This document shows positions 1 to 64,000 of a stretch of 64,000 nt of DNA, piece after piece. The notes under the pieces were generated by a model that was given only the letters and a program-made list of their open reading frames with translations, was not told the DNA's origin and ran no database searches. This DNA is from a virus. The DNA is taken from the IMG/VR virus record IMGVR_UViG_3300033153_001906, positions 32,001 through 96,000 of that record; one strand, written 5' to 3'. The position numbers and the translations under genes were made by a program. Numbering within the stretch: position 1 is the stretch's first letter; every line of letters starts with the position of its first letter.

Positions 1-254
1 TTGCGAATCAGTACAGATTCATCAGCCAGCTTACCCAAATTACGCTGTTGTCGAGCTAGACTCTGTTGCATGAATTCTAAATTTGCTTCTGCTGATTCTG
101 CGCGAGCAGTTTGTGCAGCAACTTTTTGGTTTGCTTCCATAAGTTGGTTCTGGGAATATTTGAAATATAGACCGAATAGTCCCGCCATTACAACCATAGC
201 AATTACCATGTACATTGTTATGCCACCAAAGCCGCGTTGGTATTTGTTAAGCAT
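1..254 (-). CDS. Partial membrane-anchored coiled-coil protein, i-spanin (Rz)-like; runs off window
   Basis: ATG at 254 overlaps upstream stop; MLNKYQRGFGGITMYMVIAMVVMAGLFGLYF (TM helix) then Q/A/E-rich coiled coil; open to window edge; not in ORF track. Confidence 0.55.
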   Translation of the reverse strand, partial: MLNKYQRGFGGITMYMVIAMVVMAGLFGLYFKYSQNQLMEANQKVAAQTARAESAEANLEFMQQSLARQQRNLGKLADESVLIR

Positions 255-979
255 TATGTCGCCTTTACAACAACCGACCTATCGCTACCAATCTTATTAA
301 TGAAATAATAATCTGAGATTGTTTGAATCTCCCAGTTGCCGCCAAGCATTCCACGTAAGGAACCAAGTGGCATTGATGTGTGCATTAAGTCAATGTGTTG
401 TTCATCTAATCGCAGACGTTTAATTAGTCTGTCTGTTGTACCAAAACCAATAAATTCAAATATAGATTGTCCGCCTGAACCGCCCATTTTGATATGTGTT
501 TCATCTTGGTCAAATAGTAGTAGATCACTGTCTTGAAAGTAGCCTTCTACTGTTTGGTCAAATTCTTGACGAGGAACATATTTGTCCTTGTCTGTAATTA
601 CAACGTCGTGTAGCTCAGTATCAGTCAACTTGTATAGCTGGTCAACTAGGTATGGCTGTACGCGCCACTTCGCTTTGCCAGCAACGTTTTCAATATCTTT
701 TACAAGATCATAAAGCTTTATCCAGAAATTTGGTTGGCGTTTAAATTCTACAAATACAAGATAGTAACTATCTTCATTCGGGTTTGGACTAACTTCACTA
801 TCAAGAAATTCGATTACACTCTTGTCAATGAATTCGTCAAGATCAATCGCAGGCAACTCGTCCTTGCAGAAAAACGTAACTACAATAACTTCTTCATTTG
901 TGCCAGATTTTGGTTCGAACTCATCAATACTGATAAGTGGCAAAACCATATCTTTTAGTTCTAGATGTCTTAGTCCCAT
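254..979 (-). CDS. Conserved phage hypothetical protein (late cluster)
   Basis: Likely start MGLRHLELKD at 979, just after upstream stop at 984. Confidence 0.7.
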   Translation of the reverse strand: MGLRHLELKDMVLPLISIDEFEPKSGTNEEVIVVTFFCKDELPAIDLDEFIDKSVIEFLDSEVSPNPNEDSYYLVFVEFKRQPNFWIKLYDLVKDIENVAGKAKWRVQPYLVDQLYKLTDTELHDVVITDKDKYVPRQEFDQTVEGYFQDSDLLLFDQDETHIKMGGSGGQSIFEFIGFGTTDRLIKRLRLDEQHIDLMHTSMPLGSLRGMLGGNWEIQTISDYYFINKIGSDRSVVVKAT

Positions 980-983
980 TATT

Positions 984-1499
984 TTATCCTGGAAAGTTCT
1001 GGTAAGATGGTTTGTGGTCGTTACCAAGCACATTCTCATGTCCAAGTCCGCCTGGGCCGTCTTTAATGTCTGTGACTAGTGGCTTTGCGCGGGCAAGAAC
1101 AACTTGTGTTAGTTCTTTCTTTTTAACTGGATTATTACTGATCCCCAATTGCTCGCATGTTAGCGCAAACTGGTCAATCAAATCATCAAGCGCATCACCA
1201 TCGAAGTCACTGACTTCGTTGATTTGCTCAATAGCTTCACCAAGACCAGCATTCAGTCTTGTCTGTATTGCATTGTCCACAGCGAATCTTACATCATCCA
1301 GTTCATCTCTAAGATAAGCGTCAGTGATCGCTGAAAGATCGTCAAGATCATCAGTATTGATTGCATCACCATACTCTGCAATAATCTCATCAGCATAAGC
1401 AAACCCCAATGCTTCGATGTAGTCTTTTTTATCAAAGTTATACAAGTCGTTTTCATTAACTACTTGTACTGCTTCCATTAGTTTACGCATCTCGTTCAT
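984..1499 (-). CDS. Acidic putative head-internal protein with MNEMRKLME leader
   Basis: N-terminus MNEMRKLMEAV matches 39209..39718 (MNEMRKLMETV); VNE/INE junctions. Confidence 0.7.
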   Translation of the reverse strand: MNEMRKLMEAVQVVNENDLYNFDKKDYIEALGFAYADEIIAEYGDAINTDDLDDLSAITDAYLRDELDDVRFAVDNAIQTRLNAGLGEAIEQINEVSDFDGDALDDLIDQFALTCEQLGISNNPVKKKELTQVVLARAKPLVTDIKDGPGGLGHENVLGNDHKPSYQNFPG

Positions 1500-2086
1500 T
1501 ATACTTCTTCCGTTGGTTGTTCGAATTCATCAAAGCCTTCTTCACGCGCATCTTCTTCTGCGCTTACTTCAGCTTCTTTGTTTGCATCTTCACTATCAAG
1601 ATTATCGTCCCATGCTGCATTAATGTCATCAACATTAATCTCATCATCTTCAAGCTGTAGCATAGCTTCTTGTGCTTCATCTACAAACTTGCGTGGCATT
1701 TCGATTGTTACTAGCCAAACTGGATGCTCAAGAATCTTAGCTTGTTTGCGCTCGTTACTCAATCCACCCTTAAGATCCTCACCACCCAGAACCCTTGCTG
1801 GTTCTAAGAATGTATCTTTTCTGTAATAGACTTTGCAACCATATTTTATTAAGCGCAGGCTACCATCTGGATTAGGCATCAATGTCTGTGGATACATCCA
1901 TGTAGTCGTGAACCAATAGCGATCAATGACTGGCCCTTCTACTAGCTCACCATCCATCCAATTCTTATACGCATACAGGTTAGAATTGTCAAGGGTCTTT
2001 TCAAACTCCATTAACAATTGAAGTGACGTTTCTTGTCCACTGACTCGCTTCAAGAGCGACATTATTTCATTTACTTTCTTTGGCAT
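1499..2086 (-). CDS. Conserved phage hypothetical protein, acidic C-terminus
   Basis: 195 aa ORF directly behind late promoter 2095..2102. Confidence 0.75.
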   Translation of the reverse strand: MPKKVNEIMSLLKRVSGQETSLQLLMEFEKTLDNSNLYAYKNWMDGELVEGPVIDRYWFTTTWMYPQTLMPNPDGSLRLIKYGCKVYYRKDTFLEPARVLGGEDLKGGLSNERKQAKILEHPVWLVTIEMPRKFVDEAQEAMLQLEDDEINVDDINAAWDDNLDSEDANKEAEVSAEEDAREEGFDEFEQPTEEV

Positions 2087-2094
2087 AGTGTATG

Positions 2095-2102
2095 TATTTA
2101 TC
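2095..2102 (-). promoter_or_regulatory. T4-late-like promoter GATAAATA
   Basis: GATAAATA 8 nt before ATG 2086. Confidence 0.65.
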
Positions 2103-2113
2103 AGGTTTCTCTA

Positions 2114-3136
2114 TTAACCGTAGATCAATTCGTTTATCATTTTGTACTTAATATTGAAAGCATTCATCAATAATGCTACTTCCTTGAGACATTCGTTGCG
2201 ACCACCACCGATCAAATAGCAGTTATTATAGCGTTTTAGCTGATCTATCGCAGCCCAACCAACAATTAATGGATCGTCTACTAGATATTGTGGCTCAGTA
2301 TTGATTGACTGCGCAACAGGCGTCAAGAATTTTTCTATTTTATCCTCATCACCACCAAATAGTTCGCGGGAATCGTTTATCTTTTGCTTGTACATCTCAC
2401 GTATAATGCTGATAATGTGCCCTTCCTTGATACCAATATCCATCCATGCGCGTAGATAACCATATCCCTTGTCGAATATTTCAACTCTGTTCCAGTTTTT
2501 AGATTCAAATCCGCTGTCTTCCCAATACATCTGTACATCAGCTATAGTATCAGATGTTAGCCCTTCTTGTTCAGCGTTTACAAACATGAGACACGGTGCG
2601 CGAGAGTCATTTACAAATCGTATTGCGTTTTCAAATGTTCCATCTTCATCGCCGTCATTCATACCAGAGTATTCAGGCTGTATATCGACGCAAACGATTG
2701 GTCTGCCGCGAGATGCTTTTTCGTTTAATTTCTTTGGGTTATAAGTTTCGACCTTGACAATATTCTGTGGCGGAACTGGCTCATATGTTTTAAGCCAATC
2801 GCCTTGCTGTCCTGCTTGGCTCATTGGATCGCCTTCGTCTTTCTCAAATTTGTGATCTGCTAGGCCACCGAATGTAATAATTGAAATCTCACCAGACCCA
2901 AGTGTTTGGTTAAAGTCCCAATCCATGCGCCCAGCCCATCTATTCGCATCTTCTTTGTTAGTGAACATATAGATTTCGCCTGCCCCATAACGCTCACCGC
3001 TACCCTGCTGCACCCAGTTGGAGTCCGCACCCATTTGGTGCAGCCCATTCTTTTGAATGCTCGGAACGTGTTTAGTATGAGTTACGTGATAAAGCTCATT
3101 CTTCGATGTTTCGTTTAGTAGCTCATGCGCCCTCAT
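2114..3136 (-). CDS. Tagged two-domain protein: ADP-ribosyltransferase-like plus isochorismatase/nicotinamidase-like hydrolase
   Basis: MRAHELLNE leader; LYHVT..SIQKNGL..IYMF (ART-like); LNE junction; IVCVDIQPEY..LIGGGRNECL (cysteine-hydrolase-like). Confidence 0.6.
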   Translation of the reverse strand: MRAHELLNETSKNELYHVTHTKHVPSIQKNGLHQMGADSNWVQQGSGERYGAGEIYMFTNKEDANRWAGRMDWDFNQTLGSGEISIITFGGLADHKFEKDEGDPMSQAGQQGDWLKTYEPVPPQNIVKVETYNPKKLNEKASRGRPIVCVDIQPEYSGMNDGDEDGTFENAIRFVNDSRAPCLMFVNAEQEGLTSDTIADVQMYWEDSGFESKNWNRVEIFDKGYGYLRAWMDIGIKEGHIISIIREMYKQKINDSRELFGGDEDKIEKFLTPVAQSINTEPQYLVDDPLIVGWAAIDQLKRYNNCYLIGGGRNECLKEVALLMNAFNIKYKMINELIYG

Positions 3137-3474
3137 ACAATAGCCTCGCTCGGAATCGTTCCGCGATGAATAGCATATCCTTCAGCTTGCCAGGTGTATC
3201 GCATATTACGCTCAGTATCTAGTTTGGTAATGTCAATTTTTAGTGCATCATCAGATAATGGTGTCTGTGAAAGATATACTACCATATCTCCTTCTTCCCA
3301 ATCACGAAATTCGTGAGCAAGTACTGTTTCATGTGGTGGGAATGGGTAACTATCAATGCCCCCTTCAGCATTTAACTCTCTGCTACGCAAGCTATGATAC
3401 CAGTATCGCGGAGCTTCGTAGTACTTGCTCATCTGTACTGTTTCTTCCTCGTTTAATATCTCGTTAGCTCTCAC
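3133..3474 (-). CDS. Tagged small ART-like protein
   Basis: GTG start overlapping upstream TAG gives MRANEILNEE; YWYHS..VVYLS..LKID..GTIP pattern. Confidence 0.5.
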   Translation of the reverse strand: MRANEILNEEETVQMSKYYEAPRYWYHSLRSRELNAEGGIDSYPFPPHETVLAHEFRDWEEGDMVVYLSQTPLSDDALKIDITKLDTERNMRYTWQAEGYAIHRGTIPSEAIV

Positions 3475-3929
3475 TAGAATGGCTCCGATGCTACTATTCT
3501 TGCTTTGGGTGCTAAGTATTCCCAAACATTTTCGTTGGGATGAGGAACACCATTCCAATAATTTAGTGCTAACTGTTTTACTTCGTCTGACTCTATATCA
3601 CCACCATTCTCAAGTACGCCACCAATTTCAGACATCCAATTCATATCATGTCGTTCCACTTCGCCAATAGGCTCGACTGTAAATATATAATCAGTGCCGC
3701 CACCTGCATTATCAACATCATCTTCATTATCGACCATAAATACTGACCAGCTATGCTGCCTATATTCCATTGGTCTATATTTTTCTAATGCAATAAACCA
3801 TAGATTGTTACCCCAATTTTCTTCATAGTCATCTTCGCCTGGAGTTAAGATGGTTCCCACGGGCAAATCATCCATGCTTCCATGATATAGAAGCTTTTTA
3901 GATTCATGCAATATCTCGTTAGCTCGCAT
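3474..3929 (-). CDS. Tagged Arr-like ADP-ribosyltransferase
   Basis: MRANEILHE start at 3929; LLYHGSMDDLPVGTILTP and YIFTVEPIG resemble Arr motifs. Confidence 0.55.
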   Translation of the reverse strand: MRANEILHESKKLLYHGSMDDLPVGTILTPGEDDYEENWGNNLWFIALEKYRPMEYRQHSWSVFMVDNEDDVDNAGGGTDYIFTVEPIGEVERHDMNWMSEIGGVLENGGDIESDEVKQLALNYWNGVPHPNENVWEYLAPKARIVASEPF

Positions 3930-4857
3930 TATGCTGCTTCCATGCTGTAGCATACAATACTGATTCCCAATCTTCGCCGTAACGTTTCTTAAATTCTGGC
4001 TTGCGCTTCTTAATCCAGCTTTCCATTCCTGGTGGTGCTTCTTCATCTAAGTTTTTTTGTGGCGTATAAGTCATACCATCTGCGCCGCTAGATGGATCAG
4101 GAGCAAATCCCCTGCGCTTGTACCAAGCTATGAGTTGACGTTTTGTTAGCTTACCTTCACTATTTCCAAATGGACTAGCAGATAAACGCAATGGAACGCC
4201 TGTTTCGTCAGCAAGTGCTACAAGCGTCATTACTACGCCGTTTGCAGACCCTGATCGTTCGCCAGGCGCAAGTGTTTGAATTGCTGAAAGGTTGATGTAA
4301 TCTTTAAACGGCTGTATTGTTACTGTTGATTTACCATCCCATGCAATGCGCGAAGAAGAATCAAATGGATGCACTTGTGTTACTTTTAAGTACTTCTCCA
4401 TAAATTCATCAACTGCAGGATTTCTCTTGCCTGCTGATGAAAGTTTTATTGCTGCTTCTTCCATTTCCACTGGCGCATCTTTCATTATGAACACAGGAAG
4501 TTTCTTAACACCAATTTCTTCTGCTGCCATTGCACGATGCAATCCCTCTTGTCCAAAGTAATCATTTCTGTAATCTAGTTCAAGCATAGGAAACTTGTCG
4601 CCACGCTTCATATCAAATGCGTATTTTTTGATTAGCTCTGGTGTGCGCCCGCCACGAACCAATCCTTCTGAACCATTGTTCCTGAAACCGATTTCACATG
4701 CTTGAATATATTGAGTAGGAGTCATCCATTGTACACTACCAACGACACCCTTCTTCTCACGCCAGTAATCAGGATTAGCCATAATTTCCATTTGATTCGG
4801 CGTGTTGTATTCGTCAGTTTTAAATGGCTGCAAATTATTTAATTCATATAATCTCAT
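3919..4857 (-). CDS. Tagged polyprotein: ParB/Srx-like plus GNAT acetyltransferase plus small C-terminal module
   Basis: MRLYEL; FPMLELDY..QEGLHRAMAA (ParB-like); MEE junction; LVALADETGVPLRL..LIAWYKRRGF (GNAT); LDEE junction; FKKRYGEDWESVLYATAWK. Confidence 0.65.
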   Translation of the reverse strand: MRLYELNNLQPFKTDEYNTPNQMEIMANPDYWREKKGVVGSVQWMTPTQYIQACEIGFRNNGSEGLVRGGRTPELIKKYAFDMKRGDKFPMLELDYRNDYFGQEGLHRAMAAEEIGVKKLPVFIMKDAPVEMEEAAIKLSSAGKRNPAVDEFMEKYLKVTQVHPFDSSSRIAWDGKSTVTIQPFKDYINLSAIQTLAPGERSGSANGVVMTLVALADETGVPLRLSASPFGNSEGKLTKRQLIAWYKRRGFAPDPSSGADGMTYTPQKNLDEEAPPGMESWIKKRKPEFKKRYGEDWESVLYATAWKQHNAS

Positions 4858-5381
4858 AGTATCTTTACCTGTTCCCGTGAGAATACAACAACTTCATCAC
4901 CATTGAGTCTGTCAATAATTCCCGTTGCTGCATCAAATCCTGCAGCCTTAAGCTTGTGTACCATCATTGGCGTAAGGTGTGAGACGGTTTGCTTATGCTT
5001 ATATCCAACTGCTTTCAAATCATCTACTGTTGCTACGTTTTTAGCACTAATCTTAACTTCTCTCACTTCACCATCTGTGAATTGGTCAGAGAAAAATGTC
5101 GCATCGCTTTTGTTTACCGCAGCATAAAATGTAAATGGAATTTCTCCGATTTCATCAAAGTCTTTTAGTTCTTGTTCCATATTTTCTATACTAAATGCTG
5201 TTTGATAAGCGTAAGCAGTTTCTTTATCTGGCAGATTGTCGTACATTTTTTTCCAAGCGGCAATATGTCCTTTAAGTTCTTCAGTTCGAAGTTCCCATGC
5301 ATCGTCAGGAACTATCTCAGGGTTCTGTGATTGTCCTTTGTAATGTGGTGCATCGACCATTGCTATTTCATGTAATCTCAT
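4854..5381 (-). CDS. Tagged protein with ART-PolyVal-like C-terminal domain
   Basis: MRLHEI; LKAAGFDAA..DEVVVFSREQVKI. Confidence 0.5.
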   Translation of the reverse strand: MRLHEIAMVDAPHYKGQSQNPEIVPDDAWELRTEELKGHIAAWKKMYDNLPDKETAYAYQTAFSIENMEQELKDFDEIGEIPFTFYAAVNKSDATFFSDQFTDGEVREVKISAKNVATVDDLKAVGYKHKQTVSHLTPMMVHKLKAAGFDAATGIIDRLNGDEVVVFSREQVKIL

Positions 5382-5384
5382 CGT

Positions 5385-6038
5385 TTACCTACTATTTATG
5401 AATCGTCGTATATCATCATTGGTGTAGCCTAATAAGATTCCAAGCTTAGAATGCCATAATTCCATTTTTTCAAACGGCCATTGTTCTCTGTTTACGTATA
5501 GGCTTTGTATTTTCTTGGCTCGCCATTCTTGTCCAGGAATCGTCAATACAAAAATTTCCCAAGTCATTTCAGGACTGTCTGGTACTAGTAATGGGAATTT
5601 GATAAGCTCACCACTCTCAACATATTTTTCAAATGGTTCCATTTGCCAATCATCAATTATTATTGCTGGCTTCTTTCCTGCAAGAAATAATTGCAAATAA
5701 CGACCTTCATGTGGTCCGCGCCAAAGTTCTTTTTTTGTATTCCGCCCATCTAGCTCATTCTTGTAAGCACCTTCTTCGTGATCGTCATATGGCAACGAAT
5801 GATCTACTGGTTGGCGCTTAAATGCTGCTTCATCCACTTCTTTTGGTTCTAGCTTAGACACCCTTGGCTTGTATAGCTTTTGGTCGCCCTTGGTTGTTTT
5901 GAGAACTGGCTGTCCGTGATCGTCTTTAGTAAAGCCCTTAACTTCTGCTTTACGATTCTTCCACTTGCCAACCTTAACCTCGTCACCCACGCTTATGCTA
6001 GGTGGATTAAGTGTTTTTACTACTTCAAATAATCTCAT
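5385..6038 (-). CDS. Tagged two-module hypothetical protein (KOW/SH3-like plus unknown)
   Basis: MRLFEV; ISVGDEVKVGKWKN; VDE junction; LGILLGY. Confidence 0.6.
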   Translation of the reverse strand: MRLFEVVKTLNPPSISVGDEVKVGKWKNRKAEVKGFTKDDHGQPVLKTTKGDQKLYKPRVSKLEPKEVDEAAFKRQPVDHSLPYDDHEEGAYKNELDGRNTKKELWRGPHEGRYLQLFLAGKKPAIIIDDWQMEPFEKYVESGELIKFPLLVPDSPEMTWEIFVLTIPGQEWRAKKIQSLYVNREQWPFEKMELWHSKLGILLGYTNDDIRRFINSR

Positions 6039-6418
6039 CGTGGGTATCTTACCATTTTGCCACCGCCAATTGCAAAATCCATTTTACGTCCTTTGTTCTC
6101 AATAAATCCAAATCGCTTATAAAATTTAATAAGCCTCGATCTTGATGTTGTGCCCTGCCCTGTATCTTTCACACCTGGTGTTAATACGATAGTAAATCCA
6201 TGTTCATCAGCATATTGTGCCAAGTCAGTCATAGCGCCAGTCCCAGCGCCCTGTTTTTGGTTGGCTTTCTCAACGTGGATTGCACTAAGTTCAACCATGT
6301 TATTGCCATTATCATACAACCAAAGCTGTTTCAGGCCATGTTTTTCTTTCATAGCACTAGCAAAGGCATCCAAACTATCTTGGTTATTCTTAGGGGCAGC
6401 AACTTCAAATAATCTCAT
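6035..6418 (-). CDS. Tagged GNAT acetyltransferase
   Basis: MRLFEV; QKQGAGT acetyl-CoA motif; LIKFYKRFGF. Confidence 0.8.
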   Translation of the reverse strand: MRLFEVAAPKNNQDSLDAFASAMKEKHGLKQLWLYDNGNNMVELSAIHVEKANQKQGAGTGAMTDLAQYADEHGFTIVLTPGVKDTGQGTTSRSRLIKFYKRFGFIENKGRKMDFAIGGGKMVRYPR

Positions 6419-6423
6419 ACACG

Positions 6424-6431
6424 TATTTATC
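6424..6431 (-). promoter_or_regulatory. Late promoter of effector operon (leaderless)
   Basis: GATAAATA exactly 5 nt before ATG 6418; no SD. Confidence 0.7.
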
Positions 6432-6472
6432 GACTTTTATTATATACACTGACATTAGGAACGCCAAGTCTA

Positions 6473-6479
6473 CTAAATA
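6473..6479 (+). promoter_or_regulatory. Divergent late-like promoter for phoH
   Basis: CTAAATA in the intergenic gap upstream of phoH. Confidence 0.4.
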
Positions 6480-6598
6480 TTAGTGTATATGAGAAAAGAC
6501 TTCACTATACAATTCGACACACGCTCATCTGCGTTCCAGCAGATGCAAGCTACCTTGAATCAAATCACAGCAACTCACAACCCCTTAATGGAGGACAG

Positions 6599-7330
6599 AT
6601 GGCACGAAGCAATAAGAAGCGCCGATCAAACCACGGACGCGTTATTCACATCCAAGAAGAAAGAAAACAGGAGATACACTTAGATCGAAAGAACCACGTA
6701 AGACTAGTCCCGCGCAACATAGCGCAAGAAGAATATATCTCAAATCTTCATAATCAATCCCAACGCATAGTCTTTGCGACGGGGCCAGCAGGTACTGGCA
6801 AGACGTATCTCGCAGTCTTGAAAGCAATCCAAGAACTCAAGAACAGCGACTCATCCCATATTATTATTACCCGTCCAGCAGTAACCGTTGACGAGAATCA
6901 TGGGTTCTTGCCTGGAGATATTAATAAGAAAATGGATCCTTGGACTCGACCAATCTTTGATGTGTTTGAAGAATATTACACACCAAAAGATGTCAGAACA
7001 ATGGTAGAAGATGGTGTAGTTGAAATTTGCCCACTCGCATATATGCGTGGCCGAACATTCAAAAACGCAACTATTATCTTTGATGAATCTCAGAACACGA
7101 CCATTTCGCAAATGAAAATGGCACTAACTCGCATAGGTGAAGGAACACGTATGTTTGTAACTGGCGACATTAATCAATCAGACTTGAAATGCCAGAATGG
7201 TTTGCATGATTTCTTCACTAAGCTGAGAGAAATAAACTCTGATACTATCGCAATCACCAACTTTGGACACCAACATATTGAACGTGATCCCATCGTTGAA
7301 GAGGTTCTGCGGTGTTATGGAGAGGTCTAG
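6599..7330 (+). CDS. phoH: PhoH-like ATPase
   Basis: GPAGTGKT, GFLPGD, YMRGRTF, DESQN, TGD motifs; GGAGGA SD. Confidence 0.95.
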   Translation: MARSNKKRRSNHGRVIHIQEERKQEIHLDRKNHVRLVPRNIAQEEYISNLHNQSQRIVFATGPAGTGKTYLAVLKAIQELKNSDSSHIIITRPAVTVDENHGFLPGDINKKMDPWTRPIFDVFEEYYTPKDVRTMVEDGVVEICPLAYMRGRTFKNATIIFDESQNTTISQMKMALTRIGEGTRMFVTGDINQSDLKCQNGLHDFFTKLREINSDTIAITNFGHQHIERDPIVEEVLRCYGEV

Positions 7331-7377
7331 AATTAGTACATTTTAGGGGGTTTCTATTTAACGGTACTAAATAAAAG

Positions 7378-7470
7378 TATAGACGAGCGTTTCGTTTGAA
7401 GCACGGCAACATAGATCGTATTTACGTAGTACAATCTTGACCAATAGCTTCTCCACGTTCGTCTTTCTAT
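7378..7470 (+). ncRNA. Candidate rod-shaped non-coding RNA
   Basis: CTAAATA at 7367..7373; nested helices 7381-7390/7455-7464, 7398-7402/7447-7451, 7405-7409/7437-7442, 7413-7422/7428-7437; terminator follows. Confidence 0.45.
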
Positions 7471-7479
7471 GCCCCAAAC

Positions 7480-7507
7480 AAAAAAGCCCCTCAATTTGAG
7501 GGGCTTT
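7480..7507. terminator. Bidirectional intrinsic terminator
   Basis: AAAGCCCCTCA-ATT-TGAGGGGCTTT between convergent genes. Confidence 0.85.
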
Positions 7508-7534
7508 CTACTAGAAGACGCCTATGAAACGTCT

Positions 7535-7834
7535 TTACTTCTTAATCTTTTGATTTAGTACAACTCTTCCTTTACCTTTGAACCATTCGATCAGAGTGAT
7601 CTTACGACTCTCAGCCTGAGACTTATTCAGTCCTTCAAACTCTGTAGTCAACATATAAAGTTCACCAGCCGCGATCTTAGTAAATGCGTCTGATTTAATG
7701 TGACAGTAAGGTTTTCGGGCGAAGTTAGTGAGACTTTCGACAGTGTTTTCACGACAGTTTTCGATTGATCGTGCGTCGAAGTAAAGTGAACCATCAAGAA
7801 AATGATGGCATCGTACCAGATAATTGCTTTTCAT
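7535..7834 (-). CDS. Hypothetical protein
   Basis: 99 aa ORF between its own sigma70 promoter and the terminator. Confidence 0.7.
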   Translation of the reverse strand: MKSNYLVRCHHFLDGSLYFDARSIENCRENTVESLTNFARKPYCHIKSDAFTKIAAGELYMLTTEFEGLNKSQAESRKITLIEWFKGKGRVVLNQKIKK

Positions 7835-7906
7835 AATATTAACCCTTTAAGTTATTCAGGAGCAAAAGACCCCTGTTTGTACGTTGATTTCTCAGCGTAT
7901 ATACAT

Positions 7907-7934
7907 ATTATACACTATTCTACACAAATGTCAA
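7907..7934 (-). promoter_or_regulatory. Sigma70-type early promoter
   Basis: TTGACA-N16-TATAAT. Confidence 0.75.
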
Positions 7935-7950
7935 GGACTTTATTTCCTGT

Positions 7951-9012
7951 TTATCCTTCGCTTGTTGTTCCGTAAACGTTATTCAGTTGGTTATTGACAC
8001 GAACGAATGTCGTGCGCTTTGATAATTCTTTGAGTGATACGCTTCCTGTGTACGTACATGCTGATCGAACACCACCAAGTATGTCTTTAACTGTGTTCTC
8101 AACTTTACCTTTGTATGGGATAAGAACTCGTTTGCCCTCGCTTGCGCGATAACCAGTAAGTCCATCACCATGTTTACTCTGTGCTGTCTCTGAACTCATA
8201 CCATAAAATTCGATCATTGGCGCTCTGGCTTTTCCAGGAATAAGTTTTCCACCACCTTCTTCGTGACCAGCCAACATTCCACCAAGCATAACAAAATCTG
8301 CGCCTGCCGCGAATGCTTTAGCAACATCACCTGGGCCCGTACAGCCACCGTCTGCAACAATAAGACCTTTCAATCCATGTGCTGCGTCAGCACATTCGAT
8401 AACTGCTGATAGTTGTGGATAGCCAACACCAGTTTTCTTGCGTGTTGTGCAAACGCTGCCTGGGCCTATGCCCACTTTCACCATATCAGCACCAGCCAGA
8501 ATAAGTGCTTCTGTCATATCTGCTGTGACTACGTTACCAGCAATGATTACCTTGGTTGGAAATGTCTGCCGAACCAGTTGCACAAAACTAACGAAATTTT
8601 CTGTGTATCCATTCGCTACGTCAATGCAGATGTAATTAATTTCTGGAAATTCCTCAAGAATATTTCTGGTCTTGAGAAAATCAGCATCAGCAATGCCCGT
8701 CGAAATGGCTACATTCTTATGTTCTGCTGTTGCGCCTGCATCAGTTATCATAAACTCGCACCAATCATCTATTGTGTAGTGTTTGTGCAAGCAAGTGAAC
8801 ATATTGAATTTCCATAATGCGTGTGCCATTGCAAATGTGCCAGTTGTGTCCATGTTTGCACCCATGATTGGAATGCCAGTGTATGTAATTGGTGAATGGC
8901 GGAATTTAAATTCACGCTCCAAGCTTACATCTTTACGAGATACCAATGTGCTGCGCTTTGGCCGTATCAATACGTCACTGTAATCTAGTTTTACTGAATC
9001 TTCAATCCTCAC
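7951..9012 (-). CDS. guaC: GMP reductase
   Basis: [48 protein letters not shown]. Confidence 0.95.
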
Positions 9013-10157
9013 GACTTACTGCTCCTAGTGCTTCGCCCTTGCCCCAAATATCTTCTTTCCCATCTATCTTCAATGCGTATAGTTGATTAAGTGCATAGTG
9101 ATATGTGCAAACTTTTCTGTTTCTACCTACCCACATTCCATCTTTTACTTCGCTGTCCCATTCACAAAGCGGACATGCTCTTGATGAAATTATTGGGTGT
9201 TCAGTTTTTGCGTATACTCTTATATACTCTAACATTGCTTTATCTTGAAGCAATGGTTCTGTTAATGTTCGGTGATGTTGTTGATGCGCGCCACAAAATG
9301 CAATGACTTCATCATCATCCCAAAGACATTTGCAATCTAGTTTATGTTTTCCATTCGTCATAGTCTGTGATATCCTCTTCTGAGCCGCAAGTACATCGTA
9401 TTTTGATTACGAGGCCGAGTTGTGTTGGTGTGAATATATAAGATGTTTGCGGAAGGTTGCTAGGATCAATGTTCTGCCAAACAGAACATTCTAATACGTG
9501 CGTCTGCAACCACGCATTGAGTTTATCGTCGTTCTTACTTCCCGTTTGAAATTTCATCTAATTCTTTCCAATCTTTAGGCAGGCTATAGTATTGCAACAC
9601 GACTGCTGCTGCACGTATAAATGCTTTAGAATATACGAGGTCTTCATGGCTGGAAGGTACGTCATGTTTCTCAAGTGTGTTTATTTCTTTCTTGTGGCAA
9701 ATCATTGCACTACGCAGTTCTTTGCGAAGTAGTTCCTCTAGATCCTCGTGCGATACGCGAACCATAAATTCAGTCATATCAGTCATTTTTTCTTGTTTCG
9801 TAAATCAAGTTCTACAAACTTATCCATCTGGATTACTACTGATTCAATTGGTTCATCAACATCAAATTTTTCGATACCCACTTCAGCGCGATTACGAATT
9901 CTGGCTAGAATGTCTTGTGCAGTCACATCTACATCTTCAAATTCTGAATCATCACCAGATGCTACTTCCAATGTTTCAAGATGGCGATTCATATGAACCC
10001 ACGTTCTATTGGGTCCGCCAGCAGTAACTTCTATGTACTCACCAGAAGGCGAAATATCAGTGATTCGGACTTCTGTAATTGAGTTATCATCTTTGCTGTC
10101 AATTAAAACTATGTCACCCTCTTTGACAAATGTATCTTCATCATTCATTTTCTGCAC
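9002..10157 (-). CDS. Four overlapping small hypothetical genes (9002..9361, 9342..9557, 9535..9786, 9783..10157)
   Basis: Tightly coupled minus-strand ORFs. Confidence 0.65.
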
Positions 10158-10755
10158 CCTTAATTATTTGGTAAATATCAGACCACGGCTCATCTTGACT
10201 TGTGCGAGCATAAAGTAAATGATCTTCCAAGTCGTATCGTGTATTGTATACGTGATCTATAACAATTGATCGCAAACCAAGTTTCGCACCAGCTATTGCA
10301 TTTGATACATGATCTTCGATCCAAAACATATTCGTTCCTTGCCACTGCCTTAGTTTATCAGCCTTGTGTACGCCAATGCGCAAGCAATGTAAACCAATAA
10401 TGGCATCACCGAAATGTTCACGAAGATTGTGCGTTCTGTAGTCATGCGCGCTAGTTTTTTGACTTAGACTTGTAACTACGATAAATTTGTACCCTTCACT
10501 ATTTAATTTGGCTACATATTTTTTAGCATCTGCGTGTGGTGGTAAATCACGAATGCGATCTGAATGATTGAACTCTTTAATGAAGTCCATTTTATGATTA
10601 TAGTCATCTAAGCCAAATCGTTCTTCAACAGAATAGTTTTCCTCTTCACCTGGAATAATATGATACCCTTTATCAACCATAAACTGGTTGAAGGTACAGT
10701 TCCAGTTGAATAAACATCCATCTGCGTCAGTTAAAATTATTTTTTCGTTGTCCAA
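10141..10755 (-). CDS. HAD-family phosphatase / 5'(3')-nucleotidase-like
   Basis: ILTDADGCL (DxD) and WIEDH motifs. Confidence 0.8.
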   Translation of the reverse strand: MDNEKIILTDADGCLFNWNCTFNQFMVDKGYHIIPGEEENYSVEERFGLDDYNHKMDFIKEFNHSDRIRDLPPHADAKKYVAKLNSEGYKFIVVTSLSQKTSAHDYRTHNLREHFGDAIIGLHCLRIGVHKADKLRQWQGTNMFWIEDHVSNAIAGAKLGLRSIVIDHVYNTRYDLEDHLLYARTSQDEPWSDIYQIIKGAENE

Positions 10756-10795
10756 GTTGGTTTACCGTTATGAAATAGTTCCCGATATTTTCTTC

Positions 10796-11893
10796 TTATC
10801 TGGTTCCATTTCTTAGTTCTTTTAGCGCCCGCGCGATTGCTTCCCGCACTGGTGGGGCTATTCTGGCCCTCGACTTTTTTCGATTGCCACCAGTGAAACC
10901 AATTGTAGCTTTCTCCTCGTCGTCCTCTGAATCTGGTGTTGTCTCCATCATTACACGTAGTCGTGCGATGGTTTCGTCAAAGTCTGCGTCAAGTGCCTCT
11001 ACTGATACGATAAGTTCTTTAAGGTGGGCAATTGAGAAACCATCTGTTTGCTCAACCCATTTTTCAAACTCTTCCTCGTTTTCAACTAGTCGTCCGTTTC
11101 GTGCTGCAAGATAGACTGCGCGAGCTTCCGCTGTTGGCATTCCAATTTTGCGCACAATGTCAAAACGACTTGGGCGATTAACTAGGCGTTTGTCTAGCTT
11201 CTCTGGATAGTTTGTTGTTGCAATGAATACAACGTTGTCGATTTGTAGATCACCGTCAAGCATTGCTAGTAGATCAGCTTCACCATATGCCTGTTGAATT
11301 GCGTCAATGTCTTCAACAAGAACAACGATTGGACGATCTGGCTCAATGCGTCGTAGCATTCCAAGTCCTTCCGCTGTCAGCTTTGGCTGTTTAACATAAA
11401 CAGCAATGCCGCCACGATCAACAATCTCTTTGATGATTAGTTGTAGGGTAGATGTTTTGCCTGATCCAGCAGGGCCATATAGAAGCACACCGCGCTTCCA
11501 AAGAAACCCTAGAGTACGAAACATTTGTTCTTTGTCCCAAAAATGTTTGATGTTCTCGATGATTTCTTCTGATGCACTGTCTGGAAGTATTAGCAGTTCA
11601 TCAAGGTTAATAGGCTTGTCCACAAAGTAAAGTCCGCGATTGTGTGAGAACTCAATGCTGTACTGTCCTGCGCCAAGCTTGTCTATTGTTTGGTCAGCGG
11701 GGAAATATGCATCACCAACTTTTGCCCAAAGACGCGCATTCTCTTTAAGAACACCCTCTTCATCGTCGTAATCATATGGATCAACGATGGGATCAGGAGT
11801 AGCGAAATCACTTTCATCCGACTCTGGTGCCTCGTCTGATTCGTTGTTTTTGGTTAGTTCACGCAGTTCTTTCAGATCGTCCGTGTCACTCAT
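10796..11893 (-). CDS. AAA+ ATPase
   Basis: KRGVLLYGPAGSGKT, VEDID, ATTNYPEKLD..RPSRFD. Confidence 0.9.
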   Translation of the reverse strand: MSDTDDLKELRELTKNNESDEAPESDESDFATPDPIVDPYDYDDEEGVLKENARLWAKVGDAYFPADQTIDKLGAGQYSIEFSHNRGLYFVDKPINLDELLILPDSASEEIIENIKHFWDKEQMFRTLGFLWKRGVLLYGPAGSGKTSTLQLIIKEIVDRGGIAVYVKQPKLTAEGLGMLRRIEPDRPIVVLVEDIDAIQQAYGEADLLAMLDGDLQIDNVVFIATTNYPEKLDKRLVNRPSRFDIVRKIGMPTAEARAVYLAARNGRLVENEEEFEKWVEQTDGFSIAHLKELIVSVEALDADFDETIARLRVMMETTPDSEDDEEKATIGFTGGNRKKSRARIAPPVREAIARALKELRNGTR

Positions 11894-12318
11894 TCATCTT
11901 CCTCGTTGTTTTTTATTAAGTCTTGCTGTATTTTCTTTCGTTTACGTTGGGGTGCATTTCCTTCATCATCCTCAACTTCAATTAGTTGTTCTAATTCTGC
12001 TTCTACTTCCTCTTTTTCGAGTAGTAGTGCTTCTGGAATATCAGCGCCAACCAGTTCCAAAAACTTTTTGTATTTGTCAGCGTAACCTTTGATTACGTGT
12101 TCTTCAACTTGATCGTAAGTCAATCCATCTTGCCGATACGTGTTCTTCACGAACTCACGCGTGAGCGCATCCATTATGATTGTAGCTGATTGTAAGTGTC
12201 GTTTCTTGTATGTTTCTTGAAATTCACAAGTTTCAGTTGTTTGAATTTTTCCTGCATTTTCACCACGGGTAATTGGGTGGTGTGAATGTGATAGAATTAG
12301 ATACGCGCCTTTCTTCAT
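11890..12318 (-). CDS. Hypothetical protein
   Basis: ORF behind promoter 12341..12369. Confidence 0.7.
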   Translation of the reverse strand: MKKGAYLILSHSHHPITRGENAGKIQTTETCEFQETYKKRHLQSATIIMDALTREFVKNTYRQDGLTYDQVEEHVIKGYADKYKKFLELVGADIPEALLLEKEEVEAELEQLIEVEDDEGNAPQRKRKKIQQDLIKNNEEDE

Positions 12319-12340
12319 TAAAGATCCTTATTGAATACAT

Positions 12341-12369
12341 ATTATAACTAATTTTGCGGGGTTTGTCAA
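12341..12369 (-). promoter_or_regulatory. Sigma70-type promoter
   Basis: TTGACA-N17-TATAAT. Confidence 0.8.
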
Positions 12370-12370
12370 G

Positions 12371-13012
12371 CTATTTCCAAACGATTTCCGCTTGTCCTGT
12401 TTTCCGCAAATAGTCATTTATACTACTGAATGGTTTGCTCCCAAAGAATCCTCTATACGCAGAAAGAGGAGATGGGTGCGGCGCTTGTATTATAAGATGT
12501 CTCATGTGGTCAATTTGCGAAACTCGTTCTTGTGCTTTCTTGCCCCACAAGACAAACACCAAATTATTCCTCTTTATACTGAGCATCTTGATTGCTTCAT
12601 CAGTCAGTGCTTCCCAACCCCAGCCCTGATGCGATCCAGCTTTACCTTCTTGGACTGTTAGTGTGTTATTTATAAGCAAGACACCCTGGTCTGCCCAATC
12701 ACGTAAACTGCCGCAAGTTCGTTTTATGCCAAGATCGCTTTCCAATTCAGTATAAATGTTCTTGAGCGATTTTGGCAATGGTTCCACACATGCGTTAACT
12801 GAAAATGCTAAACCATTAGCATGACCAGCAGTAGGATAAGGATCTTGTCCAAGTATGACAACTTTCACATCATCAAATGGCAGCAAGTCAAATGCTCGCA
12901 TAATTTGATGTATTGGTGGAAAGATTGGTATGCCAGCATTGATAGACTCTGCAAGCTTATCCGCCACGATCTTGTCCCCACCTTTAAAAAATTCTAAATC
13001 AGTCCAGTTCAA
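12371..13012 (-). CDS. ung: Uracil-DNA glycosylase, family 1
   Basis: VVILGQDPY, GLAFSV, HPSPLSAYRGF. Confidence 0.95.
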   Translation of the reverse strand: MNWTDLEFFKGGDKIVADKLAESINAGIPIFPPIHQIMRAFDLLPFDDVKVVILGQDPYPTAGHANGLAFSVNACVEPLPKSLKNIYTELESDLGIKRTCGSLRDWADQGVLLINNTLTVQEGKAGSHQGWGWEALTDEAIKMLSIKRNNLVFVLWGKKAQERVSQIDHMRHLIIQAPHPSPLSAYRGFFGSKPFSSINDYLRKTGQAEIVWK

Positions 13013-13293
13013 TTTTTTAATCTCGCTGTAAATATTCTTTTGTTTGTCAATCTCATTACACCCAACAATGTTATGTTGGGGTTTTTGAAAACAGTTGCTT
13101 CAGTTTCGTGATATAAACTCAGTGCTTCCTCAGCAGTATTGTAAAGTAATGCATCACCCAAACGCGGACTATATGTAAATTGTAAATAAGAGCCAGCATC
13201 ATCGCTATAAAACGGATGAATTTTACATGGATAAGCAAAGGCATGACTTGTATTATCGCTACCCCTTGTTATGAATTTTAATGTATACTTCAT
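13009..13293 (-). CDS. Small hypothetical protein with C-terminal KxxFxxRLK motif
   Basis: Ends KRIFTARLKN. Confidence 0.65.
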   Translation of the reverse strand: MKYTLKFITRGSDNTSHAFAYPCKIHPFYSDDAGSYLQFTYSPRLGDALLYNTAEEALSLYHETEATVFKNPNITLLGVMRLTNKRIFTARLKN

Positions 13294-13541
13294 ACGCCCG
13301 CCAGTTTTGCTTTAAATATATCTACGTCAGCGATTGGTACTGCTGAGTAGTCTGACACTTGCCACATTGAATCCAGTACGTGTTGCATTACTTTTGGCTC
13401 ATGCTCAAATACGTGTGCTTCTGACAGTAAATATGTACCCTCTGGTGCATCATTGTGTCCAATGCTTTTGAAAAATGATATATCGAACCCATTTTTCTTT
13501 GCTTCGTTATCTCTGCTTGGTGTTATGAGTACATACTTCAT
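13290..13541 (-). CDS. Small hypothetical protein with C-terminal FxxKL motif
   Basis: Ends DIFKAKLAGV. Confidence 0.65.
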   Translation of the reverse strand: MKYVLITPSRDNEAKKNGFDISFFKSIGHNDAPEGTYLLSEAHVFEHEPKVMQHVLDSMWQVSDYSAVPIADVDIFKAKLAGV

Positions 13542-13891
13542 CCGAAGTAGTATCTCAACAATCCGATTATCACTATAAACCCAACGACACCATTTACTAC
13601 CATTAATGCACGATCACGCCAAACGAATGATACCCACCACCATAAAGCTGCGCCTACCAAACTGCCCCATAGATCAATAAGATGTAATGATTCAATTCCT
13701 GTTGCTCTAGCTGATACCGAAAACACGATAACACCTGTAGCAAGCCATTTTACGTACCAATCTAGTGTGTACTTTGGTGTTGCACTCTTAACAATACGAT
13801 CACTTTGGCAAATCTCTGGTTCATCATCTGGATGCTCAGGACTAACACTTGCGTCATATGGTTTTGGTAATTTCCATTTAAAGATTTTCAT
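13538..13891 (-). CDS. Three-TM membrane protein (DUF6552/PnuC-like)
   Basis: DWYVKWLAT..WWWVSFVWRDRALMVVN. Confidence 0.6.
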   Translation of the reverse strand: MKIFKWKLPKPYDASVSPEHPDDEPEICQSDRIVKSATPKYTLDWYVKWLATGVIVFSVSARATGIESLHLIDLWGSLVGAALWWWVSFVWRDRALMVVNGVVGFIVIIGLLRYYFG

Positions 13892-14036
13892 TATACGTTT
13901 TCTTTGCTTTTTCTACAATTATTTTGTGAAGTAATTTATTAGCTTTTTTGCTATCGCCATCGACAAGATACTCTAAGACTTGCGCCAAATCATCTTTGTA
14001 TTTCTTCTTATTTTTTTCTTGATCTAAGTATCTCAT
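13878..14036 (-). CDS. 52 aa helical protein missed by ORF track
   Basis: MRYLDQEKNKKKYKDDLAQVLEYLVDGDSKKANKLLHKIIVEKAKKTYNENL; fills the gap with overlaps at both ends. Confidence 0.6.
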   Translation of the reverse strand: MRYLDQEKNKKKYKDDLAQVLEYLVDGDSKKANKLLHKIIVEKAKKTYNENL

Positions 14037-14236
14037 ATGTCCTTTAATCTAGCCTCAAATAATTCTTTCTTTGTAACTGAAACGATTTCATAACCATCAA
14101 CCTCACTTACAAAATATCGCATATCATGTATCGTCGCTTCACTCAATCTACTGGTCATGTGTGGTATATTGTCACGATGGTATCTATACTCACCATTTCC
14201 TGGATGCACAAAACGATGAACCCACTTAACAATCAT
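14033..14236 (-). CDS. Small hypothetical protein with C-terminal KxxFxxRLK motif
   Basis: Ends KELFEARLKDI. Confidence 0.6.
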   Translation of the reverse strand: MIVKWVHRFVHPGNGEYRYHRDNIPHMTSRLSEATIHDMRYFVSEVDGYEIVSVTKKELFEARLKDI

Positions 14237-14237
14237 G

Positions 14238-14366
14238 TTAGCCCCATATTGCAATCATGCCGATCACTATGCCGAATACGATTGCCCAAAAAATTGTCCC
14301 TAAAAGATTTAATGTAAAATCTTCTGGTACAGTTTTGTTATACCAATCATTAAGTCGCTTCCACAT
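14238..14366 (-). CDS. 42 aa single-TM protein
   Basis: MWKRLNDWY..LLGTIFWAIVFGIVIGMIAIWG; fills gap. Confidence 0.5.
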   Translation of the reverse strand: MWKRLNDWYNKTVPEDFTLNLLGTIFWAIVFGIVIGMIAIWG

Positions 14367-15290
14367 TTACATACTCAATAATTCTAATTCAATGCAACAA
14401 GCAGATAGATTAATTTCTGCATCTGCAATCGCAACGTGATTAACTAGTGCATTGCGAATGATAATGACTGCTTGTTTTTGTATCTCTGATTCTTCGCCCC
14501 AATATTGTAAGTTCTCATACATATGGCGATAAATTTCTTCGTATTCATCAAGTGATGCTTTGTTGCAAATAAGCTTACGTGCTTCTGCAATTTTGCCAGC
14601 ACGAAACAGTGCGATCATTTCTACTTTGTAGTCTGATGCGCCCAAATCTTCAACGTGTGGTCGAAGCAATGTGCCAGTCTGTGCATTTTGTTGACACAGA
14701 TTGATACACTTGCGCATATCTGGATATTCTGCTGCAACGAATAGATCAAGTACTTCTAGCTCGAACTCTACATTTTCTGCTATCAGTATTTCCGCCACTC
14801 GCGCCGTGTATTCTACTTTATCAAGTTTCTCAATATGAAATCCTTGACTTCTGCTATGTATAGCTTCGATGATCTTGTGCGGATAATTGCATGTTATGAT
14901 GAAACGGCAGAAATTATCGTATCGTTCCATAACGCCACGCAATGCTGCTTGTGCGTTATGCGATAGATAATCGCCTTCATCAAGAAACACATACTTGAAA
15001 TCACCAAATGGCATTGTCGTTGCAAAGTTTGTAATGTTGTCACGAATCCAATCAACACCATTGTTTACAGATGCATTGATGAATAAAATATCACCCTCAT
15101 CTACACCCAATTCATTGAGTAAAACTTTTGCAAGCGTGGTCTTGCCTGTTCCAGCAGAGCCACTGAATAGTAGATGCGGAATTGTGCCACCCTCTAACCA
15201 ACTTGTGACTTGCGATTTTTGCGCTTCATCACGAAACACATACTCATTGATTTTCGTTGGTCGATATTTTGTTACCCAAAGTTCTCTCAT
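14367..15290 (-). CDS. Sliding-clamp loader subunit (RFC small / T4 gp44-like)
   Basis: LWVTKYRP, PHLLFSGSAGTGKTT, LDEGD, FIITCN, HSRS. Confidence 0.92.
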   Translation of the reverse strand: MRELWVTKYRPTKINEYVFRDEAQKSQVTSWLEGGTIPHLLFSGSAGTGKTTLAKVLLNELGVDEGDILFINASVNNGVDWIRDNITNFATTMPFGDFKYVFLDEGDYLSHNAQAALRGVMERYDNFCRFIITCNYPHKIIEAIHSRSQGFHIEKLDKVEYTARVAEILIAENVEFELEVLDLFVAAEYPDMRKCINLCQQNAQTGTLLRPHVEDLGASDYKVEMIALFRAGKIAEARKLICNKASLDEYEEIYRHMYENLQYWGEESEIQKQAVIIIRNALVNHVAIADAEINLSACCIELELLSM

Positions 15291-15625
15291 GCTTCGTAAT
15301 TCCTTTCTTCATTTAAAATCATGCCTGGAACTGGATCGCCCTGCTGTAATAGATGTCCGTGCTTGAATTGTGCATATTGATAGTTCCTGGTACGAACAGA
15401 TATATCATCTTCATTCCATAACAATGTCATTGTGAAGTTTTCTTGTGATTGTGGTATGGTAATCGTGCAGCCACTATGAAAAGCATATGTGTTAGCACGT
15501 TCAATGTAGTCTTTATCGTGCGCAATTGACACAACAAACAGAAGCTTGTCCAGTGCCTGTTTTACCGTTTCATCATCGGAGATTTTTGCTGCTTGCAATA
15601 GTTCGTCTATTTTAGTTTTATCCAT
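15287..15625 (-). CDS. Hypothetical protein (SDD..AL.K family)
   Basis: ATG 5 nt after TATAAT; N-terminus resembles 18232..18729. Confidence 0.65.
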   Translation of the reverse strand: MDKTKIDELLQAAKISDDETVKQALDKLLFVVSIAHDKDYIERANTYAFHSGCTITIPQSQENFTMTLLWNEDDISVRTRNYQYAQFKHGHLLQQGDPVPGMILNEERNYEA

Positions 15626-15630
15626 ATCGC

Positions 15631-15659
15631 ATTATAGCACATTGCGTACCATGCGTCAA
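15631..15659 (-). promoter_or_regulatory. Sigma70-type promoter (leaderless)
   Basis: TTGACG-N17-TATAAT. Confidence 0.75.
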
Positions 15660-15661
15660 GC

Positions 15662-15985
15662 TTATCGTAGTAGCCGTTCAGAATCAGGTTTTTCGTCAGA
15701 AACCAAAAGAACGGAATCTATGTCAATGCCCCACAACGTAAGTGTTGCATCGCCATCACGAATTTCCATGCCGCGTGTCCAGCGACCATGCTCAACATAA
15801 ATCCAATTGCCTTCCTGAATTTCCCCCGTTACATCGTCGCCCTTGGAATAAACCTGCATCCAACGTGGACGAACGCCTTCTTCTCTAGCATTGTCATCTA
15901 GTAACACAATGCCGCCACGCGATGTTTCTTCGCCGCGTTCAATTTCTGATGCAAGCAACTTGTCATTTAGTGCTTTAACTTTCAT
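15662..15985 (-). CDS. groES: Co-chaperonin GroES-like
   Basis: MKVKALNDKLL..EETSRGGIVL..VYSKG. Confidence 0.8.
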   Translation of the reverse strand: MKVKALNDKLLASEIERGEETSRGGIVLLDDNAREEGVRPRWMQVYSKGDDVTGEIQEGNWIYVEHGRWTRGMEIRDGDATLTLWGIDIDSVLLVSDEKPDSERLLR

Positions 15986-16248
15986 TACTCTTCCTCTTTA
16001 AAGTACTTTAATGGAATTTCTTTGAGTCCAGCTAGTACTTTCTTGATTGTCCCTTTTGGGAGTTTTGTGTGATCGTGTAATAGTATAACTATTGTGTTGT
16101 GTCTCAATCCAGAGCTTTCCATACGTTCGACCATTTCCTGCATCTTGTACAGATCGTCACGCATGAGTACGATAGATTCGAATTTCTCAAACGTTCCGTC
16201 AAGTCGCTTGACAAACGCTTCTTTACTTTCTAATTCATCTTGGGTCAT
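15985..16248 (-). CDS. Small hypothetical protein with N-terminal KxxFxxRL motif
   Basis: KEAFVKRLDG. Confidence 0.65.
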   Translation of the reverse strand: MTQDELESKEAFVKRLDGTFEKFESIVLMRDDLYKMQEMVERMESSGLRHNTIVILLHDHTKLPKGTIKKVLAGLKEIPLKYFKEEE

Positions 16249-16706
16249 ACTGTTGGCTTTTTCTTCTTAGATGCTGTTTTCTTTGATTTCTTCTTAGGTG
16301 CTGTTTCTGGCTTTGGCTTTGCTGTTGGCGCCGAGAGTTCTTTAATCTCAATGTCGCCATCAGGCGTCATTATTTCCGCATATTTGCTACCATCATCTCT
16401 TTTGCGAATAGTCTCAGTAGTTATTTCCGCATCTGGAATTGGTGTTGGCTCTGACTTGTCTTCGGGGGCAGTTTTTCCATCTGCTTGTGTCATTGCTTTC
16501 TTCAAGCTTGCTTTACCTACTTGTTTTGTGCCCTGGTATCGCGATTGTGCGCGTTCTTTGGCAGTCTTTACAACTTTTCCACCTTGCACAATATCGCCAT
16601 TGGCATTGACGCTCATGTTACCTGCTGCAATAGTCTTACTATTAGCAGTACGCATAGCCTCCATATCAATTGGCTTTCCTTTATTTGTTCTGTATTGTTT
16701 AGCCAT
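16245..16706 (-). CDS. Basic conserved phage protein
   Basis: YRTNKGKPIDM..AAGNMSVNANGD; Lys-rich tail. Confidence 0.7.
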   Translation of the reverse strand: MAKQYRTNKGKPIDMEAMRTANSKTIAAGNMSVNANGDIVQGGKVVKTAKERAQSRYQGTKQVGKASLKKAMTQADGKTAPEDKSEPTPIPDAEITTETIRKRDDGSKYAEIMTPDGDIEIKELSAPTAKPKPETAPKKKSKKTASKKKKPTV

Positions 16707-17239
16707 TACTTCAAAAATTCCTCAATAGGTAAGTCGTATTTGATGCTGTCTACTTTGTGTACGCCAAGTAGATACAAACAATACGATGCTACGCTTGATC
16801 CACGCCCGACTCCCCATACTATTTTATGTTCTCGCATATAGTCCACAATGTACATCAAAAATTGTAAAAGCGGAATCAAATTGCGTTCTTCAAACATTGT
16901 ATATTCTAGTTCTACGCGTAATGTTTCTTTTTCATTTTTACAGAGACTCAATATATACGATTCCATATCTAGTGTTCTGTATTTATCGGGAATATCCCAT
17001 ACCTCTGTACAAAGTCTGTGATATTCTTCTACTTCCAAATCATCGCTGATTGGATATGATAGCTTTGTAGCAATTCCTAATATTTGCTCACTATGCTTAT
17101 TGAACAAATCTACTTCCCTACCATCAACAATGATGCTATCATCAATGTCGTGACCATACAACAATGCTGCCCTACCTTCCTCTTTTGTTAGTAGCACATT
17201 ATTGAACTTGTCTAATTTTACTTGTCTTGATTCTTCCAT
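16706..17239 (-). CDS. DNA polymerase III alpha (DnaE)-like fragment
   Basis: RVELEY..IVDYMRE..WGVGRGSSVASYCLYLLGVHKVDSIKYDL..EFL. Confidence 0.75.
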   Translation of the reverse strand: MEESRQVKLDKFNNVLLTKEEGRAALLYGHDIDDSIIVDGREVDLFNKHSEQILGIATKLSYPISDDLEVEEYHRLCTEVWDIPDKYRTLDMESYILSLCKNEKETLRVELEYTMFEERNLIPLLQFLMYIVDYMREHKIVWGVGRGSSVASYCLYLLGVHKVDSIKYDLPIEEFLK

Positions 17240-18230
17240 AGGTCAAATACTATTATATCGGCTTCTTGGCCGTTTGTCAAGTATTCTTTTCCAATCTCCG
17301 CCAATGGATCGTCTTCGAACCATAATGTTAATTCTTCTCCATCCATGCCTTCCCTGCTGAATTCACTTACATCTATGGTTGGTCGTTCCCACCAGGGCTT
17401 ATCATGCACGGGAGACTCATATATGCCAATGTATTCAATTCCAGGAAGTGGGTATTTTTGTGCTGGATGAAGGTTTCTATAATTCCGTACTATATTTTCG
17501 GTATCTGTTGCTGATAGTGATATTGAATAAATATCGAGCAAATCTTTTGTGATAGCAGATAGCTTTGCGTGTAACACAACAGACAGCATTGAATCATCTG
17601 GCTGTCCTGGGATGAACATTACAGTGTTTGATGTATCGTCCACAACTGTTTCTAGTAGCTGTGAACCCACATCAATTAGAATAACATCACTTAGGACTGC
17701 TTCCATCCAAAGCTTGGCTCGTTGAAACCCAATTGCTGCGCGTTTTCCGCGTTCTTCAAGCGGCATAGCGTCCTTATCAACAGGCCCACATGCAACGTTT
17801 AGCGTGACAGTCGATGCTGATATTTTAGAACTGTCATCTTCTAGATAAATTCTATTTGCAGAGAATACGTGTGGTATGGTAATAAATGATTCGTGATCGT
17901 CTGTAGGAAATTCCATTATAAATCCCTGTGTTGCTTTACAATTACTTCTGCGCTCTTATTCTCCACTTCATCATAGTCCTTAACCTCACCTTCAATTTTT
18001 CCGATTTCAATTATTCCATCTGGATTCTTGGCAACTTCCATATCGTGCATACGTCTGAACATGCGTTCTTCTAGTTCGGCTTGATATACTATTAGCGCAG
18101 CGCGGGCACTATCAACCATGTGAGTATGCCCCCAATGCGTTTCTTGATACACGATAGTCGTGCATTTTTTAATCTTCTCTTGCAACTCATCGTCAGTGAG
18201 TTCAGTAGCGTCTATGAACGGATGATCCAT
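17218..18230 (-). CDS. Two hypothetical genes (17218..17916, 17916..18230)
   Basis: Coupled ORFs. Confidence 0.7.
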
Positions 18231-18231
18231 C

Positions 18232-18729
18232 TTATGTTAGCAAGACTTCTAGCTTGTCCTTAATAGCCTCTTTGATTTCTGTGCCTTTTGGTGCAGAATC
18301 GTCAGCATTGATTAGTGTTGTAGTGGTCGTGCCTGTTGTAAAACCAGTACAGCTACCACCTAGCGTTGTGCTAGAACCACCTGTTAGCGTAATGCTAGTT
18401 CCTGACGATGTAGTTGTATTAGGTACTGTGTATGTTCCACCAGTAGTATACGTAGGTTGATGAATCCACTGAGGTGAACTTGTGGTTTGAGTCCAATCGC
18501 TATCAGTTTGCGTGAAGTGGTTTGGCTGTTCTAGCTGTGAAACTCTGCGTTGTAGCGAGTCGATGGTTTCCATCATTTTTGTAAATGGGCCTTCTTCCAT
18601 TTCATCGTCTGAAATGTTAAGGCGGACAAGAAACATGAATTTCTTGAGTGCTTTTGTGATTTTTGGATCATCGCTTGCACATGCAGCGTCTAAAAGTGTG
18701 ATAAATTGATTAAATTCGTCGTCAGTCAT
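18232..18729 (-). CDS. Hypothetical protein with Thr/Gly/Ser-rich linker
   Basis: GGAG SD; GCTAAATA at 18757..18764 upstream. Confidence 0.7.
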   Translation of the reverse strand: MTDDEFNQFITLLDAACASDDPKITKALKKFMFLVRLNISDDEMEEGPFTKMMETIDSLQRRVSQLEQPNHFTQTDSDWTQTTSSPQWIHQPTYTTGGTYTVPNTTTSSGTSITLTGGSSTTLGGSCTGFTTGTTTTTLINADDSAPKGTEIKEAIKDKLEVLLT

Positions 18730-18784
18730 ATCGTAAACTCCATTAAAGTATACGTTTATTTAGCAACGAAATTATGTGCGTGGT

Positions 18785-21700
18785 TTATTTCTCTGGATAT
18801 GCGTGTCGCATTTTCCCGACTTCCGCTTTTAGCGACGATGCATACAGGTGTGCAACTTCTCTATCATAGAATGTTGCGCTGAACGTGGACATTTCGTTGG
18901 GACACACGCCACAAGAGAATACGTCCCACGGCTCTAGTCCCTTTTTCCACTCAGTATGCCCCTGTAAATAGAAAAATGGCCGTTCATTGGCATCAATTTT
19001 TGGTACACTTTCACTGTCAACTGGTCGGAATTCAAGTTGAGTGTTGAGTCCACGCCAAGCTGTCACTATCGTTGGGCAATCGAGATGCTTGAGTCTAACA
19101 TTATATATTTTTCCATGTGCGCCTGCTTCAACATTTAGGTTTACTACCCAAACGTCGCGCAATCGCTCTCTTAGATCAGTGATTTGTTCAGGATATATGA
19201 CGCGGCGAGGCCAATCTGATTCGCCTTGATGAATTAGTTTGATTTTTGCTGCGTCAGATGGGTGTATGTCGGGGCCAGTCTGGACACGTAGGGGTTCTTC
19301 TGTTTCAAAGAGGGCAGCATTTTTAACAGCAGCAATGCTACCAATTGCTTCTTCTCGTTTCTTGTATAAGCGATTTATTTCTGGATCAGTTGTTAGCTTC
19401 CGCTTAAACGCATATCGTTTAGTAAACGTCTTACCCAATTTCCTCAAAATCTTCGTCCTCTGGTGCTACTTCCTGGATGTCATAGCGATCCATGATGTCT
19501 TTTATGCGACTCACAAGTGCAACATCACCCTCATATGAGCCAGTTGCGTAAAACATTTTCGCAAGGTCAGGAACCACATCATTCGGATCTGATGCAGGTG
19601 CAAGTTTTAGTAAGAACTTTATATCGTCCTTTACGTCTTCGAGGATATCTTTTGCCACGTTACTTCCTTAATTGTTTGTTGTTGCTAACCAATTTTCAAA
19701 TTCTGTTCTACCAGATTGCGTAAGAGACATTGTTACTATCTCCCCACCCTTTAACTTTCGTACTTCGTTATCTACGAATACTGAAAAACTATTAAAAGGT
19801 CGCAAGCAAAGCATATCACGTTGATGTCCGATGTATTCCAAATAACCTTCTTCGATTAATTCTTGTATCGTGTAAAAGTCACTATAGAACACAGTTTGTA
19901 GTACTTCACTTTTTCGTGAATCAGTAATAACTATTGCTGAATTTGTCCTCATTAAAAACTGTAATTCTGTTATACGGTCATTATCCATTATTATTTTCCG
20001 TTACATTCATAATTTATTTAGTATCTTCAAGCAAAAGTTGTATCAAAACAGATACACTACGCTGTGTTTTTCTCCTTGCATTGCCATAACCAATGCGAAA
20101 TTCTCTATTAACATCTTCTTTTATATACTCAACAGGGTCAGGATTCATGCTAACCTCGCCACCAAATACCGCAGCACCAGCTACAGTGCCAATTGCATCA
20201 GGGATGCTGTTTGCTACATTCTGAGTGCTTGCGCAACCAGTAAGTGCAATCAATGTTAAAATTATAACATAATTCTTCATTCTATGCAACCTTCATTATG
20301 TCTGCAATCACGATTACTTCACATTTTCTACGAAGTATTTTCCTGATTTTGCAAATATGTTCCATGCCATCATCAATTACTATAAACTCTAAGCCAACAC
20401 CCAAGATGAATAAGCTTTTGCATGTTTCGCTATTATCATCAAAGTCTTTGTGATAGCCGCGTGTTCGTTGCTTGTATGCGTTTGGTGTGCTACGCTTGCC
20501 CCACCATTTAATAGTCGAACAACGGTTAAGCCAATGTAAGCTAATGTGAAATTCAGTTGGCTCAACACCCTTCTTCACGTTTCGTGGCGGAGTCGGCCAA
20601 ACGTATCCTAGCATTCCTGATTTATATTCAACTGTTATCATCTTTAATTTCTACTATTTTCACGTTAGGTCTTGCTGTTCGTATTGCTTCAATCAATTCT
20701 TCTGGTGTTTCTCGCGCCAATGGACTTGCTGTACCAATCTTCTCTGCTCTACCATTGCATATCACAACACCGATGCCCGTTGTCAATAGCGTTCCATCGT
20801 TCTTGACAAAGCGCCAGCCGTCTGTGAATTTTCTGGCAGTATAAACGCCATTGTATCCATCGCCACTTGCGCTAACTCTCATCGACTACTTCCCAGCGGC
20901 CCAATCGTTTATCATGCCAATCATCTTTTCATTCAATTTGTGTGTATCATCAACTGCGTCGATGTTGAAGAAAATATTTGCGCCGAAGTGCCCGTTGTAA
21001 TCAACACGCGATACACCATCTAATACTTCCAATCGCGCACAGAGAGTTTCTTCCCACGTATCACATTCATCGTCACGCTTCTCTATTGCTAGATAATCTT
21101 TATCTTCAATTTCGTAGCAGTACGAGCGCATTGTTACGTTCAAGTCACCGATAGCCATTATCGTACCTTCGCATCAAAACGAATATCGTCAGAGCGAATC
21201 CACTCGTCCATTTCTGCAAAACCAGACTGGTAGACACCACCAATGCCGTGTCCTACCATGTGTTCAGTTCCCATGACTACATGCGGACGTATAATCGCAT
21301 CTGCTAATACCATCGTATGTGTTGCTTGTCCATCGTGCGCCCTGAACAGTTCTTTACCATTCGGATGCTTGAATTGAAAGACACCAGCAAACGTATCGTC
21401 GCCTTTGACGCATTGTGCAATTAAATTCAATGGAATCTTAACTGCATCTTTTCCCATCAGCATTTTCGTGTACATTTCTTCGTCCATTAATCCGTTCATT
21501 GTTAGCTCCCAAAACCCAAGTGAAGTTTATTTCCCTTCTTGTCTGCGCATTCAAGAAAGATGTGATGATCGTCACCACTGACATGAATGGCGGTATTCGC
21601 AAAGACTGCCAACTCTAGCCACGTTGGGTCAGTGATTGGATCGCTTTCGTATCTATTGTCTCCCCAACCACCATCGTATGCTATAGTGAATGTGCCCTTG

Positions 21701-23469
21701 TATGGAACTTCATCAAGGTTGTTAATTGGCATACCAACATCATCTGTTTCGTATGCAGAATAAGTGACTATGTGCGTATAAGATTCTTTTAACGCATTGA
21801 CGAATCGCTCTTTCTGTGTTCGACCAGGCTTAGTGATTGCTTTTTCGATTTGCGCTTCCATCTGATCGCAAATTTCGAAGTACACTTCATCATCATATTC
21901 TTCATGTATCATTTTCTACTTCCTTTTTCTTGCGTTTGTACATAGGCCCATTCGGGGTAAGTTCATAGTTCGGACACTCAATTTCAACGTGTTCGATTAT
22001 TTGTGGCAAGTCAAAATTGACTGTCATTGAACGCCAAACCTTCATGCCAAGTGTTGCACCTCGCCGAAACTTCCGCGAAGTTCTAATATCGTGTCTTGGT
22101 ACTTCTGTAAATGCAACTGTCTTCACTCTGTTTCATCTCCGTCTTTAAGTCTGCGAACAAACTTATCTTTTATGTTTTCTTTTACTGCCAAACTGTACTG
22201 TGCGAGTCTATACGCTCTCCAATTAGCCCTCCAGAAAAGGTTGTGTTCACTGTTACCAACCCATTTATCGGTAACAGGATCGAATATCTCGACTAGCCAG
22301 TTATGCAAGCATTCTTCGCGTAATGGTCTGACTCTCGTCCTCATTTGCATTCCTCTACTGTGAAGTGGAACGGGCAATCTTCCTCTTCATCGAAATTATT
22401 CGCTTGAATTTTACGATACAATATTATTTGTATATCGCCACACTTGATCTTATCAGTAAATGATCGCTTCGGCGTTATTTCCATCGTTTCAAGACGGTCT
22501 AACAGATCCTGCCATCCCATCATAACGCAGAGCGTTAGTAAATCTTTGCGTTTCCAAATTTCTTGTACTACCCCAAATTCTTCTTCTGGTCGCACACCAT
22601 ATTTTGAGTTTTTATCCTTCACAATATACTTCCAAAATCGAAGCGCGAACAGTAATCACCGTCGAGCCACCAAGCATACGCACAGCGGCCATATCATTCT
22701 TCATGCGTAGAACAATGCCAGTGCGAAGCGGCAAATACTCGGAAATGTAATCGAGATTGAAATGAACTATGTCGCCAACTTTCATTCTACGCCCATCGCC
22801 CTTAACTGATCTAAGTACGCTTTGTCAAATGTTAATGTCTTTGGAATGTCTGTCTTGCCACACTTGCAAGTACACCAGCAATTCCAAGTTTCCGTATTCT
22901 TGTCCTCTGAAACCTTCTTAACGCGCTCATCCGCAGTACACTTGTCTGCAAGATGTACACACGTAAATATGCTCTTTATCAGCATCTTGAGTGCGCGCAA
23001 TGTTTTCATATACGCATACCCAATGTACGTGCAAATCGTTTCTTTACACTAGTGCGCGCTGCATCTGCAATTGGATATATTCTTTCTGCAAGAAAATTGG
23101 TGAAAGTTCTTGCGTCGTGACCATACTGTTCTTTGTCAATAGACTTGCCAAGAAAAAACACTACGTCTGCAATGTATGTATCCTCTGAATACATATCAAG
23201 AGATTCATTGTCGTATTTCGCAAGAACCTCATTGAGTCTGCCAAGTGCAGCGCGTGTATCGAATTCTTCACTCATTATCCGCTGCTCTTGTTTGCATCGC
23301 CCAGCGTCTTGTCTGCAAGGTTCTTGTTCACGTAGTCACGATATGCCACAAAGAAGTATACCCAAATTGCAACTTCTGTATAACTGTAGAGGCCCCAACC
23401 AATAACTCCAAAGTAGCCAAGTGCCATCAACCAATCAAACGCAGTCATTGGATTAGAATAAAATCTCAT
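18785..23469 (-). CDS. Run of about 16 small hypothetical genes (18785..19447, 19431..19658, 19668..19988, 20014..20289 lipoprotein-like, 20282..20641, 20628..20882, 20886..21158, 21158..21499, 21502..21912, 21902..22126, 22123..22377, 22341..22622, 22612..22785, 22782..23009, 23006..23275, 23275..23469)
   Basis: Head-to-tail overlapping ORFs; LTGC lipobox in 20014..20289; KDKFVRRLKDG and KRSFTDKIKCG motifs. Confidence 0.6.
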
Positions 23470-23975
23470 TCGCTTCCCTCCACTACGGCGGCCAGTGGAT
23501 GATCTGGCAGGAGCCAGAGGGTTCCATTGATTCCATTCGGGTTGTCTGAATCTTCACCAACTGAAAACTCTTGATCGAAAATGGTCATGAGGGTGTGTTC
23601 ATCGCCACCAGCTAAGCCTGCGCCAATGAACGGGAAATGAACTTCTCTGCTTTCGATCATACCAGATGATGCCAAGTGTTTAGCACCACGACAGGCCTGC
23701 TCAACTGCATTGTAATCAACTTGAACAACGTCAGTTCCAAAAAATTCTTGTGTGATTGCATTTACGACTACGATATTGCGCTCGACAATGACGGGGATCA
23801 CTTCGCCAAGAATATAATTCGGCGCTTGGTCATGGTACTGTTCATAAGCAATCGGATATTTATCACGAATGATCTTCGCAACACCTGATCCCATTACGCC
23901 TTGAGCATTGCATCCATGCATGATGTAACCATCTGTGACTTCTGCAAACAAATCGCCAACTTTGACGTTATACAT
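23466..23975 (-). CDS. Macro domain ADP-ribose hydrolase
   Basis: GDLF..HGCNAQGVMGSGVA..FPFIGAGLAGG. Confidence 0.9.
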   Translation of the reverse strand: MYNVKVGDLFAEVTDGYIMHGCNAQGVMGSGVAKIIRDKYPIAYEQYHDQAPNYILGEVIPVIVERNIVVVNAITQEFFGTDVVQVDYNAVEQACRGAKHLASSGMIESREVHFPFIGAGLAGGDEHTLMTIFDQEFSVGEDSDNPNGINGTLWLLPDHPLAAVVEGSE

Positions 23976-24331
23976 TATAATTTCTCCAATGCAATTTCGT
24001 TCAACTGCTTGGCATACTTCGCCAAACGCGGGTAACCATTTTTGGCTGGCTTAGTCCACTTGGCAATCTGCCAATCAAGCAAGCGATTGTCACGCGCAAA
24101 CGTCTTTGCAGTAAGAGTTCCACTTCGCGCATCTGCGCCACTGAAACCCACGCCATTATTTTCGCGTGTGTCATTTGCACGTACTTCATCGTCTGTCTGA
24201 CGTTGCAGCAATGCGACTAGCGCACGACCAACAACAACTTCGACGTAACGAGCATTAGGATTACGCAACATCGTGCGAATCGTATCTCGCGTAACGAGTT
24301 TGCGTTGTCTCTTTGAATTGATAACTGTCAT
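23975..24331 (-). CDS. Conserved phage protein
   Basis: RQTDDE..NGVGFSGADA. Confidence 0.7.
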   Translation of the reverse strand: MTVINSKRQRKLVTRDTIRTMLRNPNARYVEVVVGRALVALLQRQTDDEVRANDTRENNGVGFSGADARSGTLTAKTFARDNRLLDWQIAKWTKPAKNGYPRLAKYAKQLNEIALEKL

Positions 24332-24684
24332 TAGATTACTCCACTTTCAGAGAATGAATAAACGCCACCCTTGCCACCAAGAATCAAATGATCGTGAATC
24401 TTGACGTTAACTTTCTTGAGTCGATCTTGAAGGCCGAACGTCAATTCCAAATCGTCTTTGCTCGGACGAACAGGGCCATCAGGATGATTATGCACAAGCG
24501 TAATCATTGACGTTTTGTTGTCAACAATGCCTTGTGCAATATCACGAAATTGAAAACCAACGCGAGTAGCAGTACCTTCGCCAATAATGCGAAAGTCTCT
24601 AACGCCAGTAGTGGAATGAAAGATAACGCCCATCAGTTCGACGGGCGAGTTCTTAATCTTGTCCAGAAATTCTTTGAGGGTCAT
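24331..24684 (-). CDS. RadC-like JAB domain protein
   Basis: LVHNHPDG..PSKDD..IHDHLILG. Confidence 0.85.
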   Translation of the reverse strand: MTLKEFLDKIKNSPVELMGVIFHSTTGVRDFRIIGEGTATRVGFQFRDIAQGIVDNKTSMITLVHNHPDGPVRPSKDDLELTFGLQDRLKKVNVKIHDHLILGGKGGVYSFSESGVI

Positions 24685-24715
24685 GTATGAGTCACTTTTC
24701 TCAGTCTATAGTAAT

Positions 24716-24744
24716 ATTATACGGTAGAATGAGGAGAAAGTCAA
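24716..24744 (-). promoter_or_regulatory. Sigma70-type promoter
   Basis: TTGACT-N17-TATAAT. Confidence 0.8.
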
Positions 24745-24761
24745 ATCTAAATCTCTTTACA

Positions 24762-24824
24762 TATCAATGACTTACAAGTTTTTTCCTTGTTTTATGGGAA
24801 TCAATAACTTATAAGTCTTTGATT
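24762..24824. promoter_or_regulatory. Three IHF-consensus sites (WATCAA-N4-TTR)
   Basis: TATCAATGACTTA 24762..24774, AATCAATAACTTA 24799..24811, inverted AATCAAAGACTTA 24812..24824. Confidence 0.6.
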
Positions 24825-24835
24825 TTATTTAGGTT

Positions 24836-27267
24836 TTACCACCCTTCGTCGCTGAATGTACGCCTATGCCCAATTGTCGCGCTACCATCGTCGGAGAATG
24901 CGTCCCCGTCAGCGACACGAACATAAAATACTGTATTTGAATCCCACACCTTTCTGGTTTCTGTTTCGGGAAACTTCAACTTTAGTTTGAATATATCTTT
25001 TTGACTACGTGTGCCAATAATCCATTTTGGACTGCTACGCTCCATGCATGTGCCATATGCAAATGTTGCGGACATGCTTGCGCACAAGTACATACGCAAT
25101 GCATTATCTGGTTCCATTGGGACTTCTACATTATTGATGATTCTTGGTTTATGACCAGGTATACACAACTTAACGAATTCTATTTCTTCCACAGATTGTT
25201 TCTGTGGTTGCCGAAAATCCCAACTATGCATCGGCTTGTCAAGCAATAAGAAACTAAAGCCATCGCCCCCGCTTATGTGTACATCAGAATGTAATGCAGT
25301 CCAGTCAGTCATACTTTTAGTTTCACTTTAAATAGATGCTTTTCAATATTCGCATCGGGTTCGTTTACTGTAATCATCACTTCGACACCATTTGGATACT
25401 TCTTTCTGTAGAAGCTGGGTGCATTACCCAAGGTCACTGTCCTGCCGTCGTCATATGATTCGTAGTTTTTTAATACTTTCTGTAAATTCTTTACACCCTC
25501 ACCCTTGATTTTCCAATTACCATATCCAAATTTTGTGTTAAACACAGAAGTAAGTGTACGAAATTGAGTAAAGCCAGTTAGAGTAAACTTACATGATGAT
25601 GTTTCACCATCATATTTTGGCACAGTCGGTAGCTTCGGCACCAGGATTATGTCGATCTCATTTAACTTGTCGTATATGTCGATTTTAGCTTTATCCAATA
25701 TGTGTTTGTTGCCACGCACCACACCAATATATTGTTTATCTCCCGACCTACTCTTGGGAATATTTGTGTTAAATTTACCATTTGATTCTATGTGTTTGGA
25801 TGTTAAACTCATCGCGTCACTGGAATCCCAACGGCGAAGAACCCGCGTATCAACATTAATTTCTCTAACCAAGTCGCTAACTCGTTTATATTCGTTTTGG
25901 GTTCTGTAATGAAATGAAATCTTCATAGTAGCTTTCCGCAACACATGCATTCACGAGGATCATCGCGGTTTGGATTTTTATCGCCATAATGGTACAAATA
26001 AACATGCTTTGAAACTGGTGATTCCTCACATGGCTTATCATTGTGTGAAATATAATCTTCTACTTCTAGTGTAGTCCAACAATGCATCTTGTCTGATAGT
26101 TTGGGTTTAAGTATTTTAATTAACAATTCGTTGGTTTGGTCTAGTCCTTCCCGATATTGTTTATAGTGTTCCCTGTATGTGTCATACATTTCTTGCGGGT
26201 CTTCACCATATTTTAGCCGCGCCTTGAACGCCACAAGTTGGGCCTTGCTTGCTTTTGGCTCTTTATCAGTCCAGCGTTTAAATAAACCCATTTGTATCAT
26301 TGTCCTTTATCTTGTCTACGAATACTTGTTTCTTGCGCCTTTTGAATGCGATTGTTCTGATGGTGAAGAATGGTAGTCCCAAAAATAATACAGCAGGCCA
26401 TAGTATAGACCCAACTGCTCCAATAAACCAAACTGCGGCCAGTACAATTAGCACAGGCCACCATGCCAAGAAAGTCAAATCTGTATCTTGTTTTCCAGCC
26501 TCTTTTACCTGCCCGATCTTCAAAGCTACATCAAGTCTGTTTTTAAATAGTTTTGTGTCTTTCTCAACTGTCCAGAATGCAAACTGTCCGTGTGTGACGT
26601 ATAGATGATAGTTAAATTTTAGTGAAGCTTGAATTCCGCCCACAGTGAGAATCAATGCCACTATTCCACACGCAGCAAGACAGCCTATCGCTCCCCATGC
26701 CCAAATCTGAAACAAGATTCCTTCTGCTACTGGTTCAGGCACTGGCGGGCCAGAGTATTGTACACCATCAACTTCATACCCGAATGCCAATACTGGAATC
26801 CATAGCATGACTATGATTAAGAAAACCCATTGCGCATTGATGCGTTTCATTTAGTATCCATATTTTAATTTGAGTTTGAATGCGCTTTTATCGTCCACGC
26901 GATAGACTGTTGGGCTATCTACGCTGGCTGCGATGCCAAATCCTTTCAATGCTACACAGACTTTTCCAGTGCTGCATTCGTGAGATTGGCTCCATGAAAT
27001 TAATTCAGCATTGCCATCGTAAATCAGGAAGCAGAATTGTCCAAACGGCACTGGCAGTCCATCAATGACAAGCAAATCATCGCGCACACTATAGAATCCT
27101 TCATCGTCCAGTTGTGAACGATCTACAATAAATGTGTTGGATTTGTGGTCTGCGTATAACAGAGGACATTGTTCATCAATATGAATTGACAAGGTGCGAT
27201 CATCGTCCATAACGTCGATTGTCGTATAAGCAGACGTATTAAGACATAAATTAGGAAAAGAGGCCAT
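24836..27267 (-). CDS. Five hypothetical genes, each with the FxxKLK motif (24836..25312, 25309..25950, 25923..26300, 26278..26850 membrane, 26851..27267)
   Basis: KDIFKLKLK, KHLFKVKLK, AFKARLKYG, KQVFVDKIK, KSAFKLKLKYG. Confidence 0.7.
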
Positions 27268-27293
27268 GATTACTCTAGTGTTAATGAGTTATC

Positions 27294-27322
27294 ATTATAC
27301 TACATGGTCAGGCGCGTGTCAA
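27294..27322 (-). promoter_or_regulatory. Sigma70-type promoter
   Basis: TTGACA-N17-TATAAT. Confidence 0.8.
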
Positions 27323-28743
27323 GTCCTTACTTGCTTGTCCTCGACACGTAAACCATTGATTTCTAGATATGGCGCAACATATTTGAAGAAATAAAACTCA
27401 GGGATGTAATAATATCCTTCAGAACAGGAAATCATCAGTTCGCGCACACCACTTAATCCCTGTCTTAGTCGTTGGTCTACCACCATAGATTCCGCTATTT
27501 CGCGGAATGCATCTACGCCAGAAATGGTGTCGTCCTTGTACCTGAACTTTTCACCATCAACATAGCCGCCCTCATCTGCTTTTTTGAAATGTTCCTGATA
27601 AGCGTCTAATATTTTATATGCATTTTTTAGTGGTTCTTGTTCGCCAAGGAGTTGTGCAATCCCATCCCAATCAATGGTGTTTCGTGCTGAAACTGAATCA
27701 TACGTATTGTACCAATCATCAATGAGTTCATGCCAAGTGTAATTGAAGTCGCCCATTGGAAAGAGAACATATACTTCGCCATATATACTTGCAGTACGTG
27801 CGCTACCTGATACAAAAATAGAATTATTTCTATTAGCAGTTCCACCTTTTGAGTTAATGGCAAGATTGAACACTGTGGTTATTGCTTTACTAGAATCTTT
27901 AGGTGATCGGTTGTCGCGGTAGGCTCGGTGAAATGGATAGTTTTCAGCCCGTTCATATCCACGATATGCCAGCTTTAATGGTTGACCAGATTCGCCAATA
28001 AAATCTTTCGCATCACGCAGAATCTTCATTGCAACACGCTTATAGTATTCAGCATCGTCGCCACCATGTAAACCGTCAACAACTTCTTTCCAACTATCTA
28101 CATCGCCTGGTAAACTATCTTGAGTATTGACTTCTTCTTCTACGGGCCATGATGTAGGCCGAGCATTGGGCGCATTCAAAAATTTGGTGACTACTTTTTG
28201 CGCATCTACAAAGTCATTTCCATCTTCACTGTTATCAACGATGAGCATGTTATGAAAGATTGACTGTAATGATCCAAGTTTGCCTTTTAGTTCCGCATGA
28301 ACGTTACGTACCCAATTACTATCTGCTTTGCGCCGACGTTCTTCGTTACGATCAAGTGCTTTGTTCAGTTCTGTGTTTACGAACACGGCCATTGTATCAT
28401 AGCCCATTTTCTCTAGATCATTTTTGATTTCGGTTAGTCGTTCAATCTTACGTCCAGTGCCATCAATAATCAATCCTATCCTGCCGCCCAGCAGTAAATC
28501 TAGTTTCTTCTGTGTGAGATTACCACTGTACTTGTACAGGTCATCATCGAAACCTTGTCCTTGGATACCTTGTCTGTCGCGTAGTAACTCATAGAATTCG
28601 TCCACATTCACTGTGCGCAAACCAGTGCCACCCGCAAGTTTTTTGGCTACATGGGTTTTGCCACTACCTGGCCCGCCAAGCATAAAGATAGCTTTGTGAG
28701 TGTGCGGATCGTTGCGGCCTTCGACTAGTTCGTACAGTTTCAT
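27319..28743 (-). CDS. Tagged two-domain protein: zeta-toxin-like P-loop kinase plus ART-like domain
   Basis: MKLYELVE; GGPGSGKT, VNVD, IIDGTG, ALDRNEER; VEEE junction; AYRG..SIFVSG..YGEVYVLFP..ELMI. Confidence 0.7.
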   Translation of the reverse strand: MKLYELVEGRNDPHTHKAIFMLGGPGSGKTHVAKKLAGGTGLRTVNVDEFYELLRDRQGIQGQGFDDDLYKYSGNLTQKKLDLLLGGRIGLIIDGTGRKIERLTEIKNDLEKMGYDTMAVFVNTELNKALDRNEERRRKADSNWVRNVHAELKGKLGSLQSIFHNMLIVDNSEDGNDFVDAQKVVTKFLNAPNARPTSWPVEEEVNTQDSLPGDVDSWKEVVDGLHGGDDAEYYKRVAMKILRDAKDFIGESGQPLKLAYRGYERAENYPFHRAYRDNRSPKDSSKAITTVFNLAINSKGGTANRNNSIFVSGSARTASIYGEVYVLFPMGDFNYTWHELIDDWYNTYDSVSARNTIDWDGIAQLLGEQEPLKNAYKILDAYQEHFKKADEGGYVDGEKFRYKDDTISGVDAFREIAESMVVDQRLRQGLSGVRELMISCSEGYYYIPEFYFFKYVAPYLEINGLRVEDKQVRT

Positions 28744-28748
28744 AAACG

Positions 28749-28756
28749 TATTTATC
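28749..28756 (-). promoter_or_regulatory. Late promoter (leaderless)
   Basis: GATAAATA 5 nt before ATG 28743. Confidence 0.7.
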
Positions 28757-28766
28757 TTGAAAACAC

Positions 28767-28793
28767 AAAAAAGCCCCGCGCATTGGCGGGGCT
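28767..28793 (-). terminator. Intrinsic terminator
   Basis: GCCCCGC/GCGGGGC stem followed by U6 on minus strand. Confidence 0.8.
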
Positions 28794-28817
28794 AGTTTAT
28801 TGTGCTACTATTTCTAG

Positions 28818-29345
28818 TTATTGTGCGAAACGTGCGCGCTTCAAACGCTCCATCAGTTCACGTTCCCACTTGTTGTACGTGAGGGTCAGCGGAGCAGTCT
28901 TGTTGTCGAACGTAATGCGAGTCTCCTCCAATAGATGATCGTAGACAACAACGTACTCATCATTCCACTTAGCTTCCCTCAGTGCTTGCACACCGTTGAA
29001 GATGCGCTCTGGCAGTATAGCTGCAACAGAAGTCAAGTTTCCGCCTTGCGACTCTTCCTCAGTGAAACCAACGAACGGAAAGTCGTTCTGGTGGCTCAGT
29101 ACTAGGCCATCTTCAAAGAATTGCAGCCAGCCAGTTACGTCTGCGAAAGCACCACCATTCAGACAAATGATCGTCTTGTGGTTCTGAACCCAATCAGACA
29201 CTTGTTCTGCGTATCCGTTCTGCCAGCCCGTTACGAGCAGGTACTTGCTGACAAGTTCCATAGAAGCATGACCAGACTGAATTCCCTGCTGTATTGAAGA
29301 CAGCATAAAGTCTGTAAATGTGTAACAACGTAGTTCTTCGTTCAT
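28818..29345 (-). CDS. Peptidyl-tRNA hydrolase II-like phage protein
   Basis: LSSIQQGIQSGHA..KTIICLNGG..FTEE..LTSVA. Confidence 0.55.
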   Translation of the reverse strand: MNEELRCYTFTDFMLSSIQQGIQSGHASMELVSKYLLVTGWQNGYAEQVSDWVQNHKTIICLNGGAFADVTGWLQFFEDGLVLSHQNDFPFVGFTEEESQGGNLTSVAAILPERIFNGVQALREAKWNDEYVVVYDHLLEETRITFDNKTAPLTLTYNKWERELMERLKRARFAQ

Positions 29346-29784
29346 GTTTTTTCCTCTGGTCGTTCTTGGTCAGCGCACACATCTAAATCTACAATATGTG
29401 CATAATATTTTTCCATACAAGTATTGATATACTGTATGATTTCCATTTGTTGCTCAATGCCTGGACGCTTAATACCCTGCATCTTGCTACTTTGAAAGCG
29501 CAGCTTAACTCTTAATGAATCGAGTTTCACCGTACTTTACTCCAAGCATCTTTGCTAAATGTACCAGTTTGACGAGGATCAAAGTCTTCCTCATCATTTT
29601 CAAGTGCGAGGGTGCGCAGCGTGTGCGTACCAATTTCAAGTTCACGTACTGCGAACTGTGCTACCCGCAGTTCTTTTTCAAGAGTGCGAATGCGCTCGTC
29701 TTTGATGTTAATGTCAACTTTTGCATCAATCAACTTGCGCTGCAATACGTCAATCTGATTGTTTAGTATTTCAGTTTTAGTCAT
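29342..29784 (-). CDS. Two small hypothetical genes (29342..29530, 29527..29784)
   Basis: Coupled ORFs; second is coiled-coil-like. Confidence 0.55.
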
Positions 29785-30624
29785 AATATTACCTCTTTGG
29801 CTAAAGTCCCATTTAGCCGCCTCTTAAATAACTCGTTATCAGTTATGTCTTCGCCCCACACATCGTAGTGTCTCAATGGGCAAGTCTTTCCCTGCTTCCA
29901 AAATGCTAGTGGTAGTTGCTCTAGCGCATCATCTGAGTAGCCATTATGCTCTCCCCAAATCATGTACAATTCTTTCGCTTTACCCTTCTCCACTTCGCAC
30001 GTTAAATTAAAAATCACTTCTTGAATGTCTGGTCGCATACCCCTTGCTCTGCCAATAAAATATTTCATAGATTATTCCAAGATCGTATCATCTGTCTTGG
30101 ATCACCACTAAGATCAACGTATCCATCTTCTGCTTTTCCTTGCAGAATCAGCTTGAACCAAACAGACTCAGTAATTTCTTTGCCATGCATTACAAAACTT
30201 GGCTCGCCTGGCATGGACACAGTGTTTCCAGTGTCGAACAGTTCTTGTCCGCGATCATTACCACACCACATTTGATAGAAGTCTAACGCATAATTTTCCT
30301 TAATGCGCTTTGGCTTGCTCTGTCTGTGTTCCATAAAGTAAATCATTTCCAAACCTTTTGCTCAATGTTTCCTTCCAATCTCTGTTTAAACAATTCGCTA
30401 TCGTTCCACTCTCTGCCTTCAATGAGAAGTCCCATGTGATGAACGTTGGTAAATTGACCACGTTCAAATAATCTTATCACACGCTCCTCAGATTCTTCAT
30501 TCTCTTTACCACTCAATTCGTACAAATATTTTGCTCTCTCATACGAAACTTCAAACCATTTGTTTTTCCCAAATCGAAATCCATCAATTCGTACTGCTCT
30601 AACTTGTCTCGCAAAATATCTCAT
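29781..30624 (-). CDS. Three tandem paralogous small proteins (29781..30068, 30065..30352, 30343..30624)
   Basis: M.YF..R start and G.E.T(D/E)..(L/W)FK..L.G end in all three. Confidence 0.7.
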
Positions 30625-30745
30625 ACTACGATTGGGGCCTTTCCTTGAAATACACGGATCCAATTCCAGATTCTAAGATCGCTGCCAGAATTCAAAATCT
30701 CATCGGGGCAACCATTTTCTTTTGCGTATGTTTTAAAGTAAACTA

Positions 30746-31018
30746 TCATTCGCTAGGGTTCCATATCCAAAGTCTGTGTTTCTTACTAGCTTTAAATTCT
30801 GCTGTCCATCCTGCTGGAACTGGCCCTTCTCGGCCTGCTCTACGTGCTGCACTTGCAGACGGGAAAATTCCCATTTCGCGCATCAGCGCACCCATTTCAT
30901 CTGATTCAGCGAAAAAGACTTGCTCTACGTTTCCATCAAGATCGCCAAACAGCGTAGCAACATCTTCTTTGCTCCACGCTGAATTCTTGATAATTACGTT
31001 TTCAACTGTCATTTCCAA
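30746..31018 (-). CDS. Small protein with S4-like helix motif
   Basis: LMREMGIFPSASAARRAG resembles S4 RNA-binding motif. Confidence 0.45.
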   Translation of the reverse strand: MEMTVENVIIKNSAWSKEDVATLFGDLDGNVEQVFFAESDEMGALMREMGIFPSASAARRAGREGPVPAGWTAEFKASKKHRLWIWNPSE

Positions 31019-31575
31019 AAGTATCCTCTAAAGCTTAATTTGAATTCATTCGTTCTTGATCCATGTGAACACTCGATAACTCGACACTCACGACCAAAAG
31101 AACCATACGTTAAATCAAATTCAAATCTCTTAATTTCTACTGTAACACCAGCACCAAAATAATCTGACGTTGGCTCGTTCTCGTCGTTGAATGGTCGGCC
31201 TCTCGTAATATCGCTAACGTGAGTCCAAACAAGCAACGGCCTAATTGTCTCTGTGGTGAATGGGTAAATACGTATTGCTGCTACTGTTCCACTCTGCCAT
31301 TCATCCATTTTCCATTCTGGTTCTGCTGATACGCGCCACTGTGTCTTTTGTACGCCATGTGACAAATCAAATTCTACGTGTTTCCATTCAACTGTCAAAC
31401 CAACTTGTACTGTTTGTAACGCATCACCAGTTTGATCTGCGCCAACATACGCACCAAATTCTGCTGCATCTGCAGGCTTCATTATCAGGAAAAGGATTAC
31501 AACAAATGCGCACCCCATCGCGTATCCTACTGCTAGTCCTGATCCAAAAATTCTTTGTTCGCGTTTAGTCGTCAT
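31009..31575 (-). CDS. Putative outer-membrane beta-barrel protein
   Basis: Hydrophobic N-terminus ending ADA; alternating strands; THVSD; C-terminal LSFRGYF. Confidence 0.55.
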   Translation of the reverse strand: MTTKREQRIFGSGLAVGYAMGCAFVVILFLIMKPADAAEFGAYVGADQTGDALQTVQVGLTVEWKHVEFDLSHGVQKTQWRVSAEPEWKMDEWQSGTVAAIRIYPFTTETIRPLLVWTHVSDITRGRPFNDENEPTSDYFGAGVTVEIKRFEFDLTYGSFGRECRVIECSHGSRTNEFKLSFRGYFWK

Positions 31576-31961
31576 TGCTGTAGATGCCAGCTTGCAATGA
31601 AGCTACGACTTCCTCAAGCGAATTGAATCTCTGCTTGCGCTCAAAAAGAAGTGTTGCAGTTTCATCTAACTGCGTATCAAGATCACCATTCCCTGATCCA
31701 TCTTCGAATGTAAGAATTTTCAAAATTGTAGAATCTTCGTTGCTCATTTCAAGCTCCTTTCAATGTTGGGTATTTGCCAGTCGGCTCGATTTTCAACTCA
31801 CGACATTTGATGATTGCATTCTCAACTTCCAAAATATCCACGTTTGGATTTTTGAGTGCGTATTCATACGCGAGGGTTGAAATAAGATTCAACGATTCGT
31901 CTGTCGTGACGGCATCAGTAGCGCGCCTGCGATTTCCTGTATCTTCGATGTTTTCAGCCAT
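31565..31961 (-). CDS. Two small hypothetical genes (31565..31747, 31749..31961)
   Basis: SD-led ORFs behind promoter. Confidence 0.6.
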
Positions 31962-32036
31962 TTTTGGGTCCTTTTGCTGCTCAGTGAGGGCGTAGTACTG
32001 GTGGCCCTATATAGCGTAAATTTGTAGTATAGTGAT

Positions 32037-32064
32037 ATTATACAGGAATATTCAGGAAAGTCAA
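32037..32064 (-). promoter_or_regulatory. Sigma70-type promoter
   Basis: TTGACT-N16-TATAAT. Confidence 0.75.
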
Positions 32065-32082
32065 GCACTAAATACCTAAGGA

Positions 32083-32135
32083 AATCAACAGGTTGCGAGC
32101 TTTTTGATTCCTGTTCTTTTCGTAAGTCATTGATT
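32083..32135. promoter_or_regulatory. Inverted pair of IHF-consensus sites
   Basis: AATCAACAGGTTG 32083..32095 and inverted AATCAATGACTTA 32123..32135. Confidence 0.6.
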
Positions 32136-32152
32136 TTTGAAAATAACGCCTT

Positions 32153-33127
32153 TTAGAACTCAAACTCGTCCTGGCATATGAGTACTTTGCGCACAGGATC
32201 CCACTCAGAATCATCATCGTATTTCTTTGCCATTTCGTCTGCTACTTCTGTTGTGATCTTAGCCAAAAACTGATGGCCGTCAGTATCAACGTCTTGTGAA
32301 GTGTTTGGCTGTGGCGTGAATGCTTTGCGCGACTCCATCATAAACCTATAGAGTATCGCGTACTTTGAAAACTCAGCAAGGAAGTCAGTCAACTGTTCAT
32401 CTTGGTTTGCTTCTGCCATTGATTTGATCTTTTCACCAATAGACTTGTGAAACGGCTGTTGCTGTGACTCTTTACTGTGAGCATAAATCCAGCGTACCAC
32501 TGTGTTCGTATCTTTCATATCTGAATCGGGAACAGGATGAAACATGAGGGTGTGACTGACTCCGCCCATTACTTTTGCTTCTTCTTCTGCCTTCTTGTAA
32601 TATGCTTTGAAAGTTTTGATTGCTTCTGGAATGCAGTCTAAGAAGTATTGGTAGTTGATTTTCTCATAGATGAATGATTCATGTTCATCTTTTGCATAAA
32701 ACGTTTCTTGCCATGAGAAATCTTCCATGATGCGATCAAGAATGTCTTTGCGGATGAACCCAAGTCTAGCGTGATTGTCAGAATTTTCCATGCCCATGAG
32801 ACTTGCTCTGAATGTTTTGACATCATGGAATTTTAGTTCTTCCCGCGCGATCTTTTCAACGAATTGATCAGGTTTCAGATCATCACCAATTGGGGTTTTG
32901 TATTTGCGAAATTCGTCTGCGGTAAAGTGAAGTCCTAGTCCGTGGCATTCTTCGCTAGTACCATACTCATTGTACTCACCGTAGAACATGATAGGAGAAA
33001 CATAAAACAAAGAATTTGGCTTGTACCATTCACCATCTTCATTTCTTGTTACAACTGTCATGGCGACTTCATCGCCGCCCGTAACTGGCAGATTCGATAC
33101 AATGCACGTTTCATTCCAGCAACCCAT
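32153..33127 (-). CDS. Conserved phage hypothetical protein
   Basis: MGCWNETC..GEYNEYG; 324 aa. Confidence 0.75.
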   Translation of the reverse strand: MGCWNETCIVSNLPVTGGDEVAMTVVTRNEDGEWYKPNSLFYVSPIMFYGEYNEYGTSEECHGLGLHFTADEFRKYKTPIGDDLKPDQFVEKIAREELKFHDVKTFRASLMGMENSDNHARLGFIRKDILDRIMEDFSWQETFYAKDEHESFIYEKINYQYFLDCIPEAIKTFKAYYKKAEEEAKVMGGVSHTLMFHPVPDSDMKDTNTVVRWIYAHSKESQQQPFHKSIGEKIKSMAEANQDEQLTDFLAEFSKYAILYRFMMESRKAFTPQPNTSQDVDTDGHQFLAKITTEVADEMAKKYDDDSEWDPVRKVLICQDEFEF

Positions 33128-33154
33128 AGTCTTAATCCTGTACGCTAAAACAAT

Positions 33155-33184
33155 ATTTTAGCATACATTTGGGCCGCGTGTCAA
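33155..33184 (-). promoter_or_regulatory. Sigma70-type promoter
   Basis: TTGACA-N18-TAAAAT. Confidence 0.55.
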
Positions 33185-33197
33185 CAACTAAATGTTG

Positions 33198-33491
33198 TTA
33201 ATAAACATGCAGTTGCAGATTCCCCTCAATAAAAGCTTGTAGTTGCTTTGGAAAGTTCTCGTCAAGCTCGCTTCCTGTCTTTAATTTATGCACAAAATAT
33301 TCTTTCTGGTCAAAGTCAACTATTATCTTGACCAGTGGTTGGCCGTTGATTTCAAAGTATCCACCATCTGAGGAAGGCACTTTCAATATCGTAGGTTCTA
33401 GCTCAAATGTAACGTCTTTTAGAATTTCAGGAAGTCTAAGATTCAGTTCATCCACGCATGTTGGTTTCCACTGTACCAAATACTCTTTCAT
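33198..33491 (-). CDS. Small hypothetical protein with KxxFxxKLK motif
   Basis: KEYFVHKLKTG. Confidence 0.65.
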   Translation of the reverse strand: MKEYLVQWKPTCVDELNLRLPEILKDVTFELEPTILKVPSSDGGYFEINGQPLVKIIVDFDQKEYFVHKLKTGSELDENFPKQLQAFIEGNLQLHVY

Positions 33492-33886
33492 TAAATGTCA
33501 CCAACTTTCCTGTTTTCTGACTTTTCGATGGAGAACTTGCCACCTGGGTAGCGAGACTCAAGCTTCGCAACATTTTGTGCAATCACTTCTTCGGGATCAA
33601 TTTCAAGTGCGATACATGCTTGTATCCAGTACCATTCAATATCGCCGAGTTCTTTGATTAGGTGTGCGCGAATCTCAGGGGTGTAGTCTTTACCGTGATA
33701 TTTGAGTTTCTTGATAAGATCAGCGGACTCACCAGATTCACTTGCTAGTCCAGTGAATGCTGTATCTAGCCGTGCAAAATTGCATCCTTGCGTTTCAAGC
33801 TTACGGACTTGTTTGATAAATTCTTCGGTGTCTTTGCTGGCTGCGGACGTAACTCCGTCCACGAACTTCGTGTATTTGTCTAGCAT
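33491..33886 (-). CDS. MazG-like NTP pyrophosphohydrolase
   Basis: GLASESGE..KELGDIEWY..NVAKLESRYP. Confidence 0.9.
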   Translation of the reverse strand: MLDKYTKFVDGVTSAASKDTEEFIKQVRKLETQGCNFARLDTAFTGLASESGESADLIKKLKYHGKDYTPEIRAHLIKELGDIEWYWIQACIALEIDPEEVIAQNVAKLESRYPGGKFSIEKSENRKVGDI

Positions 33887-33905
33887 TTCTGCTCCTTTAC
33901 GTGTG

Positions 33906-34585
33906 TTATTTGTGTTTGTTTAGTGTTTCGTAATATTTGAGTGCAAAAAACCAAAGTGCAACATTGAATGTAATTATAGTAAAGCTAACTGAAAAGATTC
34001 TACCAGCATTGCTCACAAATACATCAAAGAGACTTCCAAATAGACATAGCTCTATTATCGTAACCAGTACGAAAAATGCTATAGCAATTATTTTGCATTT
34101 CTTTTCTCTGTTTGGTGTCATATTTTCTTCTTGAGCAAGCGAGCTATGAAGTCTAGTTCCTTGCCTCTACTGTCTATGTATTGTTCTGCTGCTTTTTTGA
34201 ATTTTACTACGTGACTGCCTGTTATTTGTGTGGCTATTGTCTCCGTACTATCTTCTCTGTATTTAGCGGCAGACTTTATATTTACTTTGATTATCACGCC
34301 ATTACCATCGCTACGCATCACGATACACATATTCTTTTTATCATTTATGAGTGATGCATCTTTCATTTCTGACATATTGTATGCAACTGGTGTCCACTCG
34401 TATGTGTTGTCGCGTATGTCAACCAGAATTTTATCTAATAGTTTTATTTCTTGTTGTCTGTGTTTCTTGGCATGTGCGGACAGTTTTGGTCCGACTTTTA
34501 AACGATAATATACGTAACCAAGAAGGGCCACTGATACAAATATACTAAGTATTTGCATCCATTCTATATCAACCCATTCGAACAT
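33906..34585 (-). CDS. Two membrane proteins (33906..34121, 34118..34585)
   Basis: Hydrophobic helices. Confidence 0.6.
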
Positions 34586-35018
34586 TTCGTGGTTTCTCTA
34601 TCTTTTGATTTTGTAGTTGTAGAAAATAATCGTGCATTCTGTCAGTATCAACTATACCCCAATCTACATGGCTTCTTCCGCCCAAGTGAGTTGAGCCAGC
34701 AACTAATGCTGTTCCTTCAACCAGTGCATCATCAGTAACGTGGGATTTATCATCCAATATTGCTTTATCTTTTACGACTGCAAACCCACTGGCACACGTA
34801 GAGCCTAACAGTGTTGCTTCACCTAGTACTTGTGCATATTCAAACACCTCTGCACTAGGACTAATGTAACATTTCTCAGCAACTACAGCAGATTCAGCAA
34901 CCCATCCACCAATAGTACCATCGGGATTGATATGTGGCATTGCATATGTTTCTACTCCATTGTGAAACTTATGCTTCCCATATTTCAATCTGTTCAAAAA
35001 TGTTCCCTTCGTACTCAT
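34569..35018 (-). CDS. Left-handed beta-helix (hexapeptide repeat) protein
   Basis: GGWVAESAVV..AEVFEYAQVLGEA repeats; N-terminal KGTFLNRLKYG. Confidence 0.75.
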   Translation of the reverse strand: MSTKGTFLNRLKYGKHKFHNGVETYAMPHINPDGTIGGWVAESAVVAEKCYISPSAEVFEYAQVLGEATLLGSTCASGFAVVKDKAILDDKSHVTDDALVEGTALVAGSTHLGGRSHVDWGIVDTDRMHDYFLQLQNQKIEKPRNVRMG

Positions 35019-35251
35019 ATGCCGCCTGTCGTAAGTTGAAATTTCAAAGACTCTTTAGGATCTTCAAAATCAAATGCTACCCAGCCTATTCCGTTTATTC
35101 TATTATCGTCAGTGGTGTTGAGATAATAACTATTCCAGCCTTTCTTAATATGTGCATAGCACCAAGTACGAAGATCGCACAGCTCCTCAAATGCTGTGCG
35201 ATCTTGAACTATTACCGAATCATGTACTTGTATTAAGACTGTTGTAGTCAT
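35015..35251 (-). CDS. Small hypothetical protein
   Basis: WC..W..FDFEDPKESLKFQL pattern. Confidence 0.6.
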   Translation of the reverse strand: MTTTVLIQVHDSVIVQDRTAFEELCDLRTWCYAHIKKGWNSYYLNTTDDNRINGIGWVAFDFEDPKESLKFQLTTGGI

Positions 35252-35857
35252 TTAATCGTTCCGAGAAGTAACCACCTTGTCAGCAAAGCCTAGCTCTACT
35301 GCTTCGTGTGCAGATAAAAAGCGATCACGCTCAAGCATTTCCGCAATTTTATCTTTGGTCAGGCTTGCTGAGTTGTGTCGCTCGTATAAACTATTTAGTC
35401 TGTCTTTAAGTTCCAGAACGTGGTTTGCATGAATCTCAATGTCTGTTGCTTGACCAGAGTATCCTGCACTTGGTTGGTGAACCATTGTCTCAGCATTCTC
35501 AAGGATAAAACGGTTTCCAGCTTCACCAGCATTGGCAATGAATGAACCCATTGATGCTGCCTGTCCCATAACCATTGTGTGGATAGGGCAAGAAACAAAC
35601 TGCATTGAGTCATATACTGCGAGACCCGCTGTAACACTACCACCTGGGCTATGAATGTACATATTGATTTCTTTGTCAGGGTTCTCTGACTCCAAGAATA
35701 GTAGCTGTGCTACCACAATATCTGCCATTTCTGGTGTTACTACCCCACGAAAGAACACGATTCGATCTTTCATCAACCTACTAAACAGATCAAATGCTCG
35801 TTCGCCCCGTGATGTTGACTCAATTACTGTTGGAATTAAATAATTACTAGCTGTCAT
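35252..35857 (-). CDS. clpP: ATP-dependent Clp protease proteolytic subunit
   Basis: [38 protein letters not shown]; start MTASNYLIP with AAGGA SD. Confidence 0.95.
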
Positions 35858-35872
35858 GTTGTTTCCTTTTTT

Positions 35873-35880
35873 GATAAATA
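35873..35880 (+). promoter_or_regulatory. Late promoter (leaderless)
   Basis: GATAAATA 5 nt before ATG 35886. Confidence 0.7.
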
Positions 35881-35885
35881 CTATT

Positions 35886-36212
35886 ATGAAAATTAGAGAA
35901 ATTATTACAGAAGATGTGGATATGAGTTGGTGGCAAGATAAAGATGCTGAATTCAATCCCGAAGCCTTGAAACAAATTCGCAAGCAAGAAAAACGCTCGG
36001 AGATGTTTAAGGACAATGGTACGCAAGTATTCACCAAGCCTGTTCGTTCACCTGAAAATAATTTCTCTAATATTCCTCCTGAAGATGCTGCACCAAGCGC
36101 AGGCTATGTTGGCAATGTCGAAGTTCGTACTCGCGCAAAACATATTTCGCCTGAGTACGCTGAAAAACTAGCGTCTATGCCTCTCCCAAGACCTCCTCAA
36201 TTGCCAAGGTAA
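35886..36212 (+). CDS. Tagged hypothetical late protein
   Basis: MKIREIITE leader. Confidence 0.7.
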
Positions 36213-36978
36213 CTGAAGCAGCAAAATCTCTATCGTATGCTGAATCTTCCTCGTTAAGTGAGTTGAAGTTGTCCATAGCCCACATCCAATAATCATTGGG
36301 TACTTCTGTTAATTTCTTACCTTTGTGTTTCCCAAATGGCATGATTGTAATGATAACTGGTTTATTCAACCAATCTGTAATTTGATCACCGAGATCCTGC
36401 GTTGCATCCAGTTGGCCCGCAGCAATCGCATCTTCAACCAATCGAACAAAAAGTAATGTTGTAACCAGTACGTCTGCGTCTGCTAAGTGAGCAGGGACAT
36501 CATCTGGAATTGGCAGATCAAGCGCGTAGCGCAAGAATGATAGGTTGTGTTTTGTGATGTTCACATCATCTTTGTAAAGTTTCTTGGCGAATCGCATTGT
36601 GCAAATAGTTTGAGGAAATTTAACTCCCTGTACCTTGAATATGCCTTCGTCGTAATACGAGTTGTGCGCCACCATGTAGCGATGCGCATTGATATTTTCC
36701 TCAATCTCACTCGCCTTCTCTGCAAACTTTGGTGAACCAGCTACCATCCTGCCTGTGATGGTTGTGATTGACGATGTTTCTGGTGTGATTGGGGTTTCTG
36801 TTGTAAAAAACTGCGCTGGTACTGCACCCTTGTGTCCGTTTTCTGCATATCGCTCTAGGATGTTGATAACGCTGTCGCCCGCGTACTGTATGACTTCCGC
36901 TTCTTTAAAATCGAGTGACGTAGTTTCTGTATCTATTACGATACATTCCGTCAATAATTGTTCTACTGGATTGCTCAT
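36175..36978 (-). CDS. DnaQ-family 3'-5' exonuclease, ExoX-like
   Basis: IDTETT, VAHN, HLADAD, C-terminal MPFGKHKG..VP.DY..W. Confidence 0.9.
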   Translation of the reverse strand: MSNPVEQLLTECIVIDTETTSLDFKEAEVIQYAGDSVINILERYAENGHKGAVPAQFFTTETPITPETSSITTITGRMVAGSPKFAEKASEIEENINAHRYMVAHNSYYDEGIFKVQGVKFPQTICTMRFAKKLYKDDVNITKHNLSFLRYALDLPIPDDVPAHLADADVLVTTLLFVRLVEDAIAAGQLDATQDLGDQITDWLNKPVIITIMPFGKHKGKKLTEVPNDYWMWAMDNFNSLNEEDSAYDRDFAASVTLAIEEVLGEA

Positions 36979-37001
36979 TATTTTTGTTCTCCTGTCTAGA
37001 C

Positions 37002-37030
37002 ATTATAGCGCATCTAAATGCATTTGTCAA
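37002..37030 (-). promoter_or_regulatory. Sigma70-type promoter abutting divergent late promoter
   Basis: TTGACA-N17-TATAAT. Confidence 0.8.
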
Positions 37031-37038
37031 GATAAATA
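37031..37038 (+). promoter_or_regulatory. Late promoter (leaderless)
   Basis: GATAAATA 5 nt before ATG 37044. Confidence 0.7.
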
Positions 37039-37043
37039 GTAGT

Positions 37044-37613
37044 ATGAGAGCAATTGAATTATTAAAAGAGGAAAGCGGAAACGTTTGGTCTGTGACACTG
37101 AAAGATAAGTGGACAGACCCAGGCGATCCATCAGAATATCGAGAAGATGTTCAGAATTGGGAATACGATGTGCGCTATAACGGAAAAGTTGTTGGTAGCT
37201 TAACGTATGACACGTTCTTTGGGAACATGCTTGGAGACTTTGGTGCGCGCACAATCGAAATTGGGCGATATGCAGATCCTAGTTTGAATCCAATTGTTGA
37301 TGATGATGAACAGATGGAAGCGTATGTTCTTTCCTCTATTGGTAATTACTTCAATTCAAAGACGGGCAATCGCCACTTTGAGGTAATGACTCGCCAGCAA
37401 GGATTAGAAAAAGAGGAACTAGAAGAAATTAAAGTTACCAAGACTCTAGCTGGCAAGCGTACTAGACCTACTCAAGACCTTGCATCAAAAGAAAAGATGT
37501 CTCGTTCAAAGAAATATCGTGATGGTAGCGAAAAGAAAGATGCATCAACTCCTATGAACAGAAATGTTCACGACCTCGCTAATATTACGCTGAAGGGCGA
37601 ATATCGCTCTTAA
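37044..37613 (+). CDS. Tagged hypothetical late protein
   Basis: MRAIELLKEE leader; LEE junction before basic tail. Confidence 0.7.
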   Translation: MRAIELLKEESGNVWSVTLKDKWTDPGDPSEYREDVQNWEYDVRYNGKVVGSLTYDTFFGNMLGDFGARTIEIGRYADPSLNPIVDDDEQMEAYVLSSIGNYFNSKTGNRHFEVMTRQQGLEKEELEEIKVTKTLAGKRTRPTQDLASKEKMSRSKKYRDGSEKKDASTPMNRNVHDLANITLKGEYRS

Positions 37614-37786
37614 TACTCACCAGAGTTCTTAAACCACTTCTCACCTTTCAACTGAAAGTTTGCGCTAACGATGATTCGTTTGGCGGCGTTCTTGCATTCT
37701 GTGCATTCGGTAAGTGGTTCGTCGGTAATTCGTTGGACTGCTTCAAAGCGATGTCCGTCTTTGCATTCGTATGTGTATGTTGGCAT
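37610..37786 (-). CDS. FmdB-family zinc-ribbon protein
   Basis: MPTYTYECKDGHRFE..CTEC..FQLKGEKW. Confidence 0.85.
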   Translation of the reverse strand: MPTYTYECKDGHRFEAVQRITDEPLTECTECKNAAKRIIVSANFQLKGEKWFKNSGEY

Positions 37787-37787
37787 T

Positions 37788-39205
37788 TTATCCCTTGAGT
37801 TTAAATGTGATGCGACCCTTTGGTCTGTCTGTGCTGTAAAAGTTTGTGTTAGCATCGAATACAATTTTGCCTTCGAATGTTGCGGGGAATACTACTCTGA
37901 ACACTGTAAATGCTAGTGCGTCCCCTTTCTTTTGTGTGATTGCGTATACTTGACACATTGCGCTCTGTGCCAGTACTGCGCGGAATACTTCTGTTGGATT
38001 TAAGTCATTCAAGTAATTTGATACTTTTCTAGCGAGTGACGCGAGTATTCTGTAACCCAAGTTATAGTTGGGGTGGTTGATCGTCTTCTCGACATTCTCT
38101 TTGTTTGGATAAAATTTCACAAGCTTTTTCAATCTGCCTGTAAGCCCCTTGGTATCGTTGTCGAACTCTTTGATTAGGTAGTTGATGATTTTAATGTCTG
38201 CATCACTAACGAAACCATACAGCTTGCCAGTCTTGAACACACCATCAACAGCAGAATTCTTTGACAATAAATTAATTCCGTGAATCAATTCTTCATTATC
38301 TGCTAAGAATCCATCTTCGAATTTGTCAGATTTCTCATCTAGAATACGTGCAACAGAAGCAAGACTTGCACTTGCACCACCACCTCGTGCTTTAGAACTA
38401 ATCGCTACTCGCGCATTACGTTCTTCATTAAGAAGGTACGAATCAACTAGTGCTTGTGTTACGCTTGTTGGGAATTGTACTAGTGTCATGTCTGACCAAT
38501 CAGCGCCCTGTGGTGCTAGTACTTGTGTCTCTACATCATCATAAGCACCTTCGATGAAATTACCTGTTAACATTGCAATGGCAGCAGCATATTCGCCCAC
38601 ATATTTCTCAATGACCGAGCGATATTGGTCTGCACCAGAGACATACGTTACTTCGCCGCGCGCGGAACAATCAGCTTAAGGTCTTCTGGTAGTGATTCTG
38701 GAAGTTCTTTATTAATGATAGTAAGCAATTCAGGAACTGTCATTGGCTCACTTGTGAATAGGTCAGAAGGTTTCAGTGCAATATTTTCAGATTGGCTCAC
38801 TGTACTCTGTGACGAGTAGCCAGTTTCTTTTGCAAATTGGGTGTTCGACCAGTTAATTCCTAGTGCGCCAGGGCGAATGCCATTCGCATAGCGGCCCCAC
38901 GCAACATACTCTTCGCCTTTTCTCCAAACACTAACAGCAGCAGCCTTTGCTGGTGCGTTAACCATATCAAAATTCTCAGGGGAGATACTACTATTTTCTA
39001 GCCATTCCATTACCGCAGCAACAGACTTGTCTCTGCCCTTTACTGGCACATCGACTTCACCCTTAACATCATCTTCGTACTTGCCACCACCATCGGGGAA
39101 GTAGATAATGTCATAGAGTTCAATCTCTTCGCCTTGGTCATTAGCAAAGACAGCGCCTTCGCCGTCGTTTACGATAGTTTCTCTTGCTGCAATTCCTCTA
39201 GCCAT
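37788..39205 (-). pseudogene. Probable single gene split by a frameshift near 38660 (ORFs 38648..39205 and 37788..38675)
   Basis: Downstream frame open to 38675, overlaps upstream ORF end, lacks a good start or SD. Confidence 0.5.
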
Positions 39206-39208
39206 TTA

Positions 39209-39718
39209 TTATCTATTCCACCAGCGTTTCTTTTTGAGTTCTGGATGTTCGACGTTAAGCACAATGTAATCGCCATCGTCGCTTAGTGTCGCAGGAACAT
39301 CTGATAGGTCAGCTTTTGCTAGTACATCGTGAATTAGCCGTTTGTTTACTCTTTCACCAACATCAGCACCGATAGCAAAAGCATCGTAAACATATTCGAG
39401 GCCTTCGCCATAAGGGTCGTCGGTATTGTCTACTGCATCGTTGTAAGCATCTTGCGCCTTGAAAGCAATTTCATTCACAAGCTCATTGTAGCCTTCAGTT
39501 GTAACATCTATCTGCTCTTGCCTAGTAAAATCTCGCTGTCTGGGATTATCACGATTGTAGTTTGCATTATCATATACCCAAATTGTTTTAGCAAAAACTG
39601 CCTTGCCACTTACTTTAACGTCATCGTGTTGTACAGACGTAACAATGTTCTTAAAACCTAGCTGTGAATCTTCGTATAGAGCTTCAACAGTCTCCATTAG
39701 TTTTCTCATTTCATTCAT
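39209..39718 (-). CDS. Putative head-internal protein with MNEMRKLME leader
   Basis: MNEMRKLMETVEALYE. Confidence 0.7.
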   Translation of the reverse strand: MNEMRKLMETVEALYEDSQLGFKNIVTSVQHDDVKVSGKAVFAKTIWVYDNANYNRDNPRQRDFTRQEQIDVTTEGYNELVNEIAFKAQDAYNDAVDNTDDPYGEGLEYVYDAFAIGADVGERVNKRLIHDVLAKADLSDVPATLSDDGDYIVLNVEHPELKKKRWWNR

Positions 39719-39853
39719 TAGTCAAACCTCAGTCCTAGTTCTTCATCTTTGATTTCTGGATCAATCGTGTCATTTTCGTAATCACTCATTGGCATATCTT
39801 TTGCGCCATGCGCTTTCATAATATCAGATTTGCCGCGAGCAATTGGCCCTAGA

Positions 39854-41650
39854 TCATCTGGATCTGGATTCTAGATTAATGCCTTCAACCCATTTCTTTA
39901 CAGGCACTTCATGTAGCGACCATCGTTGATCGAACGAGCCTTCACTATATCTAGGATCATGTGGTATTTTTCCTTGCCACACTGTAGATCCTCGCTCATG
40001 TGTTACTGAAGGATCATCGAACGCAGAGATATAAGCTTGCACTTCCGCTTTAATTTGTGCTAATGCTTCTTGGCGGGTGTCGTGGGTCGTTGTTATTTCA
40101 TTGTGCTTGTATGGAGAATCTATTTCGTGCATATACTCAACAGGATAAGTGTCACGTTTTACTGCATACCTCTGACCAACACGCTTATAATCTGCTGGCT
40201 TCATTCCAATGCCGAGTGAATCCTCATTATCTTCGTCTAAGTATTCTTCAGGATCAGCAAGCTGTACCCAAATGTACTTGAACACTTTGTTATTATTGTA
40301 ACACTTGATGTAAACATCTCTGCCCTTGCGTTGTGCTTTACTCTGTCCTTCTTTGTGGTCGTCCGCCCAATCAAGTGCAACATCACGCGGTAGTGCTTCG
40401 CTGTTCATCTGATCCCAGTATTCTTGATCTTTGTACTTGAGTAGTACGTTGAAATACTCTTGATCCTTGTCGTAATGGTCTTCTTCAATCTTTGGACACT
40501 TGCCTGTGCCTTTGCACTCAGGACAATCTGCGCCACCCTTTGGAACACGACCTAAGCCGTAGCAAGCATTACATTCACCATCATTTTCATATACTGGTGT
40601 TGCACCGTAATCATCATACTTGACTGCGCCAACTTCGTCTAGTTCATCATCCATGCGCGCAAACTCTGCATCTGCTTCTAGATCGTCTGCACGTTCATCG
40701 TCGCCATCTTCTCGCGCCCAATGTGCATCCCAATCTGTATCGTCTGGATCACCTTCAAACATTTCATCTTTTCCATGACAAACTTCACAATCATCATCTT
40801 CGCCATCACAATACATACAAGGATTGTTATCGGCCAATTTGGATTCGAAGTCATCTATGAATTCTTTTCCTTCTGGATCATCGCCTATGCCGCCCTCAGC
40901 CACTCCGTTTCTGCGATTGTCTAGTTGGCGATCAATCATTGATTGAAGTTCTTCACCATAGTCACGTTCTAGATTATCAAGTACGTAACCGTCAACATCG
41001 TCAGGACGACCAGTTCTATGACCAACTGGAATTTCGTCAGCGTGAGTAGTTAAGAAATGATCGTATAGTATATCAAAGTACGATGAACCATAAACAATAT
41101 CACCTTGTTCATCTAAATCTTTAAGCAAGTCAGCAACTTCATTATCAGCAAGGATATCTTTTATGCTGTGTCCAGAATCTTCGCTTAGTTCAGAATCAGC
41201 AACTTTGTCTTGTAGTTTTCTTTCATCGCTGTCGCTACATCTTGGGCAGTCGAATGTGCCATGATCGCCATAAAGAAATCCTTTGCCCTTGCATAGACAT
41301 TCTTCGCCCTCATCTTCACCAACAAATTGCTTGCTGCCACAGTTCAAACATGCTACGCCGTCGAGTGGTTCTTCATCGTCACAATAAGGACACTCAGGTT
41401 CTGCATCTTCGCCAACAAACTGAGTTGATTGCTTAACATCTGTTAAAGTTGCACTTATTCCCGCTGTAGAGTCTAGCCCCCAAGCTTCTGCTGCTTTCTT
41501 TACAGCACCGTAGCTAGAATCTGCCTTGCATTCATGCTCGCCTTTTTTATTATGATGGCAAACGTATGGACGTTCGTTGCCTTCATTAATGTCTTCCATT
41601 GCTTGACGGAGACGTTTCATTTCATTTAGTTGTTGTCTTGCATCTGACAT
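39854..41650 (-). CDS. Acidic modular polyprotein with CxxC zinc-finger units; probably extends to 39718 through a frameshift
   Basis: MSDARQQLNEMKRL; many x-x-E junctions; CxxCxGxG units; GGAG SD. Confidence 0.7.
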   Translation of the reverse strand: MSDARQQLNEMKRLRQAMEDINEGNERPYVCHHNKKGEHECKADSSYGAVKKAAEAWGLDSTAGISATLTDVKQSTQFVGEDAEPECPYCDDEEPLDGVACLNCGSKQFVGEDEGEECLCKGKGFLYGDHGTFDCPRCSDSDERKLQDKVADSELSEDSGHSIKDILADNEVADLLKDLDEQGDIVYGSSYFDILYDHFLTTHADEIPVGHRTGRPDDVDGYVLDNLERDYGEELQSMIDRQLDNRRNGVAEGGIGDDPEGKEFIDDFESKLADNNPCMYCDGEDDDCEVCHGKDEMFEGDPDDTDWDAHWAREDGDDERADDLEADAEFARMDDELDEVGAVKYDDYGATPVYENDGECNACYGLGRVPKGGADCPECKGTGKCPKIEEDHYDKDQEYFNVLLKYKDQEYWDQMNSEALPRDVALDWADDHKEGQSKAQRKGRDVYIKCYNNNKVFKYIWVQLADPEEYLDEDNEDSLGIGMKPADYKRVGQRYAVKRDTYPVEYMHEIDSPYKHNEITTTHDTRQEALAQIKAEVQAYISAFDDPSVTHERGSTVWQGKIPHDPRYSEGSFDQRWSLHEVPVKKWVEGINLESRSR

Positions 41651-41676
41651 ATCAAACTCCACATTATTTATATGTG

Positions 41677-41684
41677 TATTTATC
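41677..41684 (-). promoter_or_regulatory. Late promoter
   Basis: GATAAATA upstream of polyprotein operon. Confidence 0.65.
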
Positions 41685-41697
41685 GCATTCTTATTTT

Positions 41698-42030
41698 TTA
41701 GTGGAGTGTTTGTGGTATGTAGTATGTTACGTCTAGTTCGTCTACGCCCTTTTCATATAAATCCACTATGAAGTCAGACAGTTTGCTGTGATAGTTGTTT
41801 CTTGTGACTTCGCCAACGTCTGGAATCCCCGTTGCAATCAAATATGCAGGGGCTACTTCATCAAAATATCCCAAAAGTTCTTGTTTCGTAAATGCTTCGT
41901 CGGCGTCTGTTAGAAATATCCCCATTGCTCGCGCTTGATTAAAACCGTCGTATTCGTATGCCACGACAACGTGTTGGTCAGGGAAGTAATATGTTTCATT
42001 TTTGTTGTTCTCCATTCTTATCTTCTCCAA
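41698..42030 (-). CDS. Hypothetical protein
   Basis: ORF coupled to ftsH. Confidence 0.6.
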   Translation of the reverse strand: MEKIRMENNKNETYYFPDQHVVVAYEYDGFNQARAMGIFLTDADEAFTKQELLGYFDEVAPAYLIATGIPDVGEVTRNNYHSKLSDFIVDLYEKGVDELDVTYYIPQTLH

Positions 42031-43786
42031 TTAGTATACGGAATTGGTCAAAGTCAATCGTTTCGTGTTCAACGAGAGCCAAAGCCACCTCAGTAAGTTT
42101 TTTCTTATTGCGTTTTAGAAGATTGTATGCTTTCTCATACGATTTTTCCAGTAGTTCACGTACTTGATCGTCAATCTTCTGCTTCGTGTCCTCAGATAGC
42201 ATAGGGTAATCACGATCACGAAAACTGATGAGGCCAGTGTTACTAAACCCCCATTTCGTTATCATTGCCCTTGCTAGATCGGTTGCACGTTCAAGATCGT
42301 TCGACGCGCCCGTAGTAATGGCATCTTCGCCATACTGTAGGTGCTCTGCTGCTCGACCGCCCATTAAACTGACGATCTGACTCTTTAAGTACTGCTGACT
42401 GTGACTGTATGTGTCGCCTTCTGGTAGATACATAGTGACACCCAACGCACGACCACGCGGAACGATGGAGATTTTGTAGATAGGATCGTGTTCTGGCATC
42501 TTGTGTCCCACAAGTGCGTGTCCTGCTTCGTGAAATGCAGTCATTTCTTTTTCTTTGGCTGACATTTCAAGTGTTTTCTCTTTGCCCATGAGTATGCGAT
42601 CACGCGCACCATCCAAATCAGCCATAATCATTTGTTCACGATCATTTTTGGCGATTAGCATTGCTGCTTCATTGACAAGATTCTTTAAATCTGCTCCACT
42701 GAATCCTGGAGTTCCCTTAGCGATAGTGCGTAAGTCAATAGATTCTTCCATGTTACGCCCGTTCGTATGCACTTGTAGTATCTTTTCACGCGCATTAATG
42801 TCAGGCAATCCAATTGCAATCTGGCGATCAAAACGACCAGGGCGCACAAGCGCAGGATCAAGTACATCTGCTCTATTGGTTGCGCCAATGACCAGAATAC
42901 TTGCGTGTTCATCGAATCCATCCATTTCGATCAACAATTGGTTCAATGTTTGGCCGTGTTCTCTGCTACCACCACCAATTCCAGTATCACGCGCACCACC
43001 CAATGCATCAATTTCATCAATAAACAAAATCGCAGGGGAATGTTGCTTCAAATCTGCGAACAAACTGCGAACGCGAGAGGCACCAACACCAACAAACATT
43101 TCTACGAAATCTGAACCACCAATTGTAAAGAACGGAACTTTAGCTTCACCAGCAATTGCTCTTGCTAGAAGTGTTTTACCACATCCAGGAGGCCCATGTA
43201 ATAGAATTCCATGAGGGAGTTCTGCATCAGCTTTCCAGAATTTTTGTGGGTTGTGTAAGAATTCTACGAGTTCATGCACTTCATCGAAGTCGCCAGGGTT
43301 ACCAGCAACGTCTGCCAGTGTCGTTTTGTTGTCTTCGGGATTAATGAGGTGTGCTGGACTGCCACCCATTCCAGCAGTTGCGCCTGCACCATTCTTTCTA
43401 CTTATCCATATCAGCGCACCAATAAGAATGAACACTGGAACGATTGACATTAATATCATTGAACCCATGCCTGCTGGCTTTGGTGGAGCTTCAACGCCAA
43501 TACTAGCACCCTGTGCTTGTAATTCATCAAGTATGAGTGTTACTTTACCAGGTGGAAACACTGATTGATATACGGTGTCGTCATTTTTGAGTGAATATAA
43601 AAATGATGTTTGGTCACCCTTGAGATATATCTCGTCTACATCATCTAAGTGCTGTGTGAAGTGAGTATACTGTTTTGAAATTACATCACTTGATGGAAAG
43701 AGTAAGTCAATCGTGAACCAAGTCAATATTGCTGCTGCAACAAAGACTAACACCCGCGTCTGCATTGGCTTTTTATTGTCTGACAC
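41996..43786 (-). CDS. ftsH: ATP-dependent zinc metalloprotease FtsH
   Basis: Two TM helices, GPPGCGKT, FVEMFVGVGASRVR, RPGRFDR, HEAGH, GASNDL. Confidence 0.97.
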   Translation of the reverse strand: MSDNKKPMQTRVLVFVAAAILTWFTIDLLFPSSDVISKQYTHFTQHLDDVDEIYLKGDQTSFLYSLKNDDTVYQSVFPPGKVTLILDELQAQGASIGVEAPPKPAGMGSMILMSIVPVFILIGALIWISRKNGAGATAGMGGSPAHLINPEDNKTTLADVAGNPGDFDEVHELVEFLHNPQKFWKADAELPHGILLHGPPGCGKTLLARAIAGEAKVPFFTIGGSDFVEMFVGVGASRVRSLFADLKQHSPAILFIDEIDALGGARDTGIGGGSREHGQTLNQLLIEMDGFDEHASILVIGATNRADVLDPALVRPGRFDRQIAIGLPDINAREKILQVHTNGRNMEESIDLRTIAKGTPGFSGADLKNLVNEAAMLIAKNDREQMIMADLDGARDRILMGKEKTLEMSAKEKEMTAFHEAGHALVGHKMPEHDPIYKISIVPRGRALGVTMYLPEGDTYSHSQQYLKSQIVSLMGGRAAEHLQYGEDAITTGASNDLERATDLARAMITKWGFSNTGLISFRDRDYPMLSEDTKQKIDDQVRELLEKSYEKAYNLLKRNKKKLTEVALALVEHETIDFDQFRILIGEDKNGEQQK

Positions 43787-43797
43787 TACAATCTCCC

Positions 43798-44007
43798 TTA
43801 AAAGTTAATTTTTTGTTTGTATTCTGTATTTTTCCTAACTTTCTTCTCTGGCACTCTATATGCCAGCTTCAAGTGCTTCGCACAATATGCTGTACTATCA
43901 GCAACGGGCGCCGAGCAAGATTCAAGGTGCGTCCACTCACACGTAATCGCACGATGAGGGCCAAATTGGGCTTCAATGTCGGTCATTTCTCTCAAGGGGT
44001 TCTCCAA
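43798..44007 (-). CDS. GcrA C-terminal-like zinc domain protein
   Basis: TCEW..C..P....YCAKH...AY pattern. Confidence 0.5.
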   Translation of the reverse strand: MENPLREMTDIEAQFGPHRAITCEWTHLESCSAPVADSTAYCAKHLKLAYRVPEKKVRKNTEYKQKINF

Positions 44008-44025
44008 ATATGATATGAATATGCT

Positions 44026-44054
44026 ATTCTACAGTAGTTTGGAGTCAAAGTCAA
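44026..44054 (-). promoter_or_regulatory. Sigma70-type promoter
   Basis: TTGACT-N17-TAGAAT. Confidence 0.7.
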
Positions 44055-44056
44055 GC

Positions 44057-45182
44057 TTATTCCCTGATATTTGACGGTAATTCGTCTAAAATCTCCGTGA
44101 CCAGTACAGTATTTCCCTCTTTTTTGGCTTGTACGATTGCTTCCCTGAGTTCAAACTCTTTTTCGTATGCTGAATACCATGAAATATGGTGAGGGCTCTT
44201 TGCGAAATTACGAAACCCTTTGAGAAGTTCAGTTGTGTGGTAAGAAGTGTATGAGTAATCCGTACTCTGATATTCACCTATAACAGCAAACAATTCAGCA
44301 GCATCTATGATACGAATATTATCCGTCTCTTTAGTATCCTTGTCGAGAATTGTATAGTTTGTTCCAATGTTATTAAAGTTAAATTTATCCATTATATTGT
44401 ATAAAACGACACCGTGTTTCCTTCGATAACGTAGTCGATGTCGTTGACTAGAGTAACTTCTACGTACTCTGTCCATCCTTCTGGCCCCTCTTCCCACACT
44501 ACTTGTGCGTCTGATTTGCCGAAACCACCTTTTATAATCTGTTCTTTTGTTCTTACCTTGATTGTTTTTGGTTTGAACCCTTCTTGTCTAGCTTGTTCTT
44601 CTAATGCTATTGCAAATTTTGTTGCTGCGTATTGTGCAGCAGAAGTATTGCACGACTCCCATTGTTCTTCGGTACACATAATCTTGTACTCCGTCTGTAA
44701 GTTCCAAATTAACTCTTTGTGTCTTTGCCGTTCTCCTTTTTGGCGTTCTTCACATTCATATCTGGATAGAGTGTATGTATTGCTTGCAAGATTTCGTGCG
44801 TGTTTTTCAAGTGCTGTTCAAATGTCAATTTCATTGCCTTACTCCTTTAAATGAATAGACACATATTGGACAAGTGTGCGTATATGTATGGTATTACCCA
44901 ATACATAATATTATTTAGCACTTTTATGCAGCCGTAACTATCCGCAGAACGCAGATACTAGGTAGGTTATAGGAAGCGGAAGCTCTTGTTGCCTGGCTTA
45001 CGCTTTGTCAGATGGAAGGCTTCGCAGCTATCACAATAGTAAATAGAGCCAATTTCTTTGCCCTCTTTCCAGTGACTCATTACTGCTTTACGTGCCGCTT
45101 TCCTGTCAACGTGGGAAATTTTTTTGCATTTGATTGTTTCATTGGATAATTTTTTACGAATATCATCCATTGAACCAGTCAT
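44057..45182 (-). CDS. Small hypothetical genes (44057..44392, 44392..44679, a 41 aa ORF starting 44834, 44967..45182)
   Basis: SD-led or coupled ORFs; YYCDSCEAFHLT in the last; GCTAAATA at 44912..44919. Confidence 0.55.
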
Positions 45183-45184
45183 GC

Positions 45185-45484
45185 TTATTCCTCTTCTTCT
45201 ATTGAGACATTCAGTGGGAAGCCTTCTTGTCTCGCTGTGTTTATGCAGACATTCATTTTGTTCTCTGCAAGTTCGTGTGTGTATACGCCAACGATTGCGG
45301 CGTTTTTCTCATGTACTTCCATTGTGATCGCTGTTGCTTGCTCCTCAGTCTTATGAAAGATTTGCAATAACAGAAAAATGACAAATTCCATTGTGGTTTT
45401 GTTATCGTTGTGGAAAATCACGCGCCAAAGATTTGGCTCTTTGATTTCAATTTCTTCTTTAACTTGTTCTTCAATTTCAGACAT
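45185..45484 (-). CDS. clpS: Clp protease adaptor ClpS
   Basis: WRVIFHNDNKTTMEFV..MEVHEK..GVY..FPL. Confidence 0.92.
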   Translation of the reverse strand: MSEIEEQVKEEIEIKEPNLWRVIFHNDNKTTMEFVIFLLLQIFHKTEEQATAITMEVHEKNAAIVGVYTHELAENKMNVCINTARQEGFPLNVSIEEEE

Positions 45485-45515
45485 AATAGACCCGCAAATT
45501 AATGTACAGACATAC

Positions 45516-45544
45516 ATAATAGCATGCCTGTACATCATTGTCAA
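45516..45544 (-). promoter_or_regulatory. Sigma70-type promoter
   Basis: TTGACA-N17-TATTAT. Confidence 0.6.
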
Positions 45545-45550
45545 GCGGTT

Positions 45551-45970
45551 TTACTTAATTTCTATCTGTTTTGGCTTTTTAGCTTCTGGAATTTCCTGTT
45601 TTAGCAGAATTGTGAGAATTCCATCGCTGAATTCAGCACTATCAATCTCCCAATACTCAGCTAAACTGAATTGCTTCGTGAAACTACGTGATGCAATACC
45701 CTGATGAACATAAATTTTATCTTCATCTACTGCTGGTTCTCCACTAACAGTCAATACATCATCTTCTACTGTAATATCAACATCATCCCGCTGGAATCCA
45801 GCAAGCGCAAATTCGATACTACGAGTATCGTCGCCTGTAATGATAATGTTATGTGGTGGATAGTTGTTTGATTGTAAGCTTGATAGGTGATCTACGATGC
45901 GATCAAAGCCTATGAATTGGCGATTAAAAATATCTGCCGAAGTGATACGTGCTAGTTCTTTGGTGTTCAT
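45551..45970 (-). CDS. Small heat-shock protein Hsp20 (IbpA-like)
   Basis: IGFDR, NYPPHNI, ALAGF, HQGIASRSF, DGILTI. Confidence 0.95.
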   Translation of the reverse strand: MNTKELARITSADIFNRQFIGFDRIVDHLSSLQSNNYPPHNIIITGDDTRSIEFALAGFQRDDVDITVEDDVLTVSGEPAVDEDKIYVHQGIASRSFTKQFSLAEYWEIDSAEFSDGILTILLKQEIPEAKKPKQIEIK

Positions 45971-45975
45971 GTTGT

Positions 45976-46045
45976 TACTCCTTTATAGTAAGCAAGTAGT
46001 TGGGCGCCGTGCCCTGTAGCCAATTACGCCATTGTAATTGTATAC
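45976..46045 (-). promoter_or_regulatory. ROSE-like RNA thermometer in hsp20 5' UTR
   Basis: Two hairpins, then UACUUGCUUA-CUA-UAAAGGAGUA with UUGCU opposite the SD. Confidence 0.65.
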
Positions 46046-46050
46046 ACACT

Positions 46051-46058
46051 TATTTATC
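46051..46058 (-). promoter_or_regulatory. Late promoter
   Basis: GATAAATA upstream of hsp20 leader. Confidence 0.6.
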
Positions 46059-46064
46059 ACCATT

Positions 46065-46099
46065 AAAAAAGGCTGTGACGAAAATCATCACAGCCTTTT
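46065..46099 (-). terminator. Intrinsic terminator
   Basis: AAAAGGCTGTGA..TCACAGCCTTTT. Confidence 0.85.
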
Positions 46100-46122
46100 G
46101 ATCTTTCTTTTGTTACTGTTGC

Positions 46123-46872
46123 TTAGAACCAGTAATATCCGAGTGCGTATCGACCGCTAAACCTTGGACCTTCACATAGTACAGTATTGCTACTGCTTAG
46201 TCTATGGAAGATTTGAGGATTACGTGCGACCACTACTTCTTCTGTTACTTCTGTTTCTACAGCTACATCAGCTACTCTTGATACAACTAGCTCAACCCTA
46301 CGATTGGTCTGACGACCTTCTGGATTGTCACTACCATCTGCATTCTCATTCGGTACAAGTGGGAATTGCTCACCACCCGAACTTGCTGTGACTGCTTCTG
46401 ATGGGAAACCTAGATAAACTAGAACTGCTGCTACTGCATCAGCCCTACGTAGTCCAAGTCCATCGTTGTACTCGTCCGTACCCTTTGAATCAGTGTGTCC
46501 AACCACATCAACACCTTCAACACCAAACTCTACAAGCTTTGCGTAGATTCGATCTGCTAGAATGCTTTCGCCTTCTGGTAGAACAATATCTTTGTCGAAG
46601 TCAAACAACACAGTTGCGGGGATTAAAATTACATCACCTGCAACTAGTGTTGTTACTGTCTTTGTCTGTGTCGTGCGCATGTGCGTCATTGACACTGGAT
46701 TGATTACACAATCATTACCTGGGATTCCAACTGGACGACCGTAATGTAGTCCTGCACCATCTGCGCCATAACCTGGCTTCATATCTACAGGGCTATCTGG
46801 AAATAGCGACTGAGCCATACTTGTCAACGGTAGCAATAGTGCTATTGTTAGTATAAGCTTTCTCATCGTCAT
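46123..46872 (-). CDS. Secreted OmpA C-terminal-like peptidoglycan-binding protein
   Basis: Signal peptide; VLFDFDK, GHTDSKG..YN..L..RRA, NRRVE. Confidence 0.9.
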   Translation of the reverse strand: MTMRKLILTIALLLPLTSMAQSLFPDSPVDMKPGYGADGAGLHYGRPVGIPGNDCVINPVSMTHMRTTQTKTVTTLVAGDVILIPATVLFDFDKDIVLPEGESILADRIYAKLVEFGVEGVDVVGHTDSKGTDEYNDGLGLRRADAVAAVLVYLGFPSEAVTASSGGEQFPLVPNENADGSDNPEGRQTNRRVELVVSRVADVAVETEVTEEVVVARNPQIFHRLSSSNTVLCEGPRFSGRYALGYYWF

Positions 46873-46878
46873 TTCTCC

Positions 46879-47928
46879 TTACATGATGCCTATTGTTAGT
46901 ACGTGACGGATGTAGCCCATGCCACCTTTCCACTTAGCGTGTCGTGCTGCTGCTTCAACCCACTTGAGAGCGTTCTCCATGTCACCCATTGCTGCATATG
47001 CGTCAGCTACCATAAGTGCTTGACATACATCATTTGTTACTGCTAGGGATAGAGAGAAGCTCTTACCAGTTCCTGCGCCGCCACTTGAGCAGATTGCAGA
47101 GAACGATGGTGCTGCTGAATTAACAGGCATTACTGTAGCTTCATAAACGATTTCGTCGCCTTCAACTGTAAGCGTAGAACCCTCAACTGTCTGAGTGCTT
47201 GCTGTCAAAGGACCATCTTCGCCAATGCTAACGTTAACTTCTGTGTTGTTGCCTTCGTTAGTTGCAGAGCTAGTGTTGTCGTTTGTGTTGTTGCTTTCGC
47301 TAGTTGTATCGCCAACGTTAGATGAAAGAATTCCGTTACCAGAACCTTCGCCTTGGCCTTCGCCATATCCGCCTTCACCACCACCGATGTTGATTGAAGC
47401 GTTGCCGCCAGTTGCATCAGAATTGCCGCCTGCACCGCCACCTGAGATAGCTGTTCCGCCACCTACGATGTTAGTGTTACGACTTGATGCATCTACGTCT
47501 GTTTCGGCGCCGCCGCCAATACCTACGCCAACTCCGAAGCCGTCTCCGCCTTCTCCACCAGCACCGCCTGTAGCAGTATTAGTGTTCTCGCTGTTTCCAG
47601 AACCAAAAACGCCTGCGCCAGCGATTGACGTAGCATCAGAATTTCCGCCCGTAGCGATCTGACCCTGTGCCTGACCTTGTGCTTGACCCTGTGCTTGACC
47701 CTGTGCTTGGCCTTGCGTGTTTGTGTTGTCGTTGTTGTTACGATTGGTGTTGTCGTTGTTGTTACGATTGGTGTTGTCGTTAGTGTTTGAACCACCTTCG
47801 CCACCACCTTCGTTACAATTGTGTCCACCTTGACAAGTATGATCTTGTCCGCCGTTGCCGCCGTTTCCAGTAGCGTAAGCAGGTGCCGCTAGCATGAAGA
47901 ATGCTAGAAAAATTGCCATGTACTTCAT
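46879..47928 (-). CDS. Secreted Gly/Asn/Gln-rich low-complexity protein
   Basis: Signal peptide ending AYA; NDNTNRNN and QGQA repeats; Cys-containing C-terminal domain. Confidence 0.8.
   Translation of the reverse strand: MKYMAIFLAFFMLAAPAYATGNGGNGGQDHTCQGGHNCNEGGGEGGSNTNDNTNRNNNDNTNRNNNDNTNTQGQAQGQAQGQAQGQAQGQIATGGNSDATSIAGAGVFGSGNSENTNTATGGAGGEGGDGFGVGVGIGGGAETDVDASSRNTNIVGGGTAISGGGAGGNSDATGGNASINIGGGEGGYGEGQGEGSGNGILSSNVGDTTSESNNTNDNTSSATNEGNNTEVNVSIGEDGPLTASTQTVEGSTLTVEGDEIVYEATVMPVNSAAPSFSAICSSGGAGTGKSFSLSLAVTNDVCQALMVADAYAAMGDMENALKWVEAAARHAKWKGGMGYIRHVLTIGIM
47660..47781. repeat. Coding tandem repeats: 12-mer about x4.7 and 24-mer about x2.5
   Basis: TGACCCTGTGCT units 47660..47715; GTGTTGTCGTTGTTGTTACGATTG units 47723..47781. 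Confidence 0.9.
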
Positions 47929-48032
47929 TTGTGTATCTCCTGTTTATAAACATTAATCGACCGAGTTCAGTGGGTCTTAGAAAACAAGAGTGCCAACTGC
48001 CGATTGCAACAAGATTTTTTGTTGTTACGGCT

Positions 48033-48061
48033 ATTATACTAAATTTTGACCAAAAAGTCAA
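48033..48061 (-). promoter_or_regulatory. Sigma70-type promoter
   Basis: TTGACT-N17-TATAAT. Confidence 0.8.
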
Positions 48062-48079
48062 GCACTTTCCTAAATTAAT

Positions 48080-48382
48080 TTAGTAAAGTCTTTTCCGTTT
48101 TGTAATGTCACCTTCACGACGCTTTTCTTCTCTCTTTACTGCGATTGCTCTTTTTCGTTTCCGAATTATCGAAGGCTTCTCGTAGTACTCGCGTTCGCGC
48201 AGGTCTCTCAATAGGCGGGAGTCTTGCACTTTTTTATTAAAAATGCGGAGGGCTTTTGTAAATGAACGATCATCGTCACCTTGAATCGTTACTTTTAATC
48301 CAGGACATACTGTACGTACATCAAATTCTGGCTTCTTACTGTAGTTATTATGCTTGTTTCTTGGCTTATTATTTCTGTTCAT
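48080..48382 (-). CDS. rpsU: Ribosomal protein bS21
   Basis: KALRIFNKKV..LREREYYEKPSIIRKRK. Confidence 0.88.
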   Translation of the reverse strand: MNRNNKPRNKHNNYSKKPEFDVRTVCPGLKVTIQGDDDRSFTKALRIFNKKVQDSRLLRDLREREYYEKPSIIRKRKRAIAVKREEKRREGDITKRKRLY

Positions 48383-49562
48383 TAATTTTACTCTTAGTGT
48401 ATACTACGTGTGGTTTTCCTACTTTGTTAATGATTATTTGTGTTGCTCCCTTCGATCTAAGGTGTGGCAACTCAAACTGCGTACGGAGCAAGGCTTTTTC
48501 CATTAGGTTTTGTAATCCTCTTGCTCCTGTTTTTTGCTTAGACGCTTGTTCTGCTATAGTCTCCAAAAATTCTTCTTCAAATAATAGTTCAACACCGTCA
48601 AGCGAAAATAAACTCTTATATTGATCCACCAAACAATCTTTTGGTTCTGTCAATATTCGTACTAATGATTCTGTTGTTAGTTCTGATAATGGAACTACAC
48701 TTGGGAACCGTCCTACAAATTCAGGAATCATTCCATATTCAATTAGATCCTCTGATGTAGTAGTCAATAATAACTCAAGTGCGGGTGGTTTGTCAACCTT
48801 TGATATAAATCCGATGCCTGTTGCATTTCGATCACTCCTCAATATAATCTTGTCAAGGCCCACAAATGCGCCCGCCGCGATGAACAGAATGTTGGTCGTA
48901 TCGAACTCACTACCGTTGGAAAGCTTGACTTGTGACCCCTCAACCAGTTTTAATAATGCTTGCTGTACGCCCTCACCAGACACATCTCTGTTGGTTGATG
49001 GTGATGAAATTTCCCTGCTTTTTTTATCTATCTCATCAATGTAAATAATGCCTTGTTGCGCAAGTTCAATGTCGCCATCCGCTTTTTCTAGCAAACGATC
49101 AACCATGCTGTCTACATCTTCGCCTACGTAGCCTGCCGATGTTAATGTGGTTGCATCTGCATGTACAAATGGTAATTTCAAAAGATTTGCAATCGTACTG
49201 ACCAATAATGTTTTGCCAGTTCCACTTGGGCCTATGAGCAATACATTAGATTTTTTGAGTGTTGTTTCTCCGACTACTGGATTATTGATACGCTTATTGT
49301 GATTATAAAGTGCTACTGCTAGTGCCTCTTTTGCACTACCCTGTTCTATCACATACGTATCTAAGTAGTGTTTGATTTCATGCGGGGTTGGTGTATCTGA
49401 ACTTGGCTGGCGCAATGTCTTTGTGCTGACTGCGCGATAGCCAACTTCTATACATTCTTCACAAATATAGACTGTTTCTTCGCCCTTGTCTGGGCCTGCA
49501 ATTATTTTCTTAACATCATTTCTAGTATTGGGACAAAAACTACATTTGATTGTATCAGTCAT
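48369..49562 (-). CDS. clpX: ClpX ATPase
   Basis: CSFC zinc domain, KSNVLLIGPSGTGKT, GYVGEDV, RDVSGEGVQQALLK, IGF, TGARGL. Confidence 0.97.
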   Translation of the reverse strand: MTDTIKCSFCPNTRNDVKKIIAGPDKGEETVYICEECIEVGYRAVSTKTLRQPSSDTPTPHEIKHYLDTYVIEQGSAKEALAVALYNHNKRINNPVVGETTLKKSNVLLIGPSGTGKTLLVSTIANLLKLPFVHADATTLTSAGYVGEDVDSMVDRLLEKADGDIELAQQGIIYIDEIDKKSREISSPSTNRDVSGEGVQQALLKLVEGSQVKLSNGSEFDTTNILFIAAGAFVGLDKIILRSDRNATGIGFISKVDKPPALELLLTTTSEDLIEYGMIPEFVGRFPSVVPLSELTTESLVRILTEPKDCLVDQYKSLFSLDGVELLFEEEFLETIAEQASKQKTGARGLQNLMEKALLRTQFELPHLRSKGATQIIINKVGKPHVVYTKSKINEQK

Positions 49563-50576
49563 TTATTTCTTCCTGAAGTGTTGTGGTGCGTATACGCCTT
49601 GGCCGTGGGGTTTTATTTCTTCATGCGGCTCGGCTGGTATCTCTATTGACTTTGCTTTATTCTCTGTGTTTGTAATTTCTACAGGTTCGTCTGTGGTTGT
49701 TTCTGGTTTTGGTGGAATCTTTTCATCTATGATTTCTGCCACGACTTCTGCTATAACTTCTGCTGGTACGAATTTCGTATCTGCATTTGGCACGATCTTT
49801 TTCTTAGGCGGCTTAGGCACACTAGGTGCCATACCAATTCTACCCATGAGTGTATAGTTACCAGCCATAAGCAATAGAATAGCCATTGGATCAAATACGA
49901 AAATAAACGCAATGATAACCATACGTACAGCTTCTTCTAAATTATTATCAGGATCGTCGTAAATGATCGCTGCAATATATTTGACAGGCCCAACTTCTAA
50001 TTCAAGTGCGTTTAGTTCTTGGTTGAGCAATAGTTTCGCATCTTCGTATTCATCAATAGAATCAAAAGATTCATCAATAATTCCTTTGAGTTGGTCACGT
50101 TGCGGTTGTTGATTAATGCGTACAATCTTTGACCCTTCAGTGGGGTGGCTAATCTTTCTAGCGTCTACGAGTACTCGCACAGTATCATCTAATTGGTCAA
50201 TGATAAGTTCTGCATCTGCAATTTCAGACTGTTCTCTGGTAATACGCTGATCTAAGCGTTCGATTTTTGCAGAGTTATTTGCGACGGGCGCGACTTGTTC
50301 AATATGTGCTTTAGATAGTAAACCAAAAATACCCATACTCGTAAGTAAAACTGCAATGAATGTAACAGGAATCATTACATACTTTAATCTGGTTTTGTGT
50401 TCCCAATGCCTGTATATCCAAGTGATGCCAACGACCTTACCAGCCTCGACAACGATTCCCATTATCATTCCATAGAGAGGCAAACCAGCAAAAAGTACCA
50501 TTATACCTTCGATAGCGAACCATGCGGCGACTGTAGATAATGCCAGCCCCGTTAAGAGAGTTATATATCCGAACAT
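49563..50576 (-). CDS. Membrane plus coiled-coil conserved phage protein
   Basis: TM helices, TSMGIFG.LSKAH, EVGPVKY, FVFDP. Confidence 0.75.
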   Translation of the reverse strand: MFGYITLLTGLALSTVAAWFAIEGIMVLFAGLPLYGMIMGIVVEAGKVVGITWIYRHWEHKTRLKYVMIPVTFIAVLLTSMGIFGLLSKAHIEQVAPVANNSAKIERLDQRITREQSEIADAELIIDQLDDTVRVLVDARKISHPTEGSKIVRINQQPQRDQLKGIIDESFDSIDEYEDAKLLLNQELNALELEVGPVKYIAAIIYDDPDNNLEEAVRMVIIAFIFVFDPMAILLLMAGNYTLMGRIGMAPSVPKPPKKKIVPNADTKFVPAEVIAEVVAEIIDEKIPPKPETTTDEPVEITNTENKAKSIEIPAEPHEEIKPHGQGVYAPQHFRKK

Positions 50577-50581
50577 ATGTA

Positions 50582-50589
50582 TATTTATC
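50582..50589 (-). promoter_or_regulatory. Late promoter (leaderless)
   Basis: GATAAATA 5 nt before ATG 50576. Confidence 0.7.
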
Positions 50590-50615
50590 TACTTTTCACA
50601 GTCATAAACACTGGT

Positions 50616-50963
50616 TTAGTCATCATTCAGCAGCGAGCCGTCCAACTTGCCCTTAAATACTTGCTTTTTAGTGATTGTTGTAAACTTCAAATCGTGTGGG
50701 CCGACAATGATTGTCGTGCCTGGAATTGCTTCTACAAAGCGTTCTTTAATTCTATCGAGATATTGAAGAAACTTGTTTGGTGGCATTCCCATGTTGTTTT
50801 CTACATAGATATACAACGCATCATTATCACCCACTTCAACGTGTGTGCTACAAACACTTTGCGCGCTTTTGTAGTCGGGGTGGTTAACATCTGGCTCTGG
50901 TACAATCCCCGAAAAAATATCCTGAGCGAAATGGTTAACTCCACTTGGCGGACCCACGCTCAT
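50616..50963 (-). CDS. Hypothetical protein with KxxFxxKL motif
   Basis: KQVFKGKLDG near C-terminus. Confidence 0.65.
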   Translation of the reverse strand: MSVGPPSGVNHFAQDIFSGIVPEPDVNHPDYKSAQSVCSTHVEVGDNDALYIYVENNMGMPPNKFLQYLDRIKERFVEAIPGTTIIVGPHDLKFTTITKKQVFKGKLDGSLLNDD

Positions 50964-51523
50964 ATTTCTGGCTCACTGTATCTGCTGCAACTCTTTGGTG
51001 TTTCCCACCATTCAACTTCACCAACTTTCACGCCAAGCTTTGCCATTTTTACTGCTGCGAGTTCGTATGCCCACTTCGATAGATTCTCAGAAGTAGGAAT
51101 AAAATCAACTATGAAAAAGCTTTCCAAGTATTCATACTCAGGGTGGTCGGATGTAAACCCACGCAATTCTTCGTCCATATCAATAACGTGGCCTGCGATG
51201 TGGTCTGTATCTGGTACAAACACTGGCTTCAATTGCTTGCGTACACCAATCATTCTCTGATACAGCGGATCACTATGATCTATGATGAATCTGTGATCTA
51301 CAGTTTCGTCAAAGAATTTCTTGAGCCAACTTAGATGCAAGAAATCTGTTACCATTCCTTGCTCGTCTAGTTCGTCACCTTGCAAATGAATATGCACTTC
51401 TGCTTCGTGTCCATGCAAATGTCTGCAAACACACTTACGATCAAGTGCAAATTCACTCTCTAGCTTCTGTACCCAAACGCGATGACCGTATGCAAAGTTG
51501 AATTGCTTACTAATCTTCCACAT
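50960..51523 (-). CDS. queD: 6-carboxytetrahydropterin synthase
   Basis: F.YGHR, CRHLHGH, GMVTDF, DH.F, PTSENL, WETP. Confidence 0.92.
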   Translation of the reverse strand: MWKISKQFNFAYGHRVWVQKLESEFALDRKCVCRHLHGHEAEVHIHLQGDELDEQGMVTDFLHLSWLKKFFDETVDHRFIIDHSDPLYQRMIGVRKQLKPVFVPDTDHIAGHVIDMDEELRGFTSDHPEYEYLESFFIVDFIPTSENLSKWAYELAAVKMAKLGVKVGEVEWWETPKSCSRYSEPEI

Positions 51524-51690
51524 TAGAATTTGCCGTTATTCATTACATCAAAAAGAATATACAAATTTTCTTCTGCTTTTTGTTTACTAGAAAACCCCTG
51601 TGAAGATGCACCAACAATTTTTCCATTTGCTGCCTGTACGCGCCAGCGATGCTTTCCACCCTTGTCTATATAATATTCAATCTTGTCCAT
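51523..51690 (-). CDS. YegP/DUF1508-like protein (missed by ORF track)
   Basis: [43 protein letters not shown]. Confidence 0.75.
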
Positions 51691-52003
51691 TTTCCTCTCC
51701 TGCTATATATGCTGTGCTGCCTGTACCCCAATGACGAGGCCGATTTACTTCTGGTCCTCGTGTCTTGGCTGGTTGACCAAATGCATCTTTCGATGGGATT
51801 ACAACTTCACTGAAATCAGTGTATCCTGCTGCAATCTCACGCAATGCAATTACTGTTGGTTTATCTTTATCTGGTGATACAAGTGGTTGTGCGCCATGCT
51901 GCAACTGATGGGCGCGATTTGCAGCAATTAGAATCATATGAAAGATTCCTCCGCCCGCTGCTACCACTGTGGTTAGTGAATCTTCAACTGTTACTCTTGC
52001 CAT
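51677..52003 (-). CDS. rpoZ: RNA polymerase omega subunit
   Basis: [32 protein letters not shown]. Confidence 0.92.
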
Positions 52004-52154
52004 CTTTATTTTCCTCTATAAATTCTGTTAACATATCATTAATTAATTGGTTCAATGTAATATCTTTCTCATGTGCTTTCTGCATTAGATAAAAGAGATC
52101 ATCTTCTTCAAAATCAATTTCCACATCTACCATCTTTTCTTTCTTTTCACTCAT
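51984..52154 (-). CDS. Small conserved phage protein
   Basis: [25 protein letters not shown]. Confidence 0.6.
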
Positions 52155-52831
52155 TTGTAATCCCTCGCAAGTGCCATAAATTCTGCGCGTGTCGCTGGAT
52201 CACCTTTGAATCCACCGCCTAGTTTGCTGGTTATTGTGCTTGAACCAGTATCTTCAATTCCTCTGCTCTTGACACAGAAATGATCTGCGTCAATTACTAC
52301 TGCAACCTGTTCTGTTTTAAGTATGTAACAGAGTGCATGATAAATCTGTGCTGTTAATCTTTCTTGTACTTGTGGTCTACGCGCAAAATATTCTGCTACG
52401 CGATTAAGCTTCGATAGACCAATAACTTTCCCATTTGGGATATAGCCAATTGTCGCTTTGCCCACGATGCCAACAAAATGATGCTCACATACAGACATGA
52501 TATTGATGTTCTTTTCGACCAGCATTTCATCGTAATTGAATTCATTCTCTACGACTGTGATCTTGGGGAAGTTTTCTATTCGTAATCCATAGAATGTTTC
52601 ATCCACATACATCTTTGCTACTCGCTTCGGCGTATCTTGTAAGCTATCGTTTTCAAGGTCAAGACCAAGAACAGTCATGGTTGATTGCACATTCTTTCCA
52701 ATCAACTCAACCATTAGGTCTTCGTTCATTGCTTCCCTTGCTGCAAATGGCGTTTCCACGCCCAACTCAAGTAAGTGTTCGTGAATCTCTTGCCCAAGTA
52801 CTGCGTCTGTTTTATTTTTATTAAGCGCCAT
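52151..52831 (-). CDS. folE: GTP cyclohydrolase I
   Basis: DTPKRVAKMY, CEHHF, GLSKLNR, RPQVQERLT, HFCVKSRG. Confidence 0.96.
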   Translation of the reverse strand: MALNKNKTDAVLGQEIHEHLLELGVETPFAAREAMNEDLMVELIGKNVQSTMTVLGLDLENDSLQDTPKRVAKMYVDETFYGLRIENFPKITVVENEFNYDEMLVEKNINIMSVCEHHFVGIVGKATIGYIPNGKVIGLSKLNRVAEYFARRPQVQERLTAQIYHALCYILKTEQVAVVIDADHFCVKSRGIEDTGSSTITSKLGGGFKGDPATRAEFMALARDYK

Positions 52832-53683
52832 TTTCGTTTTGATTCCAACTGTAGTATTGTGATCGGGTTTGGATGCCTTGAAGACTTTGCATCGCTTCCA
52901 TTTTCTCTGATGCAGTATGCGCCATTGCAGCTTTGCTCATTATGCGTGACATTTCTGTTATATCACTTATTGCACGTTGCATATCCATTTGGCTGCGAGT
53001 AAACTCGCGCTCCATTGTAGCCATTTTCTCAATCAACTGTTTCAACGGCCCAGGCTTGCCATTATACGTGCCCTCCAACTTTTTGATGAATTTAAGCTTT
53101 GAAAATTCATCTTTAAGATCGCCCTCGTCTGATATATTCTGTAAGATAGCATCAAACAGATCAATAAGTTCAGGATCAAAATCAAACCCTTGTTTTTCGT
53201 ATTGGTTCATTAGTATTTGCTCTTGAAATTCGTAATGAAGTTATCAACTGCGCTCTGGTCAATATTAATGGCATAGTTCTGTCCCAATGGATCAGGATTC
53301 GCTATTGCTATAAATGCGTTTGCTACGCCACGCATATCAGTGTTGTAGTTGTTTACTTTTGTTTCCAATTCTGTGATTCTAACCTCTGCGTCGATTGATT
53401 TACTTCGTTCAGTAGAAAGGTCTATCTGTAGATCGTGAATACATTTCTGCTGGTCTTCAACAAAAGCCAATAAACTTTCAACAAACTTCTTAGAATCTTC
53501 ACCCTTTAATTTCTGGTGGAAATCAATCTTTTTGGATAAGTCTTTGAATAAGCCATTTTCGACGCCTTGAATTACAAAGTCGATCTTCTCTATTGTTGCT
53601 TCGCTTGGCTTCTCAATATAGTATTGAACTGGTGCGCCGCCTGTTCCTGAATTCATTGTTTTTCTGCCTCTGTCTCTGCCCAT
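52821..53683 (-). CDS. Two coiled-coil hypothetical genes (52821..53210, 53210..53683)
   Basis: KLKFIKKLEG and KIDFHQKLKG motifs. Confidence 0.7.
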
Positions 53684-53822
53684 TCTTTTATGTGCTGCAT
53701 AGTTTCAAGTAGCCCTTGTCTATAACATTCGCTACACTGTTCATGCCACGCACGGCACATATCTTCCATTTCTGGTTTTGTGAATTCATCCCCACATTCA
53801 GTACAATTCTTCATTATTATCC

Positions 53823-54698
53823 TTATACAGCCATTTTTGGCTTGTTCTTAATGTCTGGTTCTGCGACATAATTTGTCAGTGATACATCATTATACTCTAA
53901 TTCTAATAGATCGTCAAGTTTATTTAGGTCTTTTAGAATTTCTAATTGAGGAAGTGGATGTGGTGTACGCTCTAGTTGCTCATTCACCATATCAAATTGA
54001 TTCTTGTATATGTGAACGTCGTTACCAGTGTACGAAAGAATTCCTGGTTTATATCCCAAAAGTTTTGCAAGAGCCATATTTAGGAATGCGTAATTCATAA
54101 TATTGTATGGTAGACCAAATGGAACATCATTACTGCGCATCATAAAATTAGAGTTTAACCTTCCATCTGGCGTGACCTGATATTGTTGTAATATATGACA
54201 GGGCGGTAACGCGCATTTTTCTATTTGTTGTGGATTCCATGCGCTTATGATATGTCTTCGGCTGAACGGATCGTTTTTGATTTGTTCTATCATCTGCACT
54301 AACTGGTCGATTCCTGTGTAGTGCCAGTCTTCGGGACTGTCTGCTGTGTCCCAGCCGCCAAAGTTTCGCCATTGGTGGCCGTACCCATAGCCCATATCGC
54401 CCTCTTCTAGCCAATCTAAACCTCTTGCGTCCAGAAATTCTCTTGTTGTATTTCCTGTCCATATGTGTATATTCTTTTCTTCTAGTTCTTTCGTTTGTCT
54501 GCCACCACGTAGCATAAACATGGTTTCTTCGAATGAAATACGAAACGCTACTTTGCGCGTAGTAATGATTGGGAATCCCTCTTCTAAATTCCAATGTAAC
54601 ATTCTGCCCCAAACTGAGCGTGAACCAATGCCAGTTCGATCATCTTTGTCGAACCCATTGTCCATTATATCTTGTAGTAAATCTAAGTAATTTTTCAT
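53823..54698 (-). CDS. thyA: Thymidylate synthase
   Basis: DRTG, YGHQWR, SRRHIISAWNP, LPPCH, RSND, HIYKN. Confidence 0.97.
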   Translation of the reverse strand: MKNYLDLLQDIMDNGFDKDDRTGIGSRSVWGRMLHWNLEEGFPIITTRKVAFRISFEETMFMLRGGRQTKELEEKNIHIWTGNTTREFLDARGLDWLEEGDMGYGYGHQWRNFGGWDTADSPEDWHYTGIDQLVQMIEQIKNDPFSRRHIISAWNPQQIEKCALPPCHILQQYQVTPDGRLNSNFMMRSNDVPFGLPYNIMNYAFLNMALAKLLGYKPGILSYTGNDVHIYKNQFDMVNEQLERTPHPLPQLEILKDLNKLDDLLELEYNDVSLTNYVAEPDIKNKPKMAV

Positions 54699-54699
54699 T

Positions 54700-55390
54700 T
54701 TAGTCGTCTAGTGCCCCTTCGCCCATCTTACCCATTACCTTCATCATTCGCCGCCTGGGTTTAGGTGTGGTTTTGCCCCGTTTAAGCCGATACTGAAAAA
54801 CCTCTTTTCGCAAGCTATTATTTTCTTCTTCTAATTCAATAACTCTAGTTTTCAGTTTTCGAATCTTATTGGCTTTTCGTTTTCTCAAAAATTTCATTAG
54901 TGCGGCCCAGGATCATTGGTTCTATTATTGTCACCATGCTTTAAACGATTAGTAAATTTCCGTTTCTTGGCGTCCCGCGTCAGTTTCTTTTGGATAGTTT
55001 TCCAATCAACCCAGCTTGGAACTTTTTTCCATTTAACTATTTTGGAAGCCATTCTAAACACCCATTTTCATCTATGATACGAATATCTTTTTCTTGCTCT
55101 TGTGCAATGTCCCACTGTAAAGATAGATATTCTTCCAATTCGTGATTTGTGAGTGATATGGGGCCGTTAGCAGAATTCCCCCACATTTGCCACTTATCGC
55201 CGAGTTTCATTATTTGGTGCATTTCTTCTGTTGCTGTATTGCAAATGGTGAATGTCACGCCACTCGCAACTCTCAATACTTTAACGCGAAGTTTTCCTTT
55301 TAACCTGTCAACAAATTTCTGCTTTGCATCTGGATCAGGAACCATAGATGGTTTGATAATTTCTGTAGTTGGTTGAGAAAATCGTGTCAT
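54700..55390 (-). CDS. Three small genes, each with the KxxFxxRLK motif (54700..54897, 54897..55052, 55037..55390)
   Basis: KEVFQYRLKRG, KRKFTNRLKHG, KQKFVDRLKG. Confidence 0.65.
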
Positions 55391-55396
55391 ATAACG

Positions 55397-55425
55397 AGTA
55401 TACAACAAAAAAAGCAGTACGTCAA
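55397..55425 (-). promoter_or_regulatory. Sigma70-type promoter (leaderless) overlapping a terminator
   Basis: TTGACG-N17-TATACT; ATG 6 nt later. Confidence 0.7.
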
Positions 55426-55436
55426 GTACTGCTTTT
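55407..55436 (-). terminator. Intrinsic terminator
   Basis: AAAAGCAGTAC-TTGAC-GTACTGCTTTTTTT. Confidence 0.8.
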
Positions 55437-55457
55437 CCTAAATTTAAATTGTGGGAG

Positions 55458-55856
55458 TTATTCTCCGCTTTTTAGCTTATCGACAAACTCTAGTTTCTTT
55501 AAATGTCGATTTCGAAGATATTGCGCATATTTTGTAATACTATAGACGAGTAATGCGCCAGTTGCTACTATTGGAACCAATCCCCATGCTATAAATAGTG
55601 CAACACCCACTCCTGCAAGAGTAACTGCGTCCATAAGAATCGCCCCTGGGTGTGTCTCATTAAAGAGATTGTATATTCTTCCCTTGGAGTCTTTACTCCA
55701 ACCAAACATTAAATCATTATCGTCGTTGCCCATATTTCCGTTTTTCACGTAATATGGTATTGTGCGAAATAAACGAAATAACAAAACTGGAACAAAAAAC
55801 GCAATCATGGCATATGCGATATACCATGATATGGTGAAATATAGTGCGCCGTCCAT
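55458..55856 (-). CDS. Membrane protein, probable paralog of 26278..26850
   Basis: TM helices; ends KLEFVDKLKSGE. Confidence 0.7.
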   Translation of the reverse strand: MDGALYFTISWYIAYAMIAFFVPVLLFRLFRTIPYYVKNGNMGNDDNDLMFGWSKDSKGRIYNLFNETHPGAILMDAVTLAGVGVALFIAWGLVPIVATGALLVYSITKYAQYLRNRHLKKLEFVDKLKSGE

Positions 55857-55866
55857 GTAGAATTCC

Positions 55867-56562
55867 TTATAGTAAGCTTGCTGTGGTTTGAATTACTGGT
55901 TCATAATAGAAGAGGTGGGTGTCGATCTTCGCTTTCAATATCATGTACTCGTTCCAATACGGAGAAACATAGTCTGCATGATAATGCGTTGAACCATACG
56001 TGAAGTCAAACATAGCCATATCTGCATCGAGCATAGCACTAGCAACTAGCGCAATACTATCATATGATGCATAATTGCGGGGACGATCTGACAAGCCATC
56101 CCAATACCAAGAAAATTGATTGCTGTCGTAAACTACGTCGCAAACTTCACTTGACCAACGTGCCTCTTGTAAGCGGTTCAGCGTTACAAGCGCAATAGCA
56201 ACTTGGCCTTTAAGAGACTCATTGCGAGCCTCAAAATATATATTTTTAGCAAGACATACGTGTTCTGCTGCTGTATAACTTCTGTCGTTGACAAATATGA
56301 ATTCTGGCTCTACAGAATTTAGACTTTCAGCTTCGTAGTCGTGATACCAGTCTGGTGAACCACCAAGACCAACCTCATTGTCGATTGCATCCCACATTGT
56401 TACAACGCCTTTGCGTGTTTGTGGGAGTTCAACTGCGACGGTAATCATATCGGGGCGAGTCAACACATTAACTACAGCATAAGTCGCTGGTGCAGCCAAC
56501 AGGACACCAGCAATAGCTGTAAACGTGATAATACCGTTTTGAATTCGTTTCATTGTGTTCAT
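55867..56562 (-). CDS. Cell wall hydrolase, SleB/Hydrolase_2 family
   Basis: CLAKNIYFEARNES..VTLNR..QFSW..THYHADYVSPYW..HLFY. Confidence 0.92.
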   Translation of the reverse strand: MNTMKRIQNGIITFTAIAGVLLAAPATYAVVNVLTRPDMITVAVELPQTRKGVVTMWDAIDNEVGLGGSPDWYHDYEAESLNSVEPEFIFVNDRSYTAAEHVCLAKNIYFEARNESLKGQVAIALVTLNRLQEARWSSEVCDVVYDSNQFSWYWDGLSDRPRNYASYDSIALVASAMLDADMAMFDFTYGSTHYHADYVSPYWNEYMILKAKIDTHLFYYEPVIQTTASLL

Positions 56563-56594
56563 TTATTACTTCTCATGCGACAATGTATTCATAC

Positions 56595-56623
56595 ATTATA
56601 CGCAAATAAACAGGAAATGTCAA
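56595..56623 (-). promoter_or_regulatory. Sigma70-type promoter
   Basis: TTGACA-N17-TATAAT. Confidence 0.8.
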
Positions 56624-56641
56624 TACCTAAATCCCGTATAA

Positions 56642-56693
56642 AATCAAGCACTTACGAAGCCCGTTTAATTCGGGGCCTCGTAAGTCATTGATT
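56642..56693. promoter_or_regulatory. Inverted pair of IHF-consensus sites
   Basis: AATCAAGCACTTA 56642..56654 and inverted AATCAATGACTTA 56681..56693. Confidence 0.6.
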
Positions 56694-56697
56694 TTTC

Positions 56698-57209
56698 TTA
56701 TAGTCCTAGCTTCTGTAGCTGTGAAATTGTGTCTGCTGCGCTGGTATGTAAGATGCCGATGCCTCCCGCCTCGCGCCAAGGCTGGATAGATTTTTCTCGA
56801 TCATCAATTAGAATGTGATTTGGTTCTGCGTATGCTGCTTTCATTATACTCTTTTTGACAGTGTGTATGTTATCAAAGCCGCTAAGATTATCATGTACCC
56901 ATCGAATCTTTTCTGCGGCCGCTGGCGCTTCTGGTACGCCTGTTGCTGTGAGGATAGAAGGCTTATATTTAACAATGTAATTCCAAAGTTCGTGCGCATC
57001 AGGATGCGGATCCAGATCATCAAAAACAGTATGGCCTTCTGCTCGTTCACTGTCTACGAAATTTTGAAAACCATCATCGTTGTCATTCTGACGCAATTGC
57101 GGAAACGTTTTGCCCGTTAGTTCAAGAACGTGTTTATCTAAATCAGCCACGACACCATCGAGGTCAACGAAAAGTTTATAGTCTTTCTTTACTTCAAATA
57201 ATTTCATTA
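56698..57209 (-). CDS. Tagged HAD 5'(3')-deoxyribonucleotidase-like protein (CDS 56698..57207)
   Basis: MKLFEV leader; FVDLDGVVAD, ILTA, LIDDR..W..AGGIGILH. Confidence 0.85.
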
Positions 57210-58013
57210 GATTGCCTCATGCCCTGTCATTTCAACTTTTTCACCATCCACACTGAATACTGCGAGACAGAGTTGACCACCCTTACCACAGCCCATGTCA
57301 GTGAAGACTGCTTTGCCACCCAACGCACCTGCGTGTGTATGAGGGCCAGTTTTCTTTAATTTCTTTCCCATTGGTTTGCGATCATGTCCCACAACAACAT
57401 TCTGATCTGCTGGAATGTCATCAACCCAATCGTATTCTCTAACAGGGAAATCTTTGTCGGTGTCGCGTATGGCATCAGGTATTAGTTTCCTCCAACCCAG
57501 CGGCTCCATTTTGCCACTTGATTGACCATACAATGCGCGATGCTTCGCGCTCTTATGTAGGTTATCTCTATCATCCCATACTGTTCTGTGTGCAGCACCA
57601 TGCACGAACGTCCAATTATGTAGACGATGCGTTAGTGCAGCATTCTTGTGAAGAACAATATCAGTCATTGTCTGCAGGAAGAAATCTCGCTTGTTTTCTG
57701 GTATATCTTCAAGCGTTTTCTTTTGTGCACCTTTCAGATGTACTTTATTTCCTTTAGCGTAACGATGGAATTTGTCATCGTGGTTTCCGATAACAAATAC
57801 AGCACGATCCTCGTCAAGTAGCTGCTTTACGGTAACTACGGTTTCAAGGGGCTTATCATGGCCGTCCACTAGGTCGCCCAAGAATACGATAAACAAATCG
57901 TTCTTTATAGCGTAGCGAATACCCATTTTCAGCTTATCTGCGTGAGCGTGAATATCACTAAATGTTACCAAGCCTTTGTAGTTACCAGAGGCTATCTTGC
58001 TTGCTAAATCCAT
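57207..58013 (-). CDS. Metallophosphoesterase (PrpE/PNKP phosphatase-like)
   Basis: DIH, GDLVD, GNHD, FVHG, VVGH, DMGC. Confidence 0.85.
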   Translation of the reverse strand: MDLASKIASGNYKGLVTFSDIHAHADKLKMGIRYAIKNDLFIVFLGDLVDGHDKPLETVVTVKQLLDEDRAVFVIGNHDDKFHRYAKGNKVHLKGAQKKTLEDIPENKRDFFLQTMTDIVLHKNAALTHRLHNWTFVHGAAHRTVWDDRDNLHKSAKHRALYGQSSGKMEPLGWRKLIPDAIRDTDKDFPVREYDWVDDIPADQNVVVGHDRKPMGKKLKKTGPHTHAGALGGKAVFTDMGCGKGGQLCLAVFSVDGEKVEMTGHEAI

Positions 58014-58026
58014 GTTGGTTCCTGTT

Positions 58027-58374
58027 TTATGTATTTATCGAATTTACGACAAGAATGACGTTGTTGATTACGATAAATGCTAACAAAACATTTAATACCC
58101 ATAAAGAAATATGGGCGGCGAATTGTGCGCGTTCTCTGCCAACGCGCTTGACAGCATTGATGGTCAAACCTAAGAACGCCACTACTACGAATTTAATCAT
58201 ATAGATGCCTGAGACACCATATACTTCAATCCAGTGGCGAACTATGGGATTAGCTTCAACATTTGGTCCGTACTGATTCACCAGTACTGCTGTTGTGGCA
58301 GCATCTAGCACATTCAGCGTCATAAGTATTGCGAACGCAGTCCAAATGTTAAACTTCGAAGGTAAGCTGTTCAT
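58027..58374 (-). CDS. Membrane protein (DUF5658-like)
   Basis: LNVLDAATT..EANP..K. Confidence 0.7.
   Translation of the reverse strand: MNSLPSKFNIWTAFAILMTLNVLDAATTAVLVNQYGPNVEANPIVRHWIEVYGVSGIYMIKFVVVAFLGLTINAVKRVGRERAQFAAHISLWVLNVLLAFIVINNVILVVNSINT
58032..58039 (-). promoter_or_regulatory. Late promoter
   Basis: GATAAATA upstream of 58013. Confidence 0.55.
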
Positions 58375-59143
58375 CGAAACCCTCGTTTAGATCATCGGGG
58401 GTGTATCCACGGGGATTGCACAAAATTCTTGTGTCGTGAACTTCAACATCAACATTCGTGTGCGTGTGGCCGTGAACCCAAACAGCAATGTCATTGGCTT
58501 CAATCACTTCATCCAAGTTTGTCATGTATGCAGGATTAAGCGGATCAGTGCGAAAGTCCTGCGCAACACACAATGGATGCGGCAGGTGATGCGTAACAAC
58601 TATCGTAGGCCCATCAAATGGGACTCGAATTGTTTCTGTAATAAGAAACAATGTTTGCTTATGCGCCCGAACAGTATCATTTGGATGAAGGGGGCGTTTA
58701 CGATAACCGCTTACTTTGTCGCCACTCTTGAATTTGGCACAGTTGTAATCGTTCATGCACTGTATTGCAAGATTTTTAGCAAAGTAATCGTCGCCGTTAA
58801 AATCTGTCCACAGAGTACCACCAACGAGCCTGACTTGCTCATCAATAATTGCTACATGATCGTCAAGCAAAATGAAATTGCTTGGCATTTCAGGCCGATC
58901 ACTCCATCGTGCGCGAGTCTTGTTGTATTCGTTGTAGTAAAATTCGTGGTTACCGAGACAGTATACGACTTTGTAGAATTGCTTGCACATTTTCTGTATG
59001 AACCCCACAGCATCAATGCCGAGCGCAACGTCGCCAGCAAGGATCAAAACTGTAGTTTTGTCATCCTTCAGCGGAATCGGGGTAAAATCTAGTGTACGAT
59101 CTTCAAATTCTAGATGAAGGTCACTCATCAAGCGAAAGCGCAT
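58349..59143 (-). CDS. Calcineurin-like metallophosphoesterase
   Basis: SDLHLEF, LAGD, GNHEFY, TLWTD, THHLP, HGHTH, NPRGY. Confidence 0.9.
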   Translation of the reverse strand: MRFRLMSDLHLEFEDRTLDFTPIPLKDDKTTVLILAGDVALGIDAVGFIQKMCKQFYKVVYCLGNHEFYYNEYNKTRARWSDRPEMPSNFILLDDHVAIIDEQVRLVGGTLWTDFNGDDYFAKNLAIQCMNDYNCAKFKSGDKVSGYRKRPLHPNDTVRAHKQTLFLITETIRVPFDGPTIVVTHHLPHPLCVAQDFRTDPLNPAYMTNLDEVIEANDIAVWVHGHTHTNVDVEVHDTRILCNPRGYTPDDLNEGFDEQLTFEV

Positions 59144-59168
59144 GTAAAATCTCCAATAAGTAACAACC

Positions 59169-59197
59169 ATTATAGAACATTCAGTGCTTGAAGTCAA
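59169..59197 (-). promoter_or_regulatory. Sigma70-type promoter
   Basis: TTGACT-N17-TATAAT. Confidence 0.8.
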
Positions 59198-59230
59198 GCA
59201 CTAAATTATGTAATAATTCAAGGGGTTACG

Positions 59231-59437
59231 TTACTTATCGCGGCGGTCGTTACCAGATCGAGAGATAAACTCGTTTAGTTTACGTGCCTCGTCAATTATT
59301 TCTTCTGAGGTCGGGGACGTTTCTGCTGCTGTCCCGCCGTTGGCGATTGCTTTGGCATGGTGTTGCGAAAGCAACATATCATATGCCAGCTTTAGCAAGT
59401 CCGCACGTAATTCGAATGGTGATTTTCCTTGAGCCAT
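59231..59437 (-). CDS. Small conserved phage protein
   Basis: KSPFELRADLLKLA..PTSEEII..LNEF; AAGGAG SD; GATAAATA at 59486..59493. Confidence 0.75.
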   Translation of the reverse strand: MAQGKSPFELRADLLKLAYDMLLSQHHAKAIANGGTAAETSPTSEEIIDEARKLNEFISRSGNDRRDK

Positions 59438-59502
59438 TGTATACTCCTTATCCCGTTAGTGTGGTGTCGTGTAACGCTCACAGAGTATTTATCGTTTTAG
59501 CT

Positions 59503-59841
59503 CTATTTTGCACCTGCTGGTAATACTAATCCACCCTTCTTTGCTATTGCAACTGGTGATGCATATTGCTCGTATGAATCTGCTGCATCGGCGCGCGGCG
59601 TCATAATTGCTACAATTGCATTACGTTGATATATAATATCTTTCTCTGGATCAGACAGCAGGCTTGCTGGCATTAGACCAACGTTACCCGTCTGTGGATC
59701 AAAGGTAAGTGTGCATGGCTTTTTAACAGTCACACTTTGGCTATCGAAAGATGTAACCTTTCCAATAACTTCGTCACCTGTGATTATGCGGAATGCAATA
59801 ATCTTGTCTTTTTCAAAGACGGCCTCTTTATTTTCTAACAT
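59503..59841 (-). CDS. Sm-like fold phage protein
   Basis: FRIITGDEVIGKV..VKKP..L.P. Confidence 0.55.
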   Translation of the reverse strand: MLENKEAVFEKDKIIAFRIITGDEVIGKVTSFDSQSVTVKKPCTLTFDPQTGNVGLMPASLLSDPEKDIIYQRNAIVAIMTPRADAADSYEQYASPVAIAKKGGLVLPAGAK

Positions 59842-59842
59842 T

Positions 59843-61879
59843 TTAATCTCCTGTGTGTGTTTGTGCGTCTAGTCCAACTGCTAATCCTGTCTCAGCAGTT
59901 AAGTCTACTATCTCACATGAACCTGCAGAACACGCCATTGTTTGCGCCCCTGCTGTGTTATCTTCATTTTCGTATTCAGTAAGTAATGTCCAATCTACAT
60001 TCTTTGGCATTTGCTTAACTAGTGCGTCGTATGTCTTTTTATCAATCTCTTGATACGGTGGTTGTCGATATGAATGATTCGTGTGCGGCAAAAATGATAC
60101 GCCACTCATAACGTCAAAATTCTTATAAACCCATGCGCCAACTTCTAGCCATTCATTATCATGTACATATACTGTGATGGATGGTTTGTGTTCGCACCAA
60201 TGAGTTGCGTAAATCTTCCATAATTCTAATTGTTCAATTGCATTCATTTCATTTCGTCCAACACTATTTTTTGGAGCGTGAATGGGAAAACTGAATACAC
60301 TATTATGATCTGGTTTTGTTACATCATCTTCAACTGGAAATGAGTATGCTTCCATGAACATGCCCAGCGGATCTTTCTTGTCTGCGCGTACTGTGCGAAT
60401 ATAGTATTCGCTATAGCGAGGATGAATACCACTGGCTGAATCAACTAATTGTGAAACTGTTCCAGATGGTTTAACGCATGTAATTGCTGCTGCTTGTTCG
60501 ACGCCGATCTTCTTTGCCCAATCTTTGTTTTCTTTTACGCAAACGGCTTTAAGGTCTTCAAGAAAATCAGCCAATGTTATATCGCGTTTGCCCTTTTTAC
60601 CACTCAAGAATTCATTGTCCATGATGCCAGTCAAACTCACACCAAGTAATGCTTCTTCTCTTGTGTTCTTTTCCCATGCGCCTGAAAGATAACGAAAGTT
60701 TGTCAACGACGATTGAAGTGTTCCCAAGATTGTAGCCAATTTCGCTTTACGAGCTAGTGAATCAAAATCATCATCTGCACGTACTACAACTTCTGACAGA
60801 TTACAAAATTGTTTGTTGCGTAGAAGAATCTCCGAACATGGGTTTGTGCCTTGAACGAGCGAACCATCACGACGGCCATTCTTTGCTGCGTGTGCTTGTG
60901 CTGCTGCAACATTATAAATGCCACGTTCACCAGATTTTGACTCAATTAGTGCAAGCCATTCACGCATGAAAATTTCTACTTCTGGTTTTTCTGTATATGC
61001 TACGCTATTGTTTGCAAGTGCGCGCTGAACATTGTTCTCCCACCAGTTACCAGATTTAGCATGACGCATACGCTCATCTGAAAGATTTGACAAAGAGATC
61101 AACGCAGAACGCCTTACCCCGCCTACTACAACTATATCTCCCACTTTACACATTAGATCGTGACACTCAATAGAGTTCAATTTACGACCTGCTGCATTTG
61201 TAAAAACGTTTACTGCAAAACGAAATAATTCATCAAGGGGCGCTGGTCCGCTACTGCGACCACCAAATGTTTTTAGTCGTGCCCCCGCTGGACGCAAACG
61301 ACTCAAATCCCACTTTGGAATGCGACCAGTGTAGAGCATAGCGATTAATTCACGAAAACTACTAGCCCAACCAAGCTTTGAATCTGGTACAACAATTGTT
61401 GTGTCGCTCTCAAAGAAATCTTCTGCAACGAGAGGCAATTTTGTAACTTCTTGACGCTCTACACTAAAGCCAACACCAGTGCCACACATAAGAATATACA
61501 TAGTTTCATCAAACGCACGGGGTGAATCTACAGCTAGAAAAGAACAGTTATAGCCCGCAACGTTATCACGCTCCAACGCCTTACCAGCACTCATCATGCA
61601 ACGCATAGATGGCATTACTTCTAGATTTTCAATAGCGAATTCAAGTTCAGGTCGAACTTTCTTATATGCTTTCAATCCCTTTGGGAAATTTTCTTCTACA
61701 TGGTTTTCGAAAAAATCGAGATAACGAGTAATCGTGTCATTCCATGTTTCGCGCCTTCCTAGTTCTTCTCTGTATCGTGCGTATCTGCTTAGGTGAATGA
61801 ATTGTTGATATTCTGTTGGTAGTGTGACTTTGTGTGTTTCATTCCCATTGCTGTTGCGATTGGTCGCGCCATTTTCCAT
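59843..61879 (-). CDS. nrdJ: Class II (adenosylcobalamin) ribonucleotide reductase, monomeric type
   Basis: YNCSF, GTGVGF, GGVRRSALI, TNPCSEI, TCVKPSGTVSQL, C-terminal CSAGSC. Confidence 0.93.
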   Translation of the reverse strand: MENGATNRNSNGNETHKVTLPTEYQQFIHLSRYARYREELGRRETWNDTITRYLDFFENHVEENFPKGLKAYKKVRPELEFAIENLEVMPSMRCMMSAGKALERDNVAGYNCSFLAVDSPRAFDETMYILMCGTGVGFSVERQEVTKLPLVAEDFFESDTTIVVPDSKLGWASSFRELIAMLYTGRIPKWDLSRLRPAGARLKTFGGRSSGPAPLDELFRFAVNVFTNAAGRKLNSIECHDLMCKVGDIVVVGGVRRSALISLSNLSDERMRHAKSGNWWENNVQRALANNSVAYTEKPEVEIFMREWLALIESKSGERGIYNVAAAQAHAAKNGRRDGSLVQGTNPCSEILLRNKQFCNLSEVVVRADDDFDSLARKAKLATILGTLQSSLTNFRYLSGAWEKNTREEALLGVSLTGIMDNEFLSGKKGKRDITLADFLEDLKAVCVKENKDWAKKIGVEQAAAITCVKPSGTVSQLVDSASGIHPRYSEYYIRTVRADKKDPLGMFMEAYSFPVEDDVTKPDHNSVFSFPIHAPKNSVGRNEMNAIEQLELWKIYATHWCEHKPSITVYVHDNEWLEVGAWVYKNFDVMSGVSFLPHTNHSYRQPPYQEIDKKTYDALVKQMPKNVDWTLLTEYENEDNTAGAQTMACSAGSCEIVDLTAETGLAVGLDAQTHTGD

Positions 61880-61905
61880 CTGTGTAGCCCCTGTGTTTAT
61901 TATTA

Positions 61906-62343
61906 TTATTGAATAACATCAACGCTCTCGCTAGAGAAATTATCAATGATATTTATATTTTTGTAATCTGCAATGTTATTTACCTTGCCTAGCTCGTAGT
62001 TAAAAATATGCTTTTTATCCACGATGGGCAACAGAAAGCGATCATCTTCTGTTTCGACCAACATTATTTCAACTCTATCTTTTCCTAATATCACGCCAAG
62101 TGTGTGATAGATTAGCAAGCTGATAGAGTTTGTACAAAACAATTTATGATAGAGTAATTCCCAAGGATTCGGCCAAGACTCTGGCGTATAGTAATCTATA
62201 CACCTTGCACCTATGGGAACCGTTGCAAAGAATTCTGCAACGTTATTTAGCAGTTCTGTTTCAGGGAGGCCATCTAAGCTTTCTCTGAAATTCCGCCATT
62301 TTTCTATGCGTTCTTCTGGTGTTGAATTATTCCATTCTGACAT
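61906..62343 (-). CDS. Conserved phage hypothetical protein
   Basis: WPNPWEL..FC; ATG 6 nt after TATAAT. Confidence 0.75.
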   Translation of the reverse strand: MSEWNNSTPEERIEKWRNFRESLDGLPETELLNNVAEFFATVPIGARCIDYYTPESWPNPWELLYHKLFCTNSISLLIYHTLGVILGKDRVEIMLVETEDDRFLLPIVDKKHIFNYELGKVNNIADYKNINIIDNFSSESVDVIQ

Positions 62344-62349
62344 CTATGT

Positions 62350-62378
62350 ATTATACTAGATTCCTAGCAAATAGTCAA
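62350..62378 (-). promoter_or_regulatory. Sigma70-type promoter (leaderless)
   Basis: TTGACT-N17-TATAAT. Confidence 0.8.
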
Positions 62379-62380
62379 GT

Positions 62381-64000
62381 TTATTGTAAGTTAATTACGT
62401 GAGTTGTATGCCATGTGAGAGTAACAGTCTTGGCATCATCCGCCGAGTTAAATTCTAATCTTCCTGATCTAGGATTTAGTGTCACTTCGCCAGCCGCAGG
62501 AGTTACGTTTGGATTAGTATTTATTGTCGCATCAACGCCCGCAATTTGCACTTGGAGGTCTTTACCAGCAATATACCACGGCACACACATAAAGTTTGGA
62601 TTATGCGCGCCTGTTGTTGTTCCATTTCCTATGCTGCGTAAACGTTTAGTACTAATATAATCAGTTTCCATATCATAGAGTGTGGCGCCTGCAGCCCCAT
62701 CGTAGTAATCCATACAGCCAGTGTATTCTCCAGAATGTATGCCAGTCGAACGATAATACTCGACGCCGTTGAGTGAGTAACGAAGATTGCCTGCTGAAGT
62801 GCCTACCCGATGAATACTAAACTCGTCGCCGCCAATGTCTGCTGACGCTTCGTTGGCAGTCCCTAGTATCAATGCAAATAATGTACCTGATCCAGTTGAG
62901 GCTGTTTGAACTAGCGCCGAATTGATTTGCGCAGCCGCGTCAACGGCATTGGTTGTCGTTATGGATTCAGCCACTCCTATTTCTGTTGTCGTTACACTTG
63001 TGATTGTATATGCACCATTGTTTGCAGATTCAGTTGCACTATAAATTACAATCTTCATACCAACTAAGAATCCATCAGCTACAAAATCTGTGCCGCCTGT
63101 ACGTGTAATAGTATCCGTGCCACTATCAAGATCGAGAGTTGTATAATCATTTACTCCGATTCCTGCTTCGCCTACGCCGCGTGTCGCAGTACCTTTTGTC
63201 GTAATATCAAATAATAGAACATCACCGTTACCGTCTATTTCTGCACCAGCCGCGTCTGGGATTGTAACTGTTGTGCCATCATCTAGTGTTATAACATCGA
63301 GTGCTGCATGTGCTGTGCCGCCCGCACCGTCGCCACCAATCCAGGTCCCGTTAGTGCTAACGCCGTCAAAGTCAGTTTCATCTTGTGCTGCAATAGTTAC
63401 AATACGATCTGCGTTATATGCGAGCAAAAGCGTACCATTATGCGTATCACGAACGTCTATTGTATACTGATCCAGCGTAGGGTTATTAACTAAGTCGTAT
63501 GCAAGCCTAATATTATTAGCCATGCTTATGCCGTCTCTTGGAACAGATGCAACAGCAGTAGTCCACAGTAGTAATCCGATTGACGCTCGGACTGTTGAGT
63601 GTGAGCCTGAACACTTAAATCTAAATGCAAAATCGCCCGTACCGAAATTCTGTTCTCCGTATGGCAGATTAGTCATTGATCCCTCTATAGTAGTAATCAT
63701 GCCTGGCTCTACCCAAAAAGTAAGGGCATTGTTTGAAAAGAAGGTCATTGCATTATTAAATGCAAACGGTTCAGCGGTTATTTGGCCCGCTACAGCACTA
63801 GGCGCTGTAGTAACTGTAGAACCAGTTACGCCCATGTGTGTAGCATCACTAATCGTTGTGCCTGCTTCGTTGCCGCCTTCATACCAAATTGTGTCCCACG
63901 AAGCTGATGTTGCGTTATCGCTAAGTATTCCGTCATATACTTGGGAATCATAGTATTCGCCTACTACTAACTCATTCCCCACACCCCCAACAGTATCAAA
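62381..64000 (-). CDS. Partial virion structural protein (Thr/Gly/Ala-rich beta modules)
   Basis: Frame open to window end; DFVADGFLVGMKIVI..NNGAYTITSV module typical of tail/structural proteins. Confidence 0.65.
   Translation of the reverse strand, partial: FDTVGGVGNELVVGEYYDSQVYDGILSDNATSASWDTIWYEGGNEAGTTISDATHMGVTGSTVTTAPSAVAGQITAEPFAFNNAMTFFSNNALTFWVEPGMITTIEGSMTNLPYGEQNFGTGDFAFRFKCSGSHSTVRASIGLLLWTTAVASVPRDGISMANNIRLAYDLVNNPTLDQYTIDVRDTHNGTLLLAYNADRIVTIAAQDETDFDGVSTNGTWIGGDGAGGTAHAALDVITLDDGTTVTIPDAAGAEIDGNGDVLLFDITTKGTATRGVGEAGIGVNDYTTLDLDSGTDTITRTGGTDFVADGFLVGMKIVIYSATESANNGAYTITSVTTTEIGVAESITTTNAVDAAAQINSALVQTASTGSGTLFALILGTANEASADIGGDEFSIHRVGTSAGNLRYSLNGVEYYRSTGIHSGEYTGCMDYYDGAAGATLYDMETDYISTKRLRSIGNGTTTGAHNPNFMCVPWYIAGKDLQVQIAGVDATINTNPNVTPAAGEVTLNPRSGRLEFNSADDAKTVTLTWHTTHVINLQ

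Follow-up and report, generated by a model that had tools for sequence, protein, structure and literature searches.

A portable, lineage-specific peptide tag on small phage proteins and its possible role in docking

Results

A short basic peptide recurs in small minus-strand ORFs

The window, meaning the whole 64,000-nucleotide stretch analysed, is part of a 119-kb phage contig, which CheckV puts at about 44% of the complete genome. A peptide motif of about 11–15 residues recurs in its small minus-strand ORFs. The first-pass annotation had listed 23 such peptides; all are present in minus-strand ORFs, its position numbers being the low coordinates of the ORFs, and a recount from the ORF translations gives the same tallies for Lys three residues before the Phe (18/23) and for Lys after the Leu/Ile (16/23). 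One carrier, ORF 18232-18729, was absent from that list, and the listed peptide of ORF 18785-19447 matches the regular expression only and not our profile, an iterated 16-column HMM. The tags are located as follows, with profile scores in bits and the position of the Phe where the tag is not C-terminal.

13012..13056, minus strand: tag, C-terminus of ORF 13009-13293 (94 aa); 12.4 bits
13293..13340, minus strand: weak tag variant without Lys at −3, C-terminus of ORF 13290-13541 (83 aa); 4.3 bits
14036..14083, minus strand: tag, C-terminus of ORF 14033-14254 (73 aa); 16.4 bits
16180..16239, minus strand: tag near the N-terminus (Phe 12), ORF 15985-16248 (87 aa); 15.4 bits
18598..18657, minus strand: tag (Phe 33), ORF 18232-18729 (165 aa); 10.2 bits
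19373..19432, minus strand: tag-like stretch (Arg at −3, Thr at +5; Phe 14), ORF 18785-19447 (220 aa); regular expression only, <4 bits
22126..22185, minus strand: tag, C-terminus of ORF 22123-22377 (84 aa); 13.9 bits
22425..22484, minus strand: internal tag (Phe 55), ORF 22341-22622 (93 aa); 15.2 bits
24956..25015, minus strand: internal tag (Phe 108), ORF 24836-25312 (158 aa); 12.2 bits, also present in the L011 orthologue
25312..25356, minus strand: tag, C-terminus of ORF 25309-25950 (213 aa); 9.2 bits
26193..26252, minus strand: tag near the N-terminus (Phe 25), ORF 25923-26300 (125 aa); 12.5 bits, kept in L011
26287..26346, minus strand: tag, C-terminus of ORF 26278-26850 (190 aa), past the last strongly hydrophobic segment; 15.6 bits
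26854..26904, minus strand: tag, C-terminus of ORF 26851-27267 (138 aa); 13.9 bits
29793..29852, minus strand: tag, 15 residues from the C-terminus, ORF 29781-30068 (95 aa); 14.5 bits
30355..30414, minus strand: tag, 15 residues from the C-terminus, ORF 30343-30663 (106 aa); 14.9 bits
33261..33320, minus strand: internal tag (Phe 66), ORF 33198-33491 (97 aa); 17.3 bits
34965..35018, minus strand: N-terminal tag (Phe 7), left-handed beta-helix protein 34569-35018 (149 aa); 13.0 bits
50622..50681, minus strand: tag, C-terminus of ORF 50616-50963 (115 aa); 10.8 bits
53055..53114, minus strand: tag (Phe 41), ORF 52821-53210 (129 aa); 10.3 bits
53486..53545, minus strand: internal tag (Phe 55), ORF 53210-53683 (157 aa); 14.6 bits
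54763..54822, minus strand: internal tag (Phe 34), ORF 54700-54897 (65 aa); 15.5 bits
54921..54980, minus strand: tag (Phe 36 of 54), ORF 54897-55061; 19.0 bits, the highest score of the window
55280..55339, minus strand: tag (Phe 32), ORF 55037-55408 (123 aa); 14.8 bits
55461..55511, minus strand: tag, C-terminus of ORF 55458-55856 (132 aa), a protein with strongly hydrophobic segments; 11.8 bits

The pattern reads S/T/D at about −5 relative to the Phe, followed by K-[KE]-x-F-x-x-[KR]-L-K and by a Gly at +6 or +7. The tag has a basic character, with a mean net charge of +2.5 across 11 residues and an average of 3.7 large hydrophobic residues; Glu is common at −2, as is Asp/Glu after the Gly. 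No Pfam or PHROG family spans it. From the spacing of the fixed residues and a low-confidence helix at residues 4–10 in the AlphaFold model of the beta-helix protein, the tag most likely forms a helix of 2.5–3 turns, which would display Lys−3, Phe0, Lys/Arg+3 and Leu+4 on a single face. The two AlphaFold models made (mean pLDDT 44 and 56, tag regions 24–39) are of low confidence and establish neither the helix nor the exposure of the tag.

The motif is enriched far above chance

The first-pass annotation had proposed comparison with shuffled sequences as a check, and the motif lies far above chance. Across the 174 minus-strand ORFs of the whole contig, K..F..[KR][LI] occurs 23 times, against a mean of 1.57 and a maximum of 6 in 500 per-protein shuffles; with a following Lys (K..F..[KR][LI]K) the count is 15 against a mean of 0.12 and a maximum of 2, and even the loose core F..[KR][LI] occurs 50 times against a mean of 21.4. 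The HMM returns 26 matches at ≥6 bits, compared with 0.05 per shuffled proteome (20 shuffles) and none in reversed sequences. It finds 28 of the 192 ORFs of the contig; of the 124 minus-strand ORFs within the window, 22 reach ≥9 bits and another three lie at 4.0–4.3 bits. At ≥8 bits, 28 matches fall in the coding frame of the 192 ORFs and two, also on the minus strand, lie outside it; of these two, one is a small ORF omitted from the greedy gene set. No match at ≥8 bits was found in 561,709 + 652,751 six-frame residues from 104 other phage or metagenome loci (about 1 Mb), and just 4 of 177,635 PDB sequences match at E ≤ 10. The shared peptide motif is thus real.

The carriers are small and varied

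All carriers have at most 213 aa: 28 of the 146 ORFs of ≤220 aa are tagged, compared with none of the 46 longer ones, so that about one in five small proteins of the phage bears the tag, probably those of an early class. The tag lies at the C-terminus in 16 of the 28 carriers, close to the N-terminus in six and internally in six. As the annotation had reported, it sits on proteins of varied kinds (a left-handed beta-helix protein, proteins with strongly hydrophobic segments, small soluble ORFs) and is absent from recognisable enzymes, with none among 17 scanned proteins that have clear Pfam enzyme or chaperone domains. In the carriers with strongly hydrophobic segments (maximal 19-residue hydropathy 2.45 in ORF 26278-26850; 2.29 in ORF 55458-55856), the tag adjoins a basic stretch past the last such segment, and by the positive-inside rule it would lie on the cytoplasmic side. 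By eye, many C-terminal carriers have a strand-like hydrophobic run directly ahead of the tag.

The description of the carriers as unrelated holds for the most part. When the tag is masked, a single pair is still linked by phmmer. The ORFs 29781-30068 and 30343-30663 are paralogues, and five carriers beyond the window belong to one family. The scenario named in the annotation as contrary to its reading, one homologous family in which the motif is a buried core helix, does not apply to most carriers but may describe this one sub-family outside the window. Of its 50 library representatives, 24 extend over the C-terminal half, and every one of these 24 has a tag-like stretch; F117 and L121 are invariant across 23 aligned sequences; in that family the constant stretch could be a structural helix.

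The beta-helix family shows the tag as an add-on. In protein 34569-35018, K4, F7, R10, L11 and G14 are invariant in 12 sequences, down to 52% identity. The family is widespread, and the tag is present in 14/14 close-lineage orthologues and 0/125 distant homologues; in lineage members it precedes the conserved N-terminal motif of the family. The tag behaves as a portable add-on, grafted onto the N-terminus of this family in this lineage only.

Selection acts on the peptide

Under the motif, Leu is encoded by five codons and K/R by eight, and third positions carry little information; since the codons vary synonymously, it is the peptide and not the DNA that is under selection. In seven orthologue pairs between the window and L011, the nine tag residues are identical in 38/63 cases (60%), compared with 315/1007 (31%) elsewhere (Fisher p 6e-6), which makes the tag the best-conserved stretch in diverged orthologues. 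The L011 orthologue of 25309-25950 keeps 7/9 tag residues. In ORF 26851-27267, K127, F130, L132, K133, L134 and K135 do not vary among 15 sequences with identities as low as 25%, and in ORF 33198-33491 K63, Y65, F66, L70 and K71 are invariant in nine. The fixed tag positions are evidently under purifying selection.

Position 0 is Phe in 21 cases (0.42 expected), Ile in three, Leu and Met in one each and never Trp or Tyr; position +4 is Leu 19 times and Ile twice, position −3 is Lys 21 times and Arg once, position +3 is divided between Lys (11) and Arg (10), and Lys+5 is substituted in 9/25 cases. Recognition therefore looks residue-specific, Phe, Leu and Lys−3 not being swapped for similar residues, and this specificity favours a stereospecific reader.

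Promoter-like sites and probable early expression

Three sigma-70-type promoter-like sites, each identified by consensus match only, lie upstream of tagged genes.

27294..27322, minus strand: 12/12 site within a gap of 51 nt immediately ahead of the tagged operon 27267-24836
55397..55425, minus strand: 10/12 site upstream of the tagged operon 55408-54700
56595..56623, minus strand: 12/12 site upstream of 56562-55458, which includes tagged 55458-55856

The T4-type late motif GATAAATAC occurs 14 times on the coding strand and once on the other, ahead of genes other than the tagged operons. The tagged genes are probably early.

Discussion

A proposed docking peptide with one reader

Enrichment, peptide-level selection, orthologue conservation, portability, residue specificity and lineage restriction are established for the tag. 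We propose that it is a portable, lineage-specific docking peptide or helix read by one common partner, a proposal to which we give about an even chance. The carriers, small and otherwise unrelated, are probably accessory proteins that are made early and face the cytoplasm; whether the tag is attached at the C-terminus, at the N-terminus or in a linker, a single macromolecule would read it. This reader would most likely be a protein whose Phe/Leu pocket is rimmed by acidic residues. We infer a single reader from the sequences. Six tags are internal, which counts against docking, as do the low-confidence models and the family in which the tag-like stretch is constant. As a first guess, the reader would belong to the proteostasis set of the phage (FtsH, ClpX, ClpP, ClpS, the ClpA-like ATPase, DnaJ and a further AAA+ protein), an assignment we hold to be tentative and on balance unlikely; a host protein could equally serve.

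A special case of docking, with the reader named, is that the tag is a degron or tethering handle, marking early accessory proteins for timed removal or remodelling by the phage FtsH, ClpXP or ClpAPS. The contig encodes FtsH (41996-43786), ClpX with a zinc finger (48369-49562), a further AAA+ protein (10796-11893), ClpP (35252-36037, in an operon just upstream of tagged genes), ClpS (45206-45442) and Hsp20; genes for a ClpA-like ATPase and DnaJ lie shortly beyond the window. In the carriers with strongly hydrophobic segments, the probable cytoplasmic position of the tag would also suit this reading. Lambda CIII offers a precedent, being an amphipathic helix from a phage that FtsH takes as a substrate and that competitively inhibits the protease (PMC1838920). 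Part of CIII fits x-x-[KR]-L-[KR]-x-G; however, Ile stands in place of the Phe and Leu in place of Lys−3, and CIII scores −1.4 bits with the tag profile. Pore-engaged degrons would not work at the six internal positions, whereas a tethering site could, and no SspB-like adaptor was found in the 119 kb. Cultured jumbo phages carrying Clp or FtsH genes lack the tag, which argues against this reading and against docking in general: in the five nearest by DNA polymerase and in two other FtsH-encoding ones, the back-translated tag pattern occurs at control level only. According to PMC7824862, ClpA and ClpX are encoded by at least one of these phages, so that carrying such machines is not coupled to carrying the tag. 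We regard a degron or handle as doubtful.

Less probable still is a membrane-binding amphipathic helix that holds small proteins at the anionic inner membrane in the manner of MinD or FtsA. The basic charge, the C-terminal position in 16/28 tags and the content of large hydrophobic residues, close to the 4 counted among the 11 C-terminal residues of E. coli MinD, are compatible with it, and the MinD tail matches K..F..[KR]L. MinD nevertheless scores −0.2 bits with the profile, and the summed Wimley-White interfacial energy averages +3.8 kcal/mol for the tags compared with +0.4 for the MinD tail. The frequent acidic residues at −2 and after the Gly speak against lipid binding, and helices that bind lipids accept one hydrophobic residue for another and Arg for Lys or the reverse, unlike the tag, in which Phe is not exchanged for L/I/W/Y nor Lys−3 for Arg. 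Two carriers with strongly hydrophobic segments would be in the membrane anyway.

Equally improbable in our view is that there is no common reader, the motif being a recurrent capped helix that packs on the fold of each carrier and arose through hidden paralogues or recombination from an abundant family. The constant stretch in the five-carrier family, the paralogy of 29781 and 30343 and the strand-like run seen before many C-terminal tags fit this explanation. Against it, the tag occurs at either end or mid-protein, on beta-helix, hydrophobic-segment and helical-looking proteins, on carriers unrelated save one pair once it is masked; distant beta-helix homologues fold without it, and a role in structure would leave the solvent-side Lys−3, K/R+3 and Lys+5 free to differ from fold to fold. 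An RNA/DNA-binding basic helix, or a site for a phage protein-modifying enzyme (ADP-ribosyltransferase-like or GNAT), accords with the basic character of the tag but is very unlikely, with only three basic residues fixed and no invariant acceptor, K/R alternating at +3 and Lys+5 being so often replaced.

Comparison with known systems

As a proposed docking peptide, the tag is reminiscent of bacterial microcompartment encapsulation peptides, which are likewise short, probably helical addresses on unrelated proteins of a single genetic system, placed at either terminus or between domains. However, what encapsulation peptides share is amphipathicity and not particular residues, whereas in the present tag Phe, Leu and Lys are fixed, and its carriers are small, function-unassigned proteins instead of pathway enzymes. 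No BMC shell domain (PF00936) is present in the 119 kb of this partial genome.

AAA+ protease recognition peptides, such as ssrA-type degrons, lambda CIII and the SspB tail, which binds the ClpX zinc-finger domain, are also short and common to unrelated substrates or adaptors, and this phage encodes FtsH, ClpX, ClpP, ClpS and a ClpA-like ATPase; the internal tags, the CIII score and the lack of an SspB in 119 kb set the present case apart. The membrane-targeting sequences of MinD and FtsA share a basic amphipathic stretch, often C-terminal, but the tags are far less favourable for interfacial partitioning and residue-specific.

The T4 capsid-targeting sequence is another phage-encoded address on unrelated proteins within one T4-related genome. 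It is N-terminal, occurs on late proteins and is removed by the prohead protease, whereas the present tag is found on proteins other than the N-terminally tagged late ones. The contig has a separate N-terminal tag of that kind on late genes, three proteins having their first 16–18 residues in common.

Sliding-clamp-binding tails (T4 gp43/gp33/gp55 type, PIP-like) are likewise short, usually terminal Leu/Phe peptides through which many clients bind one ring. The phage's own DNA polymerase ends in a Leu-Phe-Asp-Phe-type C-terminal tail that is acidic, whereas the tag is basic; the clamp motif of this phage thus appears to be a different one.

A residue-specific tag on small proteins

The 23 peptides listed by the first-pass annotation follow, more or less closely, the consensus K-[KE]-x-F-x-x-[KR]-L-K and then Gly (about 11–15 residues, hereafter the tag, with Phe as position 0). 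All 23 of 23 were found where they had been placed, each in a minus-strand ORF, and the tallies of Lys at –3 (18) and of Lys after Leu/Ile (16) were correct. The suspected enrichment over shuffled sequence is borne out. Compared with 500 per-protein shuffles of 174 ORFs, K..F..[KR][LI] was observed 23 times against a mean of 1.57 (maximum 6), and K..F..[KR][LI]K 15 times against a mean of 0.12. After iteration to convergence, a 16-column profile gave 26 matches of at least 6 bits; shuffled proteomes averaged 0.05 matches each, and the reversed sequences had no match. At a threshold of at least 9 bits it marks 22 of 124 window ORFs, and at least 8 bits is reached by 28 of the 192 ORFs of the whole contig. 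One tag set comprised the 22 window tags of at least 9 bits, out of 25 that reach 4 bits. Two extra profile matches lie on the same strand outside the gene set; the other frames contain none. Roughly 1.2 million six-frame residues of 104 other phage and metagenome loci yielded no match of at least 8 bits, a profile search of the PDB (177,635 sequences) returned four matches only, all at chance level, and a search of the ESM Atlas gave no usable match.

Counted with the other motif positions held fixed, position 0 is Phe in 21 cases (0.42 expected), Ile in three, Leu and Met in one each, and never Trp or Tyr. Position –3 is Lys in 21 cases and Arg in one, position +3 is Lys (11) or Arg (10), and position +4 is Leu (19) or Ile (2). 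Lys occupies +5 in 16 of 25 cases, Gly follows the motif at +6 in eight and at +7 in ten, and Ser, Thr or Asp are common at –5. Positions –3, 0, +3, +4 and +7 would fall on one face of an α-helix, with cap-like residues at both ends. Structure prediction reached a mean pLDDT of 44 for the 138-aa protein 26851–27267, which carries the tag at its C-terminus (15-row alignment), and of 56 for the β-helix protein 34569–35018 (12 rows), in which residues 4–10 form a helix at pLDDT 38–39. The tag regions overall, at pLDDT 24–39, are too weakly predicted to tell a free tag from a packed one.

Under the motif, Leu is spelled in five ways and Lys/Arg in eight, and third codon positions carry 0.04–0.5 bit, the Phe codon excepted. 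This synonymous variation and near-zero third-position information indicate that the constraint acts on the protein. A DNA-level element within the genes, such as a promoter, ribosome-binding site, repeat or mobile element, was rejected because synonymous codons vary freely and the other frames are empty.

Carriers of the tag

Carriers are 54–213 aa long, and tags occur in 28 of 146 ORFs of up to 220 aa versus none of 46 longer ones. In 16 of the 28 carriers no more than 20 residues separate the Phe from the C-terminus; in six the Phe is in the first third, and in six it is inside the protein. Strongly hydrophobic segments are present in two carriers, and in both the tag follows the last of them. 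The motif had been reported as missing from recognisable enzymes, and indeed none of the 17 scanned proteins with clear Pfam domains is a carrier. Ten carriers searched against Pfam and PHROGs produced a single match, the left-handed β-helix of 34569–35018; as supposed, the tag itself is covered by no Pfam or PHROG family.

The description of the carriers as unrelated holds only in part. With the tag masked, phmmer links one pair among the 28 (E ≤ 0.01); BLAST joins ORFs 29781 and 30343 and also links a few pairs outside the window. The possibility that all carriers belong to one homologous family does not apply to them overall, as they show little likeness outside the motif; it does apply to one five-member family outside the window.

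Three further terminal motifs were observed. Contig ORFs –29346..–29077, –28647..–28276 and –26273..–25875 (window coordinates, outside the window) are helical-looking, and their C-termini bear a related but longer motif, Leu-Arg-Glu-x-Tyr-x-Lys-Tyr followed by Phe/Met-x-x-x-Leu-x-(x)-Gly, which looks like a tag variant that the profile missed. ORF 34118–34585 and its orthologues in L007–L017 (close-lineage metagenome loci) have an N-terminal hydrophobic segment and a conserved C-terminal Arg-Gly-Lys-Glu-Leu-x-Phe-Phe; this end satisfies the loose regex yet is distinct from the tag. The first 16–18 residues of 39209–39718, –11864..–11592 and 73843..74223 are common to all three at 69–78% identity and represent a separate tag, on late genes.

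Expression timing

In the regions scanned, almost all of the best sigma-70-type sites are on the coding strand, and three stand directly upstream of tagged operons:

Sigma-70-type sites directly upstream of tagged operons
27322–27294, coding strand: sigma-70-type site, 12 of 12
56623–56595, coding strand: sigma-70-type site, 12 of 12
55425–55397: sigma-70-type site

The total of such sites in the scanned regions does not exceed that in shuffles, and as evidence of timing their placement is suggestive only. Perfect 12-of-12 consensus sites with a 17-nt spacer were seen on the coding strand at 12341–12369, 17252–17280, 27294–27322 and 56595–56623. Copies of GATAAATAC, the T4-type late word, number 14 on the coding strand and one on the other; they precede other genes. 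The tagged genes are thus probably early.

Conservation, grafting and decay

Metagenome homologues were found for three carriers, and each alignment shows variation at the x positions of the tag and none at the fixed ones. Invariant residues are K4, F7, R10, L11 and G14 in the β-helix protein; K127, F130 and L132–K135 in the 138-aa protein, down to 25% identity (the alignment omits the 99% identical P0012); and K63, Y65, F66, L70 and K71 in ORF 33198–33491, where the tag is internal. Window 23466–38600 has a syntenic counterpart in L011, a 14-kb metagenome contig, at protein identities of 25–77%. Across seven window/L011 orthologue pairs, identity is 60% over the nine tag residues and 31% elsewhere (p = 6e-6). 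Tags can also decay: the 324-aa protein 32153–33127 lacks basic residues that are still present in its L011 orthologue.

The β-helix family is common in phages and allowed the comparison of homologues proposed in the first-pass annotation. All 14 close-lineage orthologues (L005–L018) have the tag ahead of the family's N-terminal conserved motif, but none of 125 distant homologues (115 distinct sequences) does. This contrast is the clearest sign that the tag is an add-on and not a core helix. In the distant loci L100, L099/L074, L020, L053 and L062, members of the family are often in tandem, with two to eight paralogues, all with an N-terminal Phe-Asp-Phe-Gly-Asp-Gly ... Asn-Pro-Asp-Gly and none tagged.

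The opposite case is a family outside the window, with five members in the contig, whose proteins begin with a copy of the capsid protein's N-terminal region. Among its 50 library representatives, all 24 that cover the C-terminal half have a C-terminal tag, and F117 and L121 are invariant in 23 aligned sequences. The alignment took 22 of the 50 library matches: of the ones that extend into the C-terminal half, P0034 (an identical fragment) and P0053 were omitted; a further alignment used eight of these 22. The capsid-like segment alone is common to the other 26 of 50 representatives, whose C-terminal parts differ. In tblastn, residues 12–83 of L001:12796–13176 (contig part outside the window) match gp23/gp24 genes of 191 cultured phages through the capsid-like part only. 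This small tagged protein has an N-terminal start copied from T4-type major capsid proteins.

Phylogenetic range

The contig (119,174 bases; CheckV completeness 44%), of which the window spans bases 32001–96000, holds nearly all its genes on the minus strand. Its DNA polymerase shares 39–43% identity with its counterparts in cultured jumbo phages related to T4 (Phosso, Atu_ph07 and GAP32 among them); when two stretches of the window were compared with cultured phages by megablast, neither had a match, and no close cultured relative emerged. Searching the contig with a back-translated tag pattern gave 16 matches on the coding strand and two on the other, with one and zero for a reversed-pattern control. 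In seven jumbo phages of 274–490 kb each, five of them cultured relatives and the other two encoding FtsH, the pattern is present 0–8 times, which is control level, indicating that the tag is a trait of an uncultured lineage. It was seen in the contig and in short metagenome contigs. IMG/VR scans with three single window proteins found nothing, and a search with the β-helix alignment found distant homologues only. For the capsid-start family, an alignment against IMG/VR and a single protein against genome_contigs likewise returned nothing.

Candidate readers of the tag

We see an even chance that the tag is a small, portable docking peptide recognised by a single partner, which would offer a Phe/Leu pocket with an acidic rim. 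It is conceivable, though we would not expect it, that this phage lineage has a proteome-wide address code in which a phage-encoded hub reads a residue-specific helical handle. Such a handle would sit on about a fifth of the small early proteins, and the hub would most plausibly be the protease/chaperone set (FtsH, ClpXP, ClpAPS, DnaJ, Hsp20). A host-takeover set could then be gathered, remodelled or cleared jointly at a single stage of infection. The proteostasis set that the contig encodes is large and unusually complete:

Proteostasis genes (window coordinates; L002 is a contig part outside the window)
10796–11893: further AAA+ protein, N-terminal part very acidic
35252–36037: ClpP
41996–43786: FtsH
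45206–45442: ClpS
45554–45838: Hsp20
48369–49562: ClpX with zinc finger
L002:8257–10548: ClpA-like ATPase
L002:10569–11375: DnaJ

Hsp70 and SspB were not found in the 119 kb. With FtsH, ClpX, ClpP, ClpS and a ClpA-like ATPase all encoded, this set is the obvious candidate for the reader, and lambda CIII, an FtsH-binding amphipathic helix (PMC1838920), provides a phage precedent. We nevertheless judge it unlikely to be the reader, as lambda CIII (NC_001416) scores only –1.4 bits on the tag profile and the tag is missing from relatives that have these proteases. Complex prediction of two copies of the N-terminal 62 residues of ClpX plus zinc with the tagged tail of 26851–27267 gave a score of 0.02 and a mark of 0.32, values that weigh on neither side of the question of binding. 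PHROGs and Pfam searches of conserved neighbours found no hub candidate. A latent N-degron for the phage ClpS, exposed by cleavage before Phe, was rejected since position –1 is variable and the 16 C-terminal tags would release a short tail only.

Among the surrounding genes, two adjacent ones at 37788–39205 (270 and 185 aa, no family match) correspond to a single 485-aa ORF in L008:293–1747, a difference due to gene splitting or fusion, or else to a frameshift in one assembly.

A membrane helix like that of MinD agrees with the charge of the tag and its C-terminal bias, and E. coli MinD satisfies the regex, but scores –0.2 bits on the tag profile. The Wimley-White sum (+3.8 kcal/mol for the tags versus +0.4 for the MinD tail) speaks against favourable interfacial partitioning, Phe is seldom exchanged for Leu/Ile and never for Trp/Tyr, and the tag has acidic neighbours, so that we consider this reading improbable. 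A purely structural helix agrees with one family but is at odds with grafted tags, and we grant it a similarly slim chance. A nucleic-acid-binding or modification site, for which the basic charge of the tag speaks and nothing more, is very improbable.

Significance and comparison with known systems

The genes of large phages are mostly small ORFs that lack a known function and known relatives. With about 20% of the small ORFs sharing a conserved and residue-specific handle, such proteins become open to group-wise study, and naming the partner of the tag could link dozens of uncharacterised proteins to one shared fate. The tag can also be used as a metagenome search key for them. If the reader were the phage's own protease/chaperone set, this would give a reason why jumbo phages carry such sets. 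Moreover, a portable short peptide with a dedicated reader is a potential tool for bacterial targeting or controlled degradation.

No description of the motif was found in literature listings and abstracts, with subscription journals outside their scope, or in the parts of the jumbo-phage comparative paper PMC7824862 that were covered. Address peptides, degrons and encapsulation peptides are known as concepts; the motif, its breadth (about one fifth of small ORFs) and its lineage appear to be new. Encapsulation peptides of microcompartment cargo are amphipathic helices attached through a linker at a terminus or between domains; the 16 C-terminal, six N-terminal and six internal tags agree with this in position, and their helical form is putative. 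Microcompartments encode shell proteins with the cargo, and PF00936 is absent from the 119-kb contig (44% complete), while control genomes respond. Clamp-binding tails probably differ as well, the phage DNA polymerase ending in a different, acidic tail.
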